64,000 bases of DNA from the NCBI RefSeq assembly GCF_055900595.2, contig NZ_CM148325.1; one strand, written 5' to 3'. The translations under genes were made by a program, and so were the position numbers. The notes under the pieces are model-generated. The model made no database searches, was not told where the DNA came from, and saw only the letters and a program-made list of their open reading frames with translations. Below, one piece after another: positions 1 through 64,000 of this stretch (positions are counted from its first letter, which is position 1; every line of letters begins with the position of its first letter).

Positions 1-241
1 CGGCGGTGGTTAACTCACCGCTTAAACAGAGCAGTAACACCTGTTCGCCTGTTGATGGCCGCCACCACGTCCGGGCATCACCGGCGCGTAGCGTCAGCCA
101 CGGTATCCAGTTGGTGGTCAGTTCACCAGTGTGAATGCGTACTCGATCGCCCTTCACCTCTTCAACGGTGCCGGTACGGATCAGGTTTTCAATGCGCCGG
201 TGCAGCTCGGCGAGGTTGGCTGGGTGGTTTGCGTCGCTCAT
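1..241 (-). CDS. Baseplate assembly protein V (gpV-like), N-terminal part; 3' end outside window
   Basis: Reverse-strand translation from ATG at 241: MSDANHPANLAELHRRIENLIRTGTVEEVKGDRVRIHTGELTTNWIPWLTLRAGDARTWWRPSTGEQVLLL, which resembles the P2 gpV N-terminus as recalled (IRTG, TWW-PS-GEQVL). Confidence 0.7.
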   Translation of the reverse strand, partial: MSDANHPANLAELHRRIENLIRTGTVEEVKGDRVRIHTGELTTNWIPWLTLRAGDARTWWRPSTGEQVLLLCLSGELTTA

Positions 242-305
242 GCCGGAATCATTGGGATTCGCGGGCGAAGAGGGAAGGGCTAAGGCTTGTAGGATAATGG
301 GCTAC

Positions 306-333
306 AAGTAAAACGCCCCTGAGTAGGGGCGTT
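306..333 (-). terminator. Hairpin plus T-tract downstream of hicB
   Basis: Stem aacgcccct/aggggcgtt with a 4-nt loop, followed on the - strand by TTTTAC. Confidence 0.45.
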
Positions 334-347
334 GAACGAAAAAGAGC

Positions 348-683
348 TTAACCGTGCGCAGCCTTCATCAGTGTATCGTTAATCCACTGGTTAACGCTTT
401 TACCGGAGACTTCTGCCGCAACGTTAATGGCAGAGTGAATTTCAGGTGGAATACGCAGGCTGATTTTTCCGCTGGCCGGACGCAACGGCTCCCGGCCCCG
501 TTCCTCGCAGTAAGCCAGATAGTCGTCTACCGCCTCTTCAAACGCTTTACGCAGATCGGCAACATTATCGGCATGAAAGCCAATGACATCCCGAATGCCT
601 GCAACGTGACCAACAATGCATTGATCTTCATCGCTGTATTCAATTTTTGCGGCATAGCCTCTATATGTCATGGTATTCATCAT
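348..683 (-). CDS. hicB: HicB-family antitoxin (RNase H-like fold plus C-terminal RHH)
   Basis: 111 aa. C-terminal ribbon-helix-helix-like segment ISLRIPPEIHSAINVAAEVSGKSVNQWINDTLMKA. 4-nt ATGA overlap with the upstream hicA. Confidence 0.75.
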   Translation of the reverse strand: MMNTMTYRGYAAKIEYSDEDQCIVGHVAGIRDVIGFHADNVADLRKAFEEAVDDYLAYCEERGREPLRPASGKISLRIPPEIHSAINVAAEVSGKSVNQWINDTLMKAAHG

Positions 684-943
684 GGTGTTACCCCTACAGC
701 TTCAAGGAATGTTCTGGCATCGCGAACCTGATAGGCTTTCGCTTCTTTTTCCGGGTGTGGACGATGAAATGAAGCCACAACCTGATTAATTTCAAACCTG
801 ACGCGGGAACCGTTTCCTTCCGTAGCAATAGCCCCCAAAGCAATAAATAAGGCTTCTATTTTTCGCCATTCCAGCGTGACAGGTGTTGGCGTAGAAAAAA
901 CAGCTTGTAAGGTTTTTTTATGTTTGGCGCTTAACGTATTCAT
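680..943 (-). CDS. hicA: HicA-family mRNA interferase toxin
   Basis: 87 aa. Pattern GNGSRVRF...HRPHPEKE...VR..RTFLEAVGV fits the HicA signature (GSH-x-F, HxP, KE, lysine/arginine-rich C-terminus). Immediately upstream of hicB. Confidence 0.7.
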   Translation of the reverse strand: MNTLSAKHKKTLQAVFSTPTPVTLEWRKIEALFIALGAIATEGNGSRVRFEINQVVASFHRPHPEKEAKAYQVRDARTFLEAVGVTP

Positions 944-992
944 ACAGGGTATTTTCCATAAGTTATTTTATTCTTCCGCCAAGATATAATGA

Positions 993-1013
993 TGATATCA
1001 TTTTTTGATATCA
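993..1013. promoter_or_regulatory. Putative hicAB operator: two copies of the palindrome TGATATCA
   Basis: TGATATCA at 993-1000 and 1006-1013, in the AT-rich region just upstream of the hicA start and downstream of the S stop. Confidence 0.45.
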
Positions 1014-1015
1014 TT

Positions 1016-1462
1016 TCAAGTCAGGAAGTGAACGATTAGCGCCTCTATCTTTCGCACATCCTCCGCCGAAACCCCCAGCAACTGCCTTTGTGCGTAATCC
1101 ACCTCCAACCCGTAGCGATTTACCCGATCGCGCAGGCCATACTGATGAACGGCGGCCATATGTCGAACGCTGCTGAGAAACGAAATGGTTACACCCTGCC
1201 CATCGCCTTTTCCTTTCATATAGCGTGCGGTACGCAGCTTACGGAACATCTGGCGGCGGATCTTTCCTTTTTTACTGCGTAGCTGGGGCTTACGGGGGGC
1301 GAACGATGAGCCGTCCGGGTTTTTCTGCGCGGCTATCCGCTGGCTTTGTGACTGGCGCAGGCTGCGGGCGATTTCCCGCGCCAGTTGGGTTCGGCTTGCC
1401 GGGGAGAGCTTTACGAGCAGGCCATCGGCCCAGCGGTGGAGTTGTTGCAGGTCTTCGCTCAT
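1016..1462 (-). CDS. Tail completion / virion morphogenesis protein (gpS-like)
   Basis: 148 aa, about the size of P2 gpS, in the expected position after R. Confidence 0.7.
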   Translation of the reverse strand: MSEDLQQLHRWADGLLVKLSPASRTQLAREIARSLRQSQSQRIAAQKNPDGSSFAPRKPQLRSKKGKIRRQMFRKLRTARYMKGKGDGQGVTISFLSSVRHMAAVHQYGLRDRVNRYGLEVDYAQRQLLGVSAEDVRKIEALIVHFLT

Positions 1463-1920
1463 CAGGTGCTCACAATCGTTTCACCGCGACAGGCGATTTC
1501 CCAGCCGTTGTAACCGCTTTCTGGCTGCTGGTCGTTACAGTGCTTTGCTTCCAGACCACCGTCGCGCTGGCGAACAATGACGCGCTCGGTCAGCGCCAGT
1601 TTGATGCTGATATCGTAGCTTTGATGGTCGATGGCTTCGGCCTCAAACTGAAACGCCTGCTCGCGCAGGTCGCTATTGGCGAAGGCTTCCTGCTGGTGAA
1701 GCGACATCCAGCCGACCAGTAGCACCATCAGCGTATCGGGATCGGCGGCGTAGTCGGTGATCAACAGTTCCAGCGTGTACTGGTATTCAAAACTGGTGCT
1801 GCGCCCTGCGGTGGCGACGATCCGGCCCTTATTGATAAAGATCCGCAGCGCGTCCGGGTTCTGCTGTAGATGCGGGACGCTGGCGGCCAGCAGTTCACGG
1901 ATGAGCTGCGCTTTGTGCAT
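1462..1920 (-). CDS. Tail completion protein (gpR-like)
   Basis: 152 aa, in the expected position between the lysis genes and S; start/stop overlap with S. Confidence 0.7.
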   Translation of the reverse strand: MHKAQLIRELLAASVPHLQQNPDALRIFINKGRIVATAGRSTSFEYQYTLELLITDYAADPDTLMVLLVGWMSLHQQEAFANSDLREQAFQFEAEAIDHQSYDISIKLALTERVIVRQRDGGLEAKHCNDQQPESGYNGWEIACRGETIVST

Positions 1921-2170
1921 CGATACGCTCCTGACAGCTAATCGTCATATCCACCTGCGCAGCGCACTGGTGCCACGCGTTTTCAGTGTCCAGCAGTGCG
2001 CGGCTTAAATCTTCATTACTCTGCGGTTGCAGCGCCGGAAGCTGGCAGGGCCTCAGTTTCGGGCAATTGACGGTAAGCCGCACTGCCGGTAATGGTGGTG
2101 TGCTGGTGCAGGCGGATAATATCAGCGGGCAAAGCAGTATCAGCCCATTCACGAAGCTGTTGATTTTCAC
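1895..2170 (-). CDS. o-spanin (Rz1/LysC-like outer-membrane lipoprotein), starting inside the i-spanin gene in another frame
   Basis: 91 aa with signal peptide and lipobox (LILLCPLILSAC-TS). Starts within the 2016-2465 ORF and runs past its end into R. Confidence 0.6.
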   Translation of the reverse strand: MKINSFVNGLILLCPLILSACTSTPPLPAVRLTVNCPKLRPCQLPALQPQSNEDLSRALLDTENAWHQCAAQVDMTISCQERIDAQSAAHP

Positions 2171-2465
2171 GTTTCAGTTTCTCCAGTTGCTGATTGCGCT
2201 GCCGTAGCTGGTCATGGGCGGCGGCGGTTTGCTGTTGCAGCGTCAGGTATGCCTGCTGGTCGGCGTCGGCCTGTTGCTGGAGTTCGTCCAGTTCCCGCAC
2301 TTTTGTCATCAGGGATTCGGTCAGGCTGGCAATCTGAGTGTCGGCCAGCCTGATGTGCTGCTGCTGTTCAATAAGCTGTTCCTGCTGCGTCATACGCTGC
2401 CAGTTAGTCCAGAGCAGCATCACACCGAGCAACAGCAGCGGCGCGGCTTTCATCCAGCCCATCAT
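2016..2465 (-). CDS. i-spanin (Rz/LysB-like)
   Basis: 149 aa. N-terminal TM segment, then a Q/E-rich coiled-coil-like region. Overlaps the endolysin stop. Confidence 0.65.
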   Translation of the reverse strand: MMGWMKAAPLLLLGVMLLWTNWQRMTQQEQLIEQQQHIRLADTQIASLTESLMTKVRELDELQQQADADQQAYLTLQQQTAAAHDQLRQRNQQLEKLKRENQQLREWADTALPADIIRLHQHTTITGSAAYRQLPETEALPASGAATAE

Positions 2466-3052
2466 GCTGCCGCCTTACTGAATTTTTCGAAGGCGACCGC
2501 CAGCTTAGTATCGTACTGGTTGCGTTTGTACTGTGGCCCGTTGTAGCGGCGGGCGAACTCTGGCCAGTTCTGTACCTTCATCGCGTCGTGGATCTTCGAA
2601 TTGGCCTCAACAAAGCGCACGAAGGTATCAAGCTGCATCTGCTCGCTGTCGTTCATCTGTTTTTCAAAGTCGGCAGCAGAGGTGTAGCCCAGCGTTTTCC
2701 AGTGAAAGCCCATAATCTGGAACAGTCCCCAGCTTGCGCTCTCAATGGCGGCGGCGCTGTGGATCTGTTTCGCCAGATTCAGACGGTAGTGCTCACGGCT
2801 TCCGCCCTGATAGCCGCCTGCGCTCTTGTTCACCAGATCCGGGTAATTCTGCGCCAGCCGGTCGGCGTCCAGTCCGTGGCTTTTTAACTGGCGGTACATG
2901 ACGTGGCGTTCAAACAGAATAGCTGGGCGGCCATCGGGCAAGAAGCCGTGAGATCGGGCTTCAACCTCCTGCACTGCCTGTAATGTCGCCAGCGGGATGC
3001 CCAGATACAGCGCGGCGGCCTGCTGCTGATCATGAGTGAGTGTACGAGTCAT
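2462..3052 (-). CDS. Endolysin, N-acetylmuramidase family (DUF3380-type)
   Basis: 196 aa containing the GLFQIMGFHW motif typical of this muramidase family. Lies in the lysis cassette. Confidence 0.7.
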   Translation of the reverse strand: MTRTLTHDQQQAAALYLGIPLATLQAVQEVEARSHGFLPDGRPAILFERHVMYRQLKSHGLDADRLAQNYPDLVNKSAGGYQGGSREHYRLNLAKQIHSAAAIESASWGLFQIMGFHWKTLGYTSAADFEKQMNDSEQMQLDTFVRFVEANSKIHDAMKVQNWPEFARRYNGPQYKRNQYDTKLAVAFEKFSKAAA

Positions 3053-3344
3053 GGCGTGGCTCCTTCGGGTGGTGACGTAAGGGTTTAATCAGGCTGGCGA
3101 CGTTGCCGCGTGCGGCAGTCAGGCAAATCAGCAGCACGATGTTGATGGCGGTTTCGGCGATAAACACGTAGCGGTACAGGCTGAAACAAATCAGTACCGC
3201 CACTGATGCGGTGCAGCACATCAGCAGCCACGCCAGCCAGCTATACAGCGGGCGATAGGTAGTACCGTGAACGCGGCGATAGAGGAACAGACGGATGGTA
3301 ATCAGCAGGCAAATAATGGCGTTAAGGCTCAGGATTAGTTTCAT
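3030..3344 (-). CDS. Small membrane protein of the lysis cassette (holin/antiholin-like)
   Basis: 104 aa, strongly hydrophobic with about 3 predicted TM segments. ATGA overlap with the upstream holin-like gene. Confidence 0.5.
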   Translation of the reverse strand: MKLILSLNAIICLLITIRLFLYRRVHGTTYRPLYSWLAWLLMCCTASVAVLICFSLYRYVFIAETAINIVLLICLTAARGNVASLIKPLRHHPKEPRHDSYTHS

Positions 3345-3718
3345 TTGCGTCCCCTTAAAAAGTCGAGCAGTTGACCGGGGTTATCCAGTTGTCGGATGGC
3401 CCATAGCAGCGCCTTGACGGTAAGCGCCGATGAGAGCAGCGCCCCGATACCGGGGGAGACTTTTTCCGTCAGATGTTGCGGCAGATATCCGGCGACCAGT
3501 GCAGTGAACAGGTCGGCGGTCAGCAGGCCGATCACAAACGCCACGCAGAAGAAAATGATGCGCAGGAACAGGCCGATCTCTTTTTGCGAAATCACCAGCA
3601 GCAGCGCGCCACACAATGCGCCGAGCACCACCGGAGCCTGTAGCGTCGGGAACAGCGTGGCAATGGAGAATGCGCTTACGGAAGCGGCGACGACGGTGCC
3701 GGTTACGGGTTCGTTCAT
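3341..3718 (-). CDS. Holin-like membrane protein
   Basis: About 125 aa taking the ATG at 3718 (MNEPVTG...); the track's longer form needs a GTG start. Multiple TM helices. Located directly after X. Confidence 0.55.
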   Translation of the reverse strand: MNEPVTGTVVAASVSAFSIATLFPTLQAPVVLGALCGALLLVISQKEIGLFLRIIFFCVAFVIGLLTADLFTALVAGYLPQHLTEKVSPGIGALLSSALTVKALLWAIRQLDNPGQLLDFLRGRK

Positions 3719-3720
3719 AG

Positions 3721-3924
3721 TCAGTCCCACAGGTTGATTCGTTGACGTTCGGCGGCGGGAGCCTGTTCAGGTACGTTCACCGCCGTACCGTGCGGCAGGC
3801 GCAGCGGCAGTTCGCATAGGCGCGGGTTGTCGCGGTAAAGCCGTTCGACAATCCCGGCAGTGCGCCCGAAGGTGCGCCAGCAGAGCTGGTCGAGCGTTTC
3901 GTTTTGCAGGCTATAGACAATCAT
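3721..3924 (-). CDS. Tail protein X (gpX-like)
   Basis: 67 aa, the same length as P2 gpX. Sequence MIVYSLQNETLDQLCWRTFGRT.... Confidence 0.7.
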   Translation of the reverse strand: MIVYSLQNETLDQLCWRTFGRTAGIVERLYRDNPRLCELPLRLPHGTAVNVPEQAPAAERQRINLWD

Positions 3925-4038
3925 GGTGTTTCCCGCGCGGCGTCAGGTGATGCGGGGATGGTGGCACAGGGGCGGGAAGTGAAGGGAAGGCTTCCGCTTG
4001 TAACTGAGGACAGTACAAGCGGAAGCGATTGGCGAGGG

Positions 4039-4359
4039 CTATGCCTCGTCGCTGTCGGTATTGATGATTTTCAGTTCAGCGGACTTCTGGAGCTGGATCA
4101 GCGCCGGGATCAGAAGCGCGGTAGCCGACAGGCCGTGCCCTAACTGGCACAGGCTTTCAGCGGAGAATTCCAGCACGTTGCTGTCGGCAAAGGAGACGAA
4201 GGTTTTACCCAGAAAATGCAGGCCGTGACATAGCCCGGCATAGCACTCTTCGCTGCTGTTGGCCAGTTGCAGAGTATCGTCGGCGTTCAGGTGTGAAATA
4301 TCCAGCTTGCGGATCGCGTCCGCCAGTTCAGAGGACAGAATATTGGTTTCAGGCACCAT
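4039..4359 (-). CDS. Hypothetical protein, 106 aa, acidic C-terminus
   Basis: Strong SD (GGAGGT, 5-nt spacer) before the ATG at 4359. No family recognised by eye. Last of three small genes in the L-X island. Confidence 0.55.
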   Translation of the reverse strand: MVPETNILSSELADAIRKLDISHLNADDTLQLANSSEECYAGLCHGLHFLGKTFVSFADSNVLEFSAESLCQLGHGLSATALLIPALIQLQKSAELKIINTDSDEA

Positions 4360-4525
4360 GGCGCACCTCCAGCGGTTTGCAGGAGACGAACACCAGCGGG
4401 AAACCCGCCAGCAGGCCGCGAGCCTCTGTCTCTGTTGTCGCCAGTACGGATACCAGACGCAGTGGCTGGATCTCGCGCAGCAGGCGGTTGGAACGGGCGT
4501 TCAGGAAGGTGTAGAGCTTAGGCAT
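4352..4525 (-). CDS. Hypothetical small protein, 57 aa (not in ORF track because <60 aa)
   Basis: Hand translation: MPKLYTFLNARSNRLLREIQPLRLVSVLATTETEARGLLAGFPLVFVSCKPLEVRHGA. SD GGAGGT 4 nt before the ATG at 4525. Overlaps both neighbours by 8 nt. Confidence 0.5.
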
Positions 4526-4694
4526 GGTTCACCTCCTCTACCGGGGTGCTACGTGGGGGATTGAACGACTGAGCGATAACGCTCAGTGCCTGCTTACCTT
4601 CGGGATGCGCAAGACGGTAGTAAGTTAACAGGACTTGCTCCTGTGGGCTGAGATCGTCCCACGTGAGAGTTGTGTTACTATTAGCGGTAGCCAT
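4518..4694 (-). CDS. Hypothetical small protein, 58 aa
   Basis: ATG at 4694 preceded by GAGGT (MATANSNTTLTWDDLSPQEQVLLTYYRLAHPEGK...). The track's longer form starts at 4757 without a good SD. Confidence 0.5.
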   Translation of the reverse strand: MATANSNTTLTWDDLSPQEQVLLTYYRLAHPEGKQALSVIAQSFNPPRSTPVEEVNHA

Positions 4695-4836
4695 AGCATT
4701 ACCTCGATTAATGTTGTGGTTAGATGCCTTGGCAGTGTTCGCGCACTGTCGGGGCATTGTTATTTATGTCATGTGATAGTAATGTGTCATCACACAGTAC
4801 TACATTAACCTGAGTGTGATTTAGGTGTCAATACAC
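4695..4836. promoter_or_regulatory. AT-rich divergent promoter/operator region between the two island operons
   Basis: Inverted repeat TGTGAT...ATCACA (tgtcatgtgatagtaatgtgtcatcacacag) and further GTGTGA copies between the start codons at 4694 (-) and 4837 (+). Confidence 0.45.
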
Positions 4837-5004
4837 ATGAATGAAAGAAGAGGAAATCCTCCGTTTCAGTTTCGACTCGATCCTGAACTGAGAAACGCGA
4901 TGGAAGAAGCTAAAAAGCAAGATGGTGATGAATCACTGGCTGCGTGGATTAAGCGAATTATCAGAAAAGAGCTTCAGTCACGGGGTATAGAACCAAAAGA
5001 TTAG
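4837..5004 (+). CDS. Arc/MetJ-type ribbon-helix-helix DNA-binding protein, 55 aa
   Basis: Hand translation: MNERRGNPPFQFRLDPELRNAMEEAKKQDGDESLAAWIKRIIRKELQSRGIEPKD, matching the RHH pattern F-x-L-R-L-x-x-E-L...SLN/A.I..RL. First gene of the + operon. Confidence 0.55.
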   Translation: MNERRGNPPFQFRLDPELRNAMEEAKKQDGDESLAAWIKRIIRKELQSRGIEPKD

Positions 5005-5050
5005 CAGATAGGTATATACTTTGAATAAAGAGTATTAGAGGTAAAAAATA

Positions 5051-5239
5051 ATGGCGAAGAATAGCAGTCCTGCCAGCCGATACGGTATCAAGGTCGTAAA
5101 AAGAGACAGTATGAGCGGGCAGTTTGTACCCGTCGAAATGAAGCTGGACGGCCCGGAAGGTGAGCGTGTGATTAAAAAGTCGGCAGAGCGTATTTATGCC
5201 AGACACAACAAAGTCATTAAGGCGCTGGCTAACCGATGA
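5051..5239 (+). CDS. Putative antitoxin partner of the Doc toxin (family not recognised; not Phd/YefM-like)
   Basis: 62 aa. SD AGAGGT upstream. Stop overlaps the Doc start (ATGA at 5236-5239), a typical toxin-antitoxin coupling. Confidence 0.5.
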   Translation: MAKNSSPASRYGIKVVKRDSMSGQFVPVEMKLDGPEGERVIKKSAERIYARHNKVIKALANR

Positions 5240-5613
5240 TTGATGCACATTTGGTGATTGGAATTCACGACTTTATTCTTGCTCATGAGCCGGGATTGGT
5301 TGGTTATCAGGATGCTGGCCGGGTCGAGGCAACACTGGCACGGGTGGATAACCGTATTCTGTATGAGCAGATGAATGATATTTTCCAGATCGCCGCATCT
5401 TATGCGGTTGCCATCGCCAGAGGGCACGTTTTTGCTGATGCCAACAAGCGAACGGCACTGGTGACGGCGTTGACATACCTTGATATGCAGGGTGTGAACC
5501 TCAAGCGAACACAAAAGCTGGAAGATATTATGGTGGATGTGGCTGAGGGAACGCTAAATCTGGATGATTTAGCCGATATTTTCTATACCCTTAGTGATGT
5601 AAATGCTTCCTGA
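5236..5613 (+). CDS. doc: Doc (death-on-curing) family toxin, Fic fold
   Basis: 125 aa. Conserved Doc motif HVFADANKRTA (HxFx[DN][AG]NKR). Size and layout parallel P1 Doc. Confidence 0.8.
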   Translation: MIDAHLVIGIHDFILAHEPGLVGYQDAGRVEATLARVDNRILYEQMNDIFQIAASYAVAIARGHVFADANKRTALVTALTYLDMQGVNLKRTQKLEDIMVDVAEGTLNLDDLADIFYTLSDVNAS

Positions 5614-5618
5614 CGTTA

Positions 5619-5643
5619 CAGCCCGACAGATCGGGCTGTTTTT
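5619..5643. terminator. Bidirectional hairpin terminator between the convergent Doc gene and the 78-aa gene
   Basis: cagcccga-caga-tcgggctg followed by TTTTT on + strand; A-run on the other side. Confidence 0.6.
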
Positions 5644-5645
5644 AA

Positions 5646-5882
5646 TTATGCCGCCTCAATACCCGCGTTGGTTAACATATAGTGGCCCCAGTGGTTTTTT
5701 TTCAGGTAACCGGCCAGTTCCATCTGCGTCACAATAAATTCAGCGTTAACCATTTCTATACCTGCGTAGTCGGCCAGATCGCGCAGCGGCCATGTGCTGC
5801 GAACGCCGACGCTAACTATGGTGTCTCTGATGCGGCGAGCGGTATCGGTCATTGGGCGGGTTCTGGCTGCCTGAATAGTCAT
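5646..5882 (-). CDS. Hypothetical protein, 78 aa, possible winged-helix DNA-binding protein
   Basis: ATG at 5882 with SD AGGGGA. Sequence ...LRDLADYAGIEMVNAEFIVTQMELAGYLKK... Lies directly after L on the late strand. Confidence 0.45.
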   Translation of the reverse strand: MTIQAARTRPMTDTARRIRDTIVSVGVRSTWPLRDLADYAGIEMVNAEFIVTQMELAGYLKKNHWGHYMLTNAGIEAA

Positions 5883-5998
5883 GGTATTTTCCCCTGTAGA
5901 TTCTTTCTGTTAGGTCAGACACTAACTCTGGTGGGGAAGGGGCATCCAGCGTTCAGATGAGGCGATACGGTGATGCGCATCGCATATCCGTACTCTTT

Positions 5999-6466
5999 TT
6001 ATACCAGAACAAACGTACTGCGCGGCTTGCCCAGAATATCCCGCACGGCGAAGCGGGCATCGCGCGCCAGATCGTCGGCGGTGCTTTCCTTCTGTTCCGC
6101 CAGTTTGCTGCCGTGGGCGGTGGCATCAAAGTTACGGTAGCGTTCCAGCAGGTTTGCGTGCGTCAGGCTGTACACCGCGTAGCGGTAGCGGTGCAGGTTA
6201 ACGCTTTCGCCGTCCAGCCGTTCGGTAGTAGTTTCCACAATGCCGGTTGTGCCACGGCTTTCCTGCTCCAGCCGCCATTCCCGCAGGTCGTCGTTCACGC
6301 TGGCCAGCGCAATCAGCAGCGCCTCGCGCAGCCGTTCGTTGGTGATGGTGCTGTCCAGCCGTTGGGTTGCACGCAGATGTTGCGTATCGATATTGGGAAA
6401 GAAAGGGTGGTTGCTGATAACCAGCCCCGGCAGACTGGCGGCGGGGGCAACCTGAATAAAGCTCAT
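5999..6466 (-). CDS. Head completion/stabilisation protein (gpL-like)
   Basis: 155 aa from the ATG at 6466 (MSFIQVAPAASLPG...) with SD GGAGA. Position after small terminase M. The track's longer form begins at an upstream alternative start. Confidence 0.7.
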   Translation of the reverse strand: MSFIQVAPAASLPGLVISNHPFFPNIDTQHLRATQRLDSTITNERLREALLIALASVNDDLREWRLEQESRGTTGIVETTTERLDGESVNLHRYRYAVYSLTHANLLERYRNFDATAHGSKLAEQKESTADDLARDARFAVRDILGKPRSTFVLV

Positions 6467-6551
6467 TATATTCTCCCTGTTCGGCGGTGGACGGCGGGCG
6501 TTGCAGTGGTAAAACCACGCGCGGCCAGCCGTGCCGCCGGTCGTGAGGGTC

Positions 6552-7205
6552 TCACTCGGTAGGCTGACTGTTGCGAATTTGTCGCTCCAGTTGCTCAATC
6601 AGCTTTTTCACGCCGACGTTCTCATCCAGTTGTAGCGCGCGCTGGAACTGCGCCAGCGCCTCCTGCGGCTGGCTTTCGCTGTGTGCCAGCCCCAATGCCT
6701 TGTGCAGGCGAGCGCGAACCTGATCCGGCATGTCCTGATCGGCTAACAGCCCGGCAAAGGCCAGCAGGCTGTCCAGCGCCGCAAAGGTACCGGCGGTAAG
6801 CTGTTTCAGGGTGGTGTCGGCGACCTCTTCAGCCACCATGCAGGCGGTCTGCCGCTGGTACTGATCCGGCGTTACCCAGCCGTGTTTCAGGGCGTGTTCC
6901 GCCATGGGGTAGGCAGCGGGAAAGTCGCCGGTATCCAGCGTCCAGAGCAGCACCGTCATAAACACATCGTCCTGCTGTTGGCTGTCGGCAGCCAGAACGC
7001 CGCTTACCCATGGCTGGTAATCGGGCAGCAGTTCACCCTTAACCTCGATTTTGCGTTCAATGGACTGGATCGCTTTCAGGCGGCGTTTATCGGTTGCCAG
7101 CTTTGCCAGCATCAGTTCATAGCCGCTGGCGTAGGTCTGATTTTCCTGTTGATTTGCGGCCTGCGCCTGATAGCGCAGCAGGTGGCGGCGGGCAGGCGTC
7201 ATCAT
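6552..7205 (-). CDS. Terminase small/endonuclease subunit (gpM-like)
   Basis: 217 aa, in the P2 late-operon position between N and L. Confidence 0.65.
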   Translation of the reverse strand: MMTPARRHLLRYQAQAANQQENQTYASGYELMLAKLATDKRRLKAIQSIERKIEVKGELLPDYQPWVSGVLAADSQQQDDVFMTVLLWTLDTGDFPAAYPMAEHALKHGWVTPDQYQRQTACMVAEEVADTTLKQLTAGTFAALDSLLAFAGLLADQDMPDQVRARLHKALGLAHSESQPQEALAQFQRALQLDENVGVKKLIEQLERQIRNSQPTE

Positions 7206-8221
7206 GCGTCTTTATCCTCAAACTTGATGTTTTCAAACAGGCAACCGCAGCCGAAGTCTTCCACCACAAAGGCATCGTTGGAAGACTCGAAGTTCTCTAC
7301 CCGGTCACGTTTGGGGTTATCAATAATGGCGCGGCGGCGGGTGCCTTTCTGGACATAGATAGACAGGTTACTGAAGGCGGTGACCAGAATGGTGTTGTGC
7401 GGGAAACCCGGCACGCGCACGGCAGGGCGACTGCCGATGGTTTTCTGGCTGACCAGAATCTGCCCCGCCAGTTTTTCGCTGTTCTCATTGTGCTGGTTGA
7501 GGATCGGGAAGTATTTGTCGTGCAGGACGCCACGGCCACAAATGGCGACCAGATCTGCGCCGTCGACATGCCATTCGTCAATCAGGTTTTCTTCGCCGTC
7601 ATTGACCATGGCGTCCAGATTCTCATAGTCGCCGCCTTTGCCAATGATGATTTTGCCGGAACCTTCCACACCTTCGTTCATGACGCGTTCCGGGGCGTGA
7701 TCGCGATACTGCTGCAGCCAGCCTTTGTTAACGTCCTGCAGAAGGGGGTAACGCTGGAAGTCGGTCTGGGCTGCAACGAGGATACCGTTGAAGCCAATCA
7801 GGATGCGGTCTAATCCCTGTCGCCGGGTGATGCTGTCGCGCACGCGGATCTGAAAATCTGGGTGGGCGGCCCATGCGTCCAGTTTGGCGTATTTCAGCGC
7901 GGTATCGTAGTTGGTTTTTTCGCAGCGGTAGCGGTTAGTCGTCATTGACGTGGGGTCGACGGGTTCACGTTCACGCTGACTGGTATCGGTACGACTGGCC
8001 GTGGGGCGATCAATGCCGATACCGACTTTTTCACCTTCCTGATCCACCACTTCATGGACGTTGATTTCGGTCAGGAATTCTACGGACGCCTGAATTTTGG
8101 TTTCCAGCGTCTGCTGTACGGAAGGTTCTACCGTGAATTCGACGGCGGCGCTCTGGACACCGGACAGCCCGGCGACGGTTTCAACGTAAGCGTTGTATTT
8201 TAAGCGGGTTTCGTTACGCAT
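7202..8221 (-). CDS. Major capsid protein (gpN-like, P2 family)
   Basis: 339 aa, close to P2 gpN in size, in the position after scaffold O. Confidence 0.75.
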   Translation of the reverse strand: MRNETRLKYNAYVETVAGLSGVQSAAVEFTVEPSVQQTLETKIQASVEFLTEINVHEVVDQEGEKVGIGIDRPTASRTDTSQREREPVDPTSMTTNRYRCEKTNYDTALKYAKLDAWAAHPDFQIRVRDSITRRQGLDRILIGFNGILVAAQTDFQRYPLLQDVNKGWLQQYRDHAPERVMNEGVEGSGKIIIGKGGDYENLDAMVNDGEENLIDEWHVDGADLVAICGRGVLHDKYFPILNQHNENSEKLAGQILVSQKTIGSRPAVRVPGFPHNTILVTAFSNLSIYVQKGTRRRAIIDNPKRDRVENFESSNDAFVVEDFGCGCLFENIKFEDKDA

Positions 8222-8231
8222 CGGGGGTTCC

Positions 8232-9059
8232 TTAACAGTCGGTTTTCAGGTCGGTGTTGCCACCGGTGGCAGGCTGGCGCGGCGGTGTGGCCGGTTGTTT
8301 TGCAAGCTGAGTTTTCAGCGTGGAATAATCGGTCTGTAGCTGCTGATGCTGCGTTTGCAGCTCAGACAGCTCAGCGCGAATTTGGTCGACCTGTTCGCTA
8401 CAGAACGTCGCTACTTCCTCCACCGCCAGATGCACGTCGTCCCGTTGCTGGTCGTCGTGGTTCTGCTTTTTACTTAACAGCGCCTTGATGCGGGTAAACA
8501 GAGATTCGCCGCTGCTTTCCTCCACTTCTTCAAACTCCAGTTCAATCTCTTCTGCCACGCTGAAAATGTTCTCCGGCGAGCGTTTACGCGCCGCCAGCGG
8601 GTTGCTTTGCGCGCTGGCGCAGAAGGAGAGCATTTCGGTGCCGAGGCTGGCCGGATCGTCGGTGACCGCCAGCCCGACCAGATAGGCTTTGCCCGTGTCG
8701 GCAAATTTCGGATTGACTTCCACCGAGGTATAAACCTTCTGCCCTTTGCGGTTCATTTCGACCAGCGAATCCGTTGGGGCCAGACGCGCCAGCAGCGCCA
8801 GTTTGCCTTTCAGGGGACCGTCTTCGGCGATCTCTTCTTTCTTCACCATCGCCACGTCGCCGTAGCGCTGGAACGGGCCGTCCGGCAGGATGCCTTTCAG
8901 GTGCTCCAGATTAATGCGCGCGCCGTACACTTTTGGGCTGTATGTATCGGCCATTTGCTCGATCCACTGGCGTTCAATCGTGCGCTTGTCGCAGGTTGCG
9001 CCTTCTACGGCGATACGCACCCATTTAGAGAGCAGTTTTTTCTTTGGCTTTTTGTCCAT
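8232..9059 (-). CDS. Capsid scaffolding protein (gpO-like)
   Basis: 275 aa with an acidic/coiled-coil C-terminal half. First gene of the O-N-M-L operon, divergent from the terminase. Confidence 0.75.
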   Translation of the reverse strand: MDKKPKKKLLSKWVRIAVEGATCDKRTIERQWIEQMADTYSPKVYGARINLEHLKGILPDGPFQRYGDVAMVKKEEIAEDGPLKGKLALLARLAPTDSLVEMNRKGQKVYTSVEVNPKFADTGKAYLVGLAVTDDPASLGTEMLSFCASAQSNPLAARKRSPENIFSVAEEIELEFEEVEESSGESLFTRIKALLSKKQNHDDQQRDDVHLAVEEVATFCSEQVDQIRAELSELQTQHQQLQTDYSTLKTQLAKQPATPPRQPATGGNTDLKTDC

Positions 9060-9214
9060 AACGTTCAGTCCCGGCGTTGGCTAAATAAGCGAATGGTCGG
9101 GTAGTCCTCCGCTATCAGGCAACGGGCTTCGCTTGTAATCATCCGGGTTACAAGCGGCATTGCTACGCGCAGACAGCGGCTTGTTTACGCTGACGGCAGA
9201 AACGAGAGGACGTT
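9060..9214. promoter_or_regulatory. Divergent late promoter region (P-type and O-type promoters)
   Basis: 155-bp intergenic gap between the divergent terminase (+) and scaffold (-) genes, as in P2, where Ogr-activated late promoters sit. Confidence 0.4.
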
Positions 9215-10999
9215 ATGCCGCCAGACATCGAAAAACATCTGCTTGCCCTTCAGGACGAAGATCCACGCCGTAAAGCCCGCTATCTGTACTGGCAGGGTTT
9301 TCGCATTGCGCGGATCGCTGAACTATTGGGGGTGAAAGTTACCACGCTGCATAGCTGGAAGCGGCGCGATGGCTGGGACGAATCCGCCCCGCTGGAGCGG
9401 GTGACGGCGGTGACCGAAGCGCGGCTGATCCAGCTCACGGTGAAGGAAAATAAGGAGGGAAAGGATTTTAAGGAGATCGACCTGCTCTGGCGGCAGATGG
9501 AGCGCGGGGCAAGGGTTGAACGCTATCAGCAGGGGGGCAATGAGGTCGACCTGAACCCTGCTCTTGCGAAGCGTAACGCCGGGCCGCGCAGACAGCCGGA
9601 AACCAACCATATCAGCGAGGAGCAGGCGGAGAAGCTGAAACAGTTATTTCTGGACGGACTGTATCCGCACCAGAAACACTGGTACCGCGCCGGGCTGGAA
9701 CACCGTATCCGCGATATCAACAAGTCGCGCCAGATTGGGGCGACGATGTTCTTCGGGCGGGAAGGATTTATGGATGCGGTGGAGAGCGGGCGCAACCAGA
9801 TCTTTCTCTCGGCCTCCAAAGCGCAGGCGCACCAGTTCCGCCAGTACATTGTCGATTTTGCTCGTGAGGCGGATGTTGAGCTGAAGGGCGAAGTCATTCA
9901 CTTGCCGCATAATGATAGCCGGATGTATTTTCTCGGCACCAATGCCCGCACCGCCCAGACCTATCATGGCAACCTGTATCTGGATGAATACTTCTGGATA
10001 CACCGCTTTTTGGAACTGCGCCGTAACGCGGCGGGGATGGCCAGCCAGAAACGCTGGCGGCAGACCTACTTTTCCACACCGTCCAGCATTACCCACGAAG
10101 CCTATAAGTTCTGGACAGGGCAACTGTTCAACAAGGGCAGGCCGAAGAGCGAACAGATTCGACTGGATATCAGCCATCGGGCGCTGGCGGCGGGGCGTCT
10201 GTGTGAAGACGGCCAGTGGCGGCAAATCGTCACCGTTGAGGATGCCATCAATCAGGGTTATGACCTGTTCGACCTTGAGCAACTCAGGCTGGAGAACTCG
10301 CCGGAAGAGTTCGCCAACCTGTTTATGTGCCAGTTTATCGACGATACCGCATCGGTATTCCCACTAAGCATGTTGCAGGGTTGCATGGTCGATAGCTGGG
10401 AAGTCTGGGACGACTACAAGCCGTTTGCCCTGCGTCCGCTCGGCGAACGCTCGGTGTGGGTGGGGTACGATCCCGCATTAAGCGGTGACAGCGCCGGGTG
10501 CGTGATGGTCGCGCCGCCGGTCATTGAGGGCGGCAAGTTTCGGGTAATTGAAAAGCACCAGTGGCACGGGATGGACTTCGCGGCGCAGGCGGAAAATATC
10601 CGCAAAATTACCGAGCGCTATAACGTGACTTACATCGGTATTGACGTGACCGGCATCGGCCACGGCGTGCATCAACTGGTGAAACAGTTCTTCCCGGCAG
10701 TGCAGGCATTCTCTTATTCCCCAGAAGTGAAACAGCGTCTGGTGCTGAAAACGCTGGACGTTGTCCGTAAACGCCGACTGGAGTTTGACGCCGGATGGAC
10801 GGATCTGGCGCAGGCGTTTATGGCAATTCGCAAAACCCTGACTCCGTCCGGGCGTCAGGTGACCTTCGAGGCCAGCCGTTCGGAAGAAGTCTCCCACGCG
10901 GATCTGGCATGGGCGTGTATGCACGCCATTATCAATGAACCACTGGAAAGCTCCGGCGGCGCGAACAGCGGGCGGGGCTTAATTAAGGTGTACGGATGA
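9215..10999 (+). CDS. Terminase large (ATPase) subunit (gpP-like)
   Basis: 594 aa, similar to P2 gpP in size. N-terminal HTH-like region; Walker-A-like KSRQIGATMF. Confidence 0.75.
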   Translation: MPPDIEKHLLALQDEDPRRKARYLYWQGFRIARIAELLGVKVTTLHSWKRRDGWDESAPLERVTAVTEARLIQLTVKENKEGKDFKEIDLLWRQMERGARVERYQQGGNEVDLNPALAKRNAGPRRQPETNHISEEQAEKLKQLFLDGLYPHQKHWYRAGLEHRIRDINKSRQIGATMFFGREGFMDAVESGRNQIFLSASKAQAHQFRQYIVDFAREADVELKGEVIHLPHNDSRMYFLGTNARTAQTYHGNLYLDEYFWIHRFLELRRNAAGMASQKRWRQTYFSTPSSITHEAYKFWTGQLFNKGRPKSEQIRLDISHRALAAGRLCEDGQWRQIVTVEDAINQGYDLFDLEQLRLENSPEEFANLFMCQFIDDTASVFPLSMLQGCMVDSWEVWDDYKPFALRPLGERSVWVGYDPALSGDSAGCVMVAPPVIEGGKFRVIEKHQWHGMDFAAQAENIRKITERYNVTYIGIDVTGIGHGVHQLVKQFFPAVQAFSYSPEVKQRLVLKTLDVVRKRRLEFDAGWTDLAQAFMAIRKTLTPSGRQVTFEASRSEEVSHADLAWACMHAIINEPLESSGGANSGRGLIKVYG

Positions 11000-11976
11000 A
11001 TAACTCAATGGCTTTCACCTTCGGTGAACCTGAAGCCCTGCTGGACAGGCGGGAAATACTGAACTATCTGGAGTGCGTGGACTTTGGCAAATGGTATGCG
11101 CCGCCGGTGGATTTTAATTCGCTGGCGCTGTCGTTCCGCGCTTCGGCGCATCATACCAGCCCGATCTGCGTGAAGCGCAACGTGCTGGTTGGTACCTTCA
11201 TACCTCATCCGTTGTTGACCCGGCAGGCGTTCAGCCGCCTTGCGCTGGACTATCTGGTATTCGGCAATGCCTATCTGGAGCGGCAGGATAACCGGCTGGG
11301 CCAGCCGTTAACGCTGGTGCCTGCGCTGGCGAAGTATGTCCGGCGCGGCAAGGCGCTGGACAGCTATTTCTTTGTTCAGCCCGGTAAAGTGGATCATGAG
11401 TTTGCGTCGGGCAGTATCGGCCACCTGCTGGAGCCGGATATCAATCAGGAAATCTACGGCCTGTCGGAATACCTCTCTGCGCTGAACGCGGCATGGCTGG
11501 ATAACTCCGCCACGCTGTTTCGCCGTCGTTACTACAAGAACGGCAGTCATGCCGGTTTCATCCTCTACCTGAGCGACCCGGCCCACAACGAGGCGGATAT
11601 TGGGGCGTTACAGGAAGCGCTAGCGAACAGCCGTGGCCCCGGCAACTTCCGCAATCTGCTGATGTATCTGCCGAACGGCAAGCCAGACAGCGTAAAGGTT
11701 ATCCCGATTGGCGAGGTGGCGGCGAAAGATAACTTCTCCGATATCAAGAGTGTCAGCCGTGACGACCAGTTAGCTGCGCACCGGGTACCACCTGCGCTCA
11801 TGGGCGTGGTACCGAGTAACGCCGGTGGCTTTGGTGATGCCATCAAAGCGGCGAAGGTATTCAACTGCAATGAGATCGAGCCGCTACAGGAACGGTTCAA
11901 GGAGCTGAACGACTGGCTGGGGCTGGAGGTTATTCGCTTCAAAAAGTACCGCCTTGCCGACGACGATTCAGAGTAA
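10996..11976 (+). CDS. Portal vertex protein (gpQ-like)
   Basis: 326 aa, translationally coupled to the terminase (ATGA overlap); position as in P2 Q. Confidence 0.65.
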   Translation: MNNSMAFTFGEPEALLDRREILNYLECVDFGKWYAPPVDFNSLALSFRASAHHTSPICVKRNVLVGTFIPHPLLTRQAFSRLALDYLVFGNAYLERQDNRLGQPLTLVPALAKYVRRGKALDSYFFVQPGKVDHEFASGSIGHLLEPDINQEIYGLSEYLSALNAAWLDNSATLFRRRYYKNGSHAGFILYLSDPAHNEADIGALQEALANSRGPGNFRNLLMYLPNGKPDSVKVIPIGEVAAKDNFSDIKSVSRDDQLAAHRVPPALMGVVPSNAGGFGDAIKAAKVFNCNEIEPLQERFKELNDWLGLEVIRFKKYRLADDDSE

Positions 11977-12021
11977 CCCCACCAACGACCAGCTCACTAT
12001 CAGAGCCACCATGCGCCATTC

Positions 12022-12046
12022 AGCCCGCTTCCTGCGGGCTTTTTTA
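12022..12046 (+). terminator. Rho-independent terminator after the portal gene
   Basis: agcccgc-ttcct-gcgggct followed by TTTTTT. Confidence 0.65.
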
Positions 12047-12295
12047 CGCCTTCTCACCGCCAGAATCCCCGGTCAGCACCGCCAGCGCGCGGTTGTGACC
12101 CCGCCACGCCTGCGCAGTAAATAGATCGCTTTTTTTGCACTGGTGCGTAAGCGTCGGAGCGGGCCATAACGGGAGGGCGTGGTCGGGTTGCAGTTGCAGC
12201 AGAATCATGCGGATTTATACGCCCTGTGTATGCGCCAGAGACGATCGGGAGGGCAATGCCACGATCCTTTCGGTATTTTTGGATCGCCTGTCGGG

Positions 12296-12581
12296 AAAAG
12301 GTAACCTCAGTAATTAGCAGTAAAAATAATGCTTATTCTATTGTTTATAAAAGAGAAATTTGGTTACCCCTAAAAGGTAATCTGAGGTAACCCAAAAGGT
12401 AACCTGTTTTATATTTTCATATAAATCATGATGTTACAAATTAGAAGACATCACTATTATAAAAGGTAACCTGATTACGCTTTGGTTACCAAAAGATTAC
12501 CTTTCTCTGTTTTTGAAAAATCCTTTTTATTCATTAAGTTATTTTGATTTTTCGTTGCAGGTTACTAAGGTTACCTTTTTC
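12296..12581. repeat. Array of about 9-10 copies of (A)AAAGGTAAYC in both orientations; candidate protein-binding sites
   Basis: Direct copies near 12296, 12372, 12385, 12394, 12461; inverted copies near 12362, 12484, 12497, 12560, 12570. AT-rich; no ORF of 60 aa or more. Confidence 0.6.
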
Positions 12582-12850
12582 CGAAGTCCCCACGGACTTT
12601 GGTATATATAGATAGGTTAAAAAGTAGCCGTTATGTTTGCCAGCTATTTACTTCCCATTCTTCCACTGGCCAGCATGTTAATATGCCCGGTAATGATAAC
12701 TAGTTGCCATTGGGTTACTTTCTTCTGTGGACGGTAAAACTGACGGTAAATTGGGTTGTGGGTCTCGATTTAGATTAGTAAAATCAAGTGATTAAGTCGA
12801 CTGTAGATAATCGAGTGGGAATGATTTGATCCCTGCACTATGAATTAGCA

Positions 12851-12880
12851 AAACCCTCTGTTACTACAGAGGGTTTTTTA
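12851..12880 (-). terminator. Hairpin terminator downstream of yfgI (bidirectional shape)
   Basis: aaaccctctg-ttacta-cagagggttt flanked by T/A runs. Confidence 0.6.
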
Positions 12881-12917
12881 TACTCACGAATCATAGGATT
12901 GAAGTTACTGACATCGC

Positions 12918-13457
12918 TTAGTTAAACCAGCTGTCCGATTTGTTTTCTTCTGCTTTGCCCACGCTTTTCATCAGATCGCGACCGCCTTCAGTCATATTCC
13001 TGTTTGCGTCAGCTTCAGATTGCACCACATCGGTTTGCGCAGCTTTGTGCTTCAGTTCCTGATCGATAAATTCGTTTTCTCGCTTAACGCGGGCTTCTTC
13101 TTTCGCCAGCGCCAGTTTTTGTTTCTGAATCTCTAAGCTGCGTAGCTCATCTTCATAACTTTGATCGCGTTTCTTGTCCGCAGTGGCTTCGGCGTCCAGT
13201 TTATCCTGACGAGCTTTCTTATTCGCCGCTGCCGTTGCCGCTCTTTTATTAGCCGCGGCCTGGGCGTTTGCGCGACGTTGCTTCTCTTGCTGGATTTCCC
13301 TGTTGCGCTCCGCGACCCATTCGTCATGCTGCCTTTGCTCTTCGTTTTTACCTTGCTGTTCCGCTTCTGCGACAGCAGAGAGTTGATCCTGCAATGATGA
13401 GGCGATAGCCGGATAGCTTAAGGAGGCTAAGATGGCGCAAAGAAAAACTTTCTTCAT
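12918..13457 (-). CDS. yfgI: YfgI, secreted protein of unknown function
   Basis: 179 aa with signal peptide (MKKVFLCAILASLSYPAIA); K/E/A-rich. Recognised as E. coli yfgI by sequence and neighbourhood. Confidence 0.85.
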   Translation of the reverse strand: MKKVFLCAILASLSYPAIASSLQDQLSAVAEAEQQGKNEEQRQHDEWVAERNREIQQEKQRRANAQAAANKRAATAAANKKARQDKLDAEATADKKRDQSYEDELRSLEIQKQKLALAKEEARVKRENEFIDQELKHKAAQTDVVQSEADANRNMTEGGRDLMKSVGKAEENKSDSWFN

Positions 13458-13472
13458 GACTCCTCCTGATTA

Positions 13473-13991
13473 TTAGCTCTTTTCAGGACATTTGGTATTT
13501 GGCTGAATACGCGTTTCGTTATACGTCGTGGTAATAACAACGGCTAAACCTGTCGTAAACTGGCACTCTTTACCCACCTGGGTGGAGGTATACACTTTGG
13601 TGCCTTCCTTATACGTTAGAGAAACACCTTCCACTAAGGTTTTATCATTCACCATAGAACCTGCTGCCGCGCCAACAGCTCCGCCGCCAACTGCACCTGC
13701 CGTCGTTCCGGAATTGCTGCCAGACCCCACGTTGTGGCCGATAACACCGCCAGCGACTGCACCAATAAGCGCGCCGAAGGCTTGTGCGTTTCGTTTATTT
13801 TGGGAGTTGTCTACGGCAACTTTTGCGGGAAGAATGGAAATAATATTAACGGTTTTAGTTTCTTGTTTGGTATTCAGTTGATCGGTTTGATAAACATCGG
13901 CGGCATGATCATCAGCATTTGACTGGCATCCTGCCAGAGTGAATGACGCTAACATTGCCACAGGCAGAAGACATTTTTTAAATTTCATCAC
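13473..13991 (-). CDS. yfgH: YfgH, outer-membrane lipoprotein (glycine-zipper)
   Basis: 172 aa with lipobox LAGC; GxxxG-rich segment. Confidence 0.85.
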   Translation of the reverse strand: MMKFKKCLLPVAMLASFTLAGCQSNADDHAADVYQTDQLNTKQETKTVNIISILPAKVAVDNSQNKRNAQAFGALIGAVAGGVIGHNVGSGSNSGTTAGAVGGGAVGAAAGSMVNDKTLVEGVSLTYKEGTKVYTSTQVGKECQFTTGLAVVITTTYNETRIQPNTKCPEKS

Positions 13992-14301
13992 TATTCCTTG
14001 TTATACACATTACGAAAAATAAGACATTTAAGATCATCAAAAGAGGAAAGTAAATGTATTGCGTATAAAGGAATAGATTAAATTTATTAAAATTCATGTG
14101 GAAAATAATTTATAAAAATACATCATTAAAACATATGTATTAATTTTATATTTATTTCGCAGCCAAACAGGATAAACATCAGTCAGGACAAAGACGTAAA
14201 ATTTAAGATGAAAGAATATCTGCCGCTTTGATAATCTCAAAGAGCAACTGCATCCGACAGCGAGGTGCCGTTATGTTCAGTGAAGGTGGAGAAGGTAACC
14301 G

Positions 14302-14493
14302 CTAACGTTGTACCGGTGATTCGACGGAGAGTGTGGATTGTTGAGCTTCTTTTTTGCTCTGATGGTGCTGCCAGGCACCGACGGACGAGTAGATAAAGCG
14401 GCCAAAGAAGAAGATAAAGCTGATGAGCAGTACGATACGGGTCATGCGACTGTTAAATCGGTGTCGTTTTCGCATACTGGTTGCCTGACTCAC
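14302..14493 (-). CDS. yfgG: YfgG, small membrane protein
   Basis: 63 aa, one TM helix; position between yfgH and pdeF. Confidence 0.75.
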   Translation of the reverse strand: MSQATSMRKRHRFNSRMTRIVLLISFIFFFGRFIYSSVGAWQHHQSKKEAQQSTLSVESPVQR

Positions 14494-14844
14494 AAAAGGT
14501 TCCTTGAAGTATGTCCCACATCGTGGACGGTACTTACATTAAGGCACACCAGGACAAAATGGTCAATTCTTCATTATGTAAAAAAGCGTCAGTGGATACA
14601 TATTTTAATGTTATGGAAGTTAATTTAATTATTTACAGTGATGATGTAATAATGATGAATTAACATGATAAACGTAATAATTCATTAATCAGGGTTATTT
14701 TGTTTGATATATATCAATTGGAACTTTCATATGACACTTAGAATCAATGCTCTCTATAGTGATGAATAATCATCATTCGAAGTCAGGTGGGATGCCTGTC
14801 TGAATACACCTCCTTCAGGATGTGGGGGATTCTGCTGAGCATCT

Positions 14845-17088
14845 ATGAAACTGAATGCAACTTATATAAAAATACGTGATAAATGGTGGGGGCTTCCGCT
14901 GTTCCTGCCTTCTTTCATCTTGCCCGTTTTCGCCCATATTAATACTTTCGCGCATATTTCTTCCGGTGAGGTTTTTCTCTTTTACCTGCCTTTGGCACTG
15001 ATGATCAGCATGATGATGTTTTTCAGCTGGGCGGCATTGCCAGGTATCGCTTTAGGGATTTTTGTTCGCAAATATGCAGAGCTGGGTATTTACGAAACGC
15101 TCTCATTAACAGCTAATTTTATTATCATTATCATTCTCTGTTGGGGCGGTTACAGGGTCTTTACTCCCCGGCGTAACAACGTTTCACATGGTGATACCCG
15201 TTTAATTGCCCAGCGTATATTCTGGCAGATTGTATTTCCTGCAACGCTGTTTCTAATACTTTTCCAATTTGCTGCGTTTGTTGGATTACTGGCGAGCAGA
15301 GAAAATCTGGTCGGCGTCATGCCCTTTAACCTCGGGACCTTAATCAATTATCAGGCCTTGCTGGTAGGTAATCTGATTGGTGTCCCGCTGTGCTATTTCA
15401 TCATTCGGGTGGTGCGAAATCCGTTTTATTTACGTAGCTATTATTCGCAATTAAAACAGCAGGTTGATGCCAAAGTTACCAAAAAAGAGTTCGCGCTCTG
15501 GCTACTGGCATTAGGTGCGTTGTTGCTGCTGTTGTGCATGCCGTTAAATGAAAAAAGCACAATTTTTAGCACCAATTATACCTTGTCATTATTGCTGCCC
15601 CTGATGATGTGGGGAGCGATGCGCTATGGTTATAAGCTGATTTCGCTGCTCTGGGCGGTCGTGCTGATGATCAGCATCCACAGCTATCAAAATTACATTC
15701 CCATTTATCCTGGCTATACCACGCAGCTGACCATAACCTCCTCCAGTTATCTGGTATTCTCTTTTATTGTCAATTATATGGCTGTACTGGCAACCCGTCA
15801 GCGAGCGGTAGTCAGACGCATTCAGCGGCTTGCGTATGTGGACCCGGTGGTTCATTTGCCAAATGTTCGCGCCCTGAATCGCGCGTTGCGTGATGCCCCC
15901 TGGTCTGCGCTTTGTTATTTACGCATCCCCGGCATGGAAATGCTGGTTAAGAACTATGGCATCATGCTACGGATTCAATACAAGCAAAAACTTTCTCACT
16001 GGCTGTCACCATTGCTGGAACCGGGTGAAGATGTTTATCAGCTTTCGGGTAACGATCTCGCGCTGCGACTGAATACAGAAGCGCACCAGGAGCGCATTAC
16101 CGCACTGGATAGCCATCTCAAGCAATTTCGTTTCTTTTGGGATGGAATGCCGATGCAACCGCAGATTGGCGTCAGTTACTGCTATGTGCGCTCGCCAGTG
16201 AATCATATCTACTTACTGCTGGGAGAGCTAAATACGGTCGCCGAACTTTCCATCGTGACCAACGCCCCGGAAAATATGCAGCGTCGCGGGGCAATGTATT
16301 TGCAACGCGAATTGAAAGATAAAGTCGCGATGATGAATCGGCTACAGCAGGCGCTGGAACACAACCATTTTTTCCTGATGGCCCAGCCGATTAACGGTAT
16401 GCGTGGTGATGTCTACCATGAGATCCTTCTGCGCATGAAAGGTGATAATGATGAACTGATCAGCCCCGACAGCTTCTTGCCGGTCGCGCACGAATTTGGT
16501 TTATCGTCGAGTATCGACATGTGGGTCATTGAGCATACGCTGCAATTTATGGCTGAAAACAGAGCGAAGATGCCCGCTCACCGTTTTGCGATTAATCTGT
16601 CGCCAACCTCGGTATGTCAGGCTCGTTTTCCCGTTGAAGTCAGTCAACTGCTGGCTAAATATCAAATTGAAGCGTGGCAACTTATTTTTGAAGTCACCGA
16701 AAGTAATGCTCTGACCAATGTTAAGCAGGCGCAAATCACCTTGCAGCATCTTCAGGAATTAGGCTGCCAGATTGCGATTGATGATTTCGGCACCGGCTAC
16801 GCCAGCTATGCGCGGCTTAAAAATGTGAATGCCGATCTCCTTAAAATTGACGGCAGTTTTATCCGCAATATTGTGTCAAATAGTCTGGATTACCAGATAG
16901 TGGCGTCGATTTGTCACCTGGCGCGAATGAAGAAAATGCTGGTAGTGGCAGAGTACGTTCAAAACGAAGAGATCCGCGAGGCGGTGCTTTCTTTAGGGAT
17001 AGATTATATGCAGGGTTATCTTATTGGTAAGCCGCAACCGTTAATTGATACGCTGAATGAAATCGAACCCATTCGCGAAAGTGCCTGA
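14845..17088 (+). CDS. pdeF: Cyclic-di-GMP phosphodiesterase PdeF (YfgF): membrane MASE1 domain, degenerate GGDEF, EAL
   Basis: 747 aa. N-terminal multi-TM region and C-terminal EAL-type region (DDFGTGYAS motif). Confidence 0.9.
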   Translation: MKLNATYIKIRDKWWGLPLFLPSFILPVFAHINTFAHISSGEVFLFYLPLALMISMMMFFSWAALPGIALGIFVRKYAELGIYETLSLTANFIIIIILCWGGYRVFTPRRNNVSHGDTRLIAQRIFWQIVFPATLFLILFQFAAFVGLLASRENLVGVMPFNLGTLINYQALLVGNLIGVPLCYFIIRVVRNPFYLRSYYSQLKQQVDAKVTKKEFALWLLALGALLLLLCMPLNEKSTIFSTNYTLSLLLPLMMWGAMRYGYKLISLLWAVVLMISIHSYQNYIPIYPGYTTQLTITSSSYLVFSFIVNYMAVLATRQRAVVRRIQRLAYVDPVVHLPNVRALNRALRDAPWSALCYLRIPGMEMLVKNYGIMLRIQYKQKLSHWLSPLLEPGEDVYQLSGNDLALRLNTEAHQERITALDSHLKQFRFFWDGMPMQPQIGVSYCYVRSPVNHIYLLLGELNTVAELSIVTNAPENMQRRGAMYLQRELKDKVAMMNRLQQALEHNHFFLMAQPINGMRGDVYHEILLRMKGDNDELISPDSFLPVAHEFGLSSSIDMWVIEHTLQFMAENRAKMPAHRFAINLSPTSVCQARFPVEVSQLLAKYQIEAWQLIFEVTESNALTNVKQAQITLQHLQELGCQIAIDDFGTGYASYARLKNVNADLLKIDGSFIRNIVSNSLDYQIVASICHLARMKKMLVVAEYVQNEEIREAVLSLGIDYMQGYLIGKPQPLIDTLNEIEPIRESA

Positions 17089-17126
17089 ACAGCGAGGGCC
17101 GACATTTCTTGTCGGCCCGCAAAGCA

Positions 17127-20739
<3,613 letters not shown>

Positions 20740-20910
20740 TACCACTTTTACTCCGTTTTATTCACGGGACACTGCCTGGATATTATGGCGAGCAATATTG
20801 GCAGATGTCCAACTATGCCAGAAAAGGGGGAAAAAAACTGCTGGAGCTTGCGATTTACAGGTGAATTGAAAAACGCCAGCGGCAGAGCTGGCGCTTTAAC
20901 TACGGGGGCA

Positions 20911-21548
20911 TTACTCGTCGGCAGCGTAGCCCTGCGGCGGCAGACGTTGACCATCCAGCCACGCGGCGTTTTCGTGCATTTTCAGACGACCATCGGCAAA
21001 CCAGCTAATCACCAGTGGATAAATAGCGTGTTCCTGGGTTTGCACGCGGGCGGTGATGTCATCCTCCGTATCACCAGCAAATACCGGGACTTTCGCCTGT
21101 AAAATAACCGGGCCACCGTCCAGTTCATCGGTGACGAAATGCACCGATGTACCGTGCTCTTCATCGCCATTTTCCAGCGCCTGACGATGGGTGTGTAATC
21201 CGGGATATTTCGGCAGCAGAGAAGGGTGAATGTTCAGCAAACGCCCGGCATAGTGGGAGACAAACGCCGGGCTGAGAATGCGCATAAAACCAGCCAGCAC
21301 GACCACATCGGGTGCGTACATGTCGATTTCATGAATCAACTCCCGGTCATAGGCTTCACGACTGTCAAACGCGCCGGCGATGAGCGTATGCGTTGCAATA
21401 CCCGCCTGGCGGGCGCGTTCAAGGCCGAACGCGTCGGCCTTATTGCTGAAAACTGCCCGTACGGTGCCTTTAATTTTATTGGTTTTGCAGGCGTCAATAA
21501 TTGCCTGCAAATTACTTCCGTTGCCGGAAATAAGCACCACAATATTCA

Positions 21549-21549
<1 letters not shown>
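20911..21549 (-). CDS. purN: Phosphoribosylglycinamide formyltransferase
   Basis: 212 aa (MNIVVLISGNGSNLQAIIDA...), downstream of purM. Confidence 0.95.
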
Positions 21550-22604
<1,055 letters not shown>

Positions 22605-22648
22605 TTACTTGCGGTAGAAAAATAAAATTCGGCGCAATTCTAACAGGG

Positions 22649-22664
22649 AAAGCAAACGTTTGCG
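22649..22664. promoter_or_regulatory. PurR operator (PUR box) in the purMN promoter
   Basis: aaGCAAACGTTTGCga, a palindrome matching the PurR-box consensus, about 65 bp upstream of purM. Confidence 0.7.
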
Positions 22665-22910
22665 AGACTGCTTTACACAACCTTTTTGCACTTCATTTTC
22701 CCAAGCGCGCGGCGAAAGAATAGCTGCACTGTGGCAAAGAAGAGTTTTTGGATGGAATAATATTCTTTCATAACCACATGAATATAAAGTAACTTTATCT
22801 AAAACCGTTATCATTTTGACTCAAATCAACGAAAATAATATTGCCGCCTTGAAGAAAGGAGGTATAATCCGTCGATTTTTTTTGTGGCTGCCCCTCAAAG
22901 GAGAAAGAGT

Positions 22911-23537
22911 ATGAAGATCGTGGAAGTCAAACACCCACTCGTCAAACACAAGCTGGGACTGATGCGTGAGCAAGATATCAGCACCAAGCGCTTTCGCGAA
23001 CTCGCTTCCGAAGTGGGTAGCCTGCTGACTTACGAAGCGACCGCCGACCTCGAAACGGAAAAAGTAACTATCGAAGGCTGGAACGGCCCGGTAGAAATCG
23101 ACCAGATCAAAGGTAAGAAAATTACCGTTGTGCCAATTCTGCGTGCGGGTCTGGGGATGATGGACGGTGTGCTGGAAAACGTTCCGAGCGCGCGCATTAG
23201 CGTCGTCGGTATGTACCGTAATGAAGAAACGCTGGAGCCGGTACCGTACTTCCAGAAACTGGTTTCTAACATCGATGAGCGTATGGCGCTGATCGTTGAC
23301 CCAATGCTGGCAACCGGTGGTTCCGTTATCGCGACCATCGACCTGCTGAAAAAAGCGGGCTGCAGCAGCATCAAAGTTCTGGTGCTGGTAGCTGCGCCAG
23401 AAGGTATCGCAGCGCTGGAAAAAGCGCACCCGGACGTCGAACTGTATACTGCATCGATTGACCAGGGACTGAACGAGCACGGATACATTATTCCGGGCCT
23501 CGGCGATGCCGGTGACAAAATCTTTGGTACGAAATAA
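22911..23537 (+). CDS. upp: Uracil phosphoribosyltransferase
   Basis: 208 aa from ATG at 22911 ([20 protein letters not shown]...) with SD AAGGAG. Confidence 0.95.
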
Positions 23538-23552
23538 AGAATAAAAATAATT

Positions 23553-23583
23553 AAAGCCGACTTTAAGAGTCGGCTTTTTTTTG
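23553..23583 (+). terminator. Rho-independent terminator after upp
   Basis: aaagccgact-ttaag-agtcggcttt followed by a T-run. Confidence 0.7.
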
Positions 23584-23622
23584 AGTAAAGCGCCTATAAC
23601 ACATAATACAGAGGATAATACT

Positions 23623-24912
23623 ATGACGCGCCGTGCTATCGGGGTGAGTGAAAGACCGCCACTTTTACAGACAATCCCGCTTAGTTTGCAACATTTGTTC
23701 GCCATGTTTGGTGCAACCGTCTTGGTGCCCGTCTTATTTCATATTAACCCGGCGACTGTACTGTTATTTAACGGTATAGGAACGCTGCTGTATCTCTTCA
23801 TCTGTAAAGGGAAAATCCCGGCTTATCTTGGTTCCAGCTTTGCCTTTATTTCACCGGTATTGTTACTGTTGCCGTTAGGGTATGAAGTCGCGCTGGGCGG
23901 CTTTATTATGTGCGGCGTGCTGTTCTGCCTGGTTTCTTTTATCGTGAAGAAAGCGGGGACCGGCTGGCTGGACGTGCTGTTTCCACCTGCGGCAATGGGC
24001 GCAATCGTTGCCGTCATCGGTCTGGAGTTGGCGGGCGTAGCTGCCGGTATGGCAGGTTTACTCCCGGCTGAAGGGCAAACGCCAGACTCCAAAACCATCA
24101 TCATCTCCATTACCACGCTGGCAGTCACGGTTTTAGGTTCCGTGCTGTTTCGTGGTTTCCTGGCAATTATCCCGATTTTAATTGGCGTGCTGGTGGGCTA
24201 CGCGCTCTCTTTCGCAATGGGAATTGTCGATACCACGCCGATTATTAATGCTCACTGGTTTGCGCTGCCAACTCTCTATACGCCGCGCTTCGAGTGGTTT
24301 GCCATTCTGACTATTCTGCCAGCGGCGTTAGTGGTTATTGCCGAACACGTAGGGCACCTGGTAGTAACGGCTAATATCGTCAAAAAAGATCTGCTGCGCG
24401 ATCCAGGTCTGCACCGTTCGATGTTTGCTAACGGCTTGTCGACCGTGATCTCCGGCTTCTTTGGCTCCACGCCAAACACCACCTACGGGGAAAACATTGG
24501 CGTGATGGCGATCACCCGTGTTTACAGTACCTGGGTTATCGGCGGGGCGGCGATTTTCGCTATCCTGCTTTCCTGCGTCGGTAAACTGGCTGCTGCTATC
24601 CAGATGATCCCATTGCCGGTGATGGGCGGCGTTTCGCTGCTGCTTTATGGTGTTATCGGTGCTTCCGGTATTCGTGTTTTGATCGAATCGAAAGTGGATT
24701 ACAACAAAGCACAGAACCTGATCCTGACTTCCGTGATTTTGATCATCGGTGTCAGTGGCGCGAAGGTAAACATCGGCGCGGCGGAGCTGAAAGGTATGGC
24801 GCTGGCGACCATCGTCGGTATCGGCTTAAGTTTGATCTTCAAACTGATTAGTGTGCTGCGACCTGAAGAAGTGGTGCTGGACGCAGAAGACGCGGATATA
24901 ACAGACAAATAA
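23623..24912 (+). CDS. uraA: Uracil:H+ symporter
   Basis: 429 aa from ATG at 23623 ([16 protein letters not shown]...); polytopic membrane protein. Confidence 0.95.
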
Positions 24913-25006
24913 TGTACCGACCGGGCAGTGTTGCTGCCCGGTTCAAACATCATGGGATTCTGTGGTAAACTTCTCGCGATTTTGTGAAATCCTGGTTGAG
25001 GTATCT

Positions 25007-25708
25007 CTGAACACACCGGCACAGCTCTCTTTGCCACTTTATCTTCCTGACGACGAAACCTTTGCAAGTTTCTGGCCGGGGGATAACTCCTCTTTACTGG
25101 CCGCGCTGCAAAACGTGCTGCGTCAGGAACATAGCGGTTACATCTATCTCTGGGCACGCGAAGGCGCGGGGCGCAGCCATCTGCTGCACGCGGCTTGCGC
25201 GGAATTGTCGCAGCGTGGCGATGCGGTGGGCTATGTCCCGCTGGATAAACGCACCTGGTTTGTTCCGGAAGTGCTCGACGGTATGGAGCATTTGTCGCTG
25301 GTCTGTATCGACAACATTGAGTGTATTGCAGGCGATGAGTTGTGGGAGATGGCGATTTTCGATCTCTACAATCGAATTCTGGAATCGGGTAAAACACGGT
25401 TGTTAATCACCGGCGATCGTCCACCGCGGCAGTTGAATCTGGGATTACCGGATCTCGCGTCGCGACTCGACTGGGGGCAGATCTACAAATTGCAGCCTCT
25501 TTCTGATGAAGATAAGTTGCAGGCGCTACAGTTACGCGCGCGTTTGCGTGGTTTTGAACTGCCGGAAGATGTGGGGCGTTTCTTGCTGAAGCGGCTCGAC
25601 AGAGAGATGCGCACGTTATTTATGACGTTGGATCAGTTGGATCGTGCGTCGATTACCGCGCAACGTAAGCTGACCATTCCGTTTGTGAAAGAAATTCTGA
25701 AACTGTAG
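25007..25708 (+). CDS. hda: DnaA-inactivating protein Hda (RIDA)
   Basis: 233 aa if initiated at the CTG at 25007 (.[18 protein letters not shown]...); the track's ORF starts at 24962. Confidence 0.85.
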
Positions 25709-25744
25709 ACAAGACGTTTATTGTCGGATATGCACCCATAGTAT

Positions 25745-25792
25745 TCGTCGGCCGGATAAGACGCGGCAAGCGTCGCATCCGGCAATGTGCTT
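25745..25792. repeat. REP (repetitive extragenic palindrome) element
   Basis: gccggataagacgcggcaagcgtcgcatccggca type sequence between hda and arsC. Confidence 0.7.
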
Positions 25793-25813
25793 CAACTAGC
25801 GATGGAGCACTTA

Positions 25814-26173
25814 TTAACCCACGATTTCCAGCACCTGCTCCGGTGGACGACCAATTCGCGCTTTGCCATTCGCGACCACAATCGGGCGCTCCATTAGCTT
25901 CGGATTATCCACCATTGCCTGAATCAGCGCCTCTTCGCTAAGCGAACTGTCAGCCAGGTTCAGTTCTTTATAAAGATCCTCTTTCTGGCGCATCAATTCA
26001 CGAGCGCTATTCATTCCCAGCATTTTCAGCAAATCGCGCAGCGTTGCCGCATCGGCGGGTGTCTCAAGGTAGAGCACCACTTCTGGCTCCACGCCGTTTT
26101 CTTTCAGCAGGTTCAGCGTTTCCCGGCTCTTTGAACAGCGTGGGTTATGGTAGATTTTTACCTGTTTGGTCAT
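25814..26173 (-). CDS. arsC: Arsenate reductase-like protein (ArsC/Spx family, YfgD)
   Basis: 119 aa with the N-terminal Cys motif (YHNPRCSKSR). Confidence 0.85.
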   Translation of the reverse strand: MTKQVKIYHNPRCSKSRETLNLLKENGVEPEVVLYLETPADAATLRDLLKMLGMNSARELMRQKEDLYKELNLADSSLSEEALIQAMVDNPKLMERPIVVANGKARIGRPPEQVLEIVG

Positions 26174-26193
26174 TGTTCTTCCTTTAATGCGAA

Positions 26194-27657
26194 TTACATC
26201 TTGGTATAAGGCTTAAAGCGTTCTTGCAGCTGGCGCAACTGGTCGATGCGCGCATCGTAACGCGCTTGTTGCAGGCTGCCTAATTTCACCTGAGAACTGG
26301 CGCTACTCAACAAGGAAATGGCCTGATCGAGTCGCCCGGCGAGCGCATAACCTTCTGCTCGCGCAGCCAGTTCCTGATCGCGGTTATTTAGTGCGGCTTC
26401 CGCCTGTGCCAGTAAATCCCAGCCGTTGCTGTCATCTTTATTGTTAAAAGTGTAGCGATTCAGAATATTGGCCGCTTCCTGTGGTTGCCCCCCTTGCAGA
26501 TAAGCGTTCGCCAGGTTGAGCTGCAACACCGGATTGGTGCGCAAATCGCGGGCATTTTTCAGGCGATTGATAGCGTCATTGGCTTTGTTTTGCCCAAGAT
26601 CGATATCGGTAGCCAGATCGAGATACCATGCGTTGCCAGGTTCTGCCGCCAGTAACGGTTGCAGCGTTTTACGCGCTTCGTCGTATTTATTGGCTTCCAT
26701 CGCCTGTAAAGCACGACCATATTGCGCCGCTCGTTGCTGACGAACGTTTCCTTTCGCCCATTCATCCAGCAAATCACTGGTGAGCTGATTACGTCCGGAA
26801 TTATACATCCCCAGTGTGCGCGCTTTCGCCAGATAGAAATCCTCCGACGACTGCACCACCATCGGGCGCATCTGATTAGCACGGTTGCGGGCATCTGCCA
26901 GACGACTTTCCGGCAACGGGTGAGTCAATAAAATTTCCGGCGGACGCGAGGAGTAACGCGCCTGATCGAGCAATTTTTCGAGGAAGGTTGGCATCGCCTG
27001 CGGATCGAATCCTGAGCGTTGCAGCACCTGAATACCAATGCGGTCCGCTTCCTGTTCATTTTGCTGGGTGAAACTGATCATACCCTGGCGCGTTCCCGCC
27101 AGCGTACCGGTTAGCGCCGCCATCCCTGCTTGTGGACTGGCCATCGCCAGTAAAATAGAACCTAACGCCCCGACCCAGGTCAGTGGTGCGCTGCGCTGCT
27201 GATCTTCCATCGCTCGCGCCAGGTGACGTTGGGTGACGTGGGAGATTTCGTGCGCCATAACTGAAGCCAGTTGACTTTCGTTATCGGAATAACGGAACAG
27301 GGCAGAGTGCAGCACCACGTTGCCGCCAAAGAAAGCAAAGGCGTTAATTTCGTCGTTGTTGATCAGAAAGAAATGAAACGGTGTCTTAACCGAATTGGCA
27401 TGCGAAACCAGACGCATCCCCAGCGAATTAATATATTGCGTTAACAGCGGGTCATTAATTAACGGCGCGCTGCCGCGTAGCTGGCGGACATAATAGTCGC
27501 CCATCTGCATTTCCTGGCCAATGGAAAGCGTGCTTCCTGCGGAGGTTCCCATATCCGGCAAGGTGTCTGCGCTGTCGGCAAACGCCGGGGCTACCTGACC
27601 AATGGTCATAGCAGCAATGAGGGTTGCAACCAGGTTTTTTTTCAACTGCCTGAACAT
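26194..27657 (-). CDS. bepA: Periplasmic beta-barrel assembly-enhancing protease BepA (M48 metalloprotease with TPR repeats)
   Basis: 487 aa with signal peptide, HEISH zinc motif and C-terminal TPR-like repeats. Confidence 0.95.
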
Positions 27658-27869
27658 AACCTCTATCCTGTATTTCTGAAGATAGTCATTTGACCGATAC
27701 TGTGAAATATCGTTCCCACCGCGCCGCCTTTGAGTGTAACGGCGAAGATTAGCCCACTCAAATGACTTTTCAGTTTCCTGAATCCGTCATAAAAAGCGAA
27801 GTCTTTTTTGTGACATTTCGATACAATCGCGGATCGCAATCCCGCTCTTGAGGTTCAGGGAAGGTCTTT

Positions 27870-28931
27870 ATGCTCGAAATGTTGATGCAATGGTATCGCC
27901 GCCGTTTTAGCGACCCGGAAGCGATTGCCTTGCTGGTTATTTTAGTTGCCGGATTTGGCATTATTTTTTTCTTTAGTGGCCTGCTTGCTCCGCTGTTGGT
28001 GGCTATTGTGCTGGCCTATTTGCTGGAATGGCCAACCGTGCGCCTGCAATCTATTGGCTGCTCCCGCCGCTGGGCGACGTCGATTGTATTGGTGGTTTTC
28101 GTCGGTATATTGCTATTGATGGCGTTCGTGGTACTGCCTATCGCCTGGCAGCAGGGCATCTACTTAATTCGCGATATGCCGGGGATGCTCAATAAGCTTT
28201 CTGACTTTGCCGCCACGTTGCCGCGCCGCTATCCGGCGTTAATGGATGCGGGCATTATTGATGCAATGGCCGAAAATATGCGCAGTCGGATGCTGACCAT
28301 GGGCGATTCGGTGGTGAAAATTTCCCTCGCCTCGCTGGTCGGTTTGCTGACCATTGCCGTCTATCTGGTGCTGGTACCATTGATGGTCTTCTTCCTGCTG
28401 AAAGACAAAGAGCAGATGCTGAACGCCGTTCGTCGGGTGCTGCCACGTAACCGTGGACTGGCAGGACAGGTATGGAAGGAGATGAATCAACAAATCACCA
28501 ACTATATCCGCGGCAAAGTGCTGGAGATGATCGTGGTGGGGATCGCCACCTGGCTGGGATTCTTACTCTTCGGGCTGAACTATTCGCTGCTGCTGGCGGT
28601 GCTGGTCGGCTTCTCGGTACTTATTCCGTACATTGGTGCATTTGTGGTGACCATTCCGGTGGTTGGCGTGGCGCTATTCCAGTTTGGTGCTGGCACGGAA
28701 TTCTGGAGCTGCTTCGCGGTGTATCTGATCATTCAGGCGCTGGACGGCAACCTGTTAGTACCTGTGTTGTTCTCCGAAGCGGTTAACCTGCATCCGCTGG
28801 TCATTATTTTATCAGTAGTGATCTTCGGTGGTTTGTGGGGATTCTGGGGCGTATTCTTCGCCATTCCATTGGCGACGCTGATCAAAGCCGTGATTCACGC
28901 CTGGCCCGATGGTCAAATCGCGCAAGACTAA
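27870..28931 (+). CDS. perM: AI-2E family transporter-like inner-membrane protein PerM (YfgO)
   Basis: 353 aa polytopic membrane protein. Confidence 0.85.
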   Translation: MLEMLMQWYRRRFSDPEAIALLVILVAGFGIIFFFSGLLAPLLVAIVLAYLLEWPTVRLQSIGCSRRWATSIVLVVFVGILLLMAFVVLPIAWQQGIYLIRDMPGMLNKLSDFAATLPRRYPALMDAGIIDAMAENMRSRMLTMGDSVVKISLASLVGLLTIAVYLVLVPLMVFFLLKDKEQMLNAVRRVLPRNRGLAGQVWKEMNQQITNYIRGKVLEMIVVGIATWLGFLLFGLNYSLLLAVLVGFSVLIPYIGAFVVTIPVVGVALFQFGAGTEFWSCFAVYLIIQALDGNLLVPVLFSEAVNLHPLVIILSVVIFGGLWGFWGVFFAIPLATLIKAVIHAWPDGQIAQD

Positions 28932-28967
28932 TCTTCAGCCCGACGAACTGTTTCGCCGGGCTGATTT

Positions 28968-29816
28968 TTAGGGTTCCTGACGTAAATAAATAGCCCGATA
29001 ACAAATACTCACCAGCACTGCACCGCCGATAATATTACCCAGCATCACCGGGAGCAGATTGGCGGTAATAAAATGGCTGACCGTCAGTGCCTGAAAATTG
29101 TCTGCGCTACTGTGCGCCAGTTGCCAGAAGGAGGTAGGGGCGAAATGGCGAATGGCAATGGCGAACGGAATCACAAACAAATTGGCGATACAGTGCTCAA
29201 AGCCACTGGCGACAAACAGGGTGATGGGCAAAATCATGGCGACGATTTTGTCGCATAATGAACGTCCGCAATAACTCATCCACAGCGCCAGACAAACCAT
29301 CAGATTGCACATAATGCCGAGGCTGACAGATTCAGTAAATGTATGATGCATTTTGCCCTCGGCGCAGTGTAAAACCGCGACTCCCCACATCGCGTTTTCA
29401 CTCATCACCAGCCCGGAAAACCAGATTAACAAACTGAAACAGGCAATACCTGCCAGATTACCGCAGGCCACCAGAAGTGCATTAATCAGCCATGTTCGCA
29501 AGCTAATAACGCCCCGACTTTTTGCCATCACCGTCATTACCGACGAGGTGAACAGGCTGGTGCCGCAAACCGCCAGCAAAATAAAGCCGAGTGTAAAGCA
29601 AAGGCCACCCACCAGATGGGTTAATGCCTGTGAAGACGGGGCATCGGCGATAACGGTAAGGTAAAAAGTAAATCCGATCGCCATAAACACGCCTGCGGAC
29701 ATCGCCATTAAAAAGACCGACACTTTGCTGCGGACAATTTTATGGGCGGCAATCCGTTCAGCGATTGCCGCTTTTCTGGCGCTCAACTGCAAGTCGAAAG
29801 AGAGTTTGTTTCTCAT
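28968..29816 (-). CDS. focB: Formate channel FocB (FNT family)
   Basis: 282 aa membrane protein immediately downstream of hyfR. Confidence 0.9.
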   Translation of the reverse strand: MRNKLSFDLQLSARKAAIAERIAAHKIVRSKVSVFLMAMSAGVFMAIGFTFYLTVIADAPSSQALTHLVGGLCFTLGFILLAVCGTSLFTSSVMTVMAKSRGVISLRTWLINALLVACGNLAGIACFSLLIWFSGLVMSENAMWGVAVLHCAEGKMHHTFTESVSLGIMCNLMVCLALWMSYCGRSLCDKIVAMILPITLFVASGFEHCIANLFVIPFAIAIRHFAPTSFWQLAHSSADNFQALTVSHFITANLLPVMLGNIIGGAVLVSICYRAIYLRQEP

Positions 29817-29837
29817 GCATACTCCTGCAAAAACAGA

Positions 29838-31853
29838 TTACAACACCTCGCGAACCGAGATCCCCAGCCGCTGCATTCGTGATAGCAGCGTGGTGCGCTT
29901 CATCCCTAATCGCGTCGCCGCGCCACGGGGCCCGGCAACAATGCCATTGGTTTCTCGCAATACCTGAACAATGCGCTGACGTTCTTCTTCGTCATTCTCT
30001 GGCGTCGTCGGGTGCAGTAACTGCGCCATTGAACTGCGAAGCGCCGAATTTTCATTTAACGTCGGCAGTAAACGGCTTTGGCGGACATTAAGATGTAAAT
30101 TCAGACTGTTACCGCGAGTCAGTAATACCGCTCGCTCAATCACGTTTTCCAGCTCGCGCACGTTGCCCGGCCAGTCCCACGACATCAACTGGCGTAGCGC
30201 TTCTGTTGGAATGGCATCAATTGTGCGATTCATATGGCGCGCCATTTTTTGTGTAAAATGTTTTGCTAAAAGAGGGATATCTTCCGGACGGTCGCGTAGC
30301 GGCGGCAATTCCAGTGGAAAGACGTTAAGTCGATAAAAGAGATCGCTGCGAAACTGGCGATCTTCTACCATTTGCCACAAATCACGGTTGGTGGCGGCAA
30401 TGACTCTGACATTCACCGGGATCGTTCTACTCCCACCGAGACGCTCAATTTCCCGCTCCTGTAATACGCGTAGCAGTTTGGGCTGAAGTTCTAACGGCAG
30501 ATCGCCAATTTCATCGAGAAATAACGTGCCGCCATCGGCAATTTCAAAACGACCACGATGAGTGTTAATCGCGCCAGTAAATGCCCCTTTGTCGTGACCG
30601 AATAACTCACTTTCCAGAAGACTGGCGGGGATAGCGGCGCAGTTGATTTTGACCAGCGGCTTGTCGCGTCGCGGGCTCAGTTGATGGATCGCCCTGGCGA
30701 TCACCTCTTTGCCGGTTCCGGTTTCACCACAAATCAACACCGTACTGTCGCTCTTCGCCACAATATCTACCTGCTGGAGTAAATCTTCCATTGCCTGGCT
30801 TTGGTAGATAATGTCACCGACGCCCAGATTCGAAAGGAGCTGCTCGCTAAGCTGGTGATTTTCTTGCTGTAAGCTTTCCTGCAAATCGGTCATGCTACGC
30901 CAGGCATCGGCATTGCCAACGGCAATAGCGATGCGATCGGCAATATGTTGTAGTAGCTGGCAGTTTTCCTCACTAAAGAGAGTGGGAGAGGTATGCGCCA
31001 GCAACAATGCACCCGGTGTATGGTTGCCAAAGGTGAGCGGTATAAGGAGCGCAGATTCGCAGCCGTTAGATGCAAGTAAGTGTAATAACGGGTCGCGTTG
31101 CCAGAGAAACAGATCGTCTGCACGGTGCGTCAAGGTCGGTTGTCGGGTTTGTAGCGTTTGTGTCAGCAATACACTTTCGCCAGGCATACAGCGTGGCAGA
31201 CACGCACAATGTGAGGCAGAAAGATCGCTGCACCACAGGCTGAACTTCTCGTTCTTTCGATGATCGCCCAGTACCATACTGACTGAAGCCAGACCGAAAA
31301 AATGATGGATCTCACGAGCGACGTCAGCGATCAGATCGTCGAGATCAAGATGTGACAACACTGCATTAGTGATATCCACCAGTACCCGATGATGATCGCG
31401 ATCTTTCTCCAGCAAACGCAGCGCCACCTGCTGTTCTTCATCATTGAGCCATGATTGCAGAACCGGAGTGATTATGTGTGCCAGCCAGTTAAACAGTGTG
31501 CAATCCAGGGGAGTAAAACGACTGCCGTGGGTGCGAATAAAGCGTAGCTCCGCCATTCCACTACTGCCGAGAAGGACGGCGTGGCGCGAATAATCGACCA
31601 TCTCGCCCTGATACTCTGTTGTTGCCGTCACATCGCTGCCATCATCATGGTAGCGGTAATAGAAGTTGCTTTTGAGAACATGCAGTTCAATAAGTTGTAC
31701 CGGGCTGAACGGCGGCGGCAGCGGGATGAAGGCGCGTAATAAAGACGCCTTGCCGTGTTTCTGCGCTAACCGCTCCGCGAGCATTCCGTTTACCGCTTCA
31801 ATTGTTATTCCTTGTGGCGGGGCAAACATCGCCTCGTCTGACATAGCCATCAA
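29838..31853 (-). CDS. hyfR: Sigma54-dependent transcriptional activator HyfR (FhlA-like)
   Basis: 671 aa. AAA+ sigma54-interaction motifs (GETGTGKE, GAFTGA) and C-terminal HTH. Confidence 0.95.
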   Translation of the reverse strand: MMAMSDEAMFAPPQGITIEAVNGMLAERLAQKHGKASLLRAFIPLPPPFSPVQLIELHVLKSNFYYRYHDDGSDVTATTEYQGEMVDYSRHAVLLGSSGMAELRFIRTHGSRFTPLDCTLFNWLAHIITPVLQSWLNDEEQQVALRLLEKDRDHHRVLVDITNAVLSHLDLDDLIADVAREIHHFFGLASVSMVLGDHRKNEKFSLWCSDLSASHCACLPRCMPGESVLLTQTLQTRQPTLTHRADDLFLWQRDPLLHLLASNGCESALLIPLTFGNHTPGALLLAHTSPTLFSEENCQLLQHIADRIAIAVGNADAWRSMTDLQESLQQENHQLSEQLLSNLGVGDIIYQSQAMEDLLQQVDIVAKSDSTVLICGETGTGKEVIARAIHQLSPRRDKPLVKINCAAIPASLLESELFGHDKGAFTGAINTHRGRFEIADGGTLFLDEIGDLPLELQPKLLRVLQEREIERLGGSRTIPVNVRVIAATNRDLWQMVEDRQFRSDLFYRLNVFPLELPPLRDRPEDIPLLAKHFTQKMARHMNRTIDAIPTEALRQLMSWDWPGNVRELENVIERAVLLTRGNSLNLHLNVRQSRLLPTLNENSALRSSMAQLLHPTTPENDEEERQRIVQVLRETNGIVAGPRGAATRLGMKRTTLLSRMQRLGISVREVL

Positions 31854-31879
31854 CAGTCCTTATTAATGAGAAATCCTTC

Positions 31880-32293
31880 TCACGCAATTTTTCTGGCCAT
31901 CAGATAGATGGCCGGTTCCTGCACAATTTCATCCAACAGATGAATGAATTGAATGCTACGCGCCTGCCACACAGACGTCGCGTCATCTGCCAGTGGCGCG
32001 AATGCCCTGGTCAACAGGGCGGTGTGGCTGGCGTCAATAACAATCTCACCAAAGGTCATCACCCCCAGCATCTTACGTCGGGCTTGCTCCTCTTCGACCT
32101 GTGCAAGCCAATCTTCGTATTCCGTCTGTGGGCAGCGGAAGGCGACATTCAGACAATCAATCACGCCAACGTGATGACCGATAGCCAACGAGTAATACAT
32201 TACCTGGGAGCTGTGTTCCGGCATCTCGTCGCTACTGGCGATAAATTTTTTTCGCAGCGTCCAGAAAACAATTTCCCCGCACTCCTCAGCCAT
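31880..32293 (-). CDS. hyfJ: Hydrogenase-4 component J (HycH-like maturation protein)
   Basis: 137 aa; operon position. Confidence 0.85.
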
Positions 32294-33044
32294 GTAACCC
32301 CCGGAGAACGCGAAAGAGTTGCTGAACGATACTATTGAGACGCGGATCGTCGGCTTCGCGCAACCAGGTGTTAACCCGATTTCCTGTAGGATCGTCGCTT
32401 AAATGGCGCAGGAGCCGATCGCAAATTTCTCGCCCCTGACGATAGCCCGCCAGCCGCCTCGCTTCTCGCTCAATGGCGATACGCTGTGATGGCGGGATCT
32501 GCGGCCACAGCGGTTGCATGGTCACCCCGGTGGGATCGCGATAATCCACCGCGTGAATCTTCTGTTGTAGCAAACCGAGCGCCACGGCGAAACCGTGAAT
32601 GGTGGCGGCCGGTGTTGGCGGACAGCCGGGGATCCAAACATCAATGGGGACAATGGTGTCGCTGCCGCCCCAGACGCTGTAGAGATCGTGGAAAATACCG
32701 CCGCCGACACCGCACGCGCCGTAGGAAACACAGATTTTATGATCGGGGGCAGACTCATATGCCCGAAGTGCAGGCATACGCATCGCCCGGGTGACTGCGC
32801 CAGTAAATAACAAAATATCGGCGTGACGCGGTGATGAAACAACCTTAATGCCAAAACGTTCTGCGTCGAATACTGGTGTGATGGCGGCAAAAATTTCGAT
32901 TTCGCAGGCGTTGCAGCCGCCGCAATCGACGCGATAAACGTAGGCCGAGCGACGGATATCCTGTAACAAATGCTGCTTCATCTTTTGCGTTTGTTCGTCC
33001 AGCGTGATGGGCTGGCTGACATGTTGCGTAAGCACTGGACTCAT
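32286..33044 (-). CDS. hyfI: Hydrogenase-4 small subunit (NuoB-like)
   Basis: 252 aa with the NuoB-type Cys cluster ([10 protein letters not shown]...GCPP). Confidence 0.9.
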
Positions 33045-33586
33045 AGCTGCTCCTTAGCCACCCGGGGTTCATCTGTGTCGTCGTTGATCAGCGTCGCGCG
33101 TTGTTTGCATTCCGGGCAGACGCTCGCTTGCGCCCACAACATTTCGCGGTTTTGTGGTGCATTTTGTTGCTGTGCCAACAGTTCTGCAGCCAGTGCGACG
33201 GTTTTTTGCGGGGCAAACGGGCGTTCGCAACGGCTGCAACGTTGTAGATGGAACGTCGCGCGGGTATAGAGATCGGCTTTATTGGTGACGGTCAGTTCAA
33301 AGTTATTGGTAAGCTGAATGGCTCTGGTCGGGCACACTTCTTCACAACGTCCGCAGTAAATACAACGCCCCAGATAGAGCTGCCAGGTGCGCGTATTTTG
33401 CTGGTCGTCGGTCTGGATAGTCAGCGCATTTGCCGGACAAGCACAGGCGCAGGCACCGCAGGCAATACATTGGCTGGGCATCAGGTCCGGTTTCCCGCGA
33501 AAGCCTGGGCTGACCTCCAGTGGCGCGAAGGGATATTTCACCGTCGCGGTTCCGGCGCGCATAATAGTTTTCAGTAACTTCAGCAT
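33041..33586 (-). CDS. hyfH: Hydrogenase-4 ferredoxin-type subunit (2x[4Fe-4S])
   Basis: 181 aa with CxxCxxCxxxCP motifs. Confidence 0.9.
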
Positions 33587-33595
33587 TTTCTGTCC

Positions 33596-35311
33596 TTACT
33601 TCAGCGGCGAACGGTTACGATCAATGCCGTAGCGTTCGATCTCTTTATACGGCACGGTTTTTGACTGGCGCTTGCGCACATCAACCAGCGTCACACGGTC
33701 GGTACAGGAGTAGCAGGGATCAAGGCTACCGATAATCAGCGGTGCGTCAGAAACGGTATTGCCGCGCAGCATGTAACGCAGCACTGGCCAGTTGGCGTAG
33801 GTGGCGGCACGACAGCGCCAGCGGAACAATTTTTGGTTATTACCGAGCATGCTCCAGTGCACGTCTTCACCGCGTGGCGCTTCAACAAAGCCCAGCGCGA
33901 ATGCGTGAGGTTTATAGCTAAAGCCTTCGGTCAGCAGTGGGGTATCCGGCATGTTGTCGAGGGCAAATTCCAGCATTGCCAGCGAATCAAACGTCTCTTT
34001 GACACGGACCATCACGCGGGAGAAGACATCGCCGCCGGTAAAGGTAAACAGCGTTTTTGGAATATTGCCGTAGTCGGCGTAGGGGTGATCAAAGCGCAAA
34101 TCACGGGCAAAACCACTGCCACGGATCAGCGGCCCTACGGGGCTATAATCACGGGCGATTTGTCGGTCGAGAATGCCAATGCCCTGAGTGCGTTGTTCCA
34201 TATTCGGCGTGGCAAGCAGCATCTCTACCAGCTCCGACACGTCGGCGCGCATCTCGCGCACCAGTTTCATCGTTTGCAGACGTTGCTCTTTGAGAATATC
34301 GCGGCGAACACCACCAATCAGATTCAGACCGTAGGTTTTACGCGACCCGGTCAGCAATTCCGCCATCGTCATCGACTTTTCCCGCACGCGGAAAAATTGC
34401 ATAAAACCGGTATCAAAACCAACAAAATGGCAGGAGAGGCCAAGATTGAGCAAATGACTGTGCAGCCGTTCGACTTCCAGCAGAATCGAACGAATGGTAT
34501 GCGCTCGTTGTGGCACCTCAATCCCCAGTGCATTTTCAACCGAGTTGGTATAGGCCACACTGTGGGCAAAACCGCAAATCCCGCACACGCGGTCCGACAA
34601 GAAGGTCACTTCGTTGTAGCCCATCCGCGTTTCTGCCAGTTTCTCCATGCCGCGATGGACATAAAACAGGCGGTAATCAGCATCGACAATTTGCTCGCCA
34701 TCCACAAACAAGCGGAAGTGACCTGGTTCATCGGAGGTGATATGCAGCGGGCCAACAGGGATCACCCGCGCATCGCTGTTGCCCTCGTTGATAAACGGAT
34801 ACGTTTCGGTATCAGTCGTCGGTTCAGGGCGCAGTCGATAATCCATCGCGTCTTTGCGCAGCGGATGCATATCTTCCGGCCAGTCATCGGGCAACACCAG
34901 GCGACGCTGATCCGGCAGGCCAACCGGAATCAGCCCGTACATATCGCGAATTTCTCGCTCGCCCCAGACCGCGGCAGGGACGCGCGGTGTGACTGACGGA
35001 AACTCCCGACTGTCGGCATCGACCAGTGCCTTCACCACGATCCAGCATTTTTCGGCCCCTTCCATTGAAAGGGCATAATAAACCGCGTAATGACCGTTAA
35101 GTGTCCGCTCGTCGTTGCCAAACAGGACCGGAAGCCAGCCATCATGTTGATAATAAAGATAATGTACAACGTCAGGCAGCAGATTTATTTTCACCGTAAT
35201 GGTGACCTGTTCAGGCGTTTGTCGCTCTTCATCCAGCACCGCGCCGGGGAACTGCGTTTTCAGGGCGGCGAGAATCGCTTCGCCACGATTTGACGATGAA
35301 TTAACGTTCAC
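33596..35311 (-). CDS. hyfG: Hydrogenase-4 large (NiFe) subunit
   Basis: Start assigned to the GTG at 35311 with SD GGAGAAA ([14 protein letters not shown]...). Overlaps the hyfF stop. The exact start is uncertain. Confidence 0.85.
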
Positions 35312-36881
35312 TGTGTTTCTCCGAAACAGATGCGGTGCCTGAAGGCAAAAAATCATGCCAGGTGCTACGTTGTGCAGGCAGGTCGTGCGTCCCTGAGAGG
35401 ACTATAGTGGAAGCGCCCGCCAGGATCCTGATGACAGGTTGTGGAATATGCGTTCCCATCGCCAGCATCATGACCAGCAGAATCACCATTGGCGAGGTGG
35501 TCAACCAGCCAAGTTCACCCCGGTTAACGGCCTGCGGCGGTTTCGCCATTAATACCCGCGCAGCCATCCGTACCAGGCCCGCCAGCACCAGCGTTAACAG
35601 CAATAACAGCAGGACGATAATCAACAGGTGATTACGAGCCAGTCCGGCGGTAACGGTCATAAATTCGCTAAGAAAAATGTTGAAGGGCGGCATCCCGGCC
35701 AGCGCCAGCGCACCGCCGCCAAACAGCACGGCGGTAAATGGCATGATTTTGAGCATTCCGCAGACGACGTTGAGATCGCGCGTGCCGTACTTGAGCAGTA
35801 CATTGCCGGAACCGCAGAACAGCAGCGTTTTTGCCAGACTGTGGTTTAAGGTGTGCAGCAGCGCAGCAAAAATTCCCAGCGGCCCGCCAATGCCTAGCGC
35901 CACCGCGACCAGTCCCATGTTCTCCACGCTGGAGTACGCCAGCAGACGCTTAATGTCCCGCTGTACCAGAATGAAAAATGCCGCCACGGCAACCGACAAC
36001 ATGCCGAAGATGAGCAACAACCGGTTGGGGAAATCGCTGCCGATGGCCTGGCAAATAATGATGTAATAGCGAATCAGCACCAACAGCGCGCAGTTCAGCA
36101 ATACGGCGGAGAGCAGGGCGCTGACCGGACTCGGCGCTTCACTGTGAGCATCCGGCAGCCAGGCGTGCATGGGAAATAGCCCGGTTTTGGTGCCAAAGCC
36201 AATTAGCACAAACACAAAGGCCAACAGCATTAATGTTGGGTCAAGCAAGGACGATTGCTTAAGAACCTCGCTCCAGAATATCGCCATTTCTGCCTGCGGC
36301 ATAACGCTGGCGGCGTTGGCGTATACCAGCACGGTACCGAACAGACCAAAAGCGACACCAACAGTACAAATAATGATGTACTTCCATGCAGCTTCCAGAG
36401 ATGAACGCTGACCGTAAATGCCTACCAGAAACGCCGAGCTTAAGGTGGTGGCTTCGATTGCCGCCCACATCACAATCAGGTTATTGCTGGTAACAACCAG
36501 CAGCATGGTGAACAAAAACAGATGGAAGAAACCGTAGTAATCGCACAGCGTAACGGGTGAAAGCTCGCCGTGAGCCACTTCATGACGCATGTAGCCAATC
36601 GAGTAAACACCGGTGAGAAAGCCAATCACACCAAGAATGGCGAGGAACAAACCGCCCAGACCATCAATATGAAGCCACAGTCCCGCAGCGAATATTTCTC
36701 CCGCATCAGCGGCAGTTTGGACCACCCACAGTGCCAGAATCAGCAGCAGTGTGATCCCTAAGCTATGTAGTACTGTCACCGTGCGAGTCGCAGAGTATCC
36801 CCGTTTCCGGCAGGCAAAACAGAGCAGCGAAAAAAGCAGCGGCGTGAGCAGGAGTAAAGCGAACATCACAGAATAACTCAT
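35301..36881 (-). CDS. hyfF: Hydrogenase-4 membrane subunit F (NuoN/L antiporter-like)
   Basis: 526 aa polytopic membrane protein. Confidence 0.9.
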
Positions 36882-36885
36882 CTCA

Positions 36886-37536
36886 TTATCCCTTCAGCGC
36901 GGTCAAGTTGTTCACGTCCAGCGTGCCGTGGGTACGCCATATTTTTCTTGCCAGTAACACCATCACAATGACGGCGAAGATGGCGTCGGTAGCGATACCA
37001 ATTTCCACCAGTTCCGGTGCACGCCAGGCAAGAAGCGCCAGCACCAGATGGGAGCCGTTTTCCATCAGGCAGTAACCAAAAATTTGCCGCAGGATATTGC
37101 GCTGGCTGACAATGCACAGCAGGCCAAGCAGAAAATGACCTAACGCCACCGCCAGCGCCGGTTTCAGCCCGGTAGCCATCGGTAGCTTCACGGGCTGAAC
37201 GACAAATGTGCAAAGCAGGACAATTAATGCCGCGAGCAATGCCATCATTGCCGGACCGAATAACGCTTTTTCCGGGAGGTTCTGGGGAATATTTCGTGCA
37301 GCGTAAATCATGATTAACGGTACCATCAGTACTTTGGTGATAAAGGCGCTGGCGGACCAGATCAGCAGTTGCTCTGCGGCGAACAGGCACGAGAGGGTGG
37401 CGAAAATAGACACCAGCACCAGCGACTGGCAGGCGTAAAATCCGCATGACAGGCGATAGCTTTTGACACTAATCACAAACAGCGATGTCAGCATCATCAG
37501 TCCCGCCAGATTATTTACGATCATAGAACCGGTCAT
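36886..37536 (-). CDS. hyfE: Hydrogenase-4 membrane subunit E
   Basis: 216 aa hydrophobic protein. Confidence 0.85.
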
Positions 37537-37547
37537 TCATCATCTCC

Positions 37548-38987
37548 TTACTGCAACCAGGTCGCGGCGAATACGCTGGAAATCAGCGACATCACAATTA
37601 GTACAATCAACACCAGGCGCATTGATCCTGGCAGCGGTGCGGCAGCGGCGACGGCTTCGCTCGGTTTGCCAGGCACGACGCGACCAAACCAGCGAATAAA
37701 CCAGGCGAAACTGGCGACCGATTCAATCATCAGCAGAATCATGGCGGGCAGCAGGATCCAGTACTCCACTGACAACGAAAAACCGGCAGCAAACAGTGGG
37801 AATTTACTGAAGAAGCCGTTGAACGGCGGCACGCCAGTAATCGCCAGCGCGGCCACGCAGAAACCCACGCCTGGCAACGGCAGGGTGTGCAATACGCCAC
37901 GCAGGCGCGGCAACAAGCGCGTGCCGCAGCTGTAACTCAGCGCACCTGCTACAAGGAAAAACAGGCTTTTAGCGAACGCGTGGTTGACGATGTAGGCGAT
38001 GCTGCCCTCCAGTGCCAGCCGCGAGCCGAAGATGGAGAGCGACAAGCCGAAGAACATCCAGCCAAGTTGAGTGATGGTCGACCAGGCCAGCAACCGCTTC
38101 ATATCCTGCTGCGGCAAATACATCAGGAAGCCGTAAAGAATGGTGACCAGTGCCATGACCATGCCAATGCCGCCAATCACATGCGGGATATTGCCGCCGT
38201 CGATAATGGCGCGGGCAAAAATGTAAACGCCCACTTTCACCATCGATGCGGCGTGGAGATAGGCGCTGATCGGTGTTGGCGCTTCCATTGCATCCGGTAG
38301 CCACGCTTGCATCGGTAGCTGGGCCGATTTTCCCCACGCGGCAAACAGGATGCCGCCATAAACCAGATAACGTGCGTCGCCGTGTAACTCGCTCATCGCG
38401 CTAAGCGCAAACGTTCCGGTCTGCAAAAACAGCGTGGCGGCGGCAAGATACAACCCCAGCGAACCGATATGAGTGATAAGTAACGCTTTTAGTGCTGAAC
38501 GTTGCGCTTTATCGCTCTGGTAATAACTGATCAACGCCCAGGAGCAGCCGCCCGTAATTTCAAAAAACAACAACTGACCGAGCAGCGTCGAGGAGAGTAC
38601 CAGTCCCGCCATCGCGCCGATAAAAACCAGCAAAAATGCGTAATAACGATTCGTGCCGTTATGCGGGTGTTCGCGATTTTTATCCGTCAGATAACCCGTG
38701 GAGTAGATCGTGACCAGCAAACCGAGGAACACCACCACAAACAGAATCAGCGTACTCACGCGATCAATGACCAGGCCAAACAACGCCACATCCCCCACGT
38801 TGACCAACGTCAACGTGACGGCAACTTTATCGGCCTGATAAAACGCGGAGATCAGCGACAACATGCACAGCGTGGTCAGCGCGGCGAACAAAATCCCCCA
38901 TTCGGCGGCCCGACGTTGTGGCGAAAACGAAACGACCAGTGCGCCGATAAAAGGCAGCAATAACGTCGTCAGAGCAAGATTTTCCAT
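37548..38987 (-). CDS. hyfD: Hydrogenase-4 membrane subunit D (antiporter-like)
   Basis: 479 aa polytopic membrane protein. Confidence 0.9.
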   Translation of the reverse strand: MENLALTTLLLPFIGALVVSFSPQRRAAEWGILFAALTTLCMLSLISAFYQADKVAVTLTLVNVGDVALFGLVIDRVSTLILFVVVFLGLLVTIYSTGYLTDKNREHPHNGTNRYYAFLLVFIGAMAGLVLSSTLLGQLLFFEITGGCSWALISYYQSDKAQRSALKALLITHIGSLGLYLAAATLFLQTGTFALSAMSELHGDARYLVYGGILFAAWGKSAQLPMQAWLPDAMEAPTPISAYLHAASMVKVGVYIFARAIIDGGNIPHVIGGIGMVMALVTILYGFLMYLPQQDMKRLLAWSTITQLGWMFFGLSLSIFGSRLALEGSIAYIVNHAFAKSLFFLVAGALSYSCGTRLLPRLRGVLHTLPLPGVGFCVAALAITGVPPFNGFFSKFPLFAAGFSLSVEYWILLPAMILLMIESVASFAWFIRWFGRVVPGKPSEAVAAAAPLPGSMRLVLIVLIVMSLISSVFAATWLQ

Positions 38988-39003
38988 ATTCCGTCAGTGC
39001 TCC

Positions 39004-39951
39004 TTACAGACCGGTTAACCAGAAGACCCAGGCAAGCGCAGCAAGGCTGAAGCCAAGCCAGGTCACATGGTGAATGAGTAAAAAACGCCCGCGTGCCAGC
39101 GTGTTTTCTGCGATAGAGGCCAGAACAAAAATCAGCAAAACCTTGAGCAGCGTAACGACAAGTGAAGTCAGCAGGCAGGTGAGAGAAAGCTCTTGCGCGC
39201 GCCCAAAGGGCAGAAACAGGGCCACAAACAGTGCTGCCATCACGACCTGTTTCAGCCCCAGCCCCCATTTCGCCAACGCCAGCCCGGCACCGGAATATTC
39301 GGTCAGCGGGCCTTCCTGTAATTCCTGTTCTGCTTCAGCAACATCAAAGGGAATTTTTCCCATCTCAATGAAGCAGGCAAAACCACAGGCCAGTAACGCC
39401 AGTACGGTGGTTAGCGGCGAGTTCCAGCCCGTCGCCAGCGTCTTGCTGATCATCTCGATATGCGTGGAATCCGCTATCAGCGCCAATACCAGCAGTGAGA
39501 GAATGAGCATGGGTTCGACCAGAATGCCGAGCGTCAACTCGCGACTGGCACCGACACCCGCAAACGGACTTCCGGTATCCAGCCCGGAAAGAGCAAAGAA
39601 AAAACGAAACAGGGCAAGAAGATAGATAAGGGTGATCAGATCGCCGCCGCCCGTAAAAGGGGAAACAGTAATAAATAGTGGTAGGGCCATCGCCAGCACC
39701 AGCATGCTGCTGATTAATACCCACGGCATCAGGCGGAACATCAGACCTGAAGATGTCGGCGCAACTTCCTGGCGTTTAAACAGTTTGTGGATATCGCGAT
39801 AATCCTGCCAGATCCCCGGTCCGCGACGGGAGTGCATACGCGCGCGTATCTGCCGGGAAATCCCCGTAAAAAGCGGGGTTAGCGCCAGCAGAATCACGGC
39901 CTGTGCTAACGCAAAAATGATCAGATATCCGTCGCAAAGAGTTTGTCTCAT
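39004..39951 (-). CDS. hyfC: Hydrogenase-4 membrane subunit C (NuoH-like)
   Basis: 315 aa from ATG at 39951 (MRQTLCDGYLIIFALA...). Confidence 0.9.
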   Translation of the reverse strand: MRQTLCDGYLIIFALAQAVILLALTPLFTGISRQIRARMHSRRGPGIWQDYRDIHKLFKRQEVAPTSSGLMFRLMPWVLISSMLVLAMALPLFITVSPFTGGGDLITLIYLLALFRFFFALSGLDTGSPFAGVGASRELTLGILVEPMLILSLLVLALIADSTHIEMISKTLATGWNSPLTTVLALLACGFACFIEMGKIPFDVAEAEQELQEGPLTEYSGAGLALAKWGLGLKQVVMAALFVALFLPFGRAQELSLTCLLTSLVVTLLKVLLIFVLASIAENTLARGRFLLIHHVTWLGFSLAALAWVFWLTGL

Positions 39952-39961
39952 GGTGATTTCC

Positions 39962-41980
39962 TTAGACGGCAATAGCGATTAGCAGCACAACCAGTGCGGC
40001 GACCACATACAGGCAATAGAGACGAAAGTCGCCGCTTTGCAGATGCTGTATTTCTTTGGCCAGCCGTTGGGTGGCGCTCACGATGGGGCGGATCACCCGC
40101 TCATCCCAAAAGGGTTCTGTGCTCTGAGCCCTGGCGGTGATGTGCGCGAGACCTTTGTTCAGCCTCAGCGTAGGGTCGAGCTGTTGTCGTAGACGAAATA
40201 GCGCAGAAAAGACCACACGCAGCGGCTGCATCACGCCATTGCCTGACGGGGCCATCGCATTTTCCCAGCCGTAGCCGCATGCCCAGGCATCTCCTGTGCG
40301 ACGAAACGCTGCGCGGCGCGAACGACACCACAGCCAGTAAAGGCCAGGCAGCAAAGGCATCGCCAGTAGTAACAGCAACAGTAATGAGGGAGTGACCCGT
40401 GTATGAAACGTGCCGGGTACAAGTGCCATTCCGCTGGCGACAGTGACGGAAGGGGTATTGGTAAACGCATGGGCAATGTGCATTATCTTCGGTGCCAGCC
40501 AACTGGCACTAAGCGCAATGAATACGCAGAGTGCCGCGAGCAGTAGCATGGCGACGATCATCGTATTTGGCACTTCCTGTGCCTCTTCAGCGTGTGTACT
40601 GCGCGGCGCACCACAGAAAGTAATGCCGTACATTTTGACGAAGCACATTACTGCCAGCCCACCAGTGACTGCCAGCATCACCATAGCAATAGGACCCGCA
40701 AGTTGTAGCGCTACGGCTTCCACACGACTTAGTGAGAACAGCGACTGCCAGGTGTACCATTCGCTGATAAAACCATTCAGCGGAGGAATGGCTGATATCG
40801 CGAGGCAACCAATCAGGCATGCTGCGGCTGTCCACGGCATCCGTTTTGCCAGTGCCCCCATTTTTTCCATGTCGTGGGTATGCAAACGCGAAATAATCGC
40901 ACCCGCGCCGAGAAATAGCAGCCCTTTGAACAGCGCATGGTTGAGCAGATGAAACAGTGCGCCGAGCAGTCCAACCACGGTGAGCAGCGGGTCGTGCAGT
41001 GACAGACCGACCATGGACACACCGACCGCCAGCAAAATAATGCCGACGTTTTCGACGGTACTCCAGGCCAGCAGCCGTTTGATATCCTGTTCCGCCAGCG
41101 CATACAGCACGCCCAGGAGCGCGGAGATTGCGCCGATCGCCATCACCAGAATGCCCCACCACAGCGGCAAACCCGTTTGCGCCAGCAGATCCATCGCCAC
41201 TTTCAGGATGCCGAAAATACCGATTTTGACCATTACGCCAGACATCAACGCCGAAGCGTGCGATGGTGCGGCAGGATGAGCGCGCGGCAACCAGCTGTGC
41301 AACGGCATCATCCCGGCTTTCGCGCCAAAACCGAAGAAGGCCAGCAGGAACACCGCCGACGCCAGCCCCGGAGAAAGTGAAAGCGTGCGGAAACTGGCAA
41401 AATCGAGGTTGCCGCTTTCGCGCCACATCAGCAAGAAGGCAATCATAATCAGCACCGATCCGGCGTGGGCGATAAAAAAGTAGAGCATGCCAGCGTTGAT
41501 TGACGTTTTATCCTGCCTGGCAATGACCAGAAACCAGGAAGACAGCGACATCATTTCAAACAACACGATGAACCAAAAAGCGTTGTCCATCACCAGCAGG
41601 GCAACCATCGATGCGATGAAAAGATTCATAAAGAAGCCCATCGCCGCCGCGCCTTTGCCCTCGTATTCGCGCATATAAGTCAATGAATAGAGCGAACAAA
41701 CCACCACCAGCAAGGAGATAACCAGCACCATAAATGCCGAGAGGCTATCCATTCGCAGGGTTAAATCGGCAAAGTCAAAAGGCGTGGCAAAACGGGCGAC
41801 TAAAGTTACGCCTGCATGTAATTGCGTAATTCCGCTGATGATGCCAATCGCGCCGCCCACCAGCGATGTGATGCCGGAAAGCTTAATAGCCAGTCTGTCC
41901 AGACCGAGTAAAAACAGCGAAGCCAGACTGGCAAACAGATAGAGGATCAGCGACCAGGTTAATAATTGCAGGGCATCCAT
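39962..41980 (-). CDS. hyfB: Hydrogenase-4 membrane subunit B (NuoL-like)
   Basis: 672 aa polytopic membrane protein. Confidence 0.9.
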   Translation of the reverse strand: MDALQLLTWSLILYLFASLASLFLLGLDRLAIKLSGITSLVGGAIGIISGITQLHAGVTLVARFATPFDFADLTLRMDSLSAFMVLVISLLVVVCSLYSLTYMREYEGKGAAAMGFFMNLFIASMVALLVMDNAFWFIVLFEMMSLSSWFLVIARQDKTSINAGMLYFFIAHAGSVLIMIAFLLMWRESGNLDFASFRTLSLSPGLASAVFLLAFFGFGAKAGMMPLHSWLPRAHPAAPSHASALMSGVMVKIGIFGILKVAMDLLAQTGLPLWWGILVMAIGAISALLGVLYALAEQDIKRLLAWSTVENVGIILLAVGVSMVGLSLHDPLLTVVGLLGALFHLLNHALFKGLLFLGAGAIISRLHTHDMEKMGALAKRMPWTAAACLIGCLAISAIPPLNGFISEWYTWQSLFSLSRVEAVALQLAGPIAMVMLAVTGGLAVMCFVKMYGITFCGAPRSTHAEEAQEVPNTMIVAMLLLAALCVFIALSASWLAPKIMHIAHAFTNTPSVTVASGMALVPGTFHTRVTPSLLLLLLLAMPLLPGLYWLWCRSRRAAFRRTGDAWACGYGWENAMAPSGNGVMQPLRVVFSALFRLRQQLDPTLRLNKGLAHITARAQSTEPFWDERVIRPIVSATQRLAKEIQHLQSGDFRLYCLYVVAALVVLLIAIAV

Positions 41981-42597
41981 TAGCGTTGCTCCTGAGTGAG
42001 GGAAAGGGGATCCTCCCCGCCATTGGCAAACCAGCTTGCGGCAAGGCGCTGTTTTTCTTTCATCTGACGTTGCAGGCTATCGTCGGTGATCAGCCGTAAC
42101 GCATGATTCGGGCAAGCGCGAACGCAGGCCGGACCTTCTGGCAAGAAATCACACAGGTCGCATTTCACCGCGACGCTCTGGACACCCGGTTCCCAGCGCA
42201 GCAAAGCATGTTGGGTCGGCGCGTTTTCTTCGCCGTCTTTGAGTGAGCCGTCAGCCTGAAAAACATATTGCGCAGGGGCATTCACCGGACGGCTTCCTGA
42301 AGCGCTGATTGCGCCAAATGGGCAGACCACGGCGCAAAGCTTGCAGCCAATACAGAGGCTTTCGTTGAGTTGGATCGCATCATCTCTCTGGGAGATGGCA
42401 TTGACCGGGCAGACCTGCAGGCAAGGGGCTTCCTCACAGTGATGACACACGACAGGGGCAGTGAGTGTTGACGTCTTCGCCAGGGCCAGGCGCGGGTGTT
42501 GCTGTAAACCTTGCGTTTTATGCACGTCCGAACAGGCAGCGAGACAGGTATTACATCCTGTACACCACAGTGGTTCGGCCACCACAAAGCGGTTCAT
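41980..42597 (-). CDS. hyfA: Hydrogenase-4 ferredoxin-type subunit A (4x[4Fe-4S])
   Basis: 205 aa from ATG at 42597 (MNRFVVAEPLWCTGCNTC...); the start was chosen downstream of the putative sigma54 promoter. Confidence 0.9.
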   Translation of the reverse strand: MNRFVVAEPLWCTGCNTCLAACSDVHKTQGLQQHPRLALAKTSTLTAPVVCHHCEEAPCLQVCPVNAISQRDDAIQLNESLCIGCKLCAVVCPFGAISASGSRPVNAPAQYVFQADGSLKDGEENAPTQHALLRWEPGVQSVAVKCDLCDFLPEGPACVRACPNHALRLITDDSLQRQMKEKQRLAASWFANGGEDPLSLTQEQR

Positions 42598-42635
42598 GTC
42601 GGCTCCTTGAAAATGATATGAAACATTGCATTTCA

Positions 42636-42655
42636 TTTTGCATAAAGGATGCCAG
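42636..42655 (-). promoter_or_regulatory. Putative sigma54 (-24/-12) promoter of the hyf operon
   Basis: Reverse strand reads CTGGCATCCTTTATGCAAAA (GG-N10-GC), about 40 nt upstream of the hyfA ATG; hyfR is a sigma54 activator. Confidence 0.6.
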
Positions 42656-42849
42656 TCTGATTAATTTAATATATTCAATAAGTTATGTGTTAACTGGGTT
42701 CTGAACGGTACAAAAATGATGGTCATTAACGTTCAGCAATAAATGGATTCGACACCCGTGTCGCAGGGGAAAGCGAGAATGTGATCTTGATCACGAGAAG
42801 TGAGGTGTGCTGGCCGCAAGCGCAGCCAGCACTGAATGGAGCAAAGTAA

Positions 42850-43320
42850 TCAGGCGTGTTCTTTCAGCCAGTTCAGCACAACGTCGTGGTGATTGCTGGT
42901 TTTGAAATCGTCAAAGACATGTTCGATTTTGCCATCAGCGTCAATCAGGAAGCTGATGCGATGAATACCATCGTAGGTTTTGCCCATGAAGGACTTTTCA
43001 CCCCAGACGCCGAATTGTTCGCACACCTGGTGGTCCTCATCAGACAGGAGCGTAAAGTTAAGCAGCTCTTTTTCCGCAAAACGGGAGAGTTTTTCGGGTT
43101 TATCGGTGCTGATACCCAGCACATCAACGCCCGCTTTTTTCAATTCATCCATGTTATCGCGTAAGCCGCAGGCCTGTACGGTACAGCCGGGAGTCATGGC
43201 TTTTGGGTAAAAATAAACCAGAACACGCTGTCCCTGGAAGTCGGTCAAATTAACTTGTTCTCCGTCTTGATCCGGCAAGCTAAATTTCGGTGCGATATCA
43301 CCGGCTTTCAGTGGATTCAT
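42850..43320 (-). CDS. bcp: Thiol peroxidase Bcp (peroxiredoxin Q family)
   Basis: 156 aa with the peroxiredoxin active-site motif TPGCT. Confidence 0.95.
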   Translation of the reverse strand: MNPLKAGDIAPKFSLPDQDGEQVNLTDFQGQRVLVYFYPKAMTPGCTVQACGLRDNMDELKKAGVDVLGISTDKPEKLSRFAEKELLNFTLLSDEDHQVCEQFGVWGEKSFMGKTYDGIHRISFLIDADGKIEHVFDDFKTSNHHDVVLNWLKEHA

Positions 43321-43892
43321 TACTTAACTCCATCCTGTTCATCATGTGGGGAATAATTGACGACGTTTATACTGCCTTGTGCATTGAGTTCTGTACATAG
43401 GGCTTTAAACGCTTGCTCAATATTTGCTGCATCCGCAGAGGCGGGGCTGTGGGCGGTGATCTGAATATGCAACTGTGCAGCCCGTTCATTTTCAGCAGGT
43501 TGCGTGCGCGATACCAGCTCCGCAATGTTCATGTGGTGCGCGTCGAAAAGTGCCGTGAAGCGTTCAATTAAATGCGGGGAGTCTGCCACATCGACCTGAA
43601 CCCAGACAGATGCTGGCATTGGCGGACGCGGACGAGCCGTCGTGCGCTTCATCACGATTAAAAGATCCAGTTCGGCACCTTTCAACGGTAACGTTGATTC
43701 AATCAGAGTAATGGCATTCCATGAACCGGAAAGCAGCATGATAAACGTGAACTCTTCTCCCAGCATCGCCAGGCGACTGTCTTCAATATTACAGCCGCAA
43801 CTACTGACATGACGGGTGATGGTGTTCACAATTCCAGGGCGATCGGCACCCAACGCAGTGATCACCAGATAATGTTGCGATGACAGTGTCAA
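43320..43892 (-). CDS. gcvR: Glycine cleavage system transcriptional repressor GcvR
   Basis: 190 aa if initiated at the TTG at 43892 (SD AAGGAA 8 nt upstream; MTLSSQHYLVITALGADRPGIV...); two ACT-like domains. Confidence 0.85.
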   Translation of the reverse strand: MTLSSQHYLVITALGADRPGIVNTITRHVSSCGCNIEDSRLAMLGEEFTFIMLLSGSWNAITLIESTLPLKGAELDLLIVMKRTTARPRPPMPASVWVQVDVADSPHLIERFTALFDAHHMNIAELVSRTQPAENERAAQLHIQITAHSPASADAANIEQAFKALCTELNAQGSINVVNYSPHDEQDGVK

Positions 43893-44037
43893 ACTGGTTA
43901 TTCCTTTAAGGGGTGAGTTGTTCTTAAGGAAAGCATAAAAAAAACATGCATACAACAATCAGAACGGTTCTGTCTGCTTGCTTTTAATGCCATACCAAAC
44001 GTACCATTGAGACACTTGTTTGCACAGAGGATGGCCC

Positions 44038-44916
44038 ATGTTCACGGGAAGTATTGTCGCGATTGTTACTCCGATGGATGAAAAAGGTAATGTCTGTCGG
44101 GCTAGCTTGAAAAAACTGATTGATTATCATGTCGCCAGCGGTACTTCGGCGATCGTTTCTGTTGGCACCACTGGCGAGTCCGCTACCTTAAATCATGACG
44201 AACATGCTGATGTGGTGATGATGACGCTGGAGCTGGCTGACGGGCGCATTCCGGTAATTGCAGGGACCGGCGCTAACGCTACTGCGGAAGCCATTAGCCT
44301 GACGCAGCGTTTCAATGACAGTGGTATCGTCGGCTGCCTGACGGTAACCCCTTACTACAATCGTCCGTCGCAAGAAGGTTTGTATCAGCATTTCAAAGCC
44401 ATCGCTGAGCATACTGACCTGCCGCAAATTCTGTATAATGTGCCGTCCCGTACTGGTTGCGATCTGCTCCCGGAAACGGTGGGCCGTCTGGCGAAAGTAA
44501 AAAATATTATCGGAATCAAAGAGGCTACAGGGAACTTAACGCGTGTAAACCAGATCAAAGAGCTGGTTTCAGATGATTTTGTTCTGCTGAGCGGCGATGA
44601 TGCGAGCGCGCTGGACTTCATGCAATTAGGCGGTCATGGGGTTATTTCCGTTACGGCTAACGTCGCAGCGCGTGATATGGCCCAGATGTGCAAACTGGCG
44701 GCAGAAGGGCATTTTGCCGAGGCACGCGTTATTAATCAGCGTCTGATGCCATTACACAACAAACTATTTGTCGAACCCAATCCAATCCCGGTGAAATGGG
44801 CATGTAAGGAATTGGGTCTTGTGGCGACCGATACGCTGCGCCTGCCAATGACTCCAATCACCGACAGTGGTCGTGAGACGGTCAGAGCGGCGCTTAAGCA
44901 TGCCGGTTTGCTGTAA
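44038..44916 (+). CDS. dapA: 4-hydroxy-tetrahydrodipicolinate synthase
   Basis: 292 aa ([18 protein letters not shown]...). Confidence 0.95.
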
Positions 44917-44932
44917 AGTTTAGGGAGATTTG

Positions 44933-45967
44933 ATGGCTTACTCTGTTCAAAAGTCGCGCCTGGCAATGGTTGCGGGTGTTTCGCTTGTTTTATTACTCGC
45001 AGCCTGTAGTTCTGACTCACGCTATAAGCGTCAGGTCAGTGGTGATGAAGCCTACCTGGAAGCGGCACCGCTTGCGGAGCTTCATGCCCCGGCTGGAATG
45101 ATTTTGCCGGTGACCTCCGGTGATTATGCAATCCCGGTGACCAACGGTAGTGGTGCTGTCGGTAAGGCGCTGGACATTCGTCCACCAGCCCAGCCGCTGG
45201 CACTGGTTTCTGGCGCGCGTACCCAGTTCACGGGCGATACCGCTTCATTGCTGGTGGAAAATGGTCGTGGCAATACTCTGTGGCCGCAGGTGGTTAGCGT
45301 GCTGCAGGCGAAAAACTACACCATCACCCAACGTGATGATGCGGGTCAGACGCTGACCACCGATTGGGTACAATGGAACCGTCTGGACGAAGACGAGCAG
45401 TATCGTGGTCGTTATCAAATCTCTGTTAAACCGCAAGGTTATCAGCAGGCGGTTACGGTTAAACTGCTGAACCTGGAACAGGCGGGCAAACCGGTTGCAG
45501 ACGCGGCTTCCATGCAGCGTTACAGCACGGAGATGATGAACGTTATTTCCGCCGGTCTGGATAAATCTGCCACTGACGCCGCGAACGCTGCGCAAAATCG
45601 TGCCTCCACCACTATGGACGTACAAAGTGCAGCTGATGACACCGGTTTACCGATGCTGGTCGTACGCGGGCCGTTCAATGTGGTTTGGCAACGTCTGCCA
45701 GCGGCGCTGGAAAAAGTGGGCATGAAAGTGACCGACAGCACCCGTTCGCAGGGCAACATGGCCGTAACTTACAAGCCGCTGTCTGACAGCGACTGGCAGG
45801 AACTGGGCGCGAGCGATCCAGGCCTGGCATCCGGTGACTATAAACTGCAGGTTGGCGATTTAGATAACCGCAGCAGCCTACAGTTCATCGATCCGAAAGG
45901 TCATACTCTGACTCAGAGTCAGAACGACGCGCTGGTAGCTGTCTTCCAGGCTGCGTTTAGCAAGTAA
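44933..45967 (+). CDS. bamC: Outer-membrane protein assembly factor BamC (NlpB) lipoprotein
   Basis: 344 aa with lipobox LLAACSS. Confidence 0.95.
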
Positions 45968-46071
45968 AAATACAGGGCTGGAGTCATCCGGCCCTTTTTT
46001 CTGATATGATACGCAAACGTGTGCGTCGGCAGAAAAATGCGATTTTAGCGGTAATTCGCACGAAATTTGTT

Positions 46072-46130
46072 TGTCGGACGTAGGTCGGATAAGGCGTTCT
46101 TGCCGCATCCGACAAAACATCCGGCACACC
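46072..46130. repeat. REP element(s)
   Basis: gtcggacgtaggtcggataaggcgttcttgccgcatccgacaaaacatccggcac between bamC and purC. Confidence 0.65.
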
Positions 46131-46179
46131 AGACAGCAAAAGATTTTAAAACGTTAATTCACACCCAGGAGTGATAAAG

Positions 46180-46893
46180 ATGCAAAAGCAAGCTGAGTTG
46201 TATCGTGGTAAAGCGAAAACCGTATACAGCACGGAAAACCCGGACCTGTTGGTGCTCGAATTCCGCAATGATACGTCAGCAGGGGATGGCGCGCGCATTG
46301 AGCAGTTTGATCGCAAAGGTATGGTGAACAACAAGTTCAACTACTTCATTATGAGCAAACTGGCTGAAGCGGGTATCCCGACTCAAATGGAGCGTCTGCT
46401 CTCCGATACCGAATGTCTGGTGAAAAAGCTGGATATGGTGCCGGTTGAGTGTGTCGTGCGTAACCGTGCTGCTGGCTCTCTGGTGAAACGTCTTGGAATC
46501 GAAGAAGGTATTGAGCTGAACCCGCCGCTGTTCGATCTGTTCCTGAAAAACGACGCCATGCACGATCCGATGGTCAACGAATCTTACTGCGAAACCTTTG
46601 GCTGGGTAAGTAAAGAGAACCTGGCGCGTATGAAAGAGCTGACCTACAAAGCGAACGACGTGCTGAAAAAACTGTTCGATGATGCTGGTCTCATTCTGGT
46701 CGACTTCAAGCTGGAGTTTGGTCTGTACAAAGGCGAAGTGGTTCTGGGCGATGAGTTCTCCCCGGACGGCAGCCGCCTGTGGGACAAAGAAACGCTGGAG
46801 AAAATGGATAAAGACCGTTTCCGCCAGAGCCTCGGTGGCCTGATCGAAGCATATGAAGCCGTTGCCCGCCGCCTGGGTGTACAGCTGGACTGA
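46180..46893 (+). CDS. purC: SAICAR synthetase
   Basis: 237 aa ([28 protein letters not shown]...). Confidence 0.95.
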
Positions 46894-47060
46894 TTTTTCT
46901 ATTCATCATCTTGCCGTGCTGCTGGCACGGCAAGACAACCGCTCTCATAAGATGTGCATTGAACGCTCATTCCTCCGCCATTTCATCCCGCTTTCCTGTG
47001 GTAATCTTCCTCTGAACCACCTACGATCATTTCTATAATGAATATATTGCTGAGGTATCT

Positions 47061-47924
47061 ATGCGTTGGCAAGGGCGACGTGAAAGTGACAATGTTGAAG
47101 ACAGGCGCAATAGCTCCGGTGGTCCGTCAATGGGCGGTCCCGGTTTCCGTCTGCCAAGCGGTAAAGGCGGGCTGATTTTACTGATAGTCGTGCTGGTTGC
47201 AGGCTACTATGGCGTTGATTTAACCGGATTGATGACCGGACAGCCGGTTTCCCAACAGCAATCAACGCGGTCAATTAGCCCTAATGAAGACGAAGCCGCA
47301 AAATTCACCTCGGTGATTCTGGCAACCACGGAAGACACCTGGGGACAGCAATTCGAGAAGATGGGTAAAACCTATCAGCAACCGAAGCTGGTCATGTACC
47401 GTGGAATGACGCGCACCGGCTGCGGGGCGGGCCAGTCCATTATGGGACCGTTCTATTGCCCGGCGGATGGCACGGTTTATATCGATCTCTCCTTCTATGA
47501 TGACATGAAAGACAAACTTGGCGCGGATGGCGATTTTGCCCAGGGGTACGTTATCGCCCATGAAGTCGGTCATCATGTGCAGAAACTGTTAGGCATCGAG
47601 CCGAAAGTCCGTCAACTGCAACAAAACGCGACGCAGGCGGAAGTAAACCGCTTATCTGTGCGTATGGAACTCCAGGCCGACTGTTTTGCCGGTGTCTGGG
47701 GGCATAGCATGCAGCAGCAAGGCGTTCTGGAAACCGGCGATCTGGAAGAAGCGCTGAACGCGGCGCAGGCCATCGGCGATGACCGTTTACAGCAGCAAAG
47801 TCAGGGGCGAGTCGTACCAGACAGTTTCACTCATGGCACTTCTCAGCAACGCTACAGCTGGTTTAAACGTGGTTTCGACAGCGGCGATCCGGCACAATGC
47901 AATACTTTTGGTAAAAGCATTTAA
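47061..47924 (+). CDS. ypfJ: Putative zinc metalloprotease-like protein YpfJ
   Basis: 287 aa with N-terminal TM segment and HEVGHH zinc motif. Confidence 0.85.
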
Positions 47925-47938
47925 CTTTCGGGGCAGGG

Positions 47939-49954
47939 ATGGCTGAACTGACTGCGCTTCACCCATTAACAGCGCAAATGAAACGTGAAGGGATCCGCCG
48001 CTTGCTGGTGTTGAGCGGGGAAGAACGTTGGTGCTTTAACTGTGCGCTTAAGTTGCGTGATGCTTTACCTGGCGACTGGTTGTGGGTTTCACCGCAGCCA
48101 GTCGCTGAAAACCACTGTACTCCCTCGGCGCTACAAACTTTACTTGGACGCGAGTTCCGGCATGCGATATTCGACGCCCGCCAGGGCTTTGATGCCGCTG
48201 CCTTTGCGGCACTTAGCGGAACGTTGAAAGCGGGAAGCTGGCTGGTGTTGTTACTCCCTGTATGGGAAGAGTGGGAAAACCAACCTGATGCCGATTCGCT
48301 GCGCTGGAGTGATTGCCCTGACCCTATTGCGACGCCGCATTTTGTCCGGCACCTCAAACGCGTACTTACGGCGGATCACGACGCTATCCTCTGGCGGCAA
48401 AACCAGCCGTTCACGTTGACGCATTTTATTCCCCGTACTGACTGGCAACCCGCGACTGGCGCACCACAACCGGAACAACAGCAACTCTTACAGCAGCTAC
48501 TCACCATGCCGCCGGGTGTGTCAGCGGTAACTGCTGCGCGTGGGCGCGGTAAGTCGGCGCTGGCAGGGCAACTCATTTCTCGTATTGCGGGCAGTGCGAT
48601 TGTCACCGCGCCTGCAAAAGCGGCAACGGATGTACTGGCACAATTTGCGGGCGAAAAGTTTCGCTTTATTGCGCCGGATGCCTTGTTAGCCAGCGATGAG
48701 CAAGCCGACTGGCTGGTGGTCGATGAAGCCGCAGCCATACCTGCGCCGTTGTTGCATCAACTGGTATCGCGTTTTCCTCGAACGTTGTTAACCACTACGG
48801 TGCAGGGCTACGAAGGTACCGGACGTGGTTTTTTGCTGAAATTTTGTGCGCGTTTCCCGCATTTACACCGTTTCGAATTGCAACAGCCGATCCGCTGGGC
48901 GCAGGGATGCCCGCTGGAAAAAATGGTCAGCGAGGCACTGGTTTTTGACGATGAAAACTTCACTCACGAACCACAAGGTGACATCGTCATTTCCGCTTTT
49001 GAACAGACCTTATGGCGAAGCGATCCGGATACACCGTTAAAGGTATATCAGCTATTGTCTGGCGCGCACTACCGGACCTCGCCGCTGGATTTACGCCGCA
49101 TGATGGATGCACCTGGGCAACATTTTTTCCAGGCGGCTTGTGAAAACGAGATCGCCGGGGCGCTGTGGCTGGTGGATGAGGGCGGATTATCTCAAGAACT
49201 CAGCCAGGCGGTATGGGCAGGTTTTCGTCGCCCGCGCGGTAATCTGGTAGCCCAGTCGCTGGCGGCGCACGGCAGCAATCCACTGGCAGCGACATTGCGC
49301 GGACGGCGGGTCAGCAGGATAGCAGTTCATCCAGCTCGTCAGCGTGAAGGCGTTGGGCAACAGCTTATTGCCCGTGCTTTAAACTATACGCATGACCTCG
49401 ACTATCTTTCGGTGAGTTTTGGCTACACCGCGGAGTTATGGCGTTTCTGGCAACGCTGCGGTTTTGTGCTGGTGCGAATGGGTAATCATCGTGAAGCCAG
49501 CAGCGGTTGCTATACGGCGATGGCACTGTTACCGATGAGTGATGCGGGTAAACAGCTGGCTGAACGTGAGCATTACCGTTTACGTCGCGATGCGCATGCT
49601 CTCACGCAGTGGAATGGCGAAACGCTCCCCGTCGATCCACGAAATGATGCCGTCCTTTCTGAGGACGACTGGCTTGAACTGGCCGGTTTTGCTTTCGCTC
49701 ATCGTCCGCTATTAACGTCGTTAGGTTGCTTAACGCGTCTGCTACAAACCAGTGAACTGGCATTACCGGCGCTGCGTGGTCGTTTACAGAAAAACGCCAG
49801 TGACGCGCAGTTATGTACCACACTTAAACTTTCAGGCCGCAAGATGTTACTGGCCCGTCAGCGAGAAGAGGCCGCGCAGGCGCTGTTCGCACTTGATAAT
49901 GTTCGCACTGAGCGTCTGCGCGATCGCATAACGCAATGGCAATTTTTTCACTGA
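47939..49954 (+). CDS. tmcA: tRNA(Met) cytidine acetyltransferase TmcA
   Basis: 671 aa. Helicase-like ATPase motif (ARGRGKSA) plus GNAT-like C-terminal region. Confidence 0.9.
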   Translation: MAELTALHPLTAQMKREGIRRLLVLSGEERWCFNCALKLRDALPGDWLWVSPQPVAENHCTPSALQTLLGREFRHAIFDARQGFDAAAFAALSGTLKAGSWLVLLLPVWEEWENQPDADSLRWSDCPDPIATPHFVRHLKRVLTADHDAILWRQNQPFTLTHFIPRTDWQPATGAPQPEQQQLLQQLLTMPPGVSAVTAARGRGKSALAGQLISRIAGSAIVTAPAKAATDVLAQFAGEKFRFIAPDALLASDEQADWLVVDEAAAIPAPLLHQLVSRFPRTLLTTTVQGYEGTGRGFLLKFCARFPHLHRFELQQPIRWAQGCPLEKMVSEALVFDDENFTHEPQGDIVISAFEQTLWRSDPDTPLKVYQLLSGAHYRTSPLDLRRMMDAPGQHFFQAACENEIAGALWLVDEGGLSQELSQAVWAGFRRPRGNLVAQSLAAHGSNPLAATLRGRRVSRIAVHPARQREGVGQQLIARALNYTHDLDYLSVSFGYTAELWRFWQRCGFVLVRMGNHREASSGCYTAMALLPMSDAGKQLAEREHYRLRRDAHALTQWNGETLPVDPRNDAVLSEDDWLELAGFAFAHRPLLTSLGCLTRLLQTSELALPALRGRLQKNASDAQLCTTLKLSGRKMLLARQREEAAQALFALDNVRTERLRDRITQWQFFH

Positions 49955-50027
49955 CTCCTTCAATTTTCTCCCATGGTCATTGTGAGTCAGCGGCGTAAAA
50001 TTAATGACATCAGTTAAGGAGTTCGCC

Positions 50028-50729
50028 ATGAAACATGACCATTTTGTTGTTCAAAGCCCGGATAAACCTGCACAACAGTTGTTACTGCTTTTCCACGGTG
50101 TCGGGGATAACCCGGTAGCGATGGGTGAGATCGGCAGTTGGTTTGCGCCGCTGTTTCCTGATGCACTGGTGGTGAGCGTCGGTGGCGCGGAGCCGAGCGG
50201 TAATCCGGCGGGGCGTCAGTGGTTTTCGGTGCAGGGTATTACGGAAGATAATCGCCAGGCGCGTGTGGATGCCATCATGCCGACGTTTATTGAGACGGTG
50301 CGCTACTGGCAGAAACAGAGCGGAGTAGGGGCAAACGCCACGGCGCTAATCGGTTTCTCACAAGGCGCGATTATGGCGCTGGAGAGCATTAAAGCCGAAC
50401 CGGGTCTTGCTTCGCGCGTCATTGCCTTTAACGGACGTTACGCCAGCTTGCCGGAAAACGCGTCTACAGCCACGACAATTCACTTGATTCATGGCGGTGA
50501 AGATCCGGTTATCGATCTGGCGCATGCGGTTGCGGCGCAGGAAGCGTTAATCAGTGCCGGTGGTGACGTGACGCTGGATATTGTGGAGGATTTAGGCCAT
50601 GCAATCGACAATCGCAGTATGCAATTTGCCCTGGATCACTTGCGTTATACCATACCGAAACATTATTTCGACGAAGCGCTAAGTGGTGGCAAACCTGGCG
50701 ATGATGATGTAATTGAAATGATGCAATAA
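50028..50729 (+). CDS. ypfH: Esterase/carboxylesterase YpfH (alpha/beta hydrolase)
   Basis: 233 aa from ATG at 50028 (MKHDHFVVQSP...); GFSQG nucleophile elbow. Confidence 0.85.
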   Translation: MKHDHFVVQSPDKPAQQLLLLFHGVGDNPVAMGEIGSWFAPLFPDALVVSVGGAEPSGNPAGRQWFSVQGITEDNRQARVDAIMPTFIETVRYWQKQSGVGANATALIGFSQGAIMALESIKAEPGLASRVIAFNGRYASLPENASTATTIHLIHGGEDPVIDLAHAVAAQEALISAGGDVTLDIVEDLGHAIDNRSMQFALDHLRYTIPKHYFDEALSGGKPGDDDVIEMMQ

Positions 50730-50732
50730 TAG

Positions 50733-50818
50733 CCTGGTAGGCCTGATAAGACGCGTGAGCGTCGCATCAGGCATCGTTCACCATTGCCGGATGCGGCATT
50801 AACGCCTTATCCGGCCAC
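50733..50818. repeat. REP/BIME cluster
   Basis: Inverted REP units (gcctgataagacgcgtgagcgtcgcatcaggc ... gccggatgcggcattaacgccttatccggcc). Confidence 0.7.
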
Positions 50819-50823
50819 TTAGC

Positions 50824-51024
50824 TTACTTCTTCGGTTGATCCTTTTTCGGCCAATCGTCGTCATCGTCCCACTTATCGTTGAAATCACGATGCGGGGGAA
50901 GCTCCGGCTTGTTGGCGAGAAATTTCTTATGGTCGACGCGCTTGAGATCTTTAATCACGTTCAGCAGGACGCCAACCAAAAAGACAATCACCAGAATCCA
51001 CCAATATTTAGCCAGCCAGTCCAT
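50824..51024 (-). CDS. ypfN: Small membrane protein YpfN
   Basis: 66 aa from ATG at 51024 ([27 protein letters not shown]...); acidic/basic C-terminus. Confidence 0.8.
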
Positions 51025-51051
51025 GCTTATTTCCTCTTGCAGAACCACTCA

Positions 51052-52179
51052 TCAGGCGACGAGCTGTTCCATGATACGTTGATACATACGGGCAAGTAGC
51101 TGCAGGTCGGCAGCGTTCACACATTCATTAATTTTATGAATAGTGGCATTGACCGGCCCGAGTTCCACCACCTGCGCCCCCATGCGGGCAATAAAGCGCC
51201 CGTCGGACGTTCCGCCTGTGGTCAGTAGCTGCGGTTTAATTTCATTATAGTGCTCAACCGCGTTAACGACCGCATCCACCAGTTTACCGCGCGCGGTCAA
51301 AAATGGCTGCCCGGAAAGCCACCAATCCACCGTATAACGCAGTTGATGTTTTTCAAGCAGGGCAAGCACCTGCGCTTTGATCATCTCATCCGTCAGTTCG
51401 GTGCTAAAGCGGAAGTTAAACTGCACAAACAGTTCACCCGGAATAACGTTGTTACTGCCCGTTCCCGCCTGAATATTGGCAATCTGCATACTGGTCGCCG
51501 GGAAGAATTCATTACCCTGATCCCACTCAATAGCCACTAATTCATTAAGGAAAGGTGCTGCGCGATGTACCGGATTGTCAGCCAGATGCGGGTAGGCTAC
51601 ATGCCCCTGCACGCCATGAATGGTAAGGTTGCAGGTTAACGATCCGCGACGACCATTTTTCACCACGTCACCAACCACTTCGATGCTCGATGGTTCGCCG
51701 ACCAGGCAGTAATCGAGACGCTCATTACGCGCCATTAACGCTTCGACGACTTTTACCGTACCGTTGTGGGCACTGGCTTCTTCATCAGAAGTGATCAGGA
51801 ATGCCAGTCGACCTGTATGGTTGGGATGTTGCGCGACAAAACGTTCTGCTGCTACCACCATCGCCGCCAGTGAGCCTTTCATATCTGCCGCACCACGCCC
51901 GAACAACATGCCGTCACGAATGGTTGGTTCAAACGGCGGATTAATCCAACGGTCGGCGTCGCCAGGCGGTACCACGTCGGTATGTCCGGCAAAGGCTAAC
52001 GTTTCGCCCTGCCCACGCCACGCCCAAAAGTTTTGCGTATCGGCAAAGTCCATGCGTTCAACGGTAAAACCGATCGCCTGCAAACGTTCAATCAACAAAG
52101 CCTGGCATCCTGCGTCATCAGGACTCAGGGAAGGGCGGCGAATAAGCTGCTGGGTCAGCTCAATAACCGGGCACGACAT
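51052..52179 (-). CDS. dapE: Succinyl-diaminopimelate desuccinylase
   Basis: 375 aa M20 peptidase-family protein ([24 protein letters not shown]...). Confidence 0.95.
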
Positions 52180-52182
52180 AGA

Positions 52183-52557
<375 letters not shown>

Positions 52558-52919
52558 TTATGAGAATAAATACTCATTTAAGAGTGAAAACATTTTGCCT
52601 GCAAATGATTATCAGGAAATATAACATTATCGAAGTATTCAAATTAACAACTATTAAATAATATTAAACATTTTTAACGTAAACATTAAGAATATTCATC
52701 TTGTTATCTGTCTGTATTTTAACCAGAATTAAATAAGTATTAGATGCCGTATGAATATCTCGAAATGTTGCTGTGTATCACATACAAATCATCACCGCAG
52801 GACCATAGTATTTACATAAGGTTTGTCCCCCGGAGGTAGTCATCGCAGCAATCGAGTAAATTAGCTTCACCACGGTATATTGTTTCCGTAGAATACCCAT
52901 AATTATAAGAGAGGTTGTT

Positions 52920-52979
52920 ATGATTGAACGTGAACTGGGGAACTGGAAAGACTTTATCGAAGTTATGCTTCGTAAGTAA
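52920..52979 (+). CDS. ypfM: Small protein YpfM (19 aa)
   Basis: Hand translation MIERELGNWKDFIEVMLRK matches the known E. coli small protein; below the ORF-track cutoff. Confidence 0.7.
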   Translation: MIERELGNWKDFIEVMLRK

Positions 52980-53077
52980 TTCCTGAGACAAAGTACAAAC
53001 AGAAAGTACCTGCTGAACAGGTTCTTTATCGGAAAGTTGAAAAAGGCGACACATTAGTATGTCGCCTTTTTAATTGC

Positions 53078-56000
53078 TTATTCCGGGCGTGGCTTCAGCG
53101 GGAAGCGGCGGCGCACCAGCACAAAGAACAGCGGCACGAAGTAAATAGCCAGAATCGTGGCCGAAATCATCCCGCCCATTACGCCAGTACCCACCGCATG
53201 CTGGCCACCGGAACCGGCCCCCGTGCTGGTTGCCATTGGCAATACGCCGAAGATAAAGGCCAGAGAGGTCATCAGAATCGGACGTAAACGCTGACGGCAG
53301 GCGTGGAGCGTCGCTTCAAACAGGTCGTGGCCTTTTTGGTTCATCTCGTTAGCAAACTCGACGATCAGGATGGCGTTTTTCGCCGATAAACCAATGACCG
53401 TTAACAGGCCTACCTGGAAGTAAACGTCGTTTTCCAGCCCGCGCAGCCAGGTTGCCAGCAGCGCGCCGATAACGCCCAGCGGCACGACCAGCATTACCGA
53501 GAACGGCACTGACCAGCTTTCATACAGCGCCGCCAGACACAGGAATACCACCAGCAATGAAATGGCATACAGCGCCGGAGCCTGCGCGCCGGAAAGCCGC
53601 TCCTGATACGACATCGCCGTCCACTCCAGACCAAAGCCGTTTGGCAGCTGCTTCACTAACGATTCCATAATATCCATCGCCGTACCGGTGCTGACCCCCG
53701 GCGCGGCTTCCCCGACAATCTCTACCGCTGAATAACCGGTATAGCGTTCCAGACGCGGCGAGCCTGTTTCCCAGCGTGAGGTCGCGAAAGCAGAGAAGGG
53801 GACCATGCCACCATCTTTATTTCGTACATACCAGAGATTGATGTCATCTGGCAGCATGCGATATGGCGCAGCGGCCTGCACATAGACTTTCTTCACGCGA
53901 CCGCGATCCATAAAGTCATTCACATAGCTCGAACCCCACGCGGTTTGCAGCGTGTCGTTAATATCGTCGATAGCAACGCCCAGCGCCTGAGCTTTACGCT
54001 GATCGATATCAATCTGCAACTGCGGACTGTCGTCGAGGCCGTTATGGCGTACACGGGTTAACTCCGGATTTTCCGCCGCCAGAGCCAGCAACTGGTTACG
54101 TGCTGCCATCAGCGCATCGTGACCCGCACCAGCGTGGTCCTGCAACTCCATATCAAAACCCGCAGAACTGCCAAGGCCGCTAATTGCTGGCGGGCTGCTG
54201 GCGATAACGCGAGCTTCTTTAATCTTATTAAATTCCTTCGTTGCTCGTTCGATAATGGCAAACGAGGTGCCGGTCTTACTGTCGCGTTCGCTCCAGTCTT
54301 TCAGGCGGATAAACATTCGTGCCACGTTTTGCCCGTTCCCCCCGGGGCCAGAACCAACGGTGGCAAACACCGACATGATATTGTCTTTTTCATGGGTGAA
54401 GTAATACTTCTCGATTTGCTCAACGACTTTCAGGGTCTGTTGCTGAGTTGAACCGCTGGGTAATTGCACCGAGGTAGTGAACATGCCACGGTCTTCCAGT
54501 GGCAAGAACGACGTCGGCAAACGCAGGAACAGGAACACCATGCCGCCAAGCAGCAGGACATAAATCACAATCCAGCGCAGGCTACGGTGGAGAATTTTCG
54601 CTACCCCTTTTTCGTAGCGTTCGGCGTTACGATTAAACATCTGGTTAAACCAGGCAAAAAAGCCTTTTTGCCCGTGATGCTCACCTTTTTTCAGCGGCTT
54701 AAGTAGCGTGGCGCACAGAGCCGGAGTGAGGATCATCGCTACCAGTACTGACAGCACCATCGCCGCAACAATGGTAATAGAGAACTGGCGATAGATAGCT
54801 CCGGTGGTGCCACCGAAGAAGGCCATTGGCACAAATACCGCCGACAGCACCATCGCAATCCCGACCAGTGCCCCCTGGATCTGCCCCATCGATTTACGTG
54901 TGGCTTCGCGAGGAGTGAGTCCTTCCTCACTCATAATACGTTCGACGTTTTCCACCACCACGATGGCGTCATCCACCAGCAGACCGATCGCCAGCACCAT
55001 CGCGAACATGGTTAAGGTGTTGACGCTGTAACCGAAGGCGTAAAGTACGGAGAAGGTTCCCATCAACACCACCGGCACGGCGATAGTTGGTATCAGCGTG
55101 GCACGGAAGTTTTGCAAGAACAGATACATAACGAGGAAAACCAGGGCGATAGCTTCCAGCAGCGTTTTCACCACGTCTTCAATGGAGGCTTTAACAAATG
55201 AGGTGGTTTCATATGCCACCTTGTATTCCAGTCCATGTGGGAAGTACTGCGTCAGTTCGTCGAGACGATTGAGTACCAGCTCCGCTGTTGCCATTTCGTT
55301 CGCGCCGGAGGCCAGTTTTACCCCCAGCCCGGAGGCTGGCTTACCGTTGAAGCGGCTGAGATAATCGTATTTCTCTGCCCCCATTTCGACGGTGGCGACA
55401 TCGCCCAGCCTTACTTCTGAGCCGTCCTGATTCACCCGTAAGGTGATATCGCGGAACTGTTCTGGTGTTTGCAGCAGTGACTGGGCGTTAATGGTGGCGT
55501 TGAGCGCCTGCTTATCGACGGAAGGCGTACCACCAAGTTGCCCAACCGCAATCTGCGCGTTCTGTGACTCAATGGCATCAGTGACATCTTTAGCCGTCAT
55601 CTGAAAACTGTTGAGTTTCGCCGGGTCCAGCCAGATACGCATTGAATATTGCGAACCATAGGCATCGATATCCCCGACGCCATTCACGCGGCTTAATGGG
55701 TCCTGAATATTACTGGCAACGTAATCGGCAATATCTTGCTTATCCATCGAACCATCGGTAGAGACGAAGGCAATGGTAAGAATGTTGGTATCGCCGGTTT
55801 TACGCACCGTCACGCCCTGATTTTGCACCGCCTGCGGCAACTTTCGCATGGCTGATTGCAGCTGGTTTTGTACTTGCTGCACTGCTTCGTCCGGATCGGT
55901 GCCCGCTTTAAAACTTAAGGTGACAGATGCCTGACCGGTGCCACTGCTTTGAGACGACATATACATGAGATTATCGAGGCCGGTCATATTTTGCTCGATA

Positions 56001-56191
56001 ACCTGGGTCACGGTGTTTTCCAGCGTCTGAGCCGATGCGCCGGGATAGTTAGCGGTTACTCGCACATTAGGCGGTGCAAGATCGGGGTATTGTTCAACGG
56101 GCAATGAGAAAATCGCCAGGGTTCCTGTCAGACACAACAGGATTGCCAGCACCCAGGCAAAAATGGGGCGATCAATAAAGAAATTCGCCAT
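53078..56191 (-). CDS. acrD: RND multidrug/aminoglycoside efflux pump AcrD
   Basis: 1037 aa RND permease ([23 protein letters not shown]...). Confidence 0.95.
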
Positions 56192-56354
56192 TAAAAGAGG
56201 ACCTCGTGTTTCTGCGTATTGTTGTTGGCATGCCTTGCTTCACTGTAGCGGCAAGGTACGGACCAATCGTGGAGAAAAAAAGGAGTTAATGTAAATTATC
56301 ATGCCCTTTTATACTGAACCTTAAGTGCAAGTATTCTTTGGTCAGTAGGTGGCA

Positions 56355-58055
56355 TTACATTAGCTGGCTTTCCTCACCCTCCGCAGAGCGAAAGCTAATA
56401 CTCACTAACGTGCCGCCACCGGAAGGTTGTGAAAAAGTCAGCGTTCCACCCAGTCGTTCCGCGCGTTCGCGCATAATATTCAGACCATAGTGACCTTCGG
56501 GTTCTTTCGGTTCTCCGATGCCAATCCCGTTATCACGGATATAGACTGTGTGATTGCCGTCCGGCGCGGTGACGCAGCTGACGGCTATTTCGCTGGCGTT
56601 GGCGTGCTTCATCGCATTGAGTACCGCTTCGCGAATAATTTGCAACAAATGCACCTGCATTTGCGCATCCAGCGCCAGTGTTGGCAGACGGCAGTCGAGA
56701 GTCAGTTTTGCGCTGGTTTGATTTTGTAACGTATCCAGCATTTCCCGCAACGCGGAGGGAAGATCCGCTTGCTGCAGCGTCAGGCGGAACGTGGTCAACA
56801 GCTCGCGTAACTGTCGATAAGCATCATTCAATGCCTGGGAGAAATCGGCCATGATATTTTGTGCGGTGGCGTTATCTTCCGGTATCGAACGTTTAAGTAA
56901 CGTCAACTGGATACGTAAGTAAGAAAGCACCTGGGCCAGCGAATCATGTAATTCCCGTGCGATGGTGGCACGTTCTTCCATCAACAGTAACTGCTGAAAA
57001 TGCTTCTGCGCCTGATTAAAGTACAAACCGCGTCCCAGCATCGACGAAACGCTGTTAAGCAGCGGTTCTGATGATGACACGTGGCTATTTTGCCAGTGCA
57101 GTTCGCCGTAAACCGTCTCTTGCATCGTTACCGGTAAAATCTGCATCGGCAATTCGGGGTTTGGTTTCCCTTCACTAATCCGCCAGTTTTCACCGACATT
57201 CAACTCCAGATATTCAGCCGCTTCATTGTCGCGAACAATCTGCAAAATATGGCGGAAACAATGCACATCTATCTGGCTGGTGTTCAGCGCCTGCGAACAC
57301 TGATACAACACTTCCAGGCGACGCTTGGCCTCGTGGAGATCACGGGTTTTTTCTTCTACTGACGCTTCCAGCGAACGATACAATTTATGCAGCTCGCTCG
57401 ACATCTGGTTAAAGGTTTTGGCCAACAGTCCCAGCTCATTGGGCAGACTGGTATCCAGCGGCGGCGAATCGAACTGGCCGTGTTCAATACGCTGACTGGC
57501 GGTAACCAGCTGATTCAGCGGGGCAACCACCTGATGGCGTATGCGGCGCAAAGTAAAAAAGACCAGCGTGAAAATACCGATGCCGCCAGCCAGGGAAATC
57601 GCCACCACCAGCAGCATTTTGCGTTCAGCGTAGTGCTGTAAAGCCAGCACGAACAGGTCTATCTGATTAACATAATTATTAATATTGGCCTGATACCACG
57701 GCAAGTCGCCCTTGCTGAGCCGATTATTCATCTCCAGCCAGTTGGCATTCAGATGCGCATAGCGAGTTTTTACTGCCTCTGGCACATACCAGACGTTGAG
57801 ATTGGTTAATACCGGTGAATGCAGTGCCTGCTGAAATAACTGGCGATGTGCATTGAGTTGTGGACTGCCACTTTGCAAGTCGTAGCCCAGGCGGTAACTC
57901 TGCATACGCAGCGATCCGGCAATATTGATAGCCTCAGCGTCGCGCAAACTGCTCGCCAGAGTTAGCAGTGCGGTACCCGTGGAAAGAATCGACAGCAGCA
58001 CAATGTAAAAAAAGGCCCGGGCCAAACTGGCCGAGACGGGGCGTTTAACAATCAC
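56355..58055 (-). CDS. narQ: Nitrate/nitrite sensor histidine kinase NarQ
   Basis: 566 aa from a GTG start at 58055 (MIVKRPVSASLARAFFYIVLL...); HAMP, H-box and HATPase regions. Confidence 0.95.
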   Translation of the reverse strand: MIVKRPVSASLARAFFYIVLLSILSTGTALLTLASSLRDAEAINIAGSLRMQSYRLGYDLQSGSPQLNAHRQLFQQALHSPVLTNLNVWYVPEAVKTRYAHLNANWLEMNNRLSKGDLPWYQANINNYVNQIDLFVLALQHYAERKMLLVVAISLAGGIGIFTLVFFTLRRIRHQVVAPLNQLVTASQRIEHGQFDSPPLDTSLPNELGLLAKTFNQMSSELHKLYRSLEASVEEKTRDLHEAKRRLEVLYQCSQALNTSQIDVHCFRHILQIVRDNEAAEYLELNVGENWRISEGKPNPELPMQILPVTMQETVYGELHWQNSHVSSSEPLLNSVSSMLGRGLYFNQAQKHFQQLLLMEERATIARELHDSLAQVLSYLRIQLTLLKRSIPEDNATAQNIMADFSQALNDAYRQLRELLTTFRLTLQQADLPSALREMLDTLQNQTSAKLTLDCRLPTLALDAQMQVHLLQIIREAVLNAMKHANASEIAVSCVTAPDGNHTVYIRDNGIGIGEPKEPEGHYGLNIMRERAERLGGTLTFSQPSGGGTLVSISFRSAEGEESQLM

Positions 58056-58260
58056 ACGCGTCTTCTCCACATAAAATCATTAATGTTCCAGTTTGCTGAA
58101 ATGCAATTTAGTCAGTGATGGGATTATTTGATCTGCCACAGTTTATAGCGAAATAGTGACTTATTCTGGGCACATGAACATTGCCGATTCCCCTGTAAGT
58201 CGGGTAATAACAACACTCATATAAAGAATAAGGTTTTTACAACCAAAAAAGAAGGTCGTT

Positions 58261-60240
58261 ATGAATCGTTTTATTATGGCCAACAGTCAGCAATGTCTGG
58301 GTTGTCATGCTTGTGAAATCGCCTGCGTCATGGCTCACAATGATGAGCAACATGTCCTGAGCCAACACCATTTTCATCCCCGAATTACGGTTATCAAACA
58401 TCAGCAGCAACGTAGTGCGGTGACCTGTCACCATTGCGAAGATGCGCCCTGTGCCCGTAGTTGCCCTAATGGCGCGATCAGCCATGTTGATGACAGCATT
58501 CAGGTCAATCAGCAAAAGTGTATTGGCTGTAAATCCTGCGTGGTAGCTTGTCCATTTGGTACGATGCAAATCGTCCTGACACCCGTCGCGGCAGGCAAAG
58601 TTAAAGCCACGGCGCATAAATGCGACCTTTGTGCAGGTCGCGAAAGCGGTCCTGCCTGTGTCGAGAATTGTCCGGCGGACGCTCTGCAACTGGTCACTGA
58701 CGCCGCACTCTCCGGCATAGCGAAATCTCGCCGCCTGCGCACCGCACGTCAGGAGCATCAACCGTGGCATGCCAGTACTGGGGCACCAGAAATGCCGGCG
58801 ATGAGTAAAGTCGAGCAAATGCAGGCAACCCCCGCACGAGGCGAGCCGGATAAACTGGCGATTGAAGCGCGCAAAACTGGTTTTGATGAAATTTATCTGC
58901 CATTTCGCGCCGACCAGGCACAACGGGAAGCCTCGCGTTGCCTGAAGTGCGGCGAGCACAGCGTTTGTGAATGGACCTGCCCTCTGCATAACCACATTCC
59001 ACAGTGGATAGAGCTGGTGAAAGCCGGAAATATCGACGCCGCCGTCGAGCTTTCTCACCAGACCAACACCCTGCCAGAAATTACCGGACGCGTTTGTCCG
59101 CAAGACCGTCTGTGCGAAGGAGCCTGCACCATTCGCGATGAGCACGGAGCGGTAACTATCGGCAACATCGAACGCTACATTTCGGATCAGGCGTTGGCGA
59201 AAGGTTGGCGTCCTGACTTAAGCCATGTCACCAAAGTGGATAAGCGGGTGGCGATTATCGGTGCAGGTCCGGCAGGGCTAGCCTGTGCGGATGTTCTGAT
59301 CCGCAATGGCGTGGAGGTGACGGTGTACGATCGCCATCCAGAAATCGGTGGCCTGCTCACCTTCGGCATTCCTTCTTTCAAACTGGATAAGTCCCTGCTG
59401 GCGCGTCGCCGGGAAATCTTCAGCGCGATGGGGATTCACTTCGAACTCAATTGTGAAGTGGGTAAAGATGTCTCTTTGGATTCGCTTTTGGAACAATACG
59501 ACGCGGTCTTCGTTGGCGTAGGCACTTACCGTTCCATGAAAGCGGGTTTACCTAATGAAGATGCGCCGGGCGTTTATGACGCGCTGCCATTCCTCATCGC
59601 CAATACTAAACAGGTGATGGGACTTGAAGAGTTACCTGAAGAGCCGTTTATCAATACCGCCGGACTCAATGTCGTGGTACTGGGCGGTGGCGACACCGCG
59701 ATGGACTGTGTGCGTACCGCGCTGCGCCATGGCGCGAGTAACGTCACCTGTGCCTATCGTCGTGATGAAGCTAACATGCCTGGCTCGAAGAAGGAGGTGA
59801 AGAACGCCCGCGAAGAGGGGGCAAACTTCGAATTTAACGTCCAGCCGGTGGCGCTTGAGCTGAATGAGCAAGGTCATGTTTGCGGAATTCGTTTCCTGCG
59901 TACGCGTCTTGGCGAGCCGGATGCCCAGGGGCGTCGGCGTCCGGTGCCGGTGGAAGGCAGTGAGTTTGTGATGCCAGCAGACGCGGTGATTATGGCGTTT
60001 GGCTTCAATCCGCACGGGATGCCGTGGCTGGAGTCGCACGGTGTAACGGTAGACAAATGGGGCCGCATCATCGCGGATGTGGAAAGCCAGTACCGTTATC
60101 AGACCACGAATCCGAAAATCTTCGCAGGTGGCGATGCCGTGCGTGGTGCGGATCTGGTGGTTACCGCAATGGCAGAAGGACGTCATGCGGCACAGGGGAT
60201 TATTGACTGGCTGGGGGTAAAATCAGTCAAATCTCACTGA
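58261..60240 (+). CDS. aegA: Fused ferredoxin / glutamate-synthase-small-subunit-like oxidoreductase AegA
   Basis: 659 aa. N-terminal 4Fe-4S ferredoxin Cys motifs and C-terminal FAD/NAD(P) Rossmann motifs (GAGPAGL). Confidence 0.9.
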   Translation: MNRFIMANSQQCLGCHACEIACVMAHNDEQHVLSQHHFHPRITVIKHQQQRSAVTCHHCEDAPCARSCPNGAISHVDDSIQVNQQKCIGCKSCVVACPFGTMQIVLTPVAAGKVKATAHKCDLCAGRESGPACVENCPADALQLVTDAALSGIAKSRRLRTARQEHQPWHASTGAPEMPAMSKVEQMQATPARGEPDKLAIEARKTGFDEIYLPFRADQAQREASRCLKCGEHSVCEWTCPLHNHIPQWIELVKAGNIDAAVELSHQTNTLPEITGRVCPQDRLCEGACTIRDEHGAVTIGNIERYISDQALAKGWRPDLSHVTKVDKRVAIIGAGPAGLACADVLIRNGVEVTVYDRHPEIGGLLTFGIPSFKLDKSLLARRREIFSAMGIHFELNCEVGKDVSLDSLLEQYDAVFVGVGTYRSMKAGLPNEDAPGVYDALPFLIANTKQVMGLEELPEEPFINTAGLNVVVLGGGDTAMDCVRTALRHGASNVTCAYRRDEANMPGSKKEVKNAREEGANFEFNVQPVALELNEQGHVCGIRFLRTRLGEPDAQGRRRPVPVEGSEFVMPADAVIMAFGFNPHGMPWLESHGVTVDKWGRIIADVESQYRYQTTNPKIFAGGDAVRGADLVVTAMAEGRHAAQGIIDWLGVKSVKSH

Positions 60241-60307
60241 TAGCCTGCGCAGACAAAACTGACTTCACAGCGTAAGATAATTGTTCATTTCGCGCTGTGG
60301 AGTCGGT

Positions 60308-60883
60308 ATGACGCAACAAATCACCCTCATTAAAGACAAAATTCTCTCCGATAACTATTTCACCCTGCACAACATTACTTACGATCTCACGCGAAAAGAT
60401 GGCGAAGTTATCCGCCATAAACGTGAAGTTTATGATCGCGGTAATGGTGCGACGATCCTCCTGTACAACGCGAAGAAAAAGACCGTCGTTCTGATTCGTC
60501 AGTTCCGCGTCGCTACCTGGGTTAATGGCAATGACAGCGGGCAGTTGATTGAAACCTGCGCCGGGCTGCTGGATAACGACGAACCGGAAGTGTGTATTCG
60601 CAAAGAAGCGATTGAAGAGACGGGGTATGAAGTTGGCGAAGTCCGCAAATTATTTGAACTGTATATGTCGCCAGGCGGTGTGACTGAGCTAATCCACTTT
60701 TTTATCGCCGAATACAGTGACAGCCAGCGCGCTAATGCGGGCGGTGGTGTCGAAGATGAAGATATTGAAGTACTCGAGCTGCCGTTCAGCCAGGCGCTGG
60801 AGATGATCAAAACCGGCGAGATACGTGACGGTAAGACGGTGTTATTGCTTAACTATTTGCAAATGTCACATTTAATGGACTGA
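60308..60883 (+). CDS. nudK: GDP-mannose pyrophosphatase NudK (Nudix hydrolase)
   Basis: 191 aa from ATG at 60308 ([18 protein letters not shown]...); Nudix box [21 protein letters not shown]. Confidence 0.9.
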
Positions 60884-61008
60884 AAAATAACAATAATATT
60901 TCGTTGTTTATTATTGGCTCAATCCGATAAATCCGATTGAGCCGCGCTACCTGCGCAACGAAGATACGACTTGTGCTGTTTGTTTGAACTTCTGGGGTCG
61001 TACCGTCC

Positions 61009-62052
61009 ATGCGCTATCGCATTTTTCTTCTCTTTTTTTTCGCTTTATTGCCGACGTCTTTGGTGTGGGCGGCACCAGCGCAACGGGCATTTTCCGACTG
61101 GCAGGTCACCTGTAATAATCAAAATTTCTGTGTGGCGCGCAATACGGGCAATCATAACGGACTGGTGATGACCCTGAGCCGCAGCGCCGGGGCGCGTACC
61201 GATGCCGTTTTACGTATTGAGCGCGGCGGGTTGAAGTCGCCGGATGCGTCAGAAGGGGAGATAGCGCCACGGCTGCTGTTAGATGGCGAGCCGTTGGCGT
61301 TAAGTGGTGACAAGTGGCGGATTTCACCATGGTTATTAGTAACCGATGATACGACAACCATCACCGCGTTTTTGCAGATGATTCAGGAAGGGAAAGCGAT
61401 CACCTTACGCGACGGCGATCAGACCATTTCACTGAGTGGCTTAAAAGCAGCGTTGTTGTTTATTGATGCCCAGCAAAAGCGCCTCGGCAGTGAAACTGCG
61501 TGGATCAAGAAAGGGGACGAACCGCCGCTCAGCGTACCGCCAGCGCCTGCGCTAAAAGAGGTCGCGGTAGTGAACCCGACGCCGACCCCACTTTCTCGTG
61601 AAGAACGTAACGATTTGCTGGATTACGGTAACTGGCGGATGAATGGTCTGCGCTGTTCGCTTGATCCGTTGCGTCGTGAAGTGAATGTGACTGCGCTGAC
61701 CGACGATAAAGCATTAATGATGATTAGCTGTGAAGCAGGCGCGTATAACACCATTGATCTTGCGTGGATTGTGTCGCGTAAAAAGCCACTGGCCTCGCGC
61801 CCGGTACGGTTGCGTTTACCGTTCAACAACGGTCAGGAGACCAATGAACTGGAACTGATGAACGCAACATTCGATGAAAAATCGCGTGAACTGGTGACCT
61901 TAGCGAAAGGGCGCGGATTAAGCGATTGTGGCATTCAGGCGCGCTGGCGCTTTGACGGTCAGCGTTTTCGCCTGGTGCGTTACGCTGCAGAACCCACCTG
62001 CGATAACTGGCATGGACCAGACGCCTGGCCCACGTTGTGGATCACCCGTTAA
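61009..62052 (+). CDS. ypfG: DUF1176-family periplasmic protein YpfG
   Basis: 347 aa with signal peptide. Confidence 0.85.
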   Translation: MRYRIFLLFFFALLPTSLVWAAPAQRAFSDWQVTCNNQNFCVARNTGNHNGLVMTLSRSAGARTDAVLRIERGGLKSPDASEGEIAPRLLLDGEPLALSGDKWRISPWLLVTDDTTTITAFLQMIQEGKAITLRDGDQTISLSGLKAALLFIDAQQKRLGSETAWIKKGDEPPLSVPPAPALKEVAVVNPTPTPLSREERNDLLDYGNWRMNGLRCSLDPLRREVNVTALTDDKALMMISCEAGAYNTIDLAWIVSRKKPLASRPVRLRLPFNNGQETNELELMNATFDEKSRELVTLAKGRGLSDCGIQARWRFDGQRFRLVRYAAEPTCDNWHGPDAWPTLWITR

Positions 62053-62059
62053 ATATAAT

Positions 62060-62180
62060 AGCGGGAACATGTCAGCCTGATAAGACGCGTCAGGCCGGAT
62101 AAGACGCGGTAGGCCGGATAAGACGCGTCAGCGTCGCATCCGGCAATCAGCATCCGGCAATCAGCATCCGGCGATCACCA
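62060..62180. repeat. REP/BIME cluster (tandem REP units)
   Basis: Repeated gccggataagacgcgtcag / gcatccggcaatcagcatccggc units between ypfG and tktB. Confidence 0.75.
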
Positions 62181-64000
62181 TCAGGCACCTTTCACTCCCA
62201 GTACCTTATGCGCTTTTGCCACAATATTCTCGGCGGTAAAGCCAAAGAACGGGAACAGCTTATCCGCAGGAGCAGATTCCCCATAACCCGTCATCCCGAC
62301 AATTGCCCCTTTCAGACCAACATATTTGTACCAGTAATCGGCGATGCCTGCTTCCACCGCCACGCGAGCCGCAACGTTAGAAGACAACACAGACTCCCGA
62401 TATTCCTCATCCTGGGCGTCGAAAATATCGGTCGAGGGCAGGGAAACTACGCGTACATTGCGACCTTCTCCCGCTAATTTCTCCGCTGCTTGCAAGGTGA
62501 TTTCCATCTCTGAACCAGTGGCAATCAAAATAATATCCGGCTTGCCGCCGCTGTCTTTCAACACATAACCACCGCGGGCAATCTCTTTTACCTGATCTGG
62601 CGTACGTTCCACCTGGGCCAGATTCTGTCTTGAGAGGATCAGCGCCGTCGGCCCGTTGTGACGCTCGACCGCCAGCTTCCAGCCCACCGCAGCTTCCACC
62701 TGATCACACGGTCGCCAGGTGCTGAAATTCGGCGTTAAGCGCAGACTTGCAAGTTGTTCAACCGCCTGGTGCGTCGGACCATCCTCCCCCAGACCAATTG
62801 AGTCGTGGGTATAAACCATAATTTGCCGCGCTTTCATCAGTGCCGCCATCCGCGCGGCGTTACGGGCGTATTCAACAAACATCAGGAACGTCGCGGTATA
62901 CGGCACAAAGCCGCCGTGGTGCGCGATGCCGTTGGCGATGGCGGTCATGCCAAATTCACGTACCCCGTAGTGAATATAATTCCCCGCTGGATCTTCCTTC
63001 AGCGACACAGAACCTTTCCAGATGGTGAGGTTGCTGGGAGCCAGATCCGCCGAACCGCCAAGCAGTTCAGGCAGCATGGGCCCGTAAGCGTTAAGCGTAT
63101 TTTGCGAAGCCTTACGAGTAGCGATTTTCGCCGGATTCGCCTGCAACTCATTGATATATTTCTGCGTCGTTTTTTCCCAGTCTTTTGGTAAACCACCGCT
63201 CATCCGGCGAGTAAACTCTTCTGCCAGTTGCGGATGAGCCTTTTTATACGCGGCAAACTTCTCATTCCAGCTCTGCTGTGCTTTTTCGCCTTTTTCGCGA
63301 GCGTCCCAGGCGTGATAAATCTCTTTGGGGATCTCAAATGGCGGATGATGCCAGCCCAGTTTTTGCCGTGCCAATGCCACTTCTTCTTCCCCCAGTGGTG
63401 CGCCATGCGCCTCTTCCTTACCTGCTTTATTCGGCGAACCAAAGCCAATCACCGTACGGCAGATAATCAACGACGGCTTATCTTTTACGCTTTGCGCTTC
63501 AAGAATCGCTTCCTTCACCGCCTGCGGATCGTGACCGTCGATTTCATGGATCACATGCCAGTGATAGGCTTCAAAACGTTTTGCCGTATCGTCGGTAAAC
63601 CAGCCTTCGGTTTCACCGTCGATGGAAATACCATTGTGATCGTAAAAACCAATCAGCTTGCCCAGCCCCAGCGTGCCCGCCAGCGAACAGACTTCGTGAG
63701 AAATACCTTCCATCAGGCAGCCGTCGCCCATAAACACATAGGTGAAGTGATCGATAATTTCATGATCCGGCTGGTTAAACTGCGCCGCTAGTGTACGTTC
63801 TGCTATCGCCAGTCCGACCGCGTTCGCCAAACCTTGTCCAAGTGGACCGGTGGTGGTTTCAACACCAGGCGTATAGCCAATCTCCGGGTGACCAGGGGTT
63901 TTCGAATGCAACTGACGGAAGTTCTTCAGCTCTTCCAGCGGCAGGTCGTAACCGGTCAGATGAAGCAAACTGTAGAGCAGCATCGACGCGTGACCGTTGG
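62181..64000 (-). CDS. tktB: Transketolase 2, C-terminal ~600 codons; 5' end outside window
   Basis: Translation contains transketolase TPP-binding and C-terminal domains (…[10 protein letters not shown]… no; …[14 protein letters not shown]…); the ORF continues past position 64000. Confidence 0.9.

What the first reader, a model, noticed from the sequence alone, without database searches (positions are those of the whole stretch)
1..12917. P2-like prophage occupies the yfgI-guaA interval, which is contiguous in E. coli K-12
The chromosomal part of the window matches the K-12 gene order from yfgI onward. In K-12 I expect guaA next to yfgI, but here phage late genes are found instead. This marks a prophage integration site carrying accessory toxin modules (HicAB, Doc).
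Basis: established knowledge. Interest (0 to 1): 0.4.

Follow-up and report, generated by a model that had tools for sequence, protein, structure and literature searches.

The report
P2-family prophage inserted at guaA
The first 12.8 kb of the window is the right-hand part of an apparently complete P2-family prophage, inserted by site-specific recombination into the last codons of guaA (a published E. coli attachment site) and carrying HicAB and Doc toxin modules in its cargo slots; this is an ordinary, well-understood kind of feature.

Summary

- **Chromosome:** Window 12813-64000 is collinear with K-12 MG1655 at about 97% identity. In K-12, guaA and yfgI are convergent neighbours 92 bp apart.
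- **Prophage:** Window 1-12826 holds P2-type late genes in P2 order (V, S, R, LysC/B, endolysin, two holins, X, L, M, N, O | P, Q). These are followed by a P2/186-like cos site, a non-coding arm and the attR core GAGTGGGAATGATT, which is the last codons and stop of guaA.
- **Boundary:** The true boundary is 12813-12826, not 12917.
- **Left end:** guaA lies outside the window. Copies 99.99-100% identical to the part of the window's prophage that they overlap (at most bases 1-10680) lie, in other assemblies, on the contig that continues to a P4-type integrase next to guaA. The whole element is about 35 kb.
- **Site:** The guaA 3' end is already a published attB, used by phage vB_EcoP_ZX5 and by GIsul2. 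About 16% of complete E. coli genomes have the junction split, and this phage accounts for only 3 of 5426.
- **Cargo:** HicA/HicB and Doc are real. They sit in two slots where relatives carry AbiTii, PD-Lambda-3, RelE-type modules or nothing.
- **Relatives:** The closest sequenced phage terminase is 64% identical.

Verdict: a new member of a known kind, of low interest.

The parts
2..241 (-). Baseplate spike V, N-terminal part; the gene runs off the left edge of the window.
   Evidence: PF04717 Phage_base_V, 48.9 bits. The full 199-aa gene is present in identical copies L093/L097.
348..683 (-). hicB antitoxin (111 aa, HicB domain with a C-terminal ribbon-helix-helix-like part).
   Evidence: PF05534, 66 bits; phrog_9151 'HicB-like antitoxin', 1e-47. 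A terminator-like hairpin lies at 333-312.
680..943 (-). hicA toxin (87 aa). It overlaps hicB by 4 bp. A promoter-like site at 1019-992 lies upstream.
   Evidence: PF07927, 33.5 bits against a cut-off of 27; phrog_8887 'toxin', 2e-32. The cassette at about 292-1043 is replaced by other cargo in relatives.
1016..1920 (-). Tail completion and virion morphogenesis genes S (1016-1462) and R (1462-1920).
   Evidence: PF05069, 125 bits; PF06891, 150 bits.
1895..3924 (-). Lysis cassette and X: LysC (1895-2170), LysB/Rz-like (2016-2465), N-acetylmuramidase (2462-3052), two holins (3030-3344, 3341-3730), tail protein X (3721-3924).
   Evidence: PF23793, phrog_89, PF11860, PF05449, PF16931, PF05489.
4033..6011 (.). 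Accessory slot between X and L; it is absent (15 bp) in relatives L011 and L012. Contents: a 106-aa unknown protein (4039-4359, minus strand), an Icd-like 58-aa protein (4349-4525, minus), a 58/79-aa ORF (4518-4694/4757, minus), an Arc/RHH-like 59-aa protein (4825-5004, plus), a 62-aa putative antitoxin (5051-5239, plus), Doc (5236-5613, plus), a terminator (5618-5639), and a 78-aa unknown protein (5646-5882, minus).
   Evidence: Relatives carry Gp49/RelE-type+HTH (L725), an Rpn/YhgA nuclease (L013) or an unknown 189-aa protein (L010) after the same RHH gene.
5236..5613 (+). Doc toxin (125 aa) with the Doc-type Fic motif H64-V-F-A-D-A-N-K-R72. Its start overlaps the stop of the 62-aa ORF (ATGA).
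   Evidence: TIGR01550, 88.5 bits. Matches P1 Doc structures 3K33/3DD7 at E=1e-25, with the motif aligned to HIFNDANKR.
5999..9059 (-). Head genes: L head completion (5999-6466), M small terminase (6552-7205), N major capsid (7202-8221), O scaffold/protease (8232-9059).
   Evidence: PF05926, PF05944, PF05125 (462 bits), PF05929 (362 bits).
9215..11976 (+). P large terminase (9215-10999) and Q portal (10996-11976).
   Evidence: PF06056+PF03237+PF17289; PF04860. The best phage match for TerL is 63.7% aa identity.
12022..12046 (+). Rho-independent terminator after Q, the counterpart of tQ in P2 and tW in 186.
12092..12110 (-). cos cohesive-end sequence, GGCGTGGCGGGGTCACAAC on the minus strand.
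   Evidence: It aligns with the annotated 19-nt cos of P2 (GGCGAGGCGGGGAAAGCAC) and 186, together with the flanking GCGCGC. It is invariant in all relatives.
12296..12584 (.). AT-rich (31% GC) cluster of 9-10 GGTAA(C/T)C heptamers, mostly forward on the left and reverse on the right, flanking an AT-rich centre. Best guess: replication origin iterons, or another regulatory binding array.
   Evidence: 6 of the 9 matches to AAAGGTAACC (one mismatch or fewer) in the 64-kb window fall here, and 0 of 100 shuffles reach 9. Heptamers are 94% conserved against 68% for spacers versus the 85%-identical relative L011, Fisher p=1e-5. There is no second cluster elsewhere in the prophage. The function is inferred only.
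12730..12750 (+). Two direct GACGGTAAA repeats in the P' arm, candidate integrase arm-type sites.
   Evidence: The same motif occurs 3-4 times in the int-proximal arm at attL of GMF054 and AP025754.1 and is conserved in L011.
12813..12826 (+). attR core GAGTGGGAATGATT, a duplicate of the last codons, stop codon and 3 following nt of guaA.
   Evidence: Alignment of attR, attL and K-12 attB. The K-12 match starts at 12813. The same core is published for phage vB_EcoP_ZX5 (attgagtgggaatgatt, PMC9782041) and GIsul2 (GAGTGGGA, PMC9376610).
12827..12917 (.). Native guaA-yfgI intergenic spacer with a bidirectional terminator hairpin (12850-12877). This is host DNA, not phage.
   Evidence: I10.
12918..13457 (-). 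yfgI, the first host gene.

Best explanation

**Integration.** A P4-type tyrosine integrase, encoded at the far end outside the window, recombined the phage attP core with the identical 14-bp sequence GAGTGGGAATGATT at the end of guaA. The phage copy of the core rebuilds the guaA stop codon, so guaA stays intact. The prophage therefore lies with int next to guaA and with portal, cos and the P' arm next to yfgI.

**Phage genes.** The window part carries a complete P2-order head, packaging, lysis and tail-completion module and a P2/186-type cos.

**Cargo.** Two self-contained cassettes interrupt the late genes. The first is hicA-hicB between V and S, with its own promoter-like site and terminator. 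The second lies between X and L and holds an RHH gene, a 62-aa partner and doc, next to an Icd-like operon. HicA family members are mRNA-cleaving toxins neutralised by HicB. Doc family members are Fic-fold kinases that inactivate EF-Tu. These functions are established family knowledge, not tested here. Relatives carry abortive-infection or defence genes or other toxin-antitoxin pairs in the same slots. The modules are therefore most likely lysogen-expressed cargo that protects the host and prophage against other phages, or stabilises the prophage.
For: - **Gene content and order:**
- **cos homology:**
- **Host collinearity and K-12 adjacency:** the chromosome is collinear with K-12 from 12813 onward, and guaA and yfgI are adjacent in K-12.
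- **att core:** it is duplicated at attL and attR, with phage-side and host-side flanks swapped as expected for site-specific recombination.
- **Left end:** copies overlapping window 1-10680 at 99.99% and 1-2382 at 100% belong to contigs that continue to Ogr, toprim primase, DUF7673, AlpA and a P4-type integrase (Arm-DNA-bind_3) next to guaA-guaB-xseA. Ten of ten places show this arrangement.
- **Same site in relatives:** the three related prophages in complete RefSeq genomes sit at the same site.
- **Published attB:** PMC9782041 and PMC9376610.
- **Toxin-antitoxin modules:**
- **Cargo slots vary between relatives:** AbiTii, PD-Lambda-3_A, RelE+HTH, Gp49+HTH, Rpn, or empty.
Against: - The left two-thirds of the prophage and guaA are not in the window. 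They are inferred from near-identical copies elsewhere.
- In one of those copies (AP025754.1) the primase is split into 564 + 318 aa. This could be a sequencing error or inactivation, so viability of this particular copy is unproven.
- No induction, toxicity or defence data exist.
- Doc's 62-aa partner shows no similarity to Phd.
- HicA lacks the His of the common G-S-H motif (read from the sequence).
- PADLOC has no model hit for HicAB.
Confidence: 0.93

Rival explanations
1. The element is a defective or cryptic P2-like remnant (or a domesticated tailocin-like cluster) that can no longer excise or form particles, rather than a functional prophage.
For: The primase is called as two ORFs in AP025754.1. 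Nothing here tests function. An IS1 insertion and a split integrase occur in one related copy (L109), which shows that decay happens in this lineage.
Against: All 20-odd genes in the window are full length relative to their Pfam profiles and to relatives. The cos site, both att cores, the arm repeats and the integrase are present. The primase is intact (885 aa) in L106 and L110, which are 100% identical to L093 over the 3.5 kb they overlap. The same phage is found at 96-100% identity in many independent assemblies and, at 85% identity, at the guaA site of a genome with a different guaA-downstream flank, presumably another species. This argues for recent mobility.
Confidence: 0.1
2. The guaA-yfgI interruption arose by rearrangement or by tandem accretion of several elements, so that 1-12917 is a composite and not one phage.
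For: The site is shared by several element types. In GMF054 a 3.9-kb DUF262-pair islet lies in tandem to the right of the phage, between two att cores.
Against: In the window the phage arm runs uninterrupted from cos to a single att core, which abuts native spacer. L725 has the same simple structure. There is no islet, GIsul2 or Uetakevirus sequence in 1-12917.
Confidence: 0.02
3. HicAB and Doc are plain addiction (post-segregational stabilisation) modules with no role in defence against other phages.
For: P1 Phd-Doc is the classical plasmid-prophage addiction system (family knowledge). PADLOC has no hit for the HicAB pair and only weak candidate-family hits for Doc.
Against: An integrated prophage gains little from segregational killing. 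The same two slots hold AbiTii, PD-Lambda-3_A and other defence-type genes in relatives. Published surveys find defence systems concentrated in such P2 hotspots.
Confidence: 0.35

Closest known systems
Bacteriophages P2 and 186 (Peduoviridae: Peduovirus, Eganvirus)
   Same: The order of late genes is the same: Q-P | O-N-M-L-X-holin-endolysin-LysB/C-R-S-V. All diagnostic Pfam families are present. The cos site lies about 120-170 bp beyond the portal stop, and 12 of 19 cohesive-end bases are identical to 186. An Ogr-type late activator is present in identical copies.
   Different: TerL is only about 64% identical and there is almost no DNA similarity. In relatives and identical copies the early region has no C/Cox/B/A. 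It consists instead of a P4-type integrase, AlpA, DUF7673 (with or without FtsK-gamma) and an 885-aa toprim primase. attP lies next to cos, not between ogr and int. The attB is guaA rather than the P2 loc sites.
phiCTX / Ralstonia RSY1-type peduoviruses
   Same: They share a homologous large toprim primase: 57% identity to RSY1, and the phiCTX group (Citexvirus) is among the hits. From memory of Nakayama et al. 1999, attP and int lie close to cos in phiCTX.
   Different: The hosts and integration sites differ, and the structural genes are no closer than those of P2. The phiCTX layout was not re-examined here.
guaA 3'-end attB users: phage vB_EcoP_ZX5 (Uetakevirus) and genomic island GIsul2
   Same: The core is identical (attgagtgggaatgatt / GAGTGGGA) at the last codons of guaA, and the integrase is P4-like.
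   Different: The elements are unrelated: a podovirus and an integrative mobilisable resistance island. In complete E. coli genomes the Uetakevirus-type lysis cassette is present in 559 genomes (only a few were checked to lie at this site) and this myovirus in 3.
P2-like phage defence/accessory hotspots (Rousset et al. 2022, PMC9122126; preprint 10.64898/2026.02.27.708500)
   Same: Variable cargo sits at fixed positions between core genes, including a hotspot downstream of gpL and others within the late genes.
   Different: The classical hotspot between gpA and the portal, next to cos, is empty here. It is occupied by a non-coding iteron-like array and the attP arm.
P1 Phd-Doc and E. coli HicAB type II toxin-antitoxin systems
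   Same: Doc aligns along its length with P1 Doc and retains the HxFxDANKR motif. The hicA-hicB order and overlap are typical.
   Different: Doc's upstream partner is not a Phd/YefM protein, and an extra RHH gene precedes it. HicA is a long (87-aa) variant with no sequence match to any solved structure.

Membership tests
P2-family phage (Peduoviridae) morphogenesis module | P2-type major capsid (PF05125), GPO scaffold, gpM/gpP terminase pair, gpQ portal and gpL head completion, in the divergent Q-P | O-N-M-L arrangement. | tested here: met
   All are above Pfam cut-offs and in that order at 5999-11976.
P2-family phage (Peduoviridae) morphogenesis module | X, a lysis cassette with LysB/LysC spanins, R, S and V following L. 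| tested here: met
   Located at 2-3924.
P2-family phage (Peduoviridae) morphogenesis module | P2/186-type 19-nt cos just beyond the portal gene. | tested here: met
   Alignment to the annotated cos of NC_001895 and NC_001317. Cleavage was not shown experimentally.
P2-family phage (Peduoviridae) morphogenesis module | Ogr/Delta zinc-finger late activator. | tested here: met
   It is not in the window. PF04606 is present in contigs carrying near-identical prophage copies and in relatives.
Genus-level P2/186 relatives (Peduovirus/Eganvirus) | P2-type early region (C repressor, Cox, B, A rolling-circle initiator), and an integrase with attP between ogr and int. | tested here: not met
   Relatives and contigs carrying near-identical prophage copies have a P4-type int, AlpA, DUF7673 and a toprim primase, and attP lies next to cos. 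TerL is 64% identical.
Site-specific integration at the guaA 3'-end attB | Core GAGTGGGA(ATGATT) duplicated at both junctions, with guaA restored. | tested here: met
   attR lies in the window at 12813-26. attL was found in AP025754.1 and GMF054.
Site-specific integration at the guaA 3'-end attB | Tyrosine integrase of the P4 type adjacent to attL. | tested here: met
   PF13356+PF22022+PF00589, 399 aa, next to guaA in 9 of 10 places and split in one. It lies outside the window.
Site-specific integration at the guaA 3'-end attB | Excision and integration activity. | not testable with these tools
   This needs induction followed by attP/attB junction PCR or sequencing reads.
HicAB type II toxin-antitoxin | HicA_toxin and HicB domains above threshold, adjacent, toxin first. 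| tested here: met
   PF07927 at 33.5 bits (cut-off 27) and PF05534 at 66 bits (cut-off 21), with a 4-bp overlap.
HicAB type II toxin-antitoxin | Toxicity of HicA and neutralisation by HicB. | not testable with these tools
   No experiment was possible. There is no solved homologue by sequence.
Phd-Doc type II toxin-antitoxin | Doc toxin with the Fic-fold motif HxFx(D/N)(A/G)NKR. | tested here: met
   TIGR01550 at 88.5 bits. Residues H64-R72 (HVFADANKR) align to P1 Doc.
Phd-Doc type II toxin-antitoxin | Upstream antitoxin of the Phd/YefM family. | tested here: not met
   The 62-aa ORF has no Pfam, NCBIfam or PDB match, only phrog_11529 of unknown function. Its antitoxin role is inferred from the ATGA overlap alone.

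The most novel reading that the evidence does not exclude
The prophage may represent an uncharacterised genus-level lineage of Peduoviridae. It joins a P2-type virion, lysis and cos module to a compact P4/phiCTX-like early module (P4-type integrase, AlpA, DUF7673 with or without FtsK-gamma, toprim primase). Under this reading its replication origin is the conserved 300-bp array of inverted GGTAAYC iterons lying between cos and attP, in the exact place where classical P2-like phages keep their main defence hotspot. In addition, an antisense small RNA (plus strand, about 4689-4761) may control the Icd-like operon in the X|L slot.
Probability: 0.3. Interest if true: 0.35.

Novelty: new member of a known kind. 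Interest (0 to 1): 0.2.

Why it matters
Mainly for annotation.

- It fixes the prophage boundary at the guaA stop codon.
- It shows that the guaA 3' end is a multi-element integration hotspot in E. coli, split in about 16% of complete genomes. At least four kinds of element use it: Uetakevirus-like prophages, GIsul2-like islands, a DUF262-pair islet and this myovirus.
- It adds a rare, unsequenced-as-phage P2-family lineage to the known users of that site.
- Its cargo slots (HicAB, Doc and an Icd-like operon here; AbiTii, PD-Lambda-3 and RelE-type modules in relatives) fit the published picture of P2-like phages as carriers of swappable defence and toxin modules. They could be mined for further systems.

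None of this overturns current understanding.

Tried and rejected
- **Small ORFs at 12044-12390.** I considered them as integrase remnants or genes and rejected that. The stretch contains the cos homologue, and the ORFs are not conserved in the 85% relative, while non-coding blocks are.
- **DUF262 (GmrSD-like) pair of GMF054.** It first looked like a third cargo slot of the phage. I rejected this because it is bracketed by two att cores and occurs alone between guaA and yfgI in TB06052 and about 80 other genomes. It is a separate islet.
- **DNA search against 50,697 phage records.** There was no close relative, only 78-80% identity over about 140 bp of the portal gene.
- **Rfam on 1-14900.** Nothing reached a gathering score. 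SymR scored 29 bits against 61, and there was no C4 RNA.
- **PDB sequence searches.** The 62-aa Doc partner and HicA both gave only chance-level hits. The relatives' primase gave none.
- **A second GGTAACC cluster elsewhere in the prophage (P4 ori/crr-style).** None was found.
- **Comparable k-mer arrays next to cos in about 50 other P2-like loci.** None was found.
- **ESSI2_ev239, which has a homologous primase, fetched to compare origin layout.** Its organisation differs too much to be informative.
- **Literature search for guaA + yfgI + prophage.** No papers. Searches on guaA with attB or GIsul2 succeeded.
Full report

Yes. ORF calling and Pfam/NCBIfam/PHROG scans show that window 1-11976 is densely packed with P2-family late genes in the canonical order. 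They are: a partial baseplate spike V (2-241, minus strand), S, R, LysC, LysB, an N-acetylmuramidase, two holins, X, L, M, N (P2-family capsid, 462 bits) and O on the minus strand, followed by P (large terminase) and Q (portal) on the plus strand. GC content is 56-62% over most of this stretch, against about 51% for the rest of the window.

From 12813 to 64000 the window aligns collinearly with K-12 MG1655 at 96.6-97.3% identity, running from yfgI down to tktB/talA with no gap larger than about 40 bp (K-12 annotation). In K-12, yfgI (b2506) and guaA (b2507) are convergent neighbours separated by 92 bp. The same holds in an unrelated strain. A 601-bp probe spanning the junction is intact in 4567 of 5425 complete E. 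coli genomes. K-12 has no phage DNA there.

**2. Where exactly is the junction?**

I aligned the window's right end with K-12 attB and with attL/attR of related prophages. This shows a 14-bp core, GAGTGGGAATGATT, at window 12813-12826. It is the last codons (…E W E), the stop codon and three following bases of guaA.

- At attR the base triplet left of the core is phage-type (ATC).
- At attL the bases right of the core are phage-type (TTCG…).
- This is the pattern expected of a crossover within the core, and guaA keeps its stop codon.

**3. The left end, which the window lacks.**

Exact-protein look-ups found contigs carrying the same prophage. The overlap with GCA_035965995.1 (window 1-10680) is 99.99% identical. 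The overlap with AP025754.1 and two other assemblies (window 1-2382) is 100% identical.

Walking leftwards on those contigs gives W, J, I, tail fibre, a Dam-like methylase, sheath, tube, E/E', tape measure, U and D. Next comes a cargo block (NA37, DUF6037 and others), then Ogr, an 885-aa toprim primase, an FtsK-gamma/DUF7673 protein, a second methylase, AlpA and a 399-aa P4-type integrase (Arm-DNA-bind_3 + Phage_int_M + Phage_integrase). Immediately after that come guaA, guaB and xseA.

All ten places returned for the Ogr protein lie beside guaA, nine with an intact integrase and one with it split. The three related prophages (96-97% identical) in complete RefSeq genomes also sit between guaA and yfgI. 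From the AP025754.1 coordinates the element is about 35 kb. The claim that it "occupies the yfgI-guaA interval" is therefore verified for this prophage, though not from within the window itself.

**4. The non-coding right arm (11977-12812).**

- After the Q stop there is a terminator (12022-12046).
- The reverse complement of 12092-12110, GGCGTGGCGGGGTCACAAC, aligns with the annotated 19-nt cohesive ends of P2 and 186 and their flanking GCGCGC. It is invariant among relatives.
- An AT-rich (31% GC) segment follows at 12296-12584, with nine to ten GGTAA(C/T)C heptamers. They are mostly forward in the left half and reverse in the right half. Six of the nine matches to AAAGGTAACC (one mismatch or fewer) in the whole 64 kb fall here, and 0 of 100 shuffles reach nine.
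- Against an 85%-identical relative integrated at guaA in a genome whose guaA-downstream flank differs, presumably another species (L011), the heptamers are 94% conserved and the spacers 68% (p=1e-5).
- The array occurs once per prophage. It has no counterpart next to cos in about 50 other P2-like loci, which carry low-GC coding cargo there instead.
- Closer to the core, two direct GACGGTAAA repeats (12730, 12742) recur three to four times in the int-proximal arm at attL. They are the likely integrase arm-type sites.

My best guess for the heptamer array is a replication origin recognised by the primase or by the FtsK-gamma/DUF7673 protein, by analogy with iteron origins such as that of P4 (recalled from memory). 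This is inference only.

**5. The accessory modules.**

*Slot V|S (about 292-1043).* It holds hicA (680-943) and hicB (348-683), toxin first with a 4-bp overlap. A promoter-like site lies upstream at 1019-992 and a terminator downstream at 333-312. In relatives the same slot holds:
- PD-Lambda-3_A (GMF054);
- AbiTii (L725, CEC15), and a fragment of it in L011;
- RelE+HTH (L012).

*Slot X|L (4033-6011).* It is entirely absent in L011 and L012. Here it contains:
- a leftward operon of a 58-aa ORF, an Icd-like 58-aa protein (NCBIfam 24.8 bits against a cut-off of 25) and a 106-aa unknown protein;
- a rightward unit of an Arc/RHH-like 59-aa protein, a 62-aa ORF whose stop overlaps the next start, and Doc (TIGR01550, 88.5 bits);
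- Doc carries the motif HVFADANKR and matches P1 Doc structures at E=1e-25;
- a terminator ends the unit.

After the same RHH gene, relatives carry an Rpn/YhgA nuclease or an unknown 189-aa protein. L725 has a Gp49/RelE-type toxin with an HTH partner in the slot. The 62-aa ORF is not a detectable Phd.

Both positions correspond to accessory or defence hotspots already described for P2-like phages, namely downstream of gpL and within the late genes (also PMC9122126).

**6. Comparison with what is known.**

The virion, lysis and cos module is unmistakably P2-family. However, the nearest sequenced phage terminase is only 63.7% identical and DNA similarity is negligible. The early module of relatives and identical copies is not P2-like. 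Its primase is 57% identical to that of Ralstonia phage RSY1, and the phiCTX group is among the hits.

The attB is not new. Phage vB_EcoP_ZX5 (Uetakevirus) was shown experimentally to integrate at attgagtgggaatgatt in the 3' end of guaA (PMC9782041). GIsul2 integrates at GAGTGGGA there (PMC9376610).

Among the roughly 858 complete E. coli genomes with a split junction I saw three kinds of occupant:
- Uetakevirus-type prophages, seen next to yfgI in the two genomes inspected; the lysis cassette itself is found in 559 genomes, wherever it lies in them;
- a GIsul2-like sul2/ISCR2/ars island;
- a 3.9-kb DUF262-pair islet, in 82 genomes.

This myovirus occurs in 3 of 5426.

**7. Verdict.**

The feature is an ordinary prophage at a known attachment site with known kinds of cargo. 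It qualifies as a new member of a known kind, because the lineage has no close sequenced phage and combines P2-type late genes with a P4/phiCTX-type early module. The only mildly unusual items are the conserved iteron-like array beside cos and a possibly RNA-regulated Icd-like operon. Both are recorded as side observations, with functions inferred rather than shown.

Noticed in passing
window 12296-12584: An AT-rich array of 9-10 GGTAA(C/T)C heptamers in roughly inverted halves lies between cos and the attP arm. The heptamers are 94% conserved against 68% for spacers versus an 85% relative. The array is unique in the prophage and absent beside cos in about 50 other P2-like loci. Candidate replication origin or regulatory binding array.
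   Followed up: partly
window 4673-4760 (plus-strand RNA candidate at about 4689-4761): A short island is conserved at 84-91% in relatives that are otherwise variable or only 71-78% identical here. It covers the SD and start codon (ATG at 4694, minus strand, 'MATANSN' leader) of the Icd-like operon. It folds into two hairpins. The first has three G-U pairs, possible only on the plus strand. The second shows compensatory changes between relatives. Rfam gives only sub-threshold SymR (29 bits, cut-off 61). This may be a cis-antisense small RNA controlling a toxic Icd-like peptide.
   Followed up: partly
L002 28460-32311 (GMF054) and L092 5303-9268 (TB06052): A 3.9-kb islet encodes two DUF262/GmrSD-like proteins (one with DUF7834, one with GmrSD_C) and has no integrase. 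It sits at the guaA attB bracketed by att-core copies. It occurs alone in TB06052 and in tandem to the right of the P2-like prophage in GMF054. It is found in 82 of 5426 complete genomes, two of them on plasmids.
   Followed up: partly
L101-L110, about 6300-9950 (between gpD and ogr, outside the window): A further cargo hotspot exists in this phage lineage. Variants carry NA37 nucleoid-associated protein + DUF6037 + unknown proteins, RelA_SpoT + NA37, or caspase-like Peptidase_C14 + ThsB_TIR + WYL + HTH.
   Followed up: no
L101 10320-12977 (AP025754.1): The toprim primase is called as two ORFs (564 + 318 aa) in AP025754.1, the only complete chromosome found with this prophage copy (100% over window 1-2382). 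It is intact (885 aa) in L106 and L110, which match the L093 copy 100% over 3.5 kb. This is either a sequencing error or inactivation of that copy.
   Followed up: no
window 12830: There is a single extra T (GATCCCTGCAC against GACCCTGCAC) in the guaA-yfgI spacer just right of the att core, relative to K-12 and the other prophage-bearing strains.
   Followed up: no
phage record NC_019445.1 / JQ011317.1, 41244-41440: The deposited genome of Escherichia phage TL-2011b contains a 197-bp stretch 93% identical to the att core, spacer and yfgI 3' end, annotated as a DUF5384 protein. This suggests the record includes host flank from the same guaA/yfgI site, or that the phage carries a yfgI fragment.
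   Followed up: no

Follow-up and report, generated by a model that had tools for sequence, protein, structure and literature searches.

The junction between tail-completion gene S and baseplate gene V of a P2-like E. coli prophage most probably carries a complete, horizontally acquired and autoregulated class 4 type II hicAB toxin-antitoxin module as exchangeable cargo. The DNA analysed was a stretch of 64,000 nucleotides (hereafter the window), in which the genes concerned are all encoded on the minus strand and transcribed in the order gpS, hicA, hicB, gpV, with the hicA stop codon and the hicB ATG overlapping as ATGA. The features of the junction were as follows.

1–241 (to the window edge), minus strand: 5′ part of baseplate gene V (gpV), phage backbone; TIGR01644 phage_P2_V, 7e-23
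284–306: dyad cTTGTA-N11-TACAAg, ~45–65 nt upstream of the V start; backbone, not cargo
302–333 (stem 333–312), minus strand: intrinsic-terminator-like hairpin with a T-rich tail; consensus match only
683–348, minus strand: hicB, 111 aa; Pfam, PHROGs and fold matches
943–680, minus strand: hicA, 87 aa; Pfam, PHROGs and fold matches
944–991, minus strand: hicA leader, between the -10 and the start codon; contains TTGGCGG
1019–992, minus strand: sigma-70-type promoter, -35 TTGAAA (1019–1014), 16 nt, -10 TATCAT (997–992), TG-extended
1462–1016, minus strand: tail-completion gene S (gpS); TIGR01635, 4.5e-36

The V gene of the window was 95–100% identical to V of the IMG/VR loci L003 and L085. A further open reading frame on the plus strand (354–731), which runs antisense to hicB and had no PADLOC match, was taken as a shadow of hicB. 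An Rfam scan of window positions 1–1600 returned no match.

An earlier note, made from the sequence alone, had read the two cargo genes as a HicA-like toxin and a HicB-like antitoxin, and profile searches (Pfam and PHROGs) as well as AlphaFold and Foldseek comparisons agreed with this assignment. HicA matched Pfam HicA_toxin (PF07927) at 6.5e-8 over residues 26–75 and the PHROGs family phrog_8887 'toxin' at 1.7e-32; a search of NCBIfam with HicA gave no match, and its homologues are annotated as HicA family toxins. Searches for solved HicA or HicB structures, using single sequences or family profiles, yielded no significant sequence match, and for this reason folds were compared instead. The AlphaFold2 model of HicA, based on the family alignment, reached a pLDDT of 94.3 and displayed the dsRBD-like HicA fold, in which an extra N-terminal helix (residues 6–16) is followed by an alpha-beta-beta-beta-alpha topology (helix 26–35, strands 39–42, 47–52 and 55–60, helix 70–83). 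The top Foldseek matches in the PDB were 6g26_E (B. pseudomallei HicA), 1whz (TTHA1913) and 6hpb_A (E. coli HicA), with target-normalised TM scores of 0.63–0.69.

HicB matched Pfam HicB (PF05534) at 4e-18 over residues 55–105 and phrog_9151 'HicB-like antitoxin' at 8e-48. Its C-terminal stretch also matched Pfam TacA1 (6e-5) and, weakly, CopG and Arc, and the protein further showed a weak match to UPF0150 (0.041), a weak profile match to the Arc repressor 1b28, and only a sub-threshold YlcI/YnfO match in NCBIfam. The AlphaFold2 model, again based on the family alignment (pLDDT 88.2), consisted of four strands, a helix (41–61) and two C-terminal helices (80–92 and 97–110), and Foldseek matched it to 2dsy (TTHA0281) with a probability of 1.00 and to 6g26_A/B (B. 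pseudomallei HicB) with a probability of 0.99. An N-terminal partial RNase H-like fold of the UPF0150/TTHA0281 type and a C-terminal ribbon-helix-helix DNA-binding domain were both found in HicB, and the pair was thereby confirmed as HicA plus a HicB with a ribbon-helix-helix domain, i.e., hicAB of class 4 as defined by Gerdes. Other members of this class, such as Y. pestis HicA3B3 and B. pseudomallei HicAB (Gerdes 2024; PMC10865869), share the order hicA to hicB, the N-terminal HicB fold with a C-terminal ribbon-helix-helix, the dsRBD-like HicA and palindromic operators (putative ones in the window) at the promoter. In contrast to the Y. pestis and B. pseudomallei toxins, HicA of the window is ~85 aa long with its extra N-terminal helix, and carries an arginine in place of the catalytic histidine together with an invariant H-R-P-H-P motif.

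In this HicA, G45-S46-R47 replaces the canonical G-S-H, and the second motif reads H60-R-P-H63-P. The canonical catalytic histidine (G-x-H motif) is thus absent and Arg47 occupies its place: in the alignment with the solved HicA 9svk_A it falls on the histidine of the GSH motif, and by motif comparison it corresponds to His23 of E. coli HicA (GSNH). Residues were then counted in 150 representatives of the clade that are mutually ≤50% identical. Position 47 was arginine in 132, alanine in 8 and histidine in none of them, while His60 was present in 146/150 and His63 in 149/150. In P. aeruginosa HicA, the conserved histidine is His24, and a conserved histidine is needed by every characterised HicA, the key residues being Yp His28, Bps Gly22/His24, Ec His23, Stp His36, Sm His24 and Adephagia His31 (review PMC11594946). 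RNase activity of the window HicA may be expected but is not assured, because the histidine of every characterised HicA is an arginine here. However, residue 60 pairs across strands with residue 47 in the beta2-beta3 hairpin of the AlphaFold2 model (strands 47–52 and 55–60), which suggests that the catalytic histidine may have been relocated to the neighbouring strand (His60/His63) and not lost.

I found no experimentally characterised member of this ~85-aa GSR/HRPHP clade in the literature. Members of the clade do appear among the class 3 and class 4 HicAs of Gerdes Table S1, in which 34 sequences carry HRPHP and about 43 carry GSR[V/I]; the catalytic residues of HicA are not discussed in the main text of that paper (PMC10865869). 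One of the pairs in the same table, listed as 'class 4, hicAB (phage)', is that of the P2-like Burkholderia phage ST79 (YP_008060490/89), which belongs to the same long-HicA clade, is 45% (HicA) and 47% (HicB) identical to the window proteins and likewise shows the GSR and HRPHP motifs as well as a gene overlap. The ST79 pair lies beside the portal gene in an old/tin-type hotspot, whereas hicAB of the window lies between S and V. A further hicAB is found in the lambdoid phages mEp234 and HK106, unlike the window prophage not P2-like, where it is located in the immunity region between cI and N (L120 1254–1959). Its HicB is 36% identical to HicB of the window, but its HicA only 22%; this HicA is also long, carries GSGR and FHEPHP and also lacks the canonical histidine, which means that temperate phages unrelated to one another have the histidine-less type.

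Upstream of hicA, a consensus scan identified the sigma-70-type promoter with 10/12 matches plus TG (consensus match only), and the gpS stop codon (1018–1016) falls inside its -35 hexamer. The two palindromes that had been pointed out upstream of the cassette lie within this predicted promoter. The whole 64-kb window contains just two copies of TGATATCA, at 993–1000 and 1006–1013, against an expectation of 0.75; both belong to a direct repeat of 11 nt with a spacing of 13 bp and to a perfect inverted repeat of 9 nt. The copy at 1006–1013 is placed in the spacer beside the -35, while the copy at 993–1000 contains the extended -10. A promoter-like site at 671–643 was disregarded as an internal promoter, as it lies inside hicB and downstream of the hicB start codon.

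The hicA upstream regions of 78 bacterial genomes, covering Enterobacterales, Pseudomonas, Legionella, Coxiella, Geobacter, Chloroflexi and others, were surveyed for such sites. Two TGnTnnCA sites, always exactly 13 bp apart, were found upstream of 37/78 hicA homologues, whereas two control regions taken from these loci had 0/78 each. This comparison gives good support to the view that the paired palindromes are an operator, which the linked ribbon-helix-helix antitoxin would recognise. The survey also revealed differences in the leader: enterobacterial cassettes (L005, L006, L007 and L087) had leaders of 41–48 nt with a conserved TTGGCGG ~10 nt past the second operator (972–978 in the window), while outside this group the distance from the end of the second operator to the hicA start was mostly only ~8 nt. 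The latter spacing hints that non-enterobacterial hicA mRNAs may be leaderless or have a very short leader.

At the other end of the cassette, the hairpin at 333–312 comprises 9 pairs, 6 of them GC, with -17.3 kcal/mol and z = -4.0, and none of 200 shuffles was as stable. The sequence of the hairpin is specific to the cargo, and each other cargo variant brings its own hairpin between S and the dyad. The hairpin terminator that the earlier note had assigned to the cassette is therefore present with a sequence of the cargo's own, but its occurrence does not single out hicAB: a predicted terminator at this point is an architectural constant of the junction, where the end of the S operon meets the V promoter, and is seen in every variant. 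In the window, the putative terminator would end the hicAB transcript along with any read-through from the S operon. The description of the cassette as a self-contained module nevertheless holds for its layout of promoter, operator, genes and terminator. The dyad was found in the same place in the window, L086, L088 and L089, that is, next to four different cargos, and is probably the activator site (Ogr-type) of the late V promoter.

The cassette differs from its surroundings in base composition, with a GC content of 0.40–0.46 across 600–1100 compared with 0.57–0.62 in S, R and V; the GC content of the prophage backbone is ~58%. DNA homology to relatives with other cargo (L086, L088 and L089) stops at 1044 and resumes at 277–313. 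The position between S and V that was originally described is correct, but the swapped segment (~307–313 to 1043) is more than an insertion between the two genes, as it also takes in the last 9 codons of S (1016–1043).

To survey the junction, 35 IMG/VR loci encoding a relative of the window S were compared, in 32 of which V was also found. The S-V gap was <100 bp in 22/32 of these related phages, and 10/32 had an insert of 0.5–2.8 kb, which was present in 5/5 of the closest relatives. The same hicAB was found at S-V in L085 (100%) and L087 (87% for hicA and 95% for hicB). At the same site, L086 carries a RelE/ParE protein (TIGR02683) with its antidote (TIGR02684), L089 a RelE-like open reading frame with NadS, and L088 AbiTii (PADLOC 9e-44). 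AbiTii also occupies the slot in E. coli L725 (1e-42), and in E. coli GMF054 the slot holds a 150-aa homologue of PD-Lambda-3 component A (PADLOC PD-Lambda-3_A, 1.5e-38). The GMF054 gene (L122 3226–3681) is annotated as hypothetical and stands alone in the slot. S-V in more distant phages contained an NYN-domain gene, a gene for a Dam-like methylase, or unknown genes. In two Pseudomonas-like high-GC P2-type loci (L113 3938–6757 and L114 3938–7438), the slot contained a fragment of a transposase as well as a secreted protein of 436 aa; this protein had no NCBIfam match, and a frameshift splits its gene in L114.

The variety of contents among related prophages bears out the proposal that the S-V junction is a cargo site, and the small extra open reading frame that the earlier note placed here in P2 is orf30, which lies between S and V (PMC3091744). 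Foreign genes are common at three places in P2-like phages, TO, Z and orf30, which are their classical regions of horizontal transfer (PMC3091744). The orf30 region of P2 matches the window in S-V position, variable content and atypical composition; the slot holds orf30 in P2, a toxin-antitoxin module in the window, and AbiTii, the PD-Lambda-3_A homologue or RelE-type pairs in its relatives. Hence, hicAB at S-V is exchangeable cargo in an already known variable region. Papers on defence hotspots centre on the A-Q and Z/fun sites (PMC9122126; PMC9519451; bioRxiv 2024.10.15.618418), which, and not S-V, are the hotspots of Rousset 2022 and Vassallo 2022; a 2026 preprint places hotspots 'within the late genes' as well as downstream of GpL.

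Both hicA and hicB are under purifying selection, with dN/dS values of 0.09 and 0.04, respectively, relative to the L087 copy. Relatives of HicA were found in at least 577 loci of a collection with one genome per species and were encoded on 129 viral contigs, and a profile search with HicA yielded 1,039 clusters at 50% identity for E up to 1e-10 and 2,776 for E up to 1e-3. hicB was located directly 3′ of hicA in 86/86 homologous loci examined. A reading of hicA and hicB as chance open reading frames was rejected because of the profile matches, the purifying selection and this wide conservation with an adjacent hicB in every examined locus. Among the best 80 viral contigs, the pair was found at S-V only in the lineage of the window prophage; 4 others had it beside a P2-type portal gene, and the rest in other contexts. 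Near-identity DNA searches gave no match for the region in 50,697 phage records and no match for the cassette in 5,426 complete E. coli genomes. Identical or 99% copies of the cassette were found in IMG/VR, one NCBI assembly and one Logan assembly, so the cassette is rare, not absent, in public data.

The host is E. coli, with a ppk 100% identical to that of E. coli strains, and the gene order yfgI-yfgH-pdeF-ppx-ppk-purN-purM begins <1 kb past the portal gene Q (window 11976–23705). Replication and integrase genes are absent from the Q-side of the prophage, which is either differently arranged compared with P2 or truncated on that side. The prophage backbone was found in only 3/5,426 complete E. 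coli genomes, at 96% identity and always at the same site beside yfgI, and 0/3 of these genomes had hicAB. Between L and X, the prophage of the window has another cargo region (3925–5999; gpX 3721–3924, gpL 5999–6598), which contains the following features.

4825–5004: YlcI/YnfO-like ribbon-helix-helix open reading frame, 59 aa
5051–5239: 62-aa open reading frame before the Doc gene, without a family match; could be the Doc antitoxin
5236–5613, plus strand: Doc (death-on-curing) family toxin; TIGR01550, 3.7e-25

Elsewhere, the L-X slot was occupied by RelE/ParE with an HTH protein (E. coli L725) or by Doc (GMF054), and this region fits the 'downstream of GpL' hotspot of the 2026 preprint.

The layout of the cassette points to the following mode of action. 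In the lysogen, the cassette's own sigma-70 promoter would drive its transcription, the ATGA overlap would couple the translation of hicA and hicB, and HicB would bind and neutralise HicA. The ribbon-helix-helix domain of HicB would bind both operators, one in the spacer and one over the extended -10, and thereby switch off its own promoter, while the hairpin would stop the transcript just before the late promoter of V. If HicB were lost, for instance because an infecting phage shuts off transcription or because the prophage disappears, HicA would be set free and would arrest growth, most likely by cutting RNA. By association, inter-phage competition or abortive infection appears to be the most likely role, because of the other cargos held at the same site (AbiTii, the PD-Lambda-3_A homologue and toxin-antitoxin pairs). 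A defence role for hicAB was proposed by Gerdes on the basis of gene context (PMC10865869), and according to a review, experiments have yet to validate an anti-phage activity of HicAB (PMC11594946).

The main alternative, which I consider rather unlikely, is that the module acts chiefly in addiction, stabilising the prophage or its own place at S-V by post-segregational killing, and does not serve in defence. Toxin-antitoxin pairs carried by mobile elements classically serve addiction, plasmid stabilisation by a HicAB from a Paracoccus prophage is on record (review PMC11594946), and the L-X site of the window prophage itself holds a second toxin-antitoxin-like pair with its Doc-family toxin. 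In line with addiction, the cassette had no PADLOC match, with no family in PADLOC-DB 2.0 found for HicA or HicB at E up to 1. Direct tests of one prophage HicAB point the other way on stability: HicAB2 of P. putida prophage P1 (PP_3900-3899), prophage-borne as in the window, was a working and potent toxin-antitoxin pair in a kill/rescue assay but had no effect on prophage stability, nor on defence against the phages tested (PMC12894663). The published HicAB2 primers, compared with the loci at hand to see whether this pair belongs to the clade of the window HicA, matched none of them. In addition, AbiTii and the PD-Lambda-3_A homologue in the S-V slot of close relatives are defence and not addiction genes. 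Less probable still is a HicA-like protein that lacks RNase activity or toxicity and is an RNA-binding regulator or has some other chemistry, with the pair serving as a regulator. The arginine that predominates at position 47, where histidine never occurs, and the lack of a characterised clade member in the literature would favour such a view. However, the HicA fold is kept, as are the toxin-antitoxin hallmarks of hicB linkage, gene overlap and putative autoregulatory operator, selection is strongly purifying, and the near-invariant His60 and His63, the former pairing with residue 47 in the model, suggest a relocated active site.

Finally, the cassette may serve the lytic cycle of the phage or counter-defence, either with HicB as an antidote to HicA-type toxins of the host or with HicA as a host-shutoff nuclease made by late read-through from the S operon. 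The genes do have the orientation of late genes and directly follow S with no terminator in between, phages are known to acquire antitoxins against toxin-antitoxin systems (review PMC11594946), and PHROGs places both families in the category 'moron, auxiliary metabolic gene and host takeover'. I nevertheless regard this as very improbable. A complete pair with its own operator-controlled sigma-70 promoter would be a design for expression in the lysogen; the S-V slot is empty in most related phages and therefore dispensable for lytic growth, which makes a lytic role less likely; and HicB of E. coli K-12 is of the HTH-type class 3 and belongs to a different clade. Beyond the preferred reading of an autoregulated hicAB cargo module, a more far-reaching one is possible, albeit doubtful: that the GSR...HRPHP clade of HicA has moved its active site to His60/His63, with a distinct catalysis or target, that it acts here in an abortive-infection module, and that S-V is a third, as yet unmapped defence hotspot of P2-like phages.

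The novelty of these findings is modest, in that class 4 hicAB and the orf30 variable region are of already known kinds, while the histidine-less HicA clade and S-V as a defence-type hotspot are leads. Within this lineage of P2-like phages, AbiTii, a PD-Lambda-3_A homologue and toxin-antitoxin pairs of three kinds replace one another in the S-V (orf30) slot; given these varied contents, the slot behaves like the better-known defence hotspots A-Q and Z/fun and is open to the same kind of mining. The cassette itself offers a clean natural test case for the question of whether HicAB modules protect against phages, and likewise for how a large HicA clade functions when it lacks the histidine on which every studied HicA toxin depends.

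Follow-up and report, generated by a model that had tools for sequence, protein, structure and literature searches.

Gene Content and Organisation of the Lysis Region

The window, i.e., the whole 64-kb stretch of DNA analysed, covers part of a prophage and includes a block of minus-strand genes arranged in the order X, HolA, HolB, endolysin, LysB, LysC, R and S. The block begins with the gene of the tail/baseplate protein X (3721-3924; PF05489, E-value 9e-17) and ends with the genes of two tail completion proteins, R (1462-1920; PF06891, E-value 6e-44) and S (1016-1462; PF05069, E-value 3e-36). Every open reading frame (ORF) listed in a preliminary description of the region was found in its place on the minus strand, and the E-values of the family matches, which range from 1e-14 to 1e-64, put these ORFs far from chance. 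Upstream of X, at positions 3998-4018, lies a perfect dyad, TTGTAACTGAGGACAGTACAA, to which no strand is assigned and whose arms extend to CTTCCGCTTGTA and TACAAGCGGAAG; it is a putative Ogr-type site.

The genes of the block are translationally coupled. Each of them has a Shine-Dalgarno sequence and start/stop overlaps; the start of HolB and the stop of HolA share the tetranucleotide ATGA, and 23 nt are common to the HolB and endolysin genes. Relatives from E. coli, Edwardsiella and Serratia carry all of the ORFs in intact form, and identical proteins are encoded on about 375 public contigs. The NCBI pipeline already names exactly these proteins, and the cassette is annotated in public E. coli genomes.

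Endolysin

The endolysin gene (2462-3052, minus strand) encodes a single-domain DUF3380 N-acetylmuramidase of 196 aa (PF11860; phrog_1224/2860). The match to PF11860 scores 216 bits against a cut-off of 22.3 and extends over profile positions 2-174 of 175; together with the motif WGLFQIMGFHW at residues 108-118, it bears out the earlier assignment of an N-acetylmuramidase-type enzyme carrying the GLFQIMG motif. The protein also matches the structure of the phage AP3 endolysin AP3gp15 (PDB code 5NM7, E-value 1e-59), with 53% identity across the whole catalytic domain; residues E31 and H117 align with Glu101 and His187 of AP3gp15, and Asn151 stands where AP3gp15 has Asp221, the proposed substrate-positioning residue. 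Maciejewska et al. (2017, PMC5674055) identified AP3gp15 as a lysozyme by mass spectrometry of muropeptides, and the Glu101Ala substitution cost 99.4% of its activity. By analogy, the endolysin is predicted to hydrolyse the MurNAc-GlcNAc bond by means of a single catalytic glutamate (E31). AP3gp15 differs in having a cell-wall-binding domain, absent from the endolysin described here, and the spanins of AP3 are embedded, lambda-like and unrelated to LysB and LysC of the present cassette.

The endolysin contains neither a signal sequence nor a SAR or PG_binding_1 domain, and, since its N-terminus is not hydrophobic, a holin making large holes would be required for its release. As a naturally single-domain DUF3380 muramidase of an E. 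coli phage, it may be useful for enzybiotic work.

Holin-like Membrane Proteins

Two genes for small membrane proteins lie between X and the endolysin gene, both on the minus strand. HolA (3341-3718, starting with ATG, 125 aa; phrog_198) belongs to the family PF16931 (Phage_holin_8), scoring 72.7 bits with a Pfam gathering score of 26.4. HolB (3030-3344, 104 aa; phrog_217) is a class-I-like holin of the 3TM family PF05449 (Phage_holin_3_7), with a score of 71.7 bits and a gathering score of 25.4. The in-frame GTG at 3730 offers an alternative start for HolA (3341-3730, 129 aa); the ATG at 3718, two bases past the X stop codon, is the likelier start, because it is the RefSeq start in strain L725 and because the exact 125-aa protein is found on about 372 public contigs. 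A dual-start motif combining GTG 3730 and ATG 3718 was considered and found unsupported, the four-residue extension being devoid of charge.

Topology was assessed with crude hydropathy windows, which indicate three to four hydrophobic segments and a charged C-terminal tail in HolA, and three strong transmembrane segments (residues 3-21, 36-54 and 60-78) followed by a basic C-terminal tail in HolB. HolA is 45% identical to AP3 gp13 and 33% identical to KL3 gp35, and PF16931 is matched by KL3 gp35 and epsilon15 gp23 as well. Homologues of HolB carry a holin annotation in the phages epsilon15, SPN1S, phiV10 and KL3; a word-indexed protein search with HolB returned nine close relatives only, which were informative on host range and included no characterised homologue. 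The PF16931 + PF05449 pair also precedes the GH19 endolysins of epsilon15 and BUCT554, so the pair appears to be one functional unit. To our knowledge, no member of such a pair has been tested genetically. On the strength of family names and predicted topology, HolB is assumed to be the holin and HolA a putative antiholin or holin partner. The antiholin activity of PF16931 proteins is a prediction (PMC3091744), and a literature search on the Pfam names found no functional study of either family.

Spanins

LysB (2016-2465, minus strand, 149 aa; phrog_89) is an Rz-like i-spanin, which matches the NCBIfam equivalog TIGR03495 with 98.8 bits at a cut-off of 92.75. Its residues 7-22 (AAPLLLLGVMLLWTNW), a possible N-terminal transmembrane anchor, are hydrophobic, with the best 19-aa hydropathy window reaching a Kyte-Doolittle value of only 1.58. 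LysC (1895-2170, minus strand, 91 aa from the GTG at 2170) is an Rz1-like lipoprotein and o-spanin, matching NF038368 (P2_Rz1; 97.1 bits, cut-off 27) and PF23793 (54.5 bits, cut-off 27). A GGAG sequence is located ten nt upstream of the GTG. The lipobox L-S-A-C, read by eye, ends the segment MKINSFVNGLILLCPLILSA|C, where Cys21 is followed by Thr, a residue compatible with outer-membrane sorting; the LysC signal is as long as those of P2 and KL3 LysC, and the alignments begin at residue 1.

The lysC gene is read in the +1 frame relative to lysB; the two genes have 155 nt in common, and lysC continues for 121 nt past the lysB stop codon and runs exactly 26 nt into gene R. The preliminary description was right about an out-of-frame lipoprotein entering R by that length; the term "embedded", used there, is wrong, because LysC leaves the LysB frame. 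It is therefore an overlapped o-spanin, the class for which Kongari et al. (2018, PMC6139136) gave P2 as the type example. The layout had also been counted among the departures from P2; in P2, lysC likewise occupies the +1 frame relative to lysB, has 146 nt in common with it, extends 145 nt beyond and ends 38 nt inside R, so the arrangement of the spanin genes is that of P2. LysC is 41% identical to P2 LysC over 88 aa (E-value 9e-21) and LysB is 33% identical to P2 LysB (E-value 4e-11), and both share PHROGs with their P2 counterparts (89 and 456/952). Judging by these sequence comparisons, LysB and LysC are homologous to LysB and LysC of P2. A search for a transcription attenuator hairpin of the type annotated in P2 lysC did not find one, the segment of the window folding with a z-score of -0.37 relative to shuffled sequences, compared with -2.2 for that of P2.

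Comparison with the P2 Cassette

The P2 cassette occupies the same place, between X and R, and its order had been given correctly as Y, K, lysA, lysB, lysC. The claim that the holin, the second membrane protein and the endolysin differ from those of P2 holds, no similarity to Y, K or LysA being detectable with BLASTP, hhalign or family assignments. BLASTP gave no match below E = 1 for HolA, HolB and the endolysin against the three P2 proteins, and the hhalign probabilities were 0.1% for HolB and Y, 0.5% for HolA and Y and 0.6% for HolA and LysA, values obtained with small and shallow profiles (Neff of about 2.4) that could miss a very remote kinship. The P2 holin Y belongs to PF04550 and phrog_175, whereas HolB belongs to PF05449; P2 K is a lambda-R-type enzyme (match to 1AM7 with an E-value of 5e-44, phrog_90), as opposed to the DUF3380 muramidase found here. 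P2 LysA (phrog_162) sits after K, whereas HolA, to which LysA is unrelated, sits before the holin. Alignment with the P2 proteins, proposed earlier as a check, accordingly divides the cassette: the two membrane proteins and the muramidase are without a match, while LysB and LysC retain the 33% and 41% identity given above.

Relationship to Cassettes of Other Phages

Lynch et al. (2010, PMC3091744) described exactly this gene order in phages KS14 and KL3, with a P2-like lysBC pair ending in R. As in the present prophage, KL3, KS14 and Menos/Momento have X, a PF16931 "putative antiholin", a PF05449 holin, a DUF3380 endolysin, LysB, a +1-frame LysC extending into R, then R and S; KL3 and Menos correspond to the cassette family for family, and AP3 also shares synteny and gene-by-gene homology with it, the spanins excepted. 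The identity to the KL3 proteins is 55% for the endolysin, 46% for LysC, 33% for HolA, 32% for HolB and 31% for LysB; the HolA version of KS5 and AP3 is closer (45%). The endolysins of the Burkholderia phages have an N-terminal PG_binding_1 domain and are 266-269 aa long, whereas the 196 aa of the endolysin here comprise nothing but the catalytic domain. The KL3-type phages infect Burkholderia, and the host in the present case is E. coli. In KL3, the genes L and X abut, whereas here they are separated by the promoter-like dyad and a cargo island.

The epsilon15-like podoviruses (Uetakevirus: epsilon15, BUCT554, SPN1S and phiV10) have the same PF16931 + PF05449 pair, in the same order and directly 5' of the endolysin gene, but their endolysin is of the GH19 type, their spanins are embedded and belong to another family, and their virion type is unrelated. 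Stenotrophomonas P2-like phage Smp131 (PMC3931495) likewise encodes, between X and its endolysin, a pair of 3-TM proteins that resemble class-I holins, and its late promoters were predicted from TGT-N12-ACA dyads; its endolysin belongs to GH19, and a promoter before X was not reported.

The finding is ordinary: the arrangement has been in print since 2010 for P2-related phages of Burkholderia, and public E. coli genomes already carry its annotation. The cassette type, the fold and chemistry of the endolysin and the overlapped LysB/LysC pair are all published and add little that is new to lysis biology. The analysis shows that the KL3-type cassette is not confined to the phages of Burkholderia and Ralstonia from which it was known, and occurs as well in a rare Enterobacterales prophage lineage of the P2 family, the hosts of which are E. 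coli, Salmonella, Citrobacter, Edwardsiella and Serratia. No isolate within 60% capsid identity of this lineage was present in the phage collection searched, and region 1000-4400 had no megablast match, i.e., no close isolate, among 50,697 phage records.

Proposed Lysis Pathway and Alternative Explanations

Very probably, the region is the lysis module of an E. coli P2-family (Peduoviridae) prophage that is distant from P2, with a cassette of the KL3/KS14 type and, most likely, canonical three-step lysis. The soluble muramidase would build up in the cytoplasm until HolB, at a programmed moment, perforates the inner membrane with large holes, the timing of which HolA would modulate as an antiholin or a holin partner; the freed enzyme would then reach the wall and cleave the MurNAc-GlcNAc bond through E31, and a complex of LysB in the inner membrane and the outer-membrane lipoprotein LysC would disrupt the outer membrane.

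The roles of the two membrane proteins may tentatively be assigned otherwise, HolA forming the holes and HolB regulating them, or both making up an obligate two-component holin. Such a reading fits the annotation of both proteins as "holin or antiholin class I" in phage Mana and of the PF16931 member as "antiholin/holin protein" in Menos, the conservation of the pair as a unit across unrelated phages, the hydrophobic segments and charged tail that HolA also possesses, and the presence of two class-I-like proteins ahead of the endolysin in Smp131 (PMC3931495); however, the profile of HolB, with its three strong segments and basic C-terminus, is the cleaner class-I one, and PF05449 is usually the family annotated as the holin beside the endolysin gene. 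A wholly different pathway, in which Sec exports a SAR-endolysin that stays tethered through its N-terminal SAR domain while the membrane proteins act as pinholins that only depolarise the membrane, is extremely improbable. It was suggested by residues 12-27 of the endolysin (AAALYLGIPLATLQAV), which carry no charge, in contrast to the corresponding helices of AP3gp15 and Pae87, but these residues align with two helices of the catalytic domain, alpha4 and alpha5, which end at the catalytic Glu. A SAR endolysin was rejected on hydropathy: the Kyte-Doolittle mean of the best 19-residue window is 1.19 and its Hessa sum is +8.7 kcal/mol, whereas the SAR domains of the controls P21 R and P1 Lyz score about 2.1 on the first scale and between about +0.5 and +0.8 kcal/mol on the second. 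Nor does the cassette resemble a decaying, non-functional remnant, a possibility that we consider very slight. The window holds only part of the prophage, and the Serratia symbiotica copy belongs to a visibly degraded prophage with truncated capsid and S genes; against this, all seven genes are intact with their overlaps and Shine-Dalgarno sequences preserved, the overlapping LysB and LysC frames are both open in a 96%-identical relative, and the cassette is intact at 75-83% protein identity in the Salmonella and Edwardsiella relatives.

The preliminary description had proposed that the lysis module was exchanged in this lineage, and the cassette might indeed be a foreign module recently acquired by a P2 lineage; this is very unlikely. 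No kinship links HolA, HolB or the endolysin with Y, LysA and K of P2, and lysis modules are known to be conserved less than any other part of P2-like genomes (PMC3931495; PMC3091744), as such a swap would have it. On the other side, LysB and LysC are of the P2 type in the very architecture of P2, and the backbone stands at the same distance from P2 as the spanins, with structural proteins 38-46% identical to their P2 counterparts (L 42%, X 46%, R 38%, S 39%). The phages nearest by capsid, Burkholderia P2-like phages at 57-58% identity, have the same cassette. The GC content of the cassette (56-60%) equals that of the head and tail genes, with no compositional break in the GC profile, whereas true insertions nearby are about 10 points lower, at 44-50%. 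Of 5,426 complete E. coli genomes, three contain the head module, and the same three contain the lysis module, with 94-97% identity; none of the 5,426 pairs this head module with a different lysis module. The proposal of a recent swap is already largely refuted: no recent exchange is visible, and any replacement took place deep in Peduoviridae.

Putative Late Promoter Upstream of Gene X

The motif TTGT-N13-ACAA occurs at only three sites in the window, all of them upstream of late gene blocks of the prophage. The centre of the dyad at 3998-4018 is 84 nt before the ATG of X, which equals the distance of the site in the O/P gap from the ATG of O; the third site is 56 nt before the ATG of V, and in P2 the P_V dyad precedes its annotated start by about 56-57 nt. 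Ogr-dependent late promoters of the P2 type have a partial dyad centred near -55. Written as TGT-N13-ACA, the X dyad is one base off the spacing of the published consensus of P2 late promoters, TGT-N12-ACA (PMC3931495). The position and arms of the dyad are conserved in four relatives, including those from E. coli L725, Edwardsiella and Serratia symbiotica, and the spacer varies. A promoter and terminator consensus scan of positions 800-6800 yielded nothing useful on the minus strand, and the late activator gene lies outside the window.

The dyad is probably a site for an Ogr-type late activator, and X, the lysis genes, R and S would be transcribed together from their own late promoter 5' of X. 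A broader proposal, to which we give about even weight, is that the long O operon of P2 (O-S) is split in this enterobacterial Peduoviridae lineage and the X-to-S part has acquired an activator-dependent promoter of its own, marked by the conserved 12-bp-armed dyad; that the L-X gap thus created and the S-V gap are landing sites for toxin-antitoxin and abortive-infection cargo; and that PF16931 and PF05449 may constitute an uncharacterised two-component holin of myoviruses and podoviruses. The two cargo slots around the block, and the late promoter that it probably has to itself, may be of interest for mapping hotspots of defence and toxin-antitoxin genes in P2-like prophages.

Organisation of the lysis region

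The lysis region belongs to the late-gene portion of a P2-family prophage, and every gene in it lies on the minus strand. Reading in the direction of transcription, gene X (3721–3924, PF05489) is followed by the genes of a 125-aa membrane protein, HolA (3341–3718, from ATG; PF16931, phrog_198), a 104-aa membrane protein, HolB (3030–3344; PF05449, phrog_217), a 196-aa DUF3380 muramidase (2462–3052; PF11860, 216 bits), the 149-aa i-spanin LysB (2016–2465; TIGR03495, 98.8 bits against a cut-off of 92.75) and the 91-aa o-spanin LysC (1895–2170; NF038368, 97.1 bits against a cut-off of 27), and then by the tail genes R (1462–1920, PF06891) and S (1016–1462, PF05069). All family matches of the X-to-S proteins exceed the curated thresholds. 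An in-frame GTG at 3730 would extend HolA to a 129-aa ORF, and this end was used in the preliminary description.

The genes are packed tightly: only 2 nt separate the X stop from the HolA start, ATGA overlaps occur at the HolA/HolB and endolysin/LysB junctions, and the HolB and endolysin genes overlap by 23 nt. The first 155 nt of lysC lie within lysB, in the +1 frame; the gene then runs for 121 nt past the lysB stop, the last 26 nt of them within R. Shine-Dalgarno sequences precede the HolB, endolysin, LysB, LysC and R genes, and the packing from X to R is that of a translationally coupled block. The gene order, the above-threshold family matches and the overlaps confirm the lysis ORFs as they had been described initially, including the 26-nt run of lysC into R.

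Comparison with phage P2

The annotated order in P2 is X, Y, K, lysA, lysB, lysC, R, S. It had been proposed that the cassette differs from that of P2, and alignment of the endolysin and membrane proteins with P2 Y, K and LysA bears this out for three of the five lysis genes. No similarity was found between HolA and P2 Y or LysA (BLASTP E > 1; hhalign probability 0.5–0.6%), between HolB and P2 Y (BLASTP E > 1; hhalign probability 0.1%) or between the endolysin and P2 K (BLASTP E > 1). Family assignments differ as well: P2 Y belongs to PF04550 and phrog_175, LysA to phrog_162, and K, assigned to phrog_90, matches the lambda lysozyme structures 1AM7 and 3D3D (E 4e-44), whereas the first three lysis proteins of the window fall into other families. 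The proposed difference does not extend to the spanins: LysB and LysC are 33% (E 4e-11) and 41% (88 aa, E 9e-21) identical to their P2 namesakes by BLASTP, and the spanins of both phages share PHROGs 89 and 456/952.

The run of the o-spanin gene into R, which had been listed among the departures from P2, is in fact the arrangement of P2 itself, since P2 lysC (8202–8492) starts in the +1 frame relative to lysB and stops 38 nt into R (R start 8455). This "overlapped" class, with P2 as its type, comprises 228 of 528 two-component spanins (Kongari et al., PMC6139136). A counterpart of the transcription attenuator hairpin annotated in P2 lysC was not found at 1905–2030 of the minus strand (fold z-score −0.37 versus −2.2 for the P2 segment).

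Burkholderia relatives and origin of the cassette

The tblastn searches with the endolysin and HolA led to P2-like phages of Burkholderia and Ralstonia. The Burkholderia phages KL3, Menos and AP3 have the same order of X, PF16931, PF05449, DUF3380 endolysin, spanins, R and S, and the spanins of KL3 and Menos are P2-type and end within R. Every window protein compared has a counterpart in KL3, with identities of 55% for the endolysin, 46% for LysC, 33% for HolA, 32% for HolB and 31% for LysB, and of 55% for X, 47% for L and M, 43% for S and 39% for R. The module was described in 2010, with holins, antiholins and endolysins unlike those of P2, and with P2-like LysBC in KS14 and KL3 (Lynch et al., PMC3091744).

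Two histories can be considered for the cassette. The one suggested at the outset, an exchange of the lysis module in this phage lineage, would agree with the non-homology of its first three genes to those of P2, but it is unsupported: KL3 and Menos carry the same cassette, the major capsid protein is nearest to those of the same Burkholderia phages (57–58%; no phage exceeds 60%), and the GC content of the cassette (56–60%) is the same as in the head and tail genes, with two nearby insertions at 44–50%. Taken together, the KL3-type synteny, the capsid kinship and the GC match make it look as though the cassette descended together with a non-Peduovirus backbone and was not brought into a P2 lineage by a swap. 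A non-homologous replacement does separate the cassette from that of P2, but it is an ancient one; the cassette itself is an enterobacterial addition to a type already published. Other P2-like phages have other lysis variants, e.g., GH19 in Smp131 (PMC3931495) and an M15A peptidase in ST79.

Predicted functions of the lysis proteins

The endolysin aligns over its full length with the catalytic domain of the crystallised AP3 endolysin AP3gp15 (5NM7, E 1e-59), a lysozyme by muropeptide analysis, in which Glu101Ala removes 99.4% of the activity (PMC5674055). In the alignment, E31 and H117 stand opposite AP3gp15 Glu101 and His187, and Asn151 replaces Asp221, a proposed substrate-positioning residue. 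The window protein consists of the DUF3380 catalytic domain alone, whereas its nearest phage homologues, from Burkholderia P2-like phages, add an N-terminal PG_binding_1 domain. It has no hydrophobic N-terminus (best 19-aa window KD 1.19, against about 2.1 for SAR endolysin controls), and because of this it would be expected to need a large-hole holin for its release.

Both membrane proteins contain three strongly hydrophobic segments; HolA has a weaker one in addition and a charged tail, and the tail of HolB is basic. HolB is more likely the holin, with HolA as an antiholin or partner; that the roles are reversed, or that the two proteins make up a two-component holin, is less likely but plausible. 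Phages epsilon15 and BUCT554 also carry the PF16931 and PF05449 pair, there upstream of GH19 endolysins, so this pair of genes moves together.

Translated from the GTG at 2170, which has GGAG ten nucleotides upstream, LysC begins with a 20-residue signal followed by Cys21 of the lipobox LSAC, and it matches P2 and KL3 LysC from residue 1, with a similar signal peptide. In RefSeq, lysC of L725, an E. coli strain with a related prophage, encodes 76 aa from a CTG (codon 16), five residues ahead of the lipobox Cys (window 2123–2170; 7071–7116 in the related locus L001). The exact 91-aa LysC had no match in a collection of 15 billion proteins, and lysC is therefore probably mis-started or missed in public annotation.

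Candidate late promoter

Genes O through S of P2 form a single operon transcribed from P_O, and P2 late promoters carry an Ogr-bound TGT-N12-ACA dyad (PMC3931495; P2 annotation). The 64-kb window contains three perfect TTGT-N13-ACAA dyads, against 1.3 expected; all three are within the 12 kb of prophage, between genes, and each precedes a late block. The first (287–307) is centred 56 nt before the V ATG, compared with about 56–57 nt from the P2 P_V dyad to the annotated start; another (3998–4018) lies 84 nt before the X ATG, and the remaining one (9133–9153) is between the divergent genes O and P, at 84 nt from the O ATG and 72 nt from P. The X and O/P dyads have common arms, CGCTTGTA...TACAAGCGG. 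Dyads occur at the same distances from X and V in L725 and in an Edwardsiella relative, and from X only in Serratia symbiotica, with 0.07–0.17 expected by chance in these loci. In the alignment upstream of X, the arms and the downstream segment CTGTGCCACCATCCCCG are invariant and the dyad spacer is variable.

The three dyads look like candidate binding sites for an Ogr-type late activator. Because they stand upstream of late blocks and are kept in relatives, with invariant arms in front of X, it is fairly probable that the X-to-S block has its own late promoter; such a putative promoter would distinguish this prophage from P2 with its single O-to-S operon.

Distribution, prophage boundary and cargo slots

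The right-hand 24 kb of the window are 100% identical to E. coli chromosomes. The portal gene Q ends at 11976 and is followed by the host gene yfgI (12918–13457), with the same junction in L725; the prophage ends about 0.9 kb past Q (11977–12917), beside yfgI. In a P2 lysogen, the early region and int are expected past Q. No integrase, early genes or tRNA gene were found in the 64-kb window and, since integrase and early genes are missing there, this lineage appears to have its attachment site near the cos/Q end.

Only 3 of 5,426 complete E. coli genomes contain the lysis region (94–96% identity), and the same three contain the head module (97%). Proteins identical to HolA, HolB, the endolysin and LysB occur on about 375 public contigs under the names "putative holin", "phage holin family protein", "N-acetylmuramidase family protein" and "Rz-like lysis system protein LysB"; the entire cassette is annotated by RefSeq in L725. 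Relatives with at least 75% identity were found in Salmonella enterica, Citrobacter freundii, Serratia symbiotica and Edwardsiella. The S. symbiotica copy (CP050855.1, 2236885–2247262) is decayed, with the capsid protein cut to 126 aa, S cut to 118 aa and O and P missing; despite this, its lysis cassette is complete and the dyad upstream of X is intact.

In P2 and KL3, gene X directly adjoins L; here about 2 kb of cargo (3925–5998) lies between them. It has small ORFs in both orientations, among them one for a Fic/Doc-family protein (5236–5613, plus strand) preceded by a 62-aa ORF, and a terminator-like hairpin at 5618–5639; the GC content of its core (4500–5700) is low, 44–50%. In L725 the cargo consists of RelE/ParE and HTH protein genes; both sets are present in S. 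symbiotica, and the gap in the Edwardsiella relative is only 109 nt. The S–V interval (292–1043), which carries a HicA/HicB toxin-antitoxin pair (680–943 and 348–683; GC 45–49%), also looks like a variable cargo slot; it is occupied by an "abortive phage resistance protein" gene in L725, RelE and HTH protein genes in the Edwardsiella relative, orf30 in P2, and a DNA methylase gene in KL3 and Menos.

What the first reader, a model, noticed from the sequence alone, without database searches (positions are those of the whole stretch)
4039..4694. Three tightly coupled small genes of unknown function (58, 57 and 106 aa) with strong ribosome-binding sites
Each gene has a GGAGGT/GAGGT Shine-Dalgarno at correct spacing, and neighbours overlap by 8 nt, which argues for real, co-translated genes. 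The middle one is under 60 aa and is missing from the ORF track. None matches a family I recognise. They are transcribed divergently from the Doc operon and read into tail gene X.
Basis: seen in the sequence. Interest (0 to 1): 0.65.

Follow-up and report, generated by a model that had tools for sequence, protein, structure and literature searches.

The report
Antisense-RNA-silenced small-gene cassette in a prophage
The three small genes are real and form the payload of a mobile cassette in a P2-like E. coli prophage; the sequence indicates it is kept silent by its own repressor gene and by a small antisense RNA related to the E. coli antitoxin RNA SymR, but what the proteins do is still unknown.

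Summary
The three minus-strand ORFs exist as described: g1 4518-4694 (58 aa), g2 4349-4525 (58 aa), g3 4039-4359 (106 aa). Each has a GAGG-type ribosome-binding site. The overlaps are 8 and 11 nt. dN/dS is 0.05-0.17, so all three are real genes.

They are not tail or lysis accessories. They are the cargo of a portable cassette with these parts:
- a divergent RHH (Arc/YlcI-YnfO-like) gene, whose type co-varies with the palindromic operator;
- a predicted sigma-70 promoter;
- a predicted ~78-nt cis-antisense RNA on the + strand (4689-~4766).

The RNA's invariant extended -10 (TGnTACTAT) lies in codons 5-8 of g1. The RNA covers the Shine-Dalgarno and AUG and ends in a covarying terminator. It is the top Rfam hit to SymR (29 bits, below the gathering score). 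A covariance model built from 19 copies finds authentic K-12 SymR (E 7e-7).

- g2 is a marginal Icd-like protein.
- g3 is an acidic three-helix protein of an uncharacterised Enterobacterales family and is the constant cargo.
- g1 is a rare insertion.

The same leader heads the primase operons of P4-like and PICI-like satellites. The cassette has its own 3' hairpin and sits at three different places in P2-like phages. The biochemical function was not tested.

The parts
4518..4694 (-). g1, a 58-aa ORF. Its first 8 codons are the conserved leader (MATANSNT). The remaining 50 codons, plus the SD and ATG of g2, are a ~141-nt insertion relative to the common two-gene form.
   Evidence: ORF, SD. (alignment with E. 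coli L725 and GMF054, which lack the insert). (only 2 homologous clusters). (dN/dS 0.08-0.17). No Pfam, NCBIfam, PHROG or PADLOC hit.
4349..4525 (-). g2, a 58-aa divergent Icd-like protein. It overlaps g1 by 8 nt.
   Evidence: NF033153 scores 24.8 bits (cutoff 25) and phrog_20855 gives 5e-35. Relatives at 88-89% identity are named Icd-like by NCBI. P1 Icd scores 52.6 bits and the first ORF of the GPEC1186 satellite-like element (L069) scores 71.7 on the same model. dN/dS is 0.09-0.13. The AF2 model has low confidence (pLDDT 65).
4039..4359 (-). g3, a 106-aa acidic three-helix protein (phrog_19484). It is the constant terminal cargo of the prophage and island cassettes (the satellite forms lack it) and overlaps g2 by 11 nt.
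   Evidence: family restricted to Enterobacterales; 37 representatives among 1.84 billion proteins. (AF2 pLDDT 85.8; helices 4-17, 26-59, 67-105). (15 D/E against 5 K/R; maximum KD19 1.53). (no Pfam or PDB relative; only generic helical-hairpin fold matches).
4689..4766 (+). Predicted ~78-nt cis-antisense sRNA, SymR-like. Its 5' hairpin (4689-4721) presents the anti-SD CCUC in a 7-nt loop. A terminator hairpin (4723-4758) and a T-rich tail follow.
   Evidence: Rfam SymR is the top hit over the full model: 29.1 bits, E 0.012. The same holds in L019 (29.8 bits) and L069 (20 bits). Terminator scan. Folding gives -38.5 kcal/mol, z -6.6, against z -1.0 for the sense 5' UTR. In 19 sequences 98% of pairs form, 5 pairs covary and 0 of 500 shuffles do as well. 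On the sense strand only 81.5% would pair; there are 72 G-U cells against 6 A-C cells. Model R1 finds K-12 SymR at 32.6 bits, E 7e-7, and 63 copies in 60 loci.
4673..4681 (+). Extended -10 promoter of the antisense RNA (TGtTACTAT), inside codons 5-8 of g1. It lies 7 nt upstream of the predicted start A4689, which is 3 nt inside the CDS.
   Evidence: T, G and TAC-AT are invariant columns in 19 distinct sequences, while the codons between the -10 and +1 vary. The geometry matches annotated symR/symE of K-12 and the -10 mutation CATTCT->CACTCC of Kawano 2007 (PMC1891008). The simple promoter scan did not call it, because it has no -35.
4802..4831 (-). Candidate sigma-70 promoter of the sense operon: -35 TTGACA at 4831-4826, an 18-nt spacer, and -10 TAATGT at 4807-4802.
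   Evidence: TTGACA is conserved in position in the window, L001 and L002; the relatives have TATATT as -10. The strict consensus scan did not call it. This part is inferred.
4780..4799 (.). Palindromic operator TACTGTGT-GATG-ACACATTA, just downstream of the -10. It is a perfect palindrome in L003. A second related half-site, TATCACATGACA, follows.
   Evidence: The operator sequence changes together with the N-terminal (DNA-reading) part of the divergent RHH protein across six groups of loci. No LexA box was found.
4837..5004 (+). Divergent RHH regulator gene (Arc-like / YlcI-YnfO-like), the presumed repressor of the cassette. It is the first gene of the strand that carries the variable type II TA cargo.
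   Evidence: phrog_228 Arc-like repressor 3e-06; NF041551 YlcI/YnfO at 22 bits, below the cutoff of 30. It lies divergent and 245-300 nt from the leader ATG in nearly all g3 loci. PGAP calls the equivalent gene in E. coli PICI-like elements a YlcI/YnfO family protein.
3990..4026 (-). 3' hairpin of the cassette: a 13-bp stem GCTTCCGCTTGTA / TACAAGCGGAAGC with no U-run. It lies between g3 and tail gene X.
   Evidence: -26.2 kcal/mol, z -8.6. A hairpin follows g3 in every context examined. It is a canonical terminator with a T-run in Pectobacterium, Erwinia and Kosakonia. In Yersinia phages, where X is not the neighbour, the stem is homologous and also lacks a U-run.
5051..5639 (+). Variable cargo downstream of the RHH gene: a phd-like gene (5051-5239), doc (5236-5613) and a terminator (5618-5639).
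   Evidence: TIGR01550 DOC_P1 at 88.5 bits. Terminator. In relatives the same slot holds RelE/ParE+HTH, PIN+Phd, MazEF, Gp49-like+HTH (HigBA-like, by sequence inspection) or DinJ-YafQ.

Best explanation
The three genes are the translated payload of a portable cassette that is silenced at two levels.

Shown by sequence and comparison:
(1) A divergent RHH gene, whose type changes together with the palindromic operator next to the sense promoter.
(2) A SymR-like cis-antisense RNA gene of about 78 nt. Its extended -10 promoter sits in codons 5-8 of the first ORF. Its 5' hairpin presents the anti-Shine-Dalgarno sequence in the loop, and it ends in a covarying intrinsic terminator.
(3) A string of overlapping ORFs behind this leader: g1 (a rare insert), g2 (Icd-like) and g3 (the constant cargo in prophages and islands).
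(4) A 3' hairpin that belongs to the cassette.

Inferred mechanism:
- The RHH protein represses the sense promoter.
- The constitutive antisense RNA pairs with the 5' UTR, SD and AUG of any sense transcript, including late-operon read-through from gene L, and blocks initiation at g1.
- g2 and g3 start inside the preceding ORF (overlaps ATGCCTAA and ATGGTGCCTGA). The g3 SD is paired in the predicted fold. Both are therefore made only when the upstream ORF is translated.
- The whole operon fires only when sense transcription outruns the antisense RNA.

The unit works like symE/symR, a type I toxin-antitoxin-like arrangement, placed inside a switch that resembles phage immI regions.

Inferred, not shown: the proteins are growth-arresting or otherwise harmful effectors. 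g2 would be an Icd-type division inhibitor and g3 an unknown acidic helical effector, which is why synthesis is held off so tightly.
For: Real genes: dN/dS 0.05-0.17; SDs and overlaps.

Antisense RNA:
- Rfam SymR is the top, full-length hit in the same register in three divergent loci.
- The reciprocal model R1 finds annotated K-12 SymR at E 7e-7, as the only other hit at E below 0.01 in 84 kb.
- The layout matches symE/symR: start 3 nt inside the CDS and -10 in codons 5-7 (PMC1891008).
- The extended -10 is invariant while the flanking codons vary.
- Structure: 98% of pairs form, 5 pairs covary, 0 of 500 shuffles do as well.
- Strand asymmetry: 98% against 81.5% paired; 72 G-U cells against 6 A-C cells; fold z -6.6 against -1.0.
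- A T-rich tail follows the terminator in 18 of 19 sequences.
- 63 copies were found, all antisense to a first ORF.

Cassette autonomy:
- The RHH gene is divergent in nearly all g3 loci, and operator and RHH co-vary.
- The cassette has its own 3' hairpin in every context.
- It occupies three different slots in P2-like phages and also sits in islands.

g3 as core cargo:
- Many distant family members start with the leader peptide MAxxN/DSxT fused directly to the g3 domain.

Harmful-effector inference:
- P1 Icd is annotated as a division inhibitor required for ant expression (PMC8201110).
- An Icd-like protein in a prophage gene cluster that includes a DNA primase is the likely cell-death effector in ECOR61 (bioRxiv 10.1101/2023.04.06.535777).
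- The cassette always sits beside type II TA cargo.
Against: - No expression data: the RNA, its promoter and the sense promoter are predictions. The simple sigma-70 scan called neither promoter.
- The SymR scores (20-30 bits) are far below Rfam's gathering score of 61.
- g3 is acidic, soluble-looking and helical. It resembles neither the usual small hydrophobic type I toxins nor SymE (AbrB fold).
There are no PADLOC hits.
- g2 misses the Icd-like cutoff by 0.2 bits and has no BLASTP similarity to P1 Icd.
- Translational coupling is inferred from the overlaps and from one modest predicted hairpin (z -1.5).
- Tight antisense control is also used for non-toxic regulators such as P22 Ant, so the control architecture does not prove toxicity.
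Confidence: 0.6

Rival explanations
1. This is an immI-like anti-immunity module. As in P1 (c4 RNA - icd - ant) and P22 (mnt/arc - sar RNA - ant), the cassette would be a repressor- and antisense-controlled switch. Its terminal gene g3 would be a small antirepressor or other regulator-binding protein, analogous to P4 epsilon. It would act on the repressor of this or a co-resident phage or satellite, and would not be a toxin.
For: - The parts list matches: an RHH repressor gene, an antisense RNA over the RBS, and an Icd-family ORF overlapping the next gene.
- P22's immI is also a moron inside the late operon (PMC2629481).
- The same RHH and leader unit heads the primase and replication operons of P4-like and PICI-like satellites. 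There it occupies the position of an immunity switch.
- The related L725 prophage has no annotated antirepressor gene.
- g3 is small, acidic and helical, which is compatible with a protein- or DNA-mimic binder.
Against: - g3 shows no sequence or fold similarity to Ant or to any named family or solved structure searched.
- The cassette travels between accessory hotspots together with TA cargo, and is not linked to the immunity region.
- g3 also occurs in integrase-adjacent islands where no phage repressor is evident within the flanks examined.
Confidence: 0.22
2. The genes are constitutively expressed moron or anti-defence genes, and the 'antisense RNA' is not a gene. Conservation of the leader would reflect sense-strand needs such as the 5' UTR, the ribosome-binding site and an N-terminal peptide. 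g3 would then be an acidic inhibitor, for example of a host defence.
For: - g3 is very acidic (net about -10) and helical, like several anti-restriction or DNA-mimic proteins (general knowledge).
- A strong TTGACA -35 is present.
- There is no experimental evidence for the RNA.
Against: - The structure is selected on the antisense strand: 98% against 81.5% paired, 72 G-U against 6 A-C cells, and a T-tail on that strand only.
- The fold z-score is -6.6 against -1.0.
- The reciprocal match to genuine SymR.
- The -10 hexamer constrains third-codon positions.
- An operator and a partner RHH gene argue against constitutive expression.
Confidence: 0.1
3. The genes are ordinary late genes: small head-completion, tail or lysis accessory proteins co-transcribed with X, Y and K in the P2 late operon.
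For: - Position between L and X, in the same orientation as the late genes.
- The hairpin after g3 lacks a U-run, so read-through into X is possible.
Against: - In Yersinia P2-like phages L and X abut, and the cassette sits after G or between V and W.
- The cassette also occurs next to integrases or tRNA genes in Pectobacterium-type islands.
- The same leader (without g3) heads operons in satellites.
- g2 and g3 have no tblastn hit in 50,697 deposited phage genomes.
- The cassette has its own regulator, promoter and 3' hairpin.
Confidence: 0.04

Closest known systems
symE / SymR of E. coli (Rfam RF01809; Kawano, Aravind & Storz 2007, PMC1891008)
   Same: - A ~77-nt cis-antisense RNA that starts 3 nt inside the CDS.
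- Its -10 lies in codons 5-7 of the target.
- The anti-SD sits in the loop of the 5' hairpin.
- The linker GUG(A/G)UUAG and the apical terminator sequence GUGUU..GCAC are shared.
- The leader peptide is similar: MTDTHS in SymE against MADTNS or MATANS here.
- The target is a ~110-aa protein under a second, transcriptional repressor.
- The match is reciprocal and statistically supported.
   Different: - Scores are below Rfam's gathering threshold.
- The regulated proteins are unrelated to SymE, which has an AbrB fold. Here they are a helical acidic protein, an Icd-like ORF and g1.
- Transcriptional control is by an RHH partner rather than LexA.
- The target is an operon of coupled ORFs rather than one gene.
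- The location is on phages, satellites and islands rather than the hsd/mcr region.
Phage P1 immI operon (c4 RNA - icd - ant1/2)
   Same: - An RNA blocks translation of a small Icd-family ORF.
- That ORF overlaps the downstream gene and is needed for its expression (annotation of AF234172; PMC8201110).
- P1 Icd and the satellite leader ORFs belong to the same NCBIfam model on which g2 scores marginally.
   Different: - C4 is encoded upstream on the same strand and acts through short target sites. Here the RNA is a true cis-antisense transcript.
- There is no Rfam C4 hit.
- The downstream gene is not Ant.
- g2 has no direct BLASTP similarity to P1 Icd.
Phage P22 immI 'ant moron' (mnt, arc, sar RNA, ant)
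   Same: - RHH repressor(s), a small antisense RNA over the RBS of the regulated gene, and a divergent promoter pair.
- The whole unit is inserted as a moron in a late operon (PMC2629481).
   Different: - No homology between g3 and Ant.
- sar lies between arc and ant rather than in the first codons.
- This comparison rests on the literature and was not tested by sequence here.
Early (primase or helicase) operons of P4-like satellites and Gram-negative PICI-like elements (IAI39, NRG857c and GPEC1186 elements; IMG/VR contigs L040, L044, L050-L052)
   Same: - The same leader and antisense element in all of them.
- In the annotated E. coli elements: a YlcI/YnfO-family RHH gene divergent from the leader and a first ORF of the Icd-like family.
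   Different: - There the leader drives DUF4222 or phrog_35285 proteins and a primase or helicase, so it controls replication.
- Here it drives g1, g2 and g3, and no replication gene.
- No RHH gene was detected next to the leader in the IMG/VR satellite contigs.
- g3 is unrelated to the satellite proteins by hhalign.

Membership tests
SymR antisense RNA (Rfam RF01809) | Score at or above the curated gathering threshold (61 bits) | tested here: not met
   29.1 bits in the window, 29.8 in L019 and 20.0 in L069. In each case it is the top family over the full model length and in the same register.
SymR antisense RNA (Rfam RF01809) | Cis-antisense to the 5' end of its target: start 3 nt inside the CDS, promoter -10 within the first codons, covering SD and AUG, ending in a terminator hairpin | tested here: met
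   The geometry is identical to annotated K-12 symR/symE. -10 at 4676-4681, +1 at 4689, ATG at 4694-4692. Terminator at 4723-4758. Model R1 finds K-12 SymR at 32.6 bits, E 7e-7. These are sequence-level predictions only.
SymR antisense RNA (Rfam RF01809) | Target gene encodes SymE (AbrB-fold, SymE_toxin family) under LexA control | tested here: not met
   No Pfam, NCBIfam or PHROG relation of g1, g2 or g3 to SymE. g3 is all-helical. No CTGT-N8-ACAG box was seen in the promoter regions examined by eye; an operator matched to the RHH type is present instead.
Type I toxin-antitoxin system | The protein is toxic when its synthesis escapes the antisense RNA | not testable with these tools
   This needs expression assays. 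[quoted passage not shown]
Type I toxin-antitoxin system | Small hydrophobic membrane-active toxin (the usual, not universal, form) | tested here: not met
   Maximum Kyte-Doolittle 19-residue means: g1 0.15, g2 1.11, g3 1.53. g3 has net charge of about -10.
Icd-like cell-division inhibitor (NCBIfam NF033153) | Score at or above the curated cutoff (25 bits) | tested here: inconclusive
   g2 scores 24.8 bits and its 68-aa form 24.1. P1 Icd scores 52.6 and the first ORF of the L069 satellite-like element, which has the same leader, scores 71.7. g2 against that ORF gives 44% identity over 27 aa, E 4e-4. Relatives at 88-89% identity are named Icd-like by NCBI. There is no BLASTP match to P1 Icd.
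Phage immI-type antirepressor module (P1 / P22) | Regulatory parts: repressor gene, antisense RNA over the RBS, and a leader ORF coupled to the effector | tested here: met
   RHH gene (phrog_228 Arc-like, 3e-06). Antisense RNA. Overlapping ORFs. This is an architectural resemblance only.
Phage immI-type antirepressor module (P1 / P22) | The effector is an antirepressor (Ant or KilAC family, or shown binding to a phage repressor) | tested here: not met
   g3 hits only phrog_19484 (unknown function) and no Pfam or PDB relative. Binding cannot be tested here.
P2 late-operon morphogenesis or lysis genes | Conserved position and presence among P2-like phages | tested here: not met
   L and X abut in Yersinia P2-like contigs, and the cassette lies elsewhere. 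It is absent from 50,697 deposited phage genomes. It is present in only 3 of 5,426 complete E. coli genomes.

The most novel reading that the evidence does not exclude
The SymR-type leader (5' UTR, SD, first 8 codons and the embedded antisense promoter) may be a portable, recombination-prone control module shared by four settings: chromosomal symE, the replication operons of P4-like and PICI-like satellites, integrase-adjacent islands, and P2-like prophage morons. On this reading:
- It would act as an RNA-based immunity or threshold device, and as a joint at which cargo and regulators are swapped. Supporting observations are the tandem RHH+leader duplicates that flank inserted TA genes, the RHH and operator swap upstream of nearly identical g2 and g3 in L063, and the insertion of g1 just after codon 8.
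- The g3 family would be a new class of antisense-controlled effector, giving a new type I TA-like family whose toxin is neither hydrophobic nor SymE-like.
- The antisense RNA would be the so far unrecognised immunity RNA of a group of enterobacterial satellites.
Probability: 0.3. Interest if true: 0.75.

Novelty: new variant of a known kind. Interest (0 to 1): 0.62.

Why it matters
If the predicted RNA is real, SymR is not a one-off partner of SymE. It would be the founding member of a wider family of cis-antisense control cassettes carried on enterobacterial phages, satellites and islands.

This would give a concrete, testable handle on three open points:
- how morons embedded in a late operon are kept silent against read-through transcription;
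- what controls the early (primase) operon of Gram-negative PICI-like and P4-like satellites, where the Icd-like first ORF has only been an annotation label;
- what an uncharacterised, Enterobacterales-restricted protein family (phrog_19484) does.

It also marks a cassette that always sits beside interchangeable type II TA cargo in P2-like prophages. That makes it useful for mapping accessory-gene hotspots.

None of the papers I could search describes this arrangement. That search covers open-access text only.

Tried and rejected
- Rfam C4 (the P1/P4-type immunity RNA) or any other Rfam family over 3000-7000: only the weak SymR hit appeared.
- The simple promoter scan found no site in 3600-6100. 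Both promoters here are therefore my reading of the sequence, not tool calls.
- g3 function by homology gave nothing:
  - Pfam, none even at E 10.
  - NCBIfam and PADLOC, none.
  - PDB profile search, none.
  - AFDB50 Foldseek returned only uncharacterised family members. One was labelled DUF3077, which a Pfam scan of 28 members did not confirm.
- g3 against the repeated phrog_35285 domain of the satellite 135-aa protein, and against the 132-aa PICI protein: no relation by hhalign. I had suspected a shared AGLC...LxC motif.
- The palindrome 3990-4026 as an Ogr/Delta-type late promoter for X (TGT-N12-ACA as I recall it). Rejected because the spacing is N13, and because the homologous hairpin follows g3 in Yersinia phages where X is not adjacent.
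- LexA box in the sense promoter: none was convincing, and the L003 version of the palindrome loses the CTG.
- The g2 structure came out at pLDDT 65, too low for a fold search.
- tmRNA or tRNA as the odd conserved region downstream of the Pectobacterium cassettes: not found.
- tblastn of g2 (68-aa form), g3 and an Icd-like satellite protein against deposited phages: no relevant hit.
- megablast of window 3700-6000 against deposited phages: no match.
Full report
**Context**

The window starts inside a P2-like prophage of E. coli. Host genes at 47-50 kb are 100% identical to E. coli tmcA/ypfJ.

On the minus strand the late genes run in this order:
- capsid scaffold O (8232-9059)
- capsid N (7202-8221)
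- small terminase M (6552-7205)
- head completion L (about 5999-6466)
- the region of interest
- tail protein X (3721-3924)
- two holins, endolysin, LysB/LysC, R, S, and HicAB (348-943)

**Observation**

- g1: 4518-4694, 58 aa
- g2: 4349-4525, 58 aa (not 57)
- g3: 4039-4359, 106 aa

Each has a GAGG or GGAGG box 4-6 nt before its ATG. The overlaps are 8 nt (g1/g2) and 11 nt (g2/g3).

All three are under purifying selection. dN/dS is 0.05-0.17 against two diverged relatives, with dS up to 1.2-1.6. They are therefore genes, not chance ORFs.

**What the proteins are**

- g2 is a marginal Icd-like protein.
  - It scores 24.8 bits on NF033153 against a cutoff of 25, and 5e-35 on phrog_20855.
  - On the same model P1 Icd scores 52.6, and the first ORF of an E. 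coli satellite-like element (L069) that carries the same leader scores 71.7.
  - g2 aligns to that ORF over 27 residues but not to P1 Icd.
  - Its AF2 model has low confidence.
- g3 belongs to phrog_19484.
  - I found 32 clusters in 5.8 billion proteins and 37 representatives in 1.84 billion. All named members are Enterobacterales and none is annotated.
  - AF2 gives a confident three-helix model with pLDDT 85.8.
  - The protein is acidic, with 15 D/E against 5 K/R.
  - Fold and profile searches return only family members or generic helical hairpins.
- g1 has two homologous clusters and no family.

**The number of small genes varies; the leader is constant and g3 is the usual cargo**

- E. coli L725 and GMF054, Yersinia, Photorhabdus and about 20 IMG/VR contigs have two genes: a 68-aa Icd-like ORF beginning MA(T/D/N)ANSN, then g3.
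- The window and L003 have three genes. L006 has four, at 62, 57, 81 and 106 aa.
- Relative to the two-gene form, the window carries a ~141-nt insert right after codon 8. The insert supplies the body of g1, a stop codon, and a new SD and ATG for g2.
- In Pectobacterium, Symbiopectobacterium, Serratia, Erwinia and Brenneria the leader peptide is fused directly to the g3 domain. Many distant family members also begin MAxx(N/D)(S/N)xT. The basic unit therefore appears to be leader plus g3.
- In P4-like and PICI-like satellites the same leader precedes a short ORF, Icd-like in the annotated E. coli elements, and then a primase or helicase operon.

**The leader hides an antisense RNA gene**

An Rfam scan of 3000-7000 gave a single hit: SymR on the + strand at 4689-4761, over the full model length, 29.1 bits, E 0.012, against a gathering score of 61.

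The site has a 16-pair terminator-like hairpin (4723-4758) followed by GTTATTTATG.

I aligned 19 distinct leader regions from the loci. The alignment shows:
- an invariant TGnTAC-AT (extended -10) 7 nt upstream of an invariant AGCCAT;
- variable bases between them;
- an invariant 11-bp 5' hairpin with the anti-SD in its 7-nt loop;
- a terminator hairpin in which 5 of 10 pairs change on both sides.

The pairing statistics support a structured RNA. 98% of cells pair, the covariation score is 0.278 against 0.109 in shuffles (0 of 500 as high), and slid controls give 31-52%.

The structure is selected on the antisense strand:
- 98% of pairs form there, against 81.5% on the sense strand.
- There are 72 G-U cells against 6 A-C cells.
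- A T-rich tail is present in 18 of 19 sequences.
- The RNA folds at -38.5 kcal/mol with z -6.6. The sense 5' UTR has z -1.0.

The relation to SymR is reciprocal. A covariance model built from these sequences finds the annotated SymR of E. coli K-12 at 32.6 bits, E 7e-7, as the only other hit at E below 0.01 in 84 kb. SymR is again the top Rfam family, in the same register, in L019 (29.8 bits) and L069 (20 bits).

The layout matches symE/symR exactly. The RNA starts 3 nt inside the CDS, and its -10 occupies codons 5-7, the very hexamer that Kawano et al. mutated (CATTCT->CACTCC; PMC1891008; sequence).

The model finds 63 copies in 60 loci, always antisense to a first ORF.

**The rest of the cassette**

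- An RHH gene lies divergent and 245-300 nt from the leader ATG in nearly all g3 loci.
  - It hits phrog_228 (Arc-like) at 3e-06 and YlcI/YnfO at 22 bits, below the cutoff.
  - PGAP names the equivalent gene in E. coli satellites a YlcI/YnfO family protein.
- The palindromes between the -10 and the antisense terminator differ among six groups of loci. They change together with the N-terminal, DNA-reading part of the RHH protein. This is the pattern expected of a cognate repressor and operator.
- L063 has g2 and g3 96-97% identical to the window's, but a different RHH and operator. The regulatory half and the cargo half therefore recombine, apparently within the conserved leader.
- A stable hairpin follows g3 in every context.
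  - It has a T-run in Pectobacterium, Erwinia and Kosakonia.
  - It lacks a U-run but has a homologous stem in the P2-like phages, including Yersinia phages where X is not the neighbour.
  - In the window it lies at 3990-4026 (z -8.6).

**Position of the cassette**

- In the E. coli/Salmonella lineage the cassette lies between L and X.
- In Yersinia contigs L and X abut, and the cassette lies after tail-fibre gene G (L035) or between V and W (L053).
- In Pectobacterium-type islands it lies next to an integrase or a tRNA gene.

Type II TA cargo lies beyond the RHH gene, on the RHH strand in most P2-like loci examined:
- phd-doc in the window
- MazEF in L006
- DinJ-YafQ in Yersinia
- a Gp49-like toxin with an HTH partner (HigBA-like, by sequence inspection) in Photorhabdus
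- PIN or RelE types elsewhere, some of these on the opposite strand

The cassette is rare:
- Only 3 of 5,426 complete E. coli genomes carry g2 and g3.
- 43 genomes carry a recognisable leader, mostly under genes annotated Icd-like.
- Four plasmid records carry g3.
- No deposited phage genome carries g2 or g3.

**Mechanism**

The parts listed above are shown by sequence and comparison. The following steps are inferred:
- The RHH protein represses the sense promoter (TTGACA at 4831-4826).
- The antisense RNA is fully complementary to positions -72 to +6 of any sense transcript. It blocks initiation at the first ORF.
- g2 and g3 initiate inside the preceding ORF, so they follow its translation. 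The g3 SD is paired in the predicted fold, though only at z -1.5.
- In this prophage the RNA would also neutralise late-operon transcripts that read through from L.

This is the logic of symE/symR and of the P1 and P22 immI regions.

What the proteins do is not established. I favour harmful, growth-arresting effectors, which makes this a type I TA-like unit, for three reasons:
- the Icd family link;
- the ECOR61 result, in which an Icd-like protein in a prophage gene cluster that includes a DNA primase is the likely cell-death effector;
- the constant company of TA cargo.

An immI-like antirepressor role for g3 is the main rival.

**Verdict**

The finding uncovers a SymR-related antisense control cassette with new cargo. 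It is a new variant of a known kind and needs transcript and phenotype data.

Noticed in passing
L040 2099-5096, L044, L050, L051, L052 (IMG/VR); L068 5134-6517 (E. coli IAI39); L069 3788-5333 (E. coli GPEC1186): The same leader and SymR-like antisense element heads the primase or helicase operons of P4-like and PICI-like satellites. In the two annotated E. coli elements a YlcI/YnfO-type RHH gene lies divergent from it; no RHH gene was detected in the IMG/VR contigs. The order is a short first ORF (annotated Icd-like in L068/L069), then DUF4222 or a 135-aa protein with two phrog_35285 repeats, then the primase or helicase. The RNA may be the immunity determinant of these satellites.
   Followed up: partly
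L023 2237-4297 (also L024, L028, L030, L054); L041 5892-8017: Tandem duplicates of RHH gene plus leader lie about 1.2 kb apart and flank inserted cargo. In Photorhabdus the first leader drives a truncated 42-aa Icd-like ORF followed by a Gp49-like toxin and an HTH antitoxin. In Yersinia L041 the first copy has a broken Icd-like ORF. This suggests cargo is captured by recombination at the leader.
   Followed up: partly
L063 7187-8327 versus window 3721-5004: g2 and g3 are 96-97% identical to the window's, but the RHH protein (57% identity) and the operator are of a different type. The regulatory half has been swapped, with the breakpoint in or near the conserved leader.
   Followed up: partly
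window 4837-5882, compared with L001, L002, L003 and L006: The stretch between the 78-aa gene next to L (5646-5882, phrog_331) and the RHH gene is a cargo hotspot. It holds phd-doc in the window, RelE/ParE+HTH plus a 177-aa ORF in L725, Phd+PIN+HTH_37 in L003, and MazEF in L006.
   Followed up: partly
window 348-943: A HicA/HicB pair sits between tail gene S and the baseplate genes. E. coli L725 has an 'abortive phage resistance protein' at the same spot and GMF054 has a hypothetical gene. This is a second accessory hotspot in this prophage lineage.
   Followed up: no
window 4695-4757 and the equivalent region in L006, L014, L020, L026, L027: The reading frame of g1 stays open upstream through the 5' UTR (...QCANT..ASNHNI..NAMA...), with ATGs at varying positions. 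This is probably a by-product of nucleotide conservation of the antisense RNA. It makes ORF finders over-extend the first gene (79 aa in the window).
   Followed up: no
L019 4324-5212 (also L017, L020-L022, L025, L026, L029, L031): A conserved G+C-rich stretch lies downstream of the cassette in Pectobacterium, Serratia, Erwinia and Brenneria. It has long ORFs on both strands (for example ...GGSRINFAAPASKKTRPRVGLFGG...) and no clear coding strand. No tRNA or tmRNA (L019, L017, L026) and no Rfam hit (L019) was found. Its nature is unknown.
   Followed up: partly
L067 8452-16030 (E. coli L725, the rest of the related prophage): The early region of this P2-like lineage is unusually small. It holds an integrase, a small HTH, DUF7673, an 885-aa toprim primase, an Ogr/Delta-like protein and a 111-aa HTH repressor. 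It carries a 'nucleoid-associated protein' plus a 'GTP pyrophosphokinase' as further cargo. No antirepressor gene is annotated.
   Followed up: no
window 12000-14800: Two minus-strand ORFs (12918-13457, 179 aa; 13473-13991, 172 aa) lie just beyond the portal and terminase genes, near the prophage end. I did not examine them.
   Followed up: no
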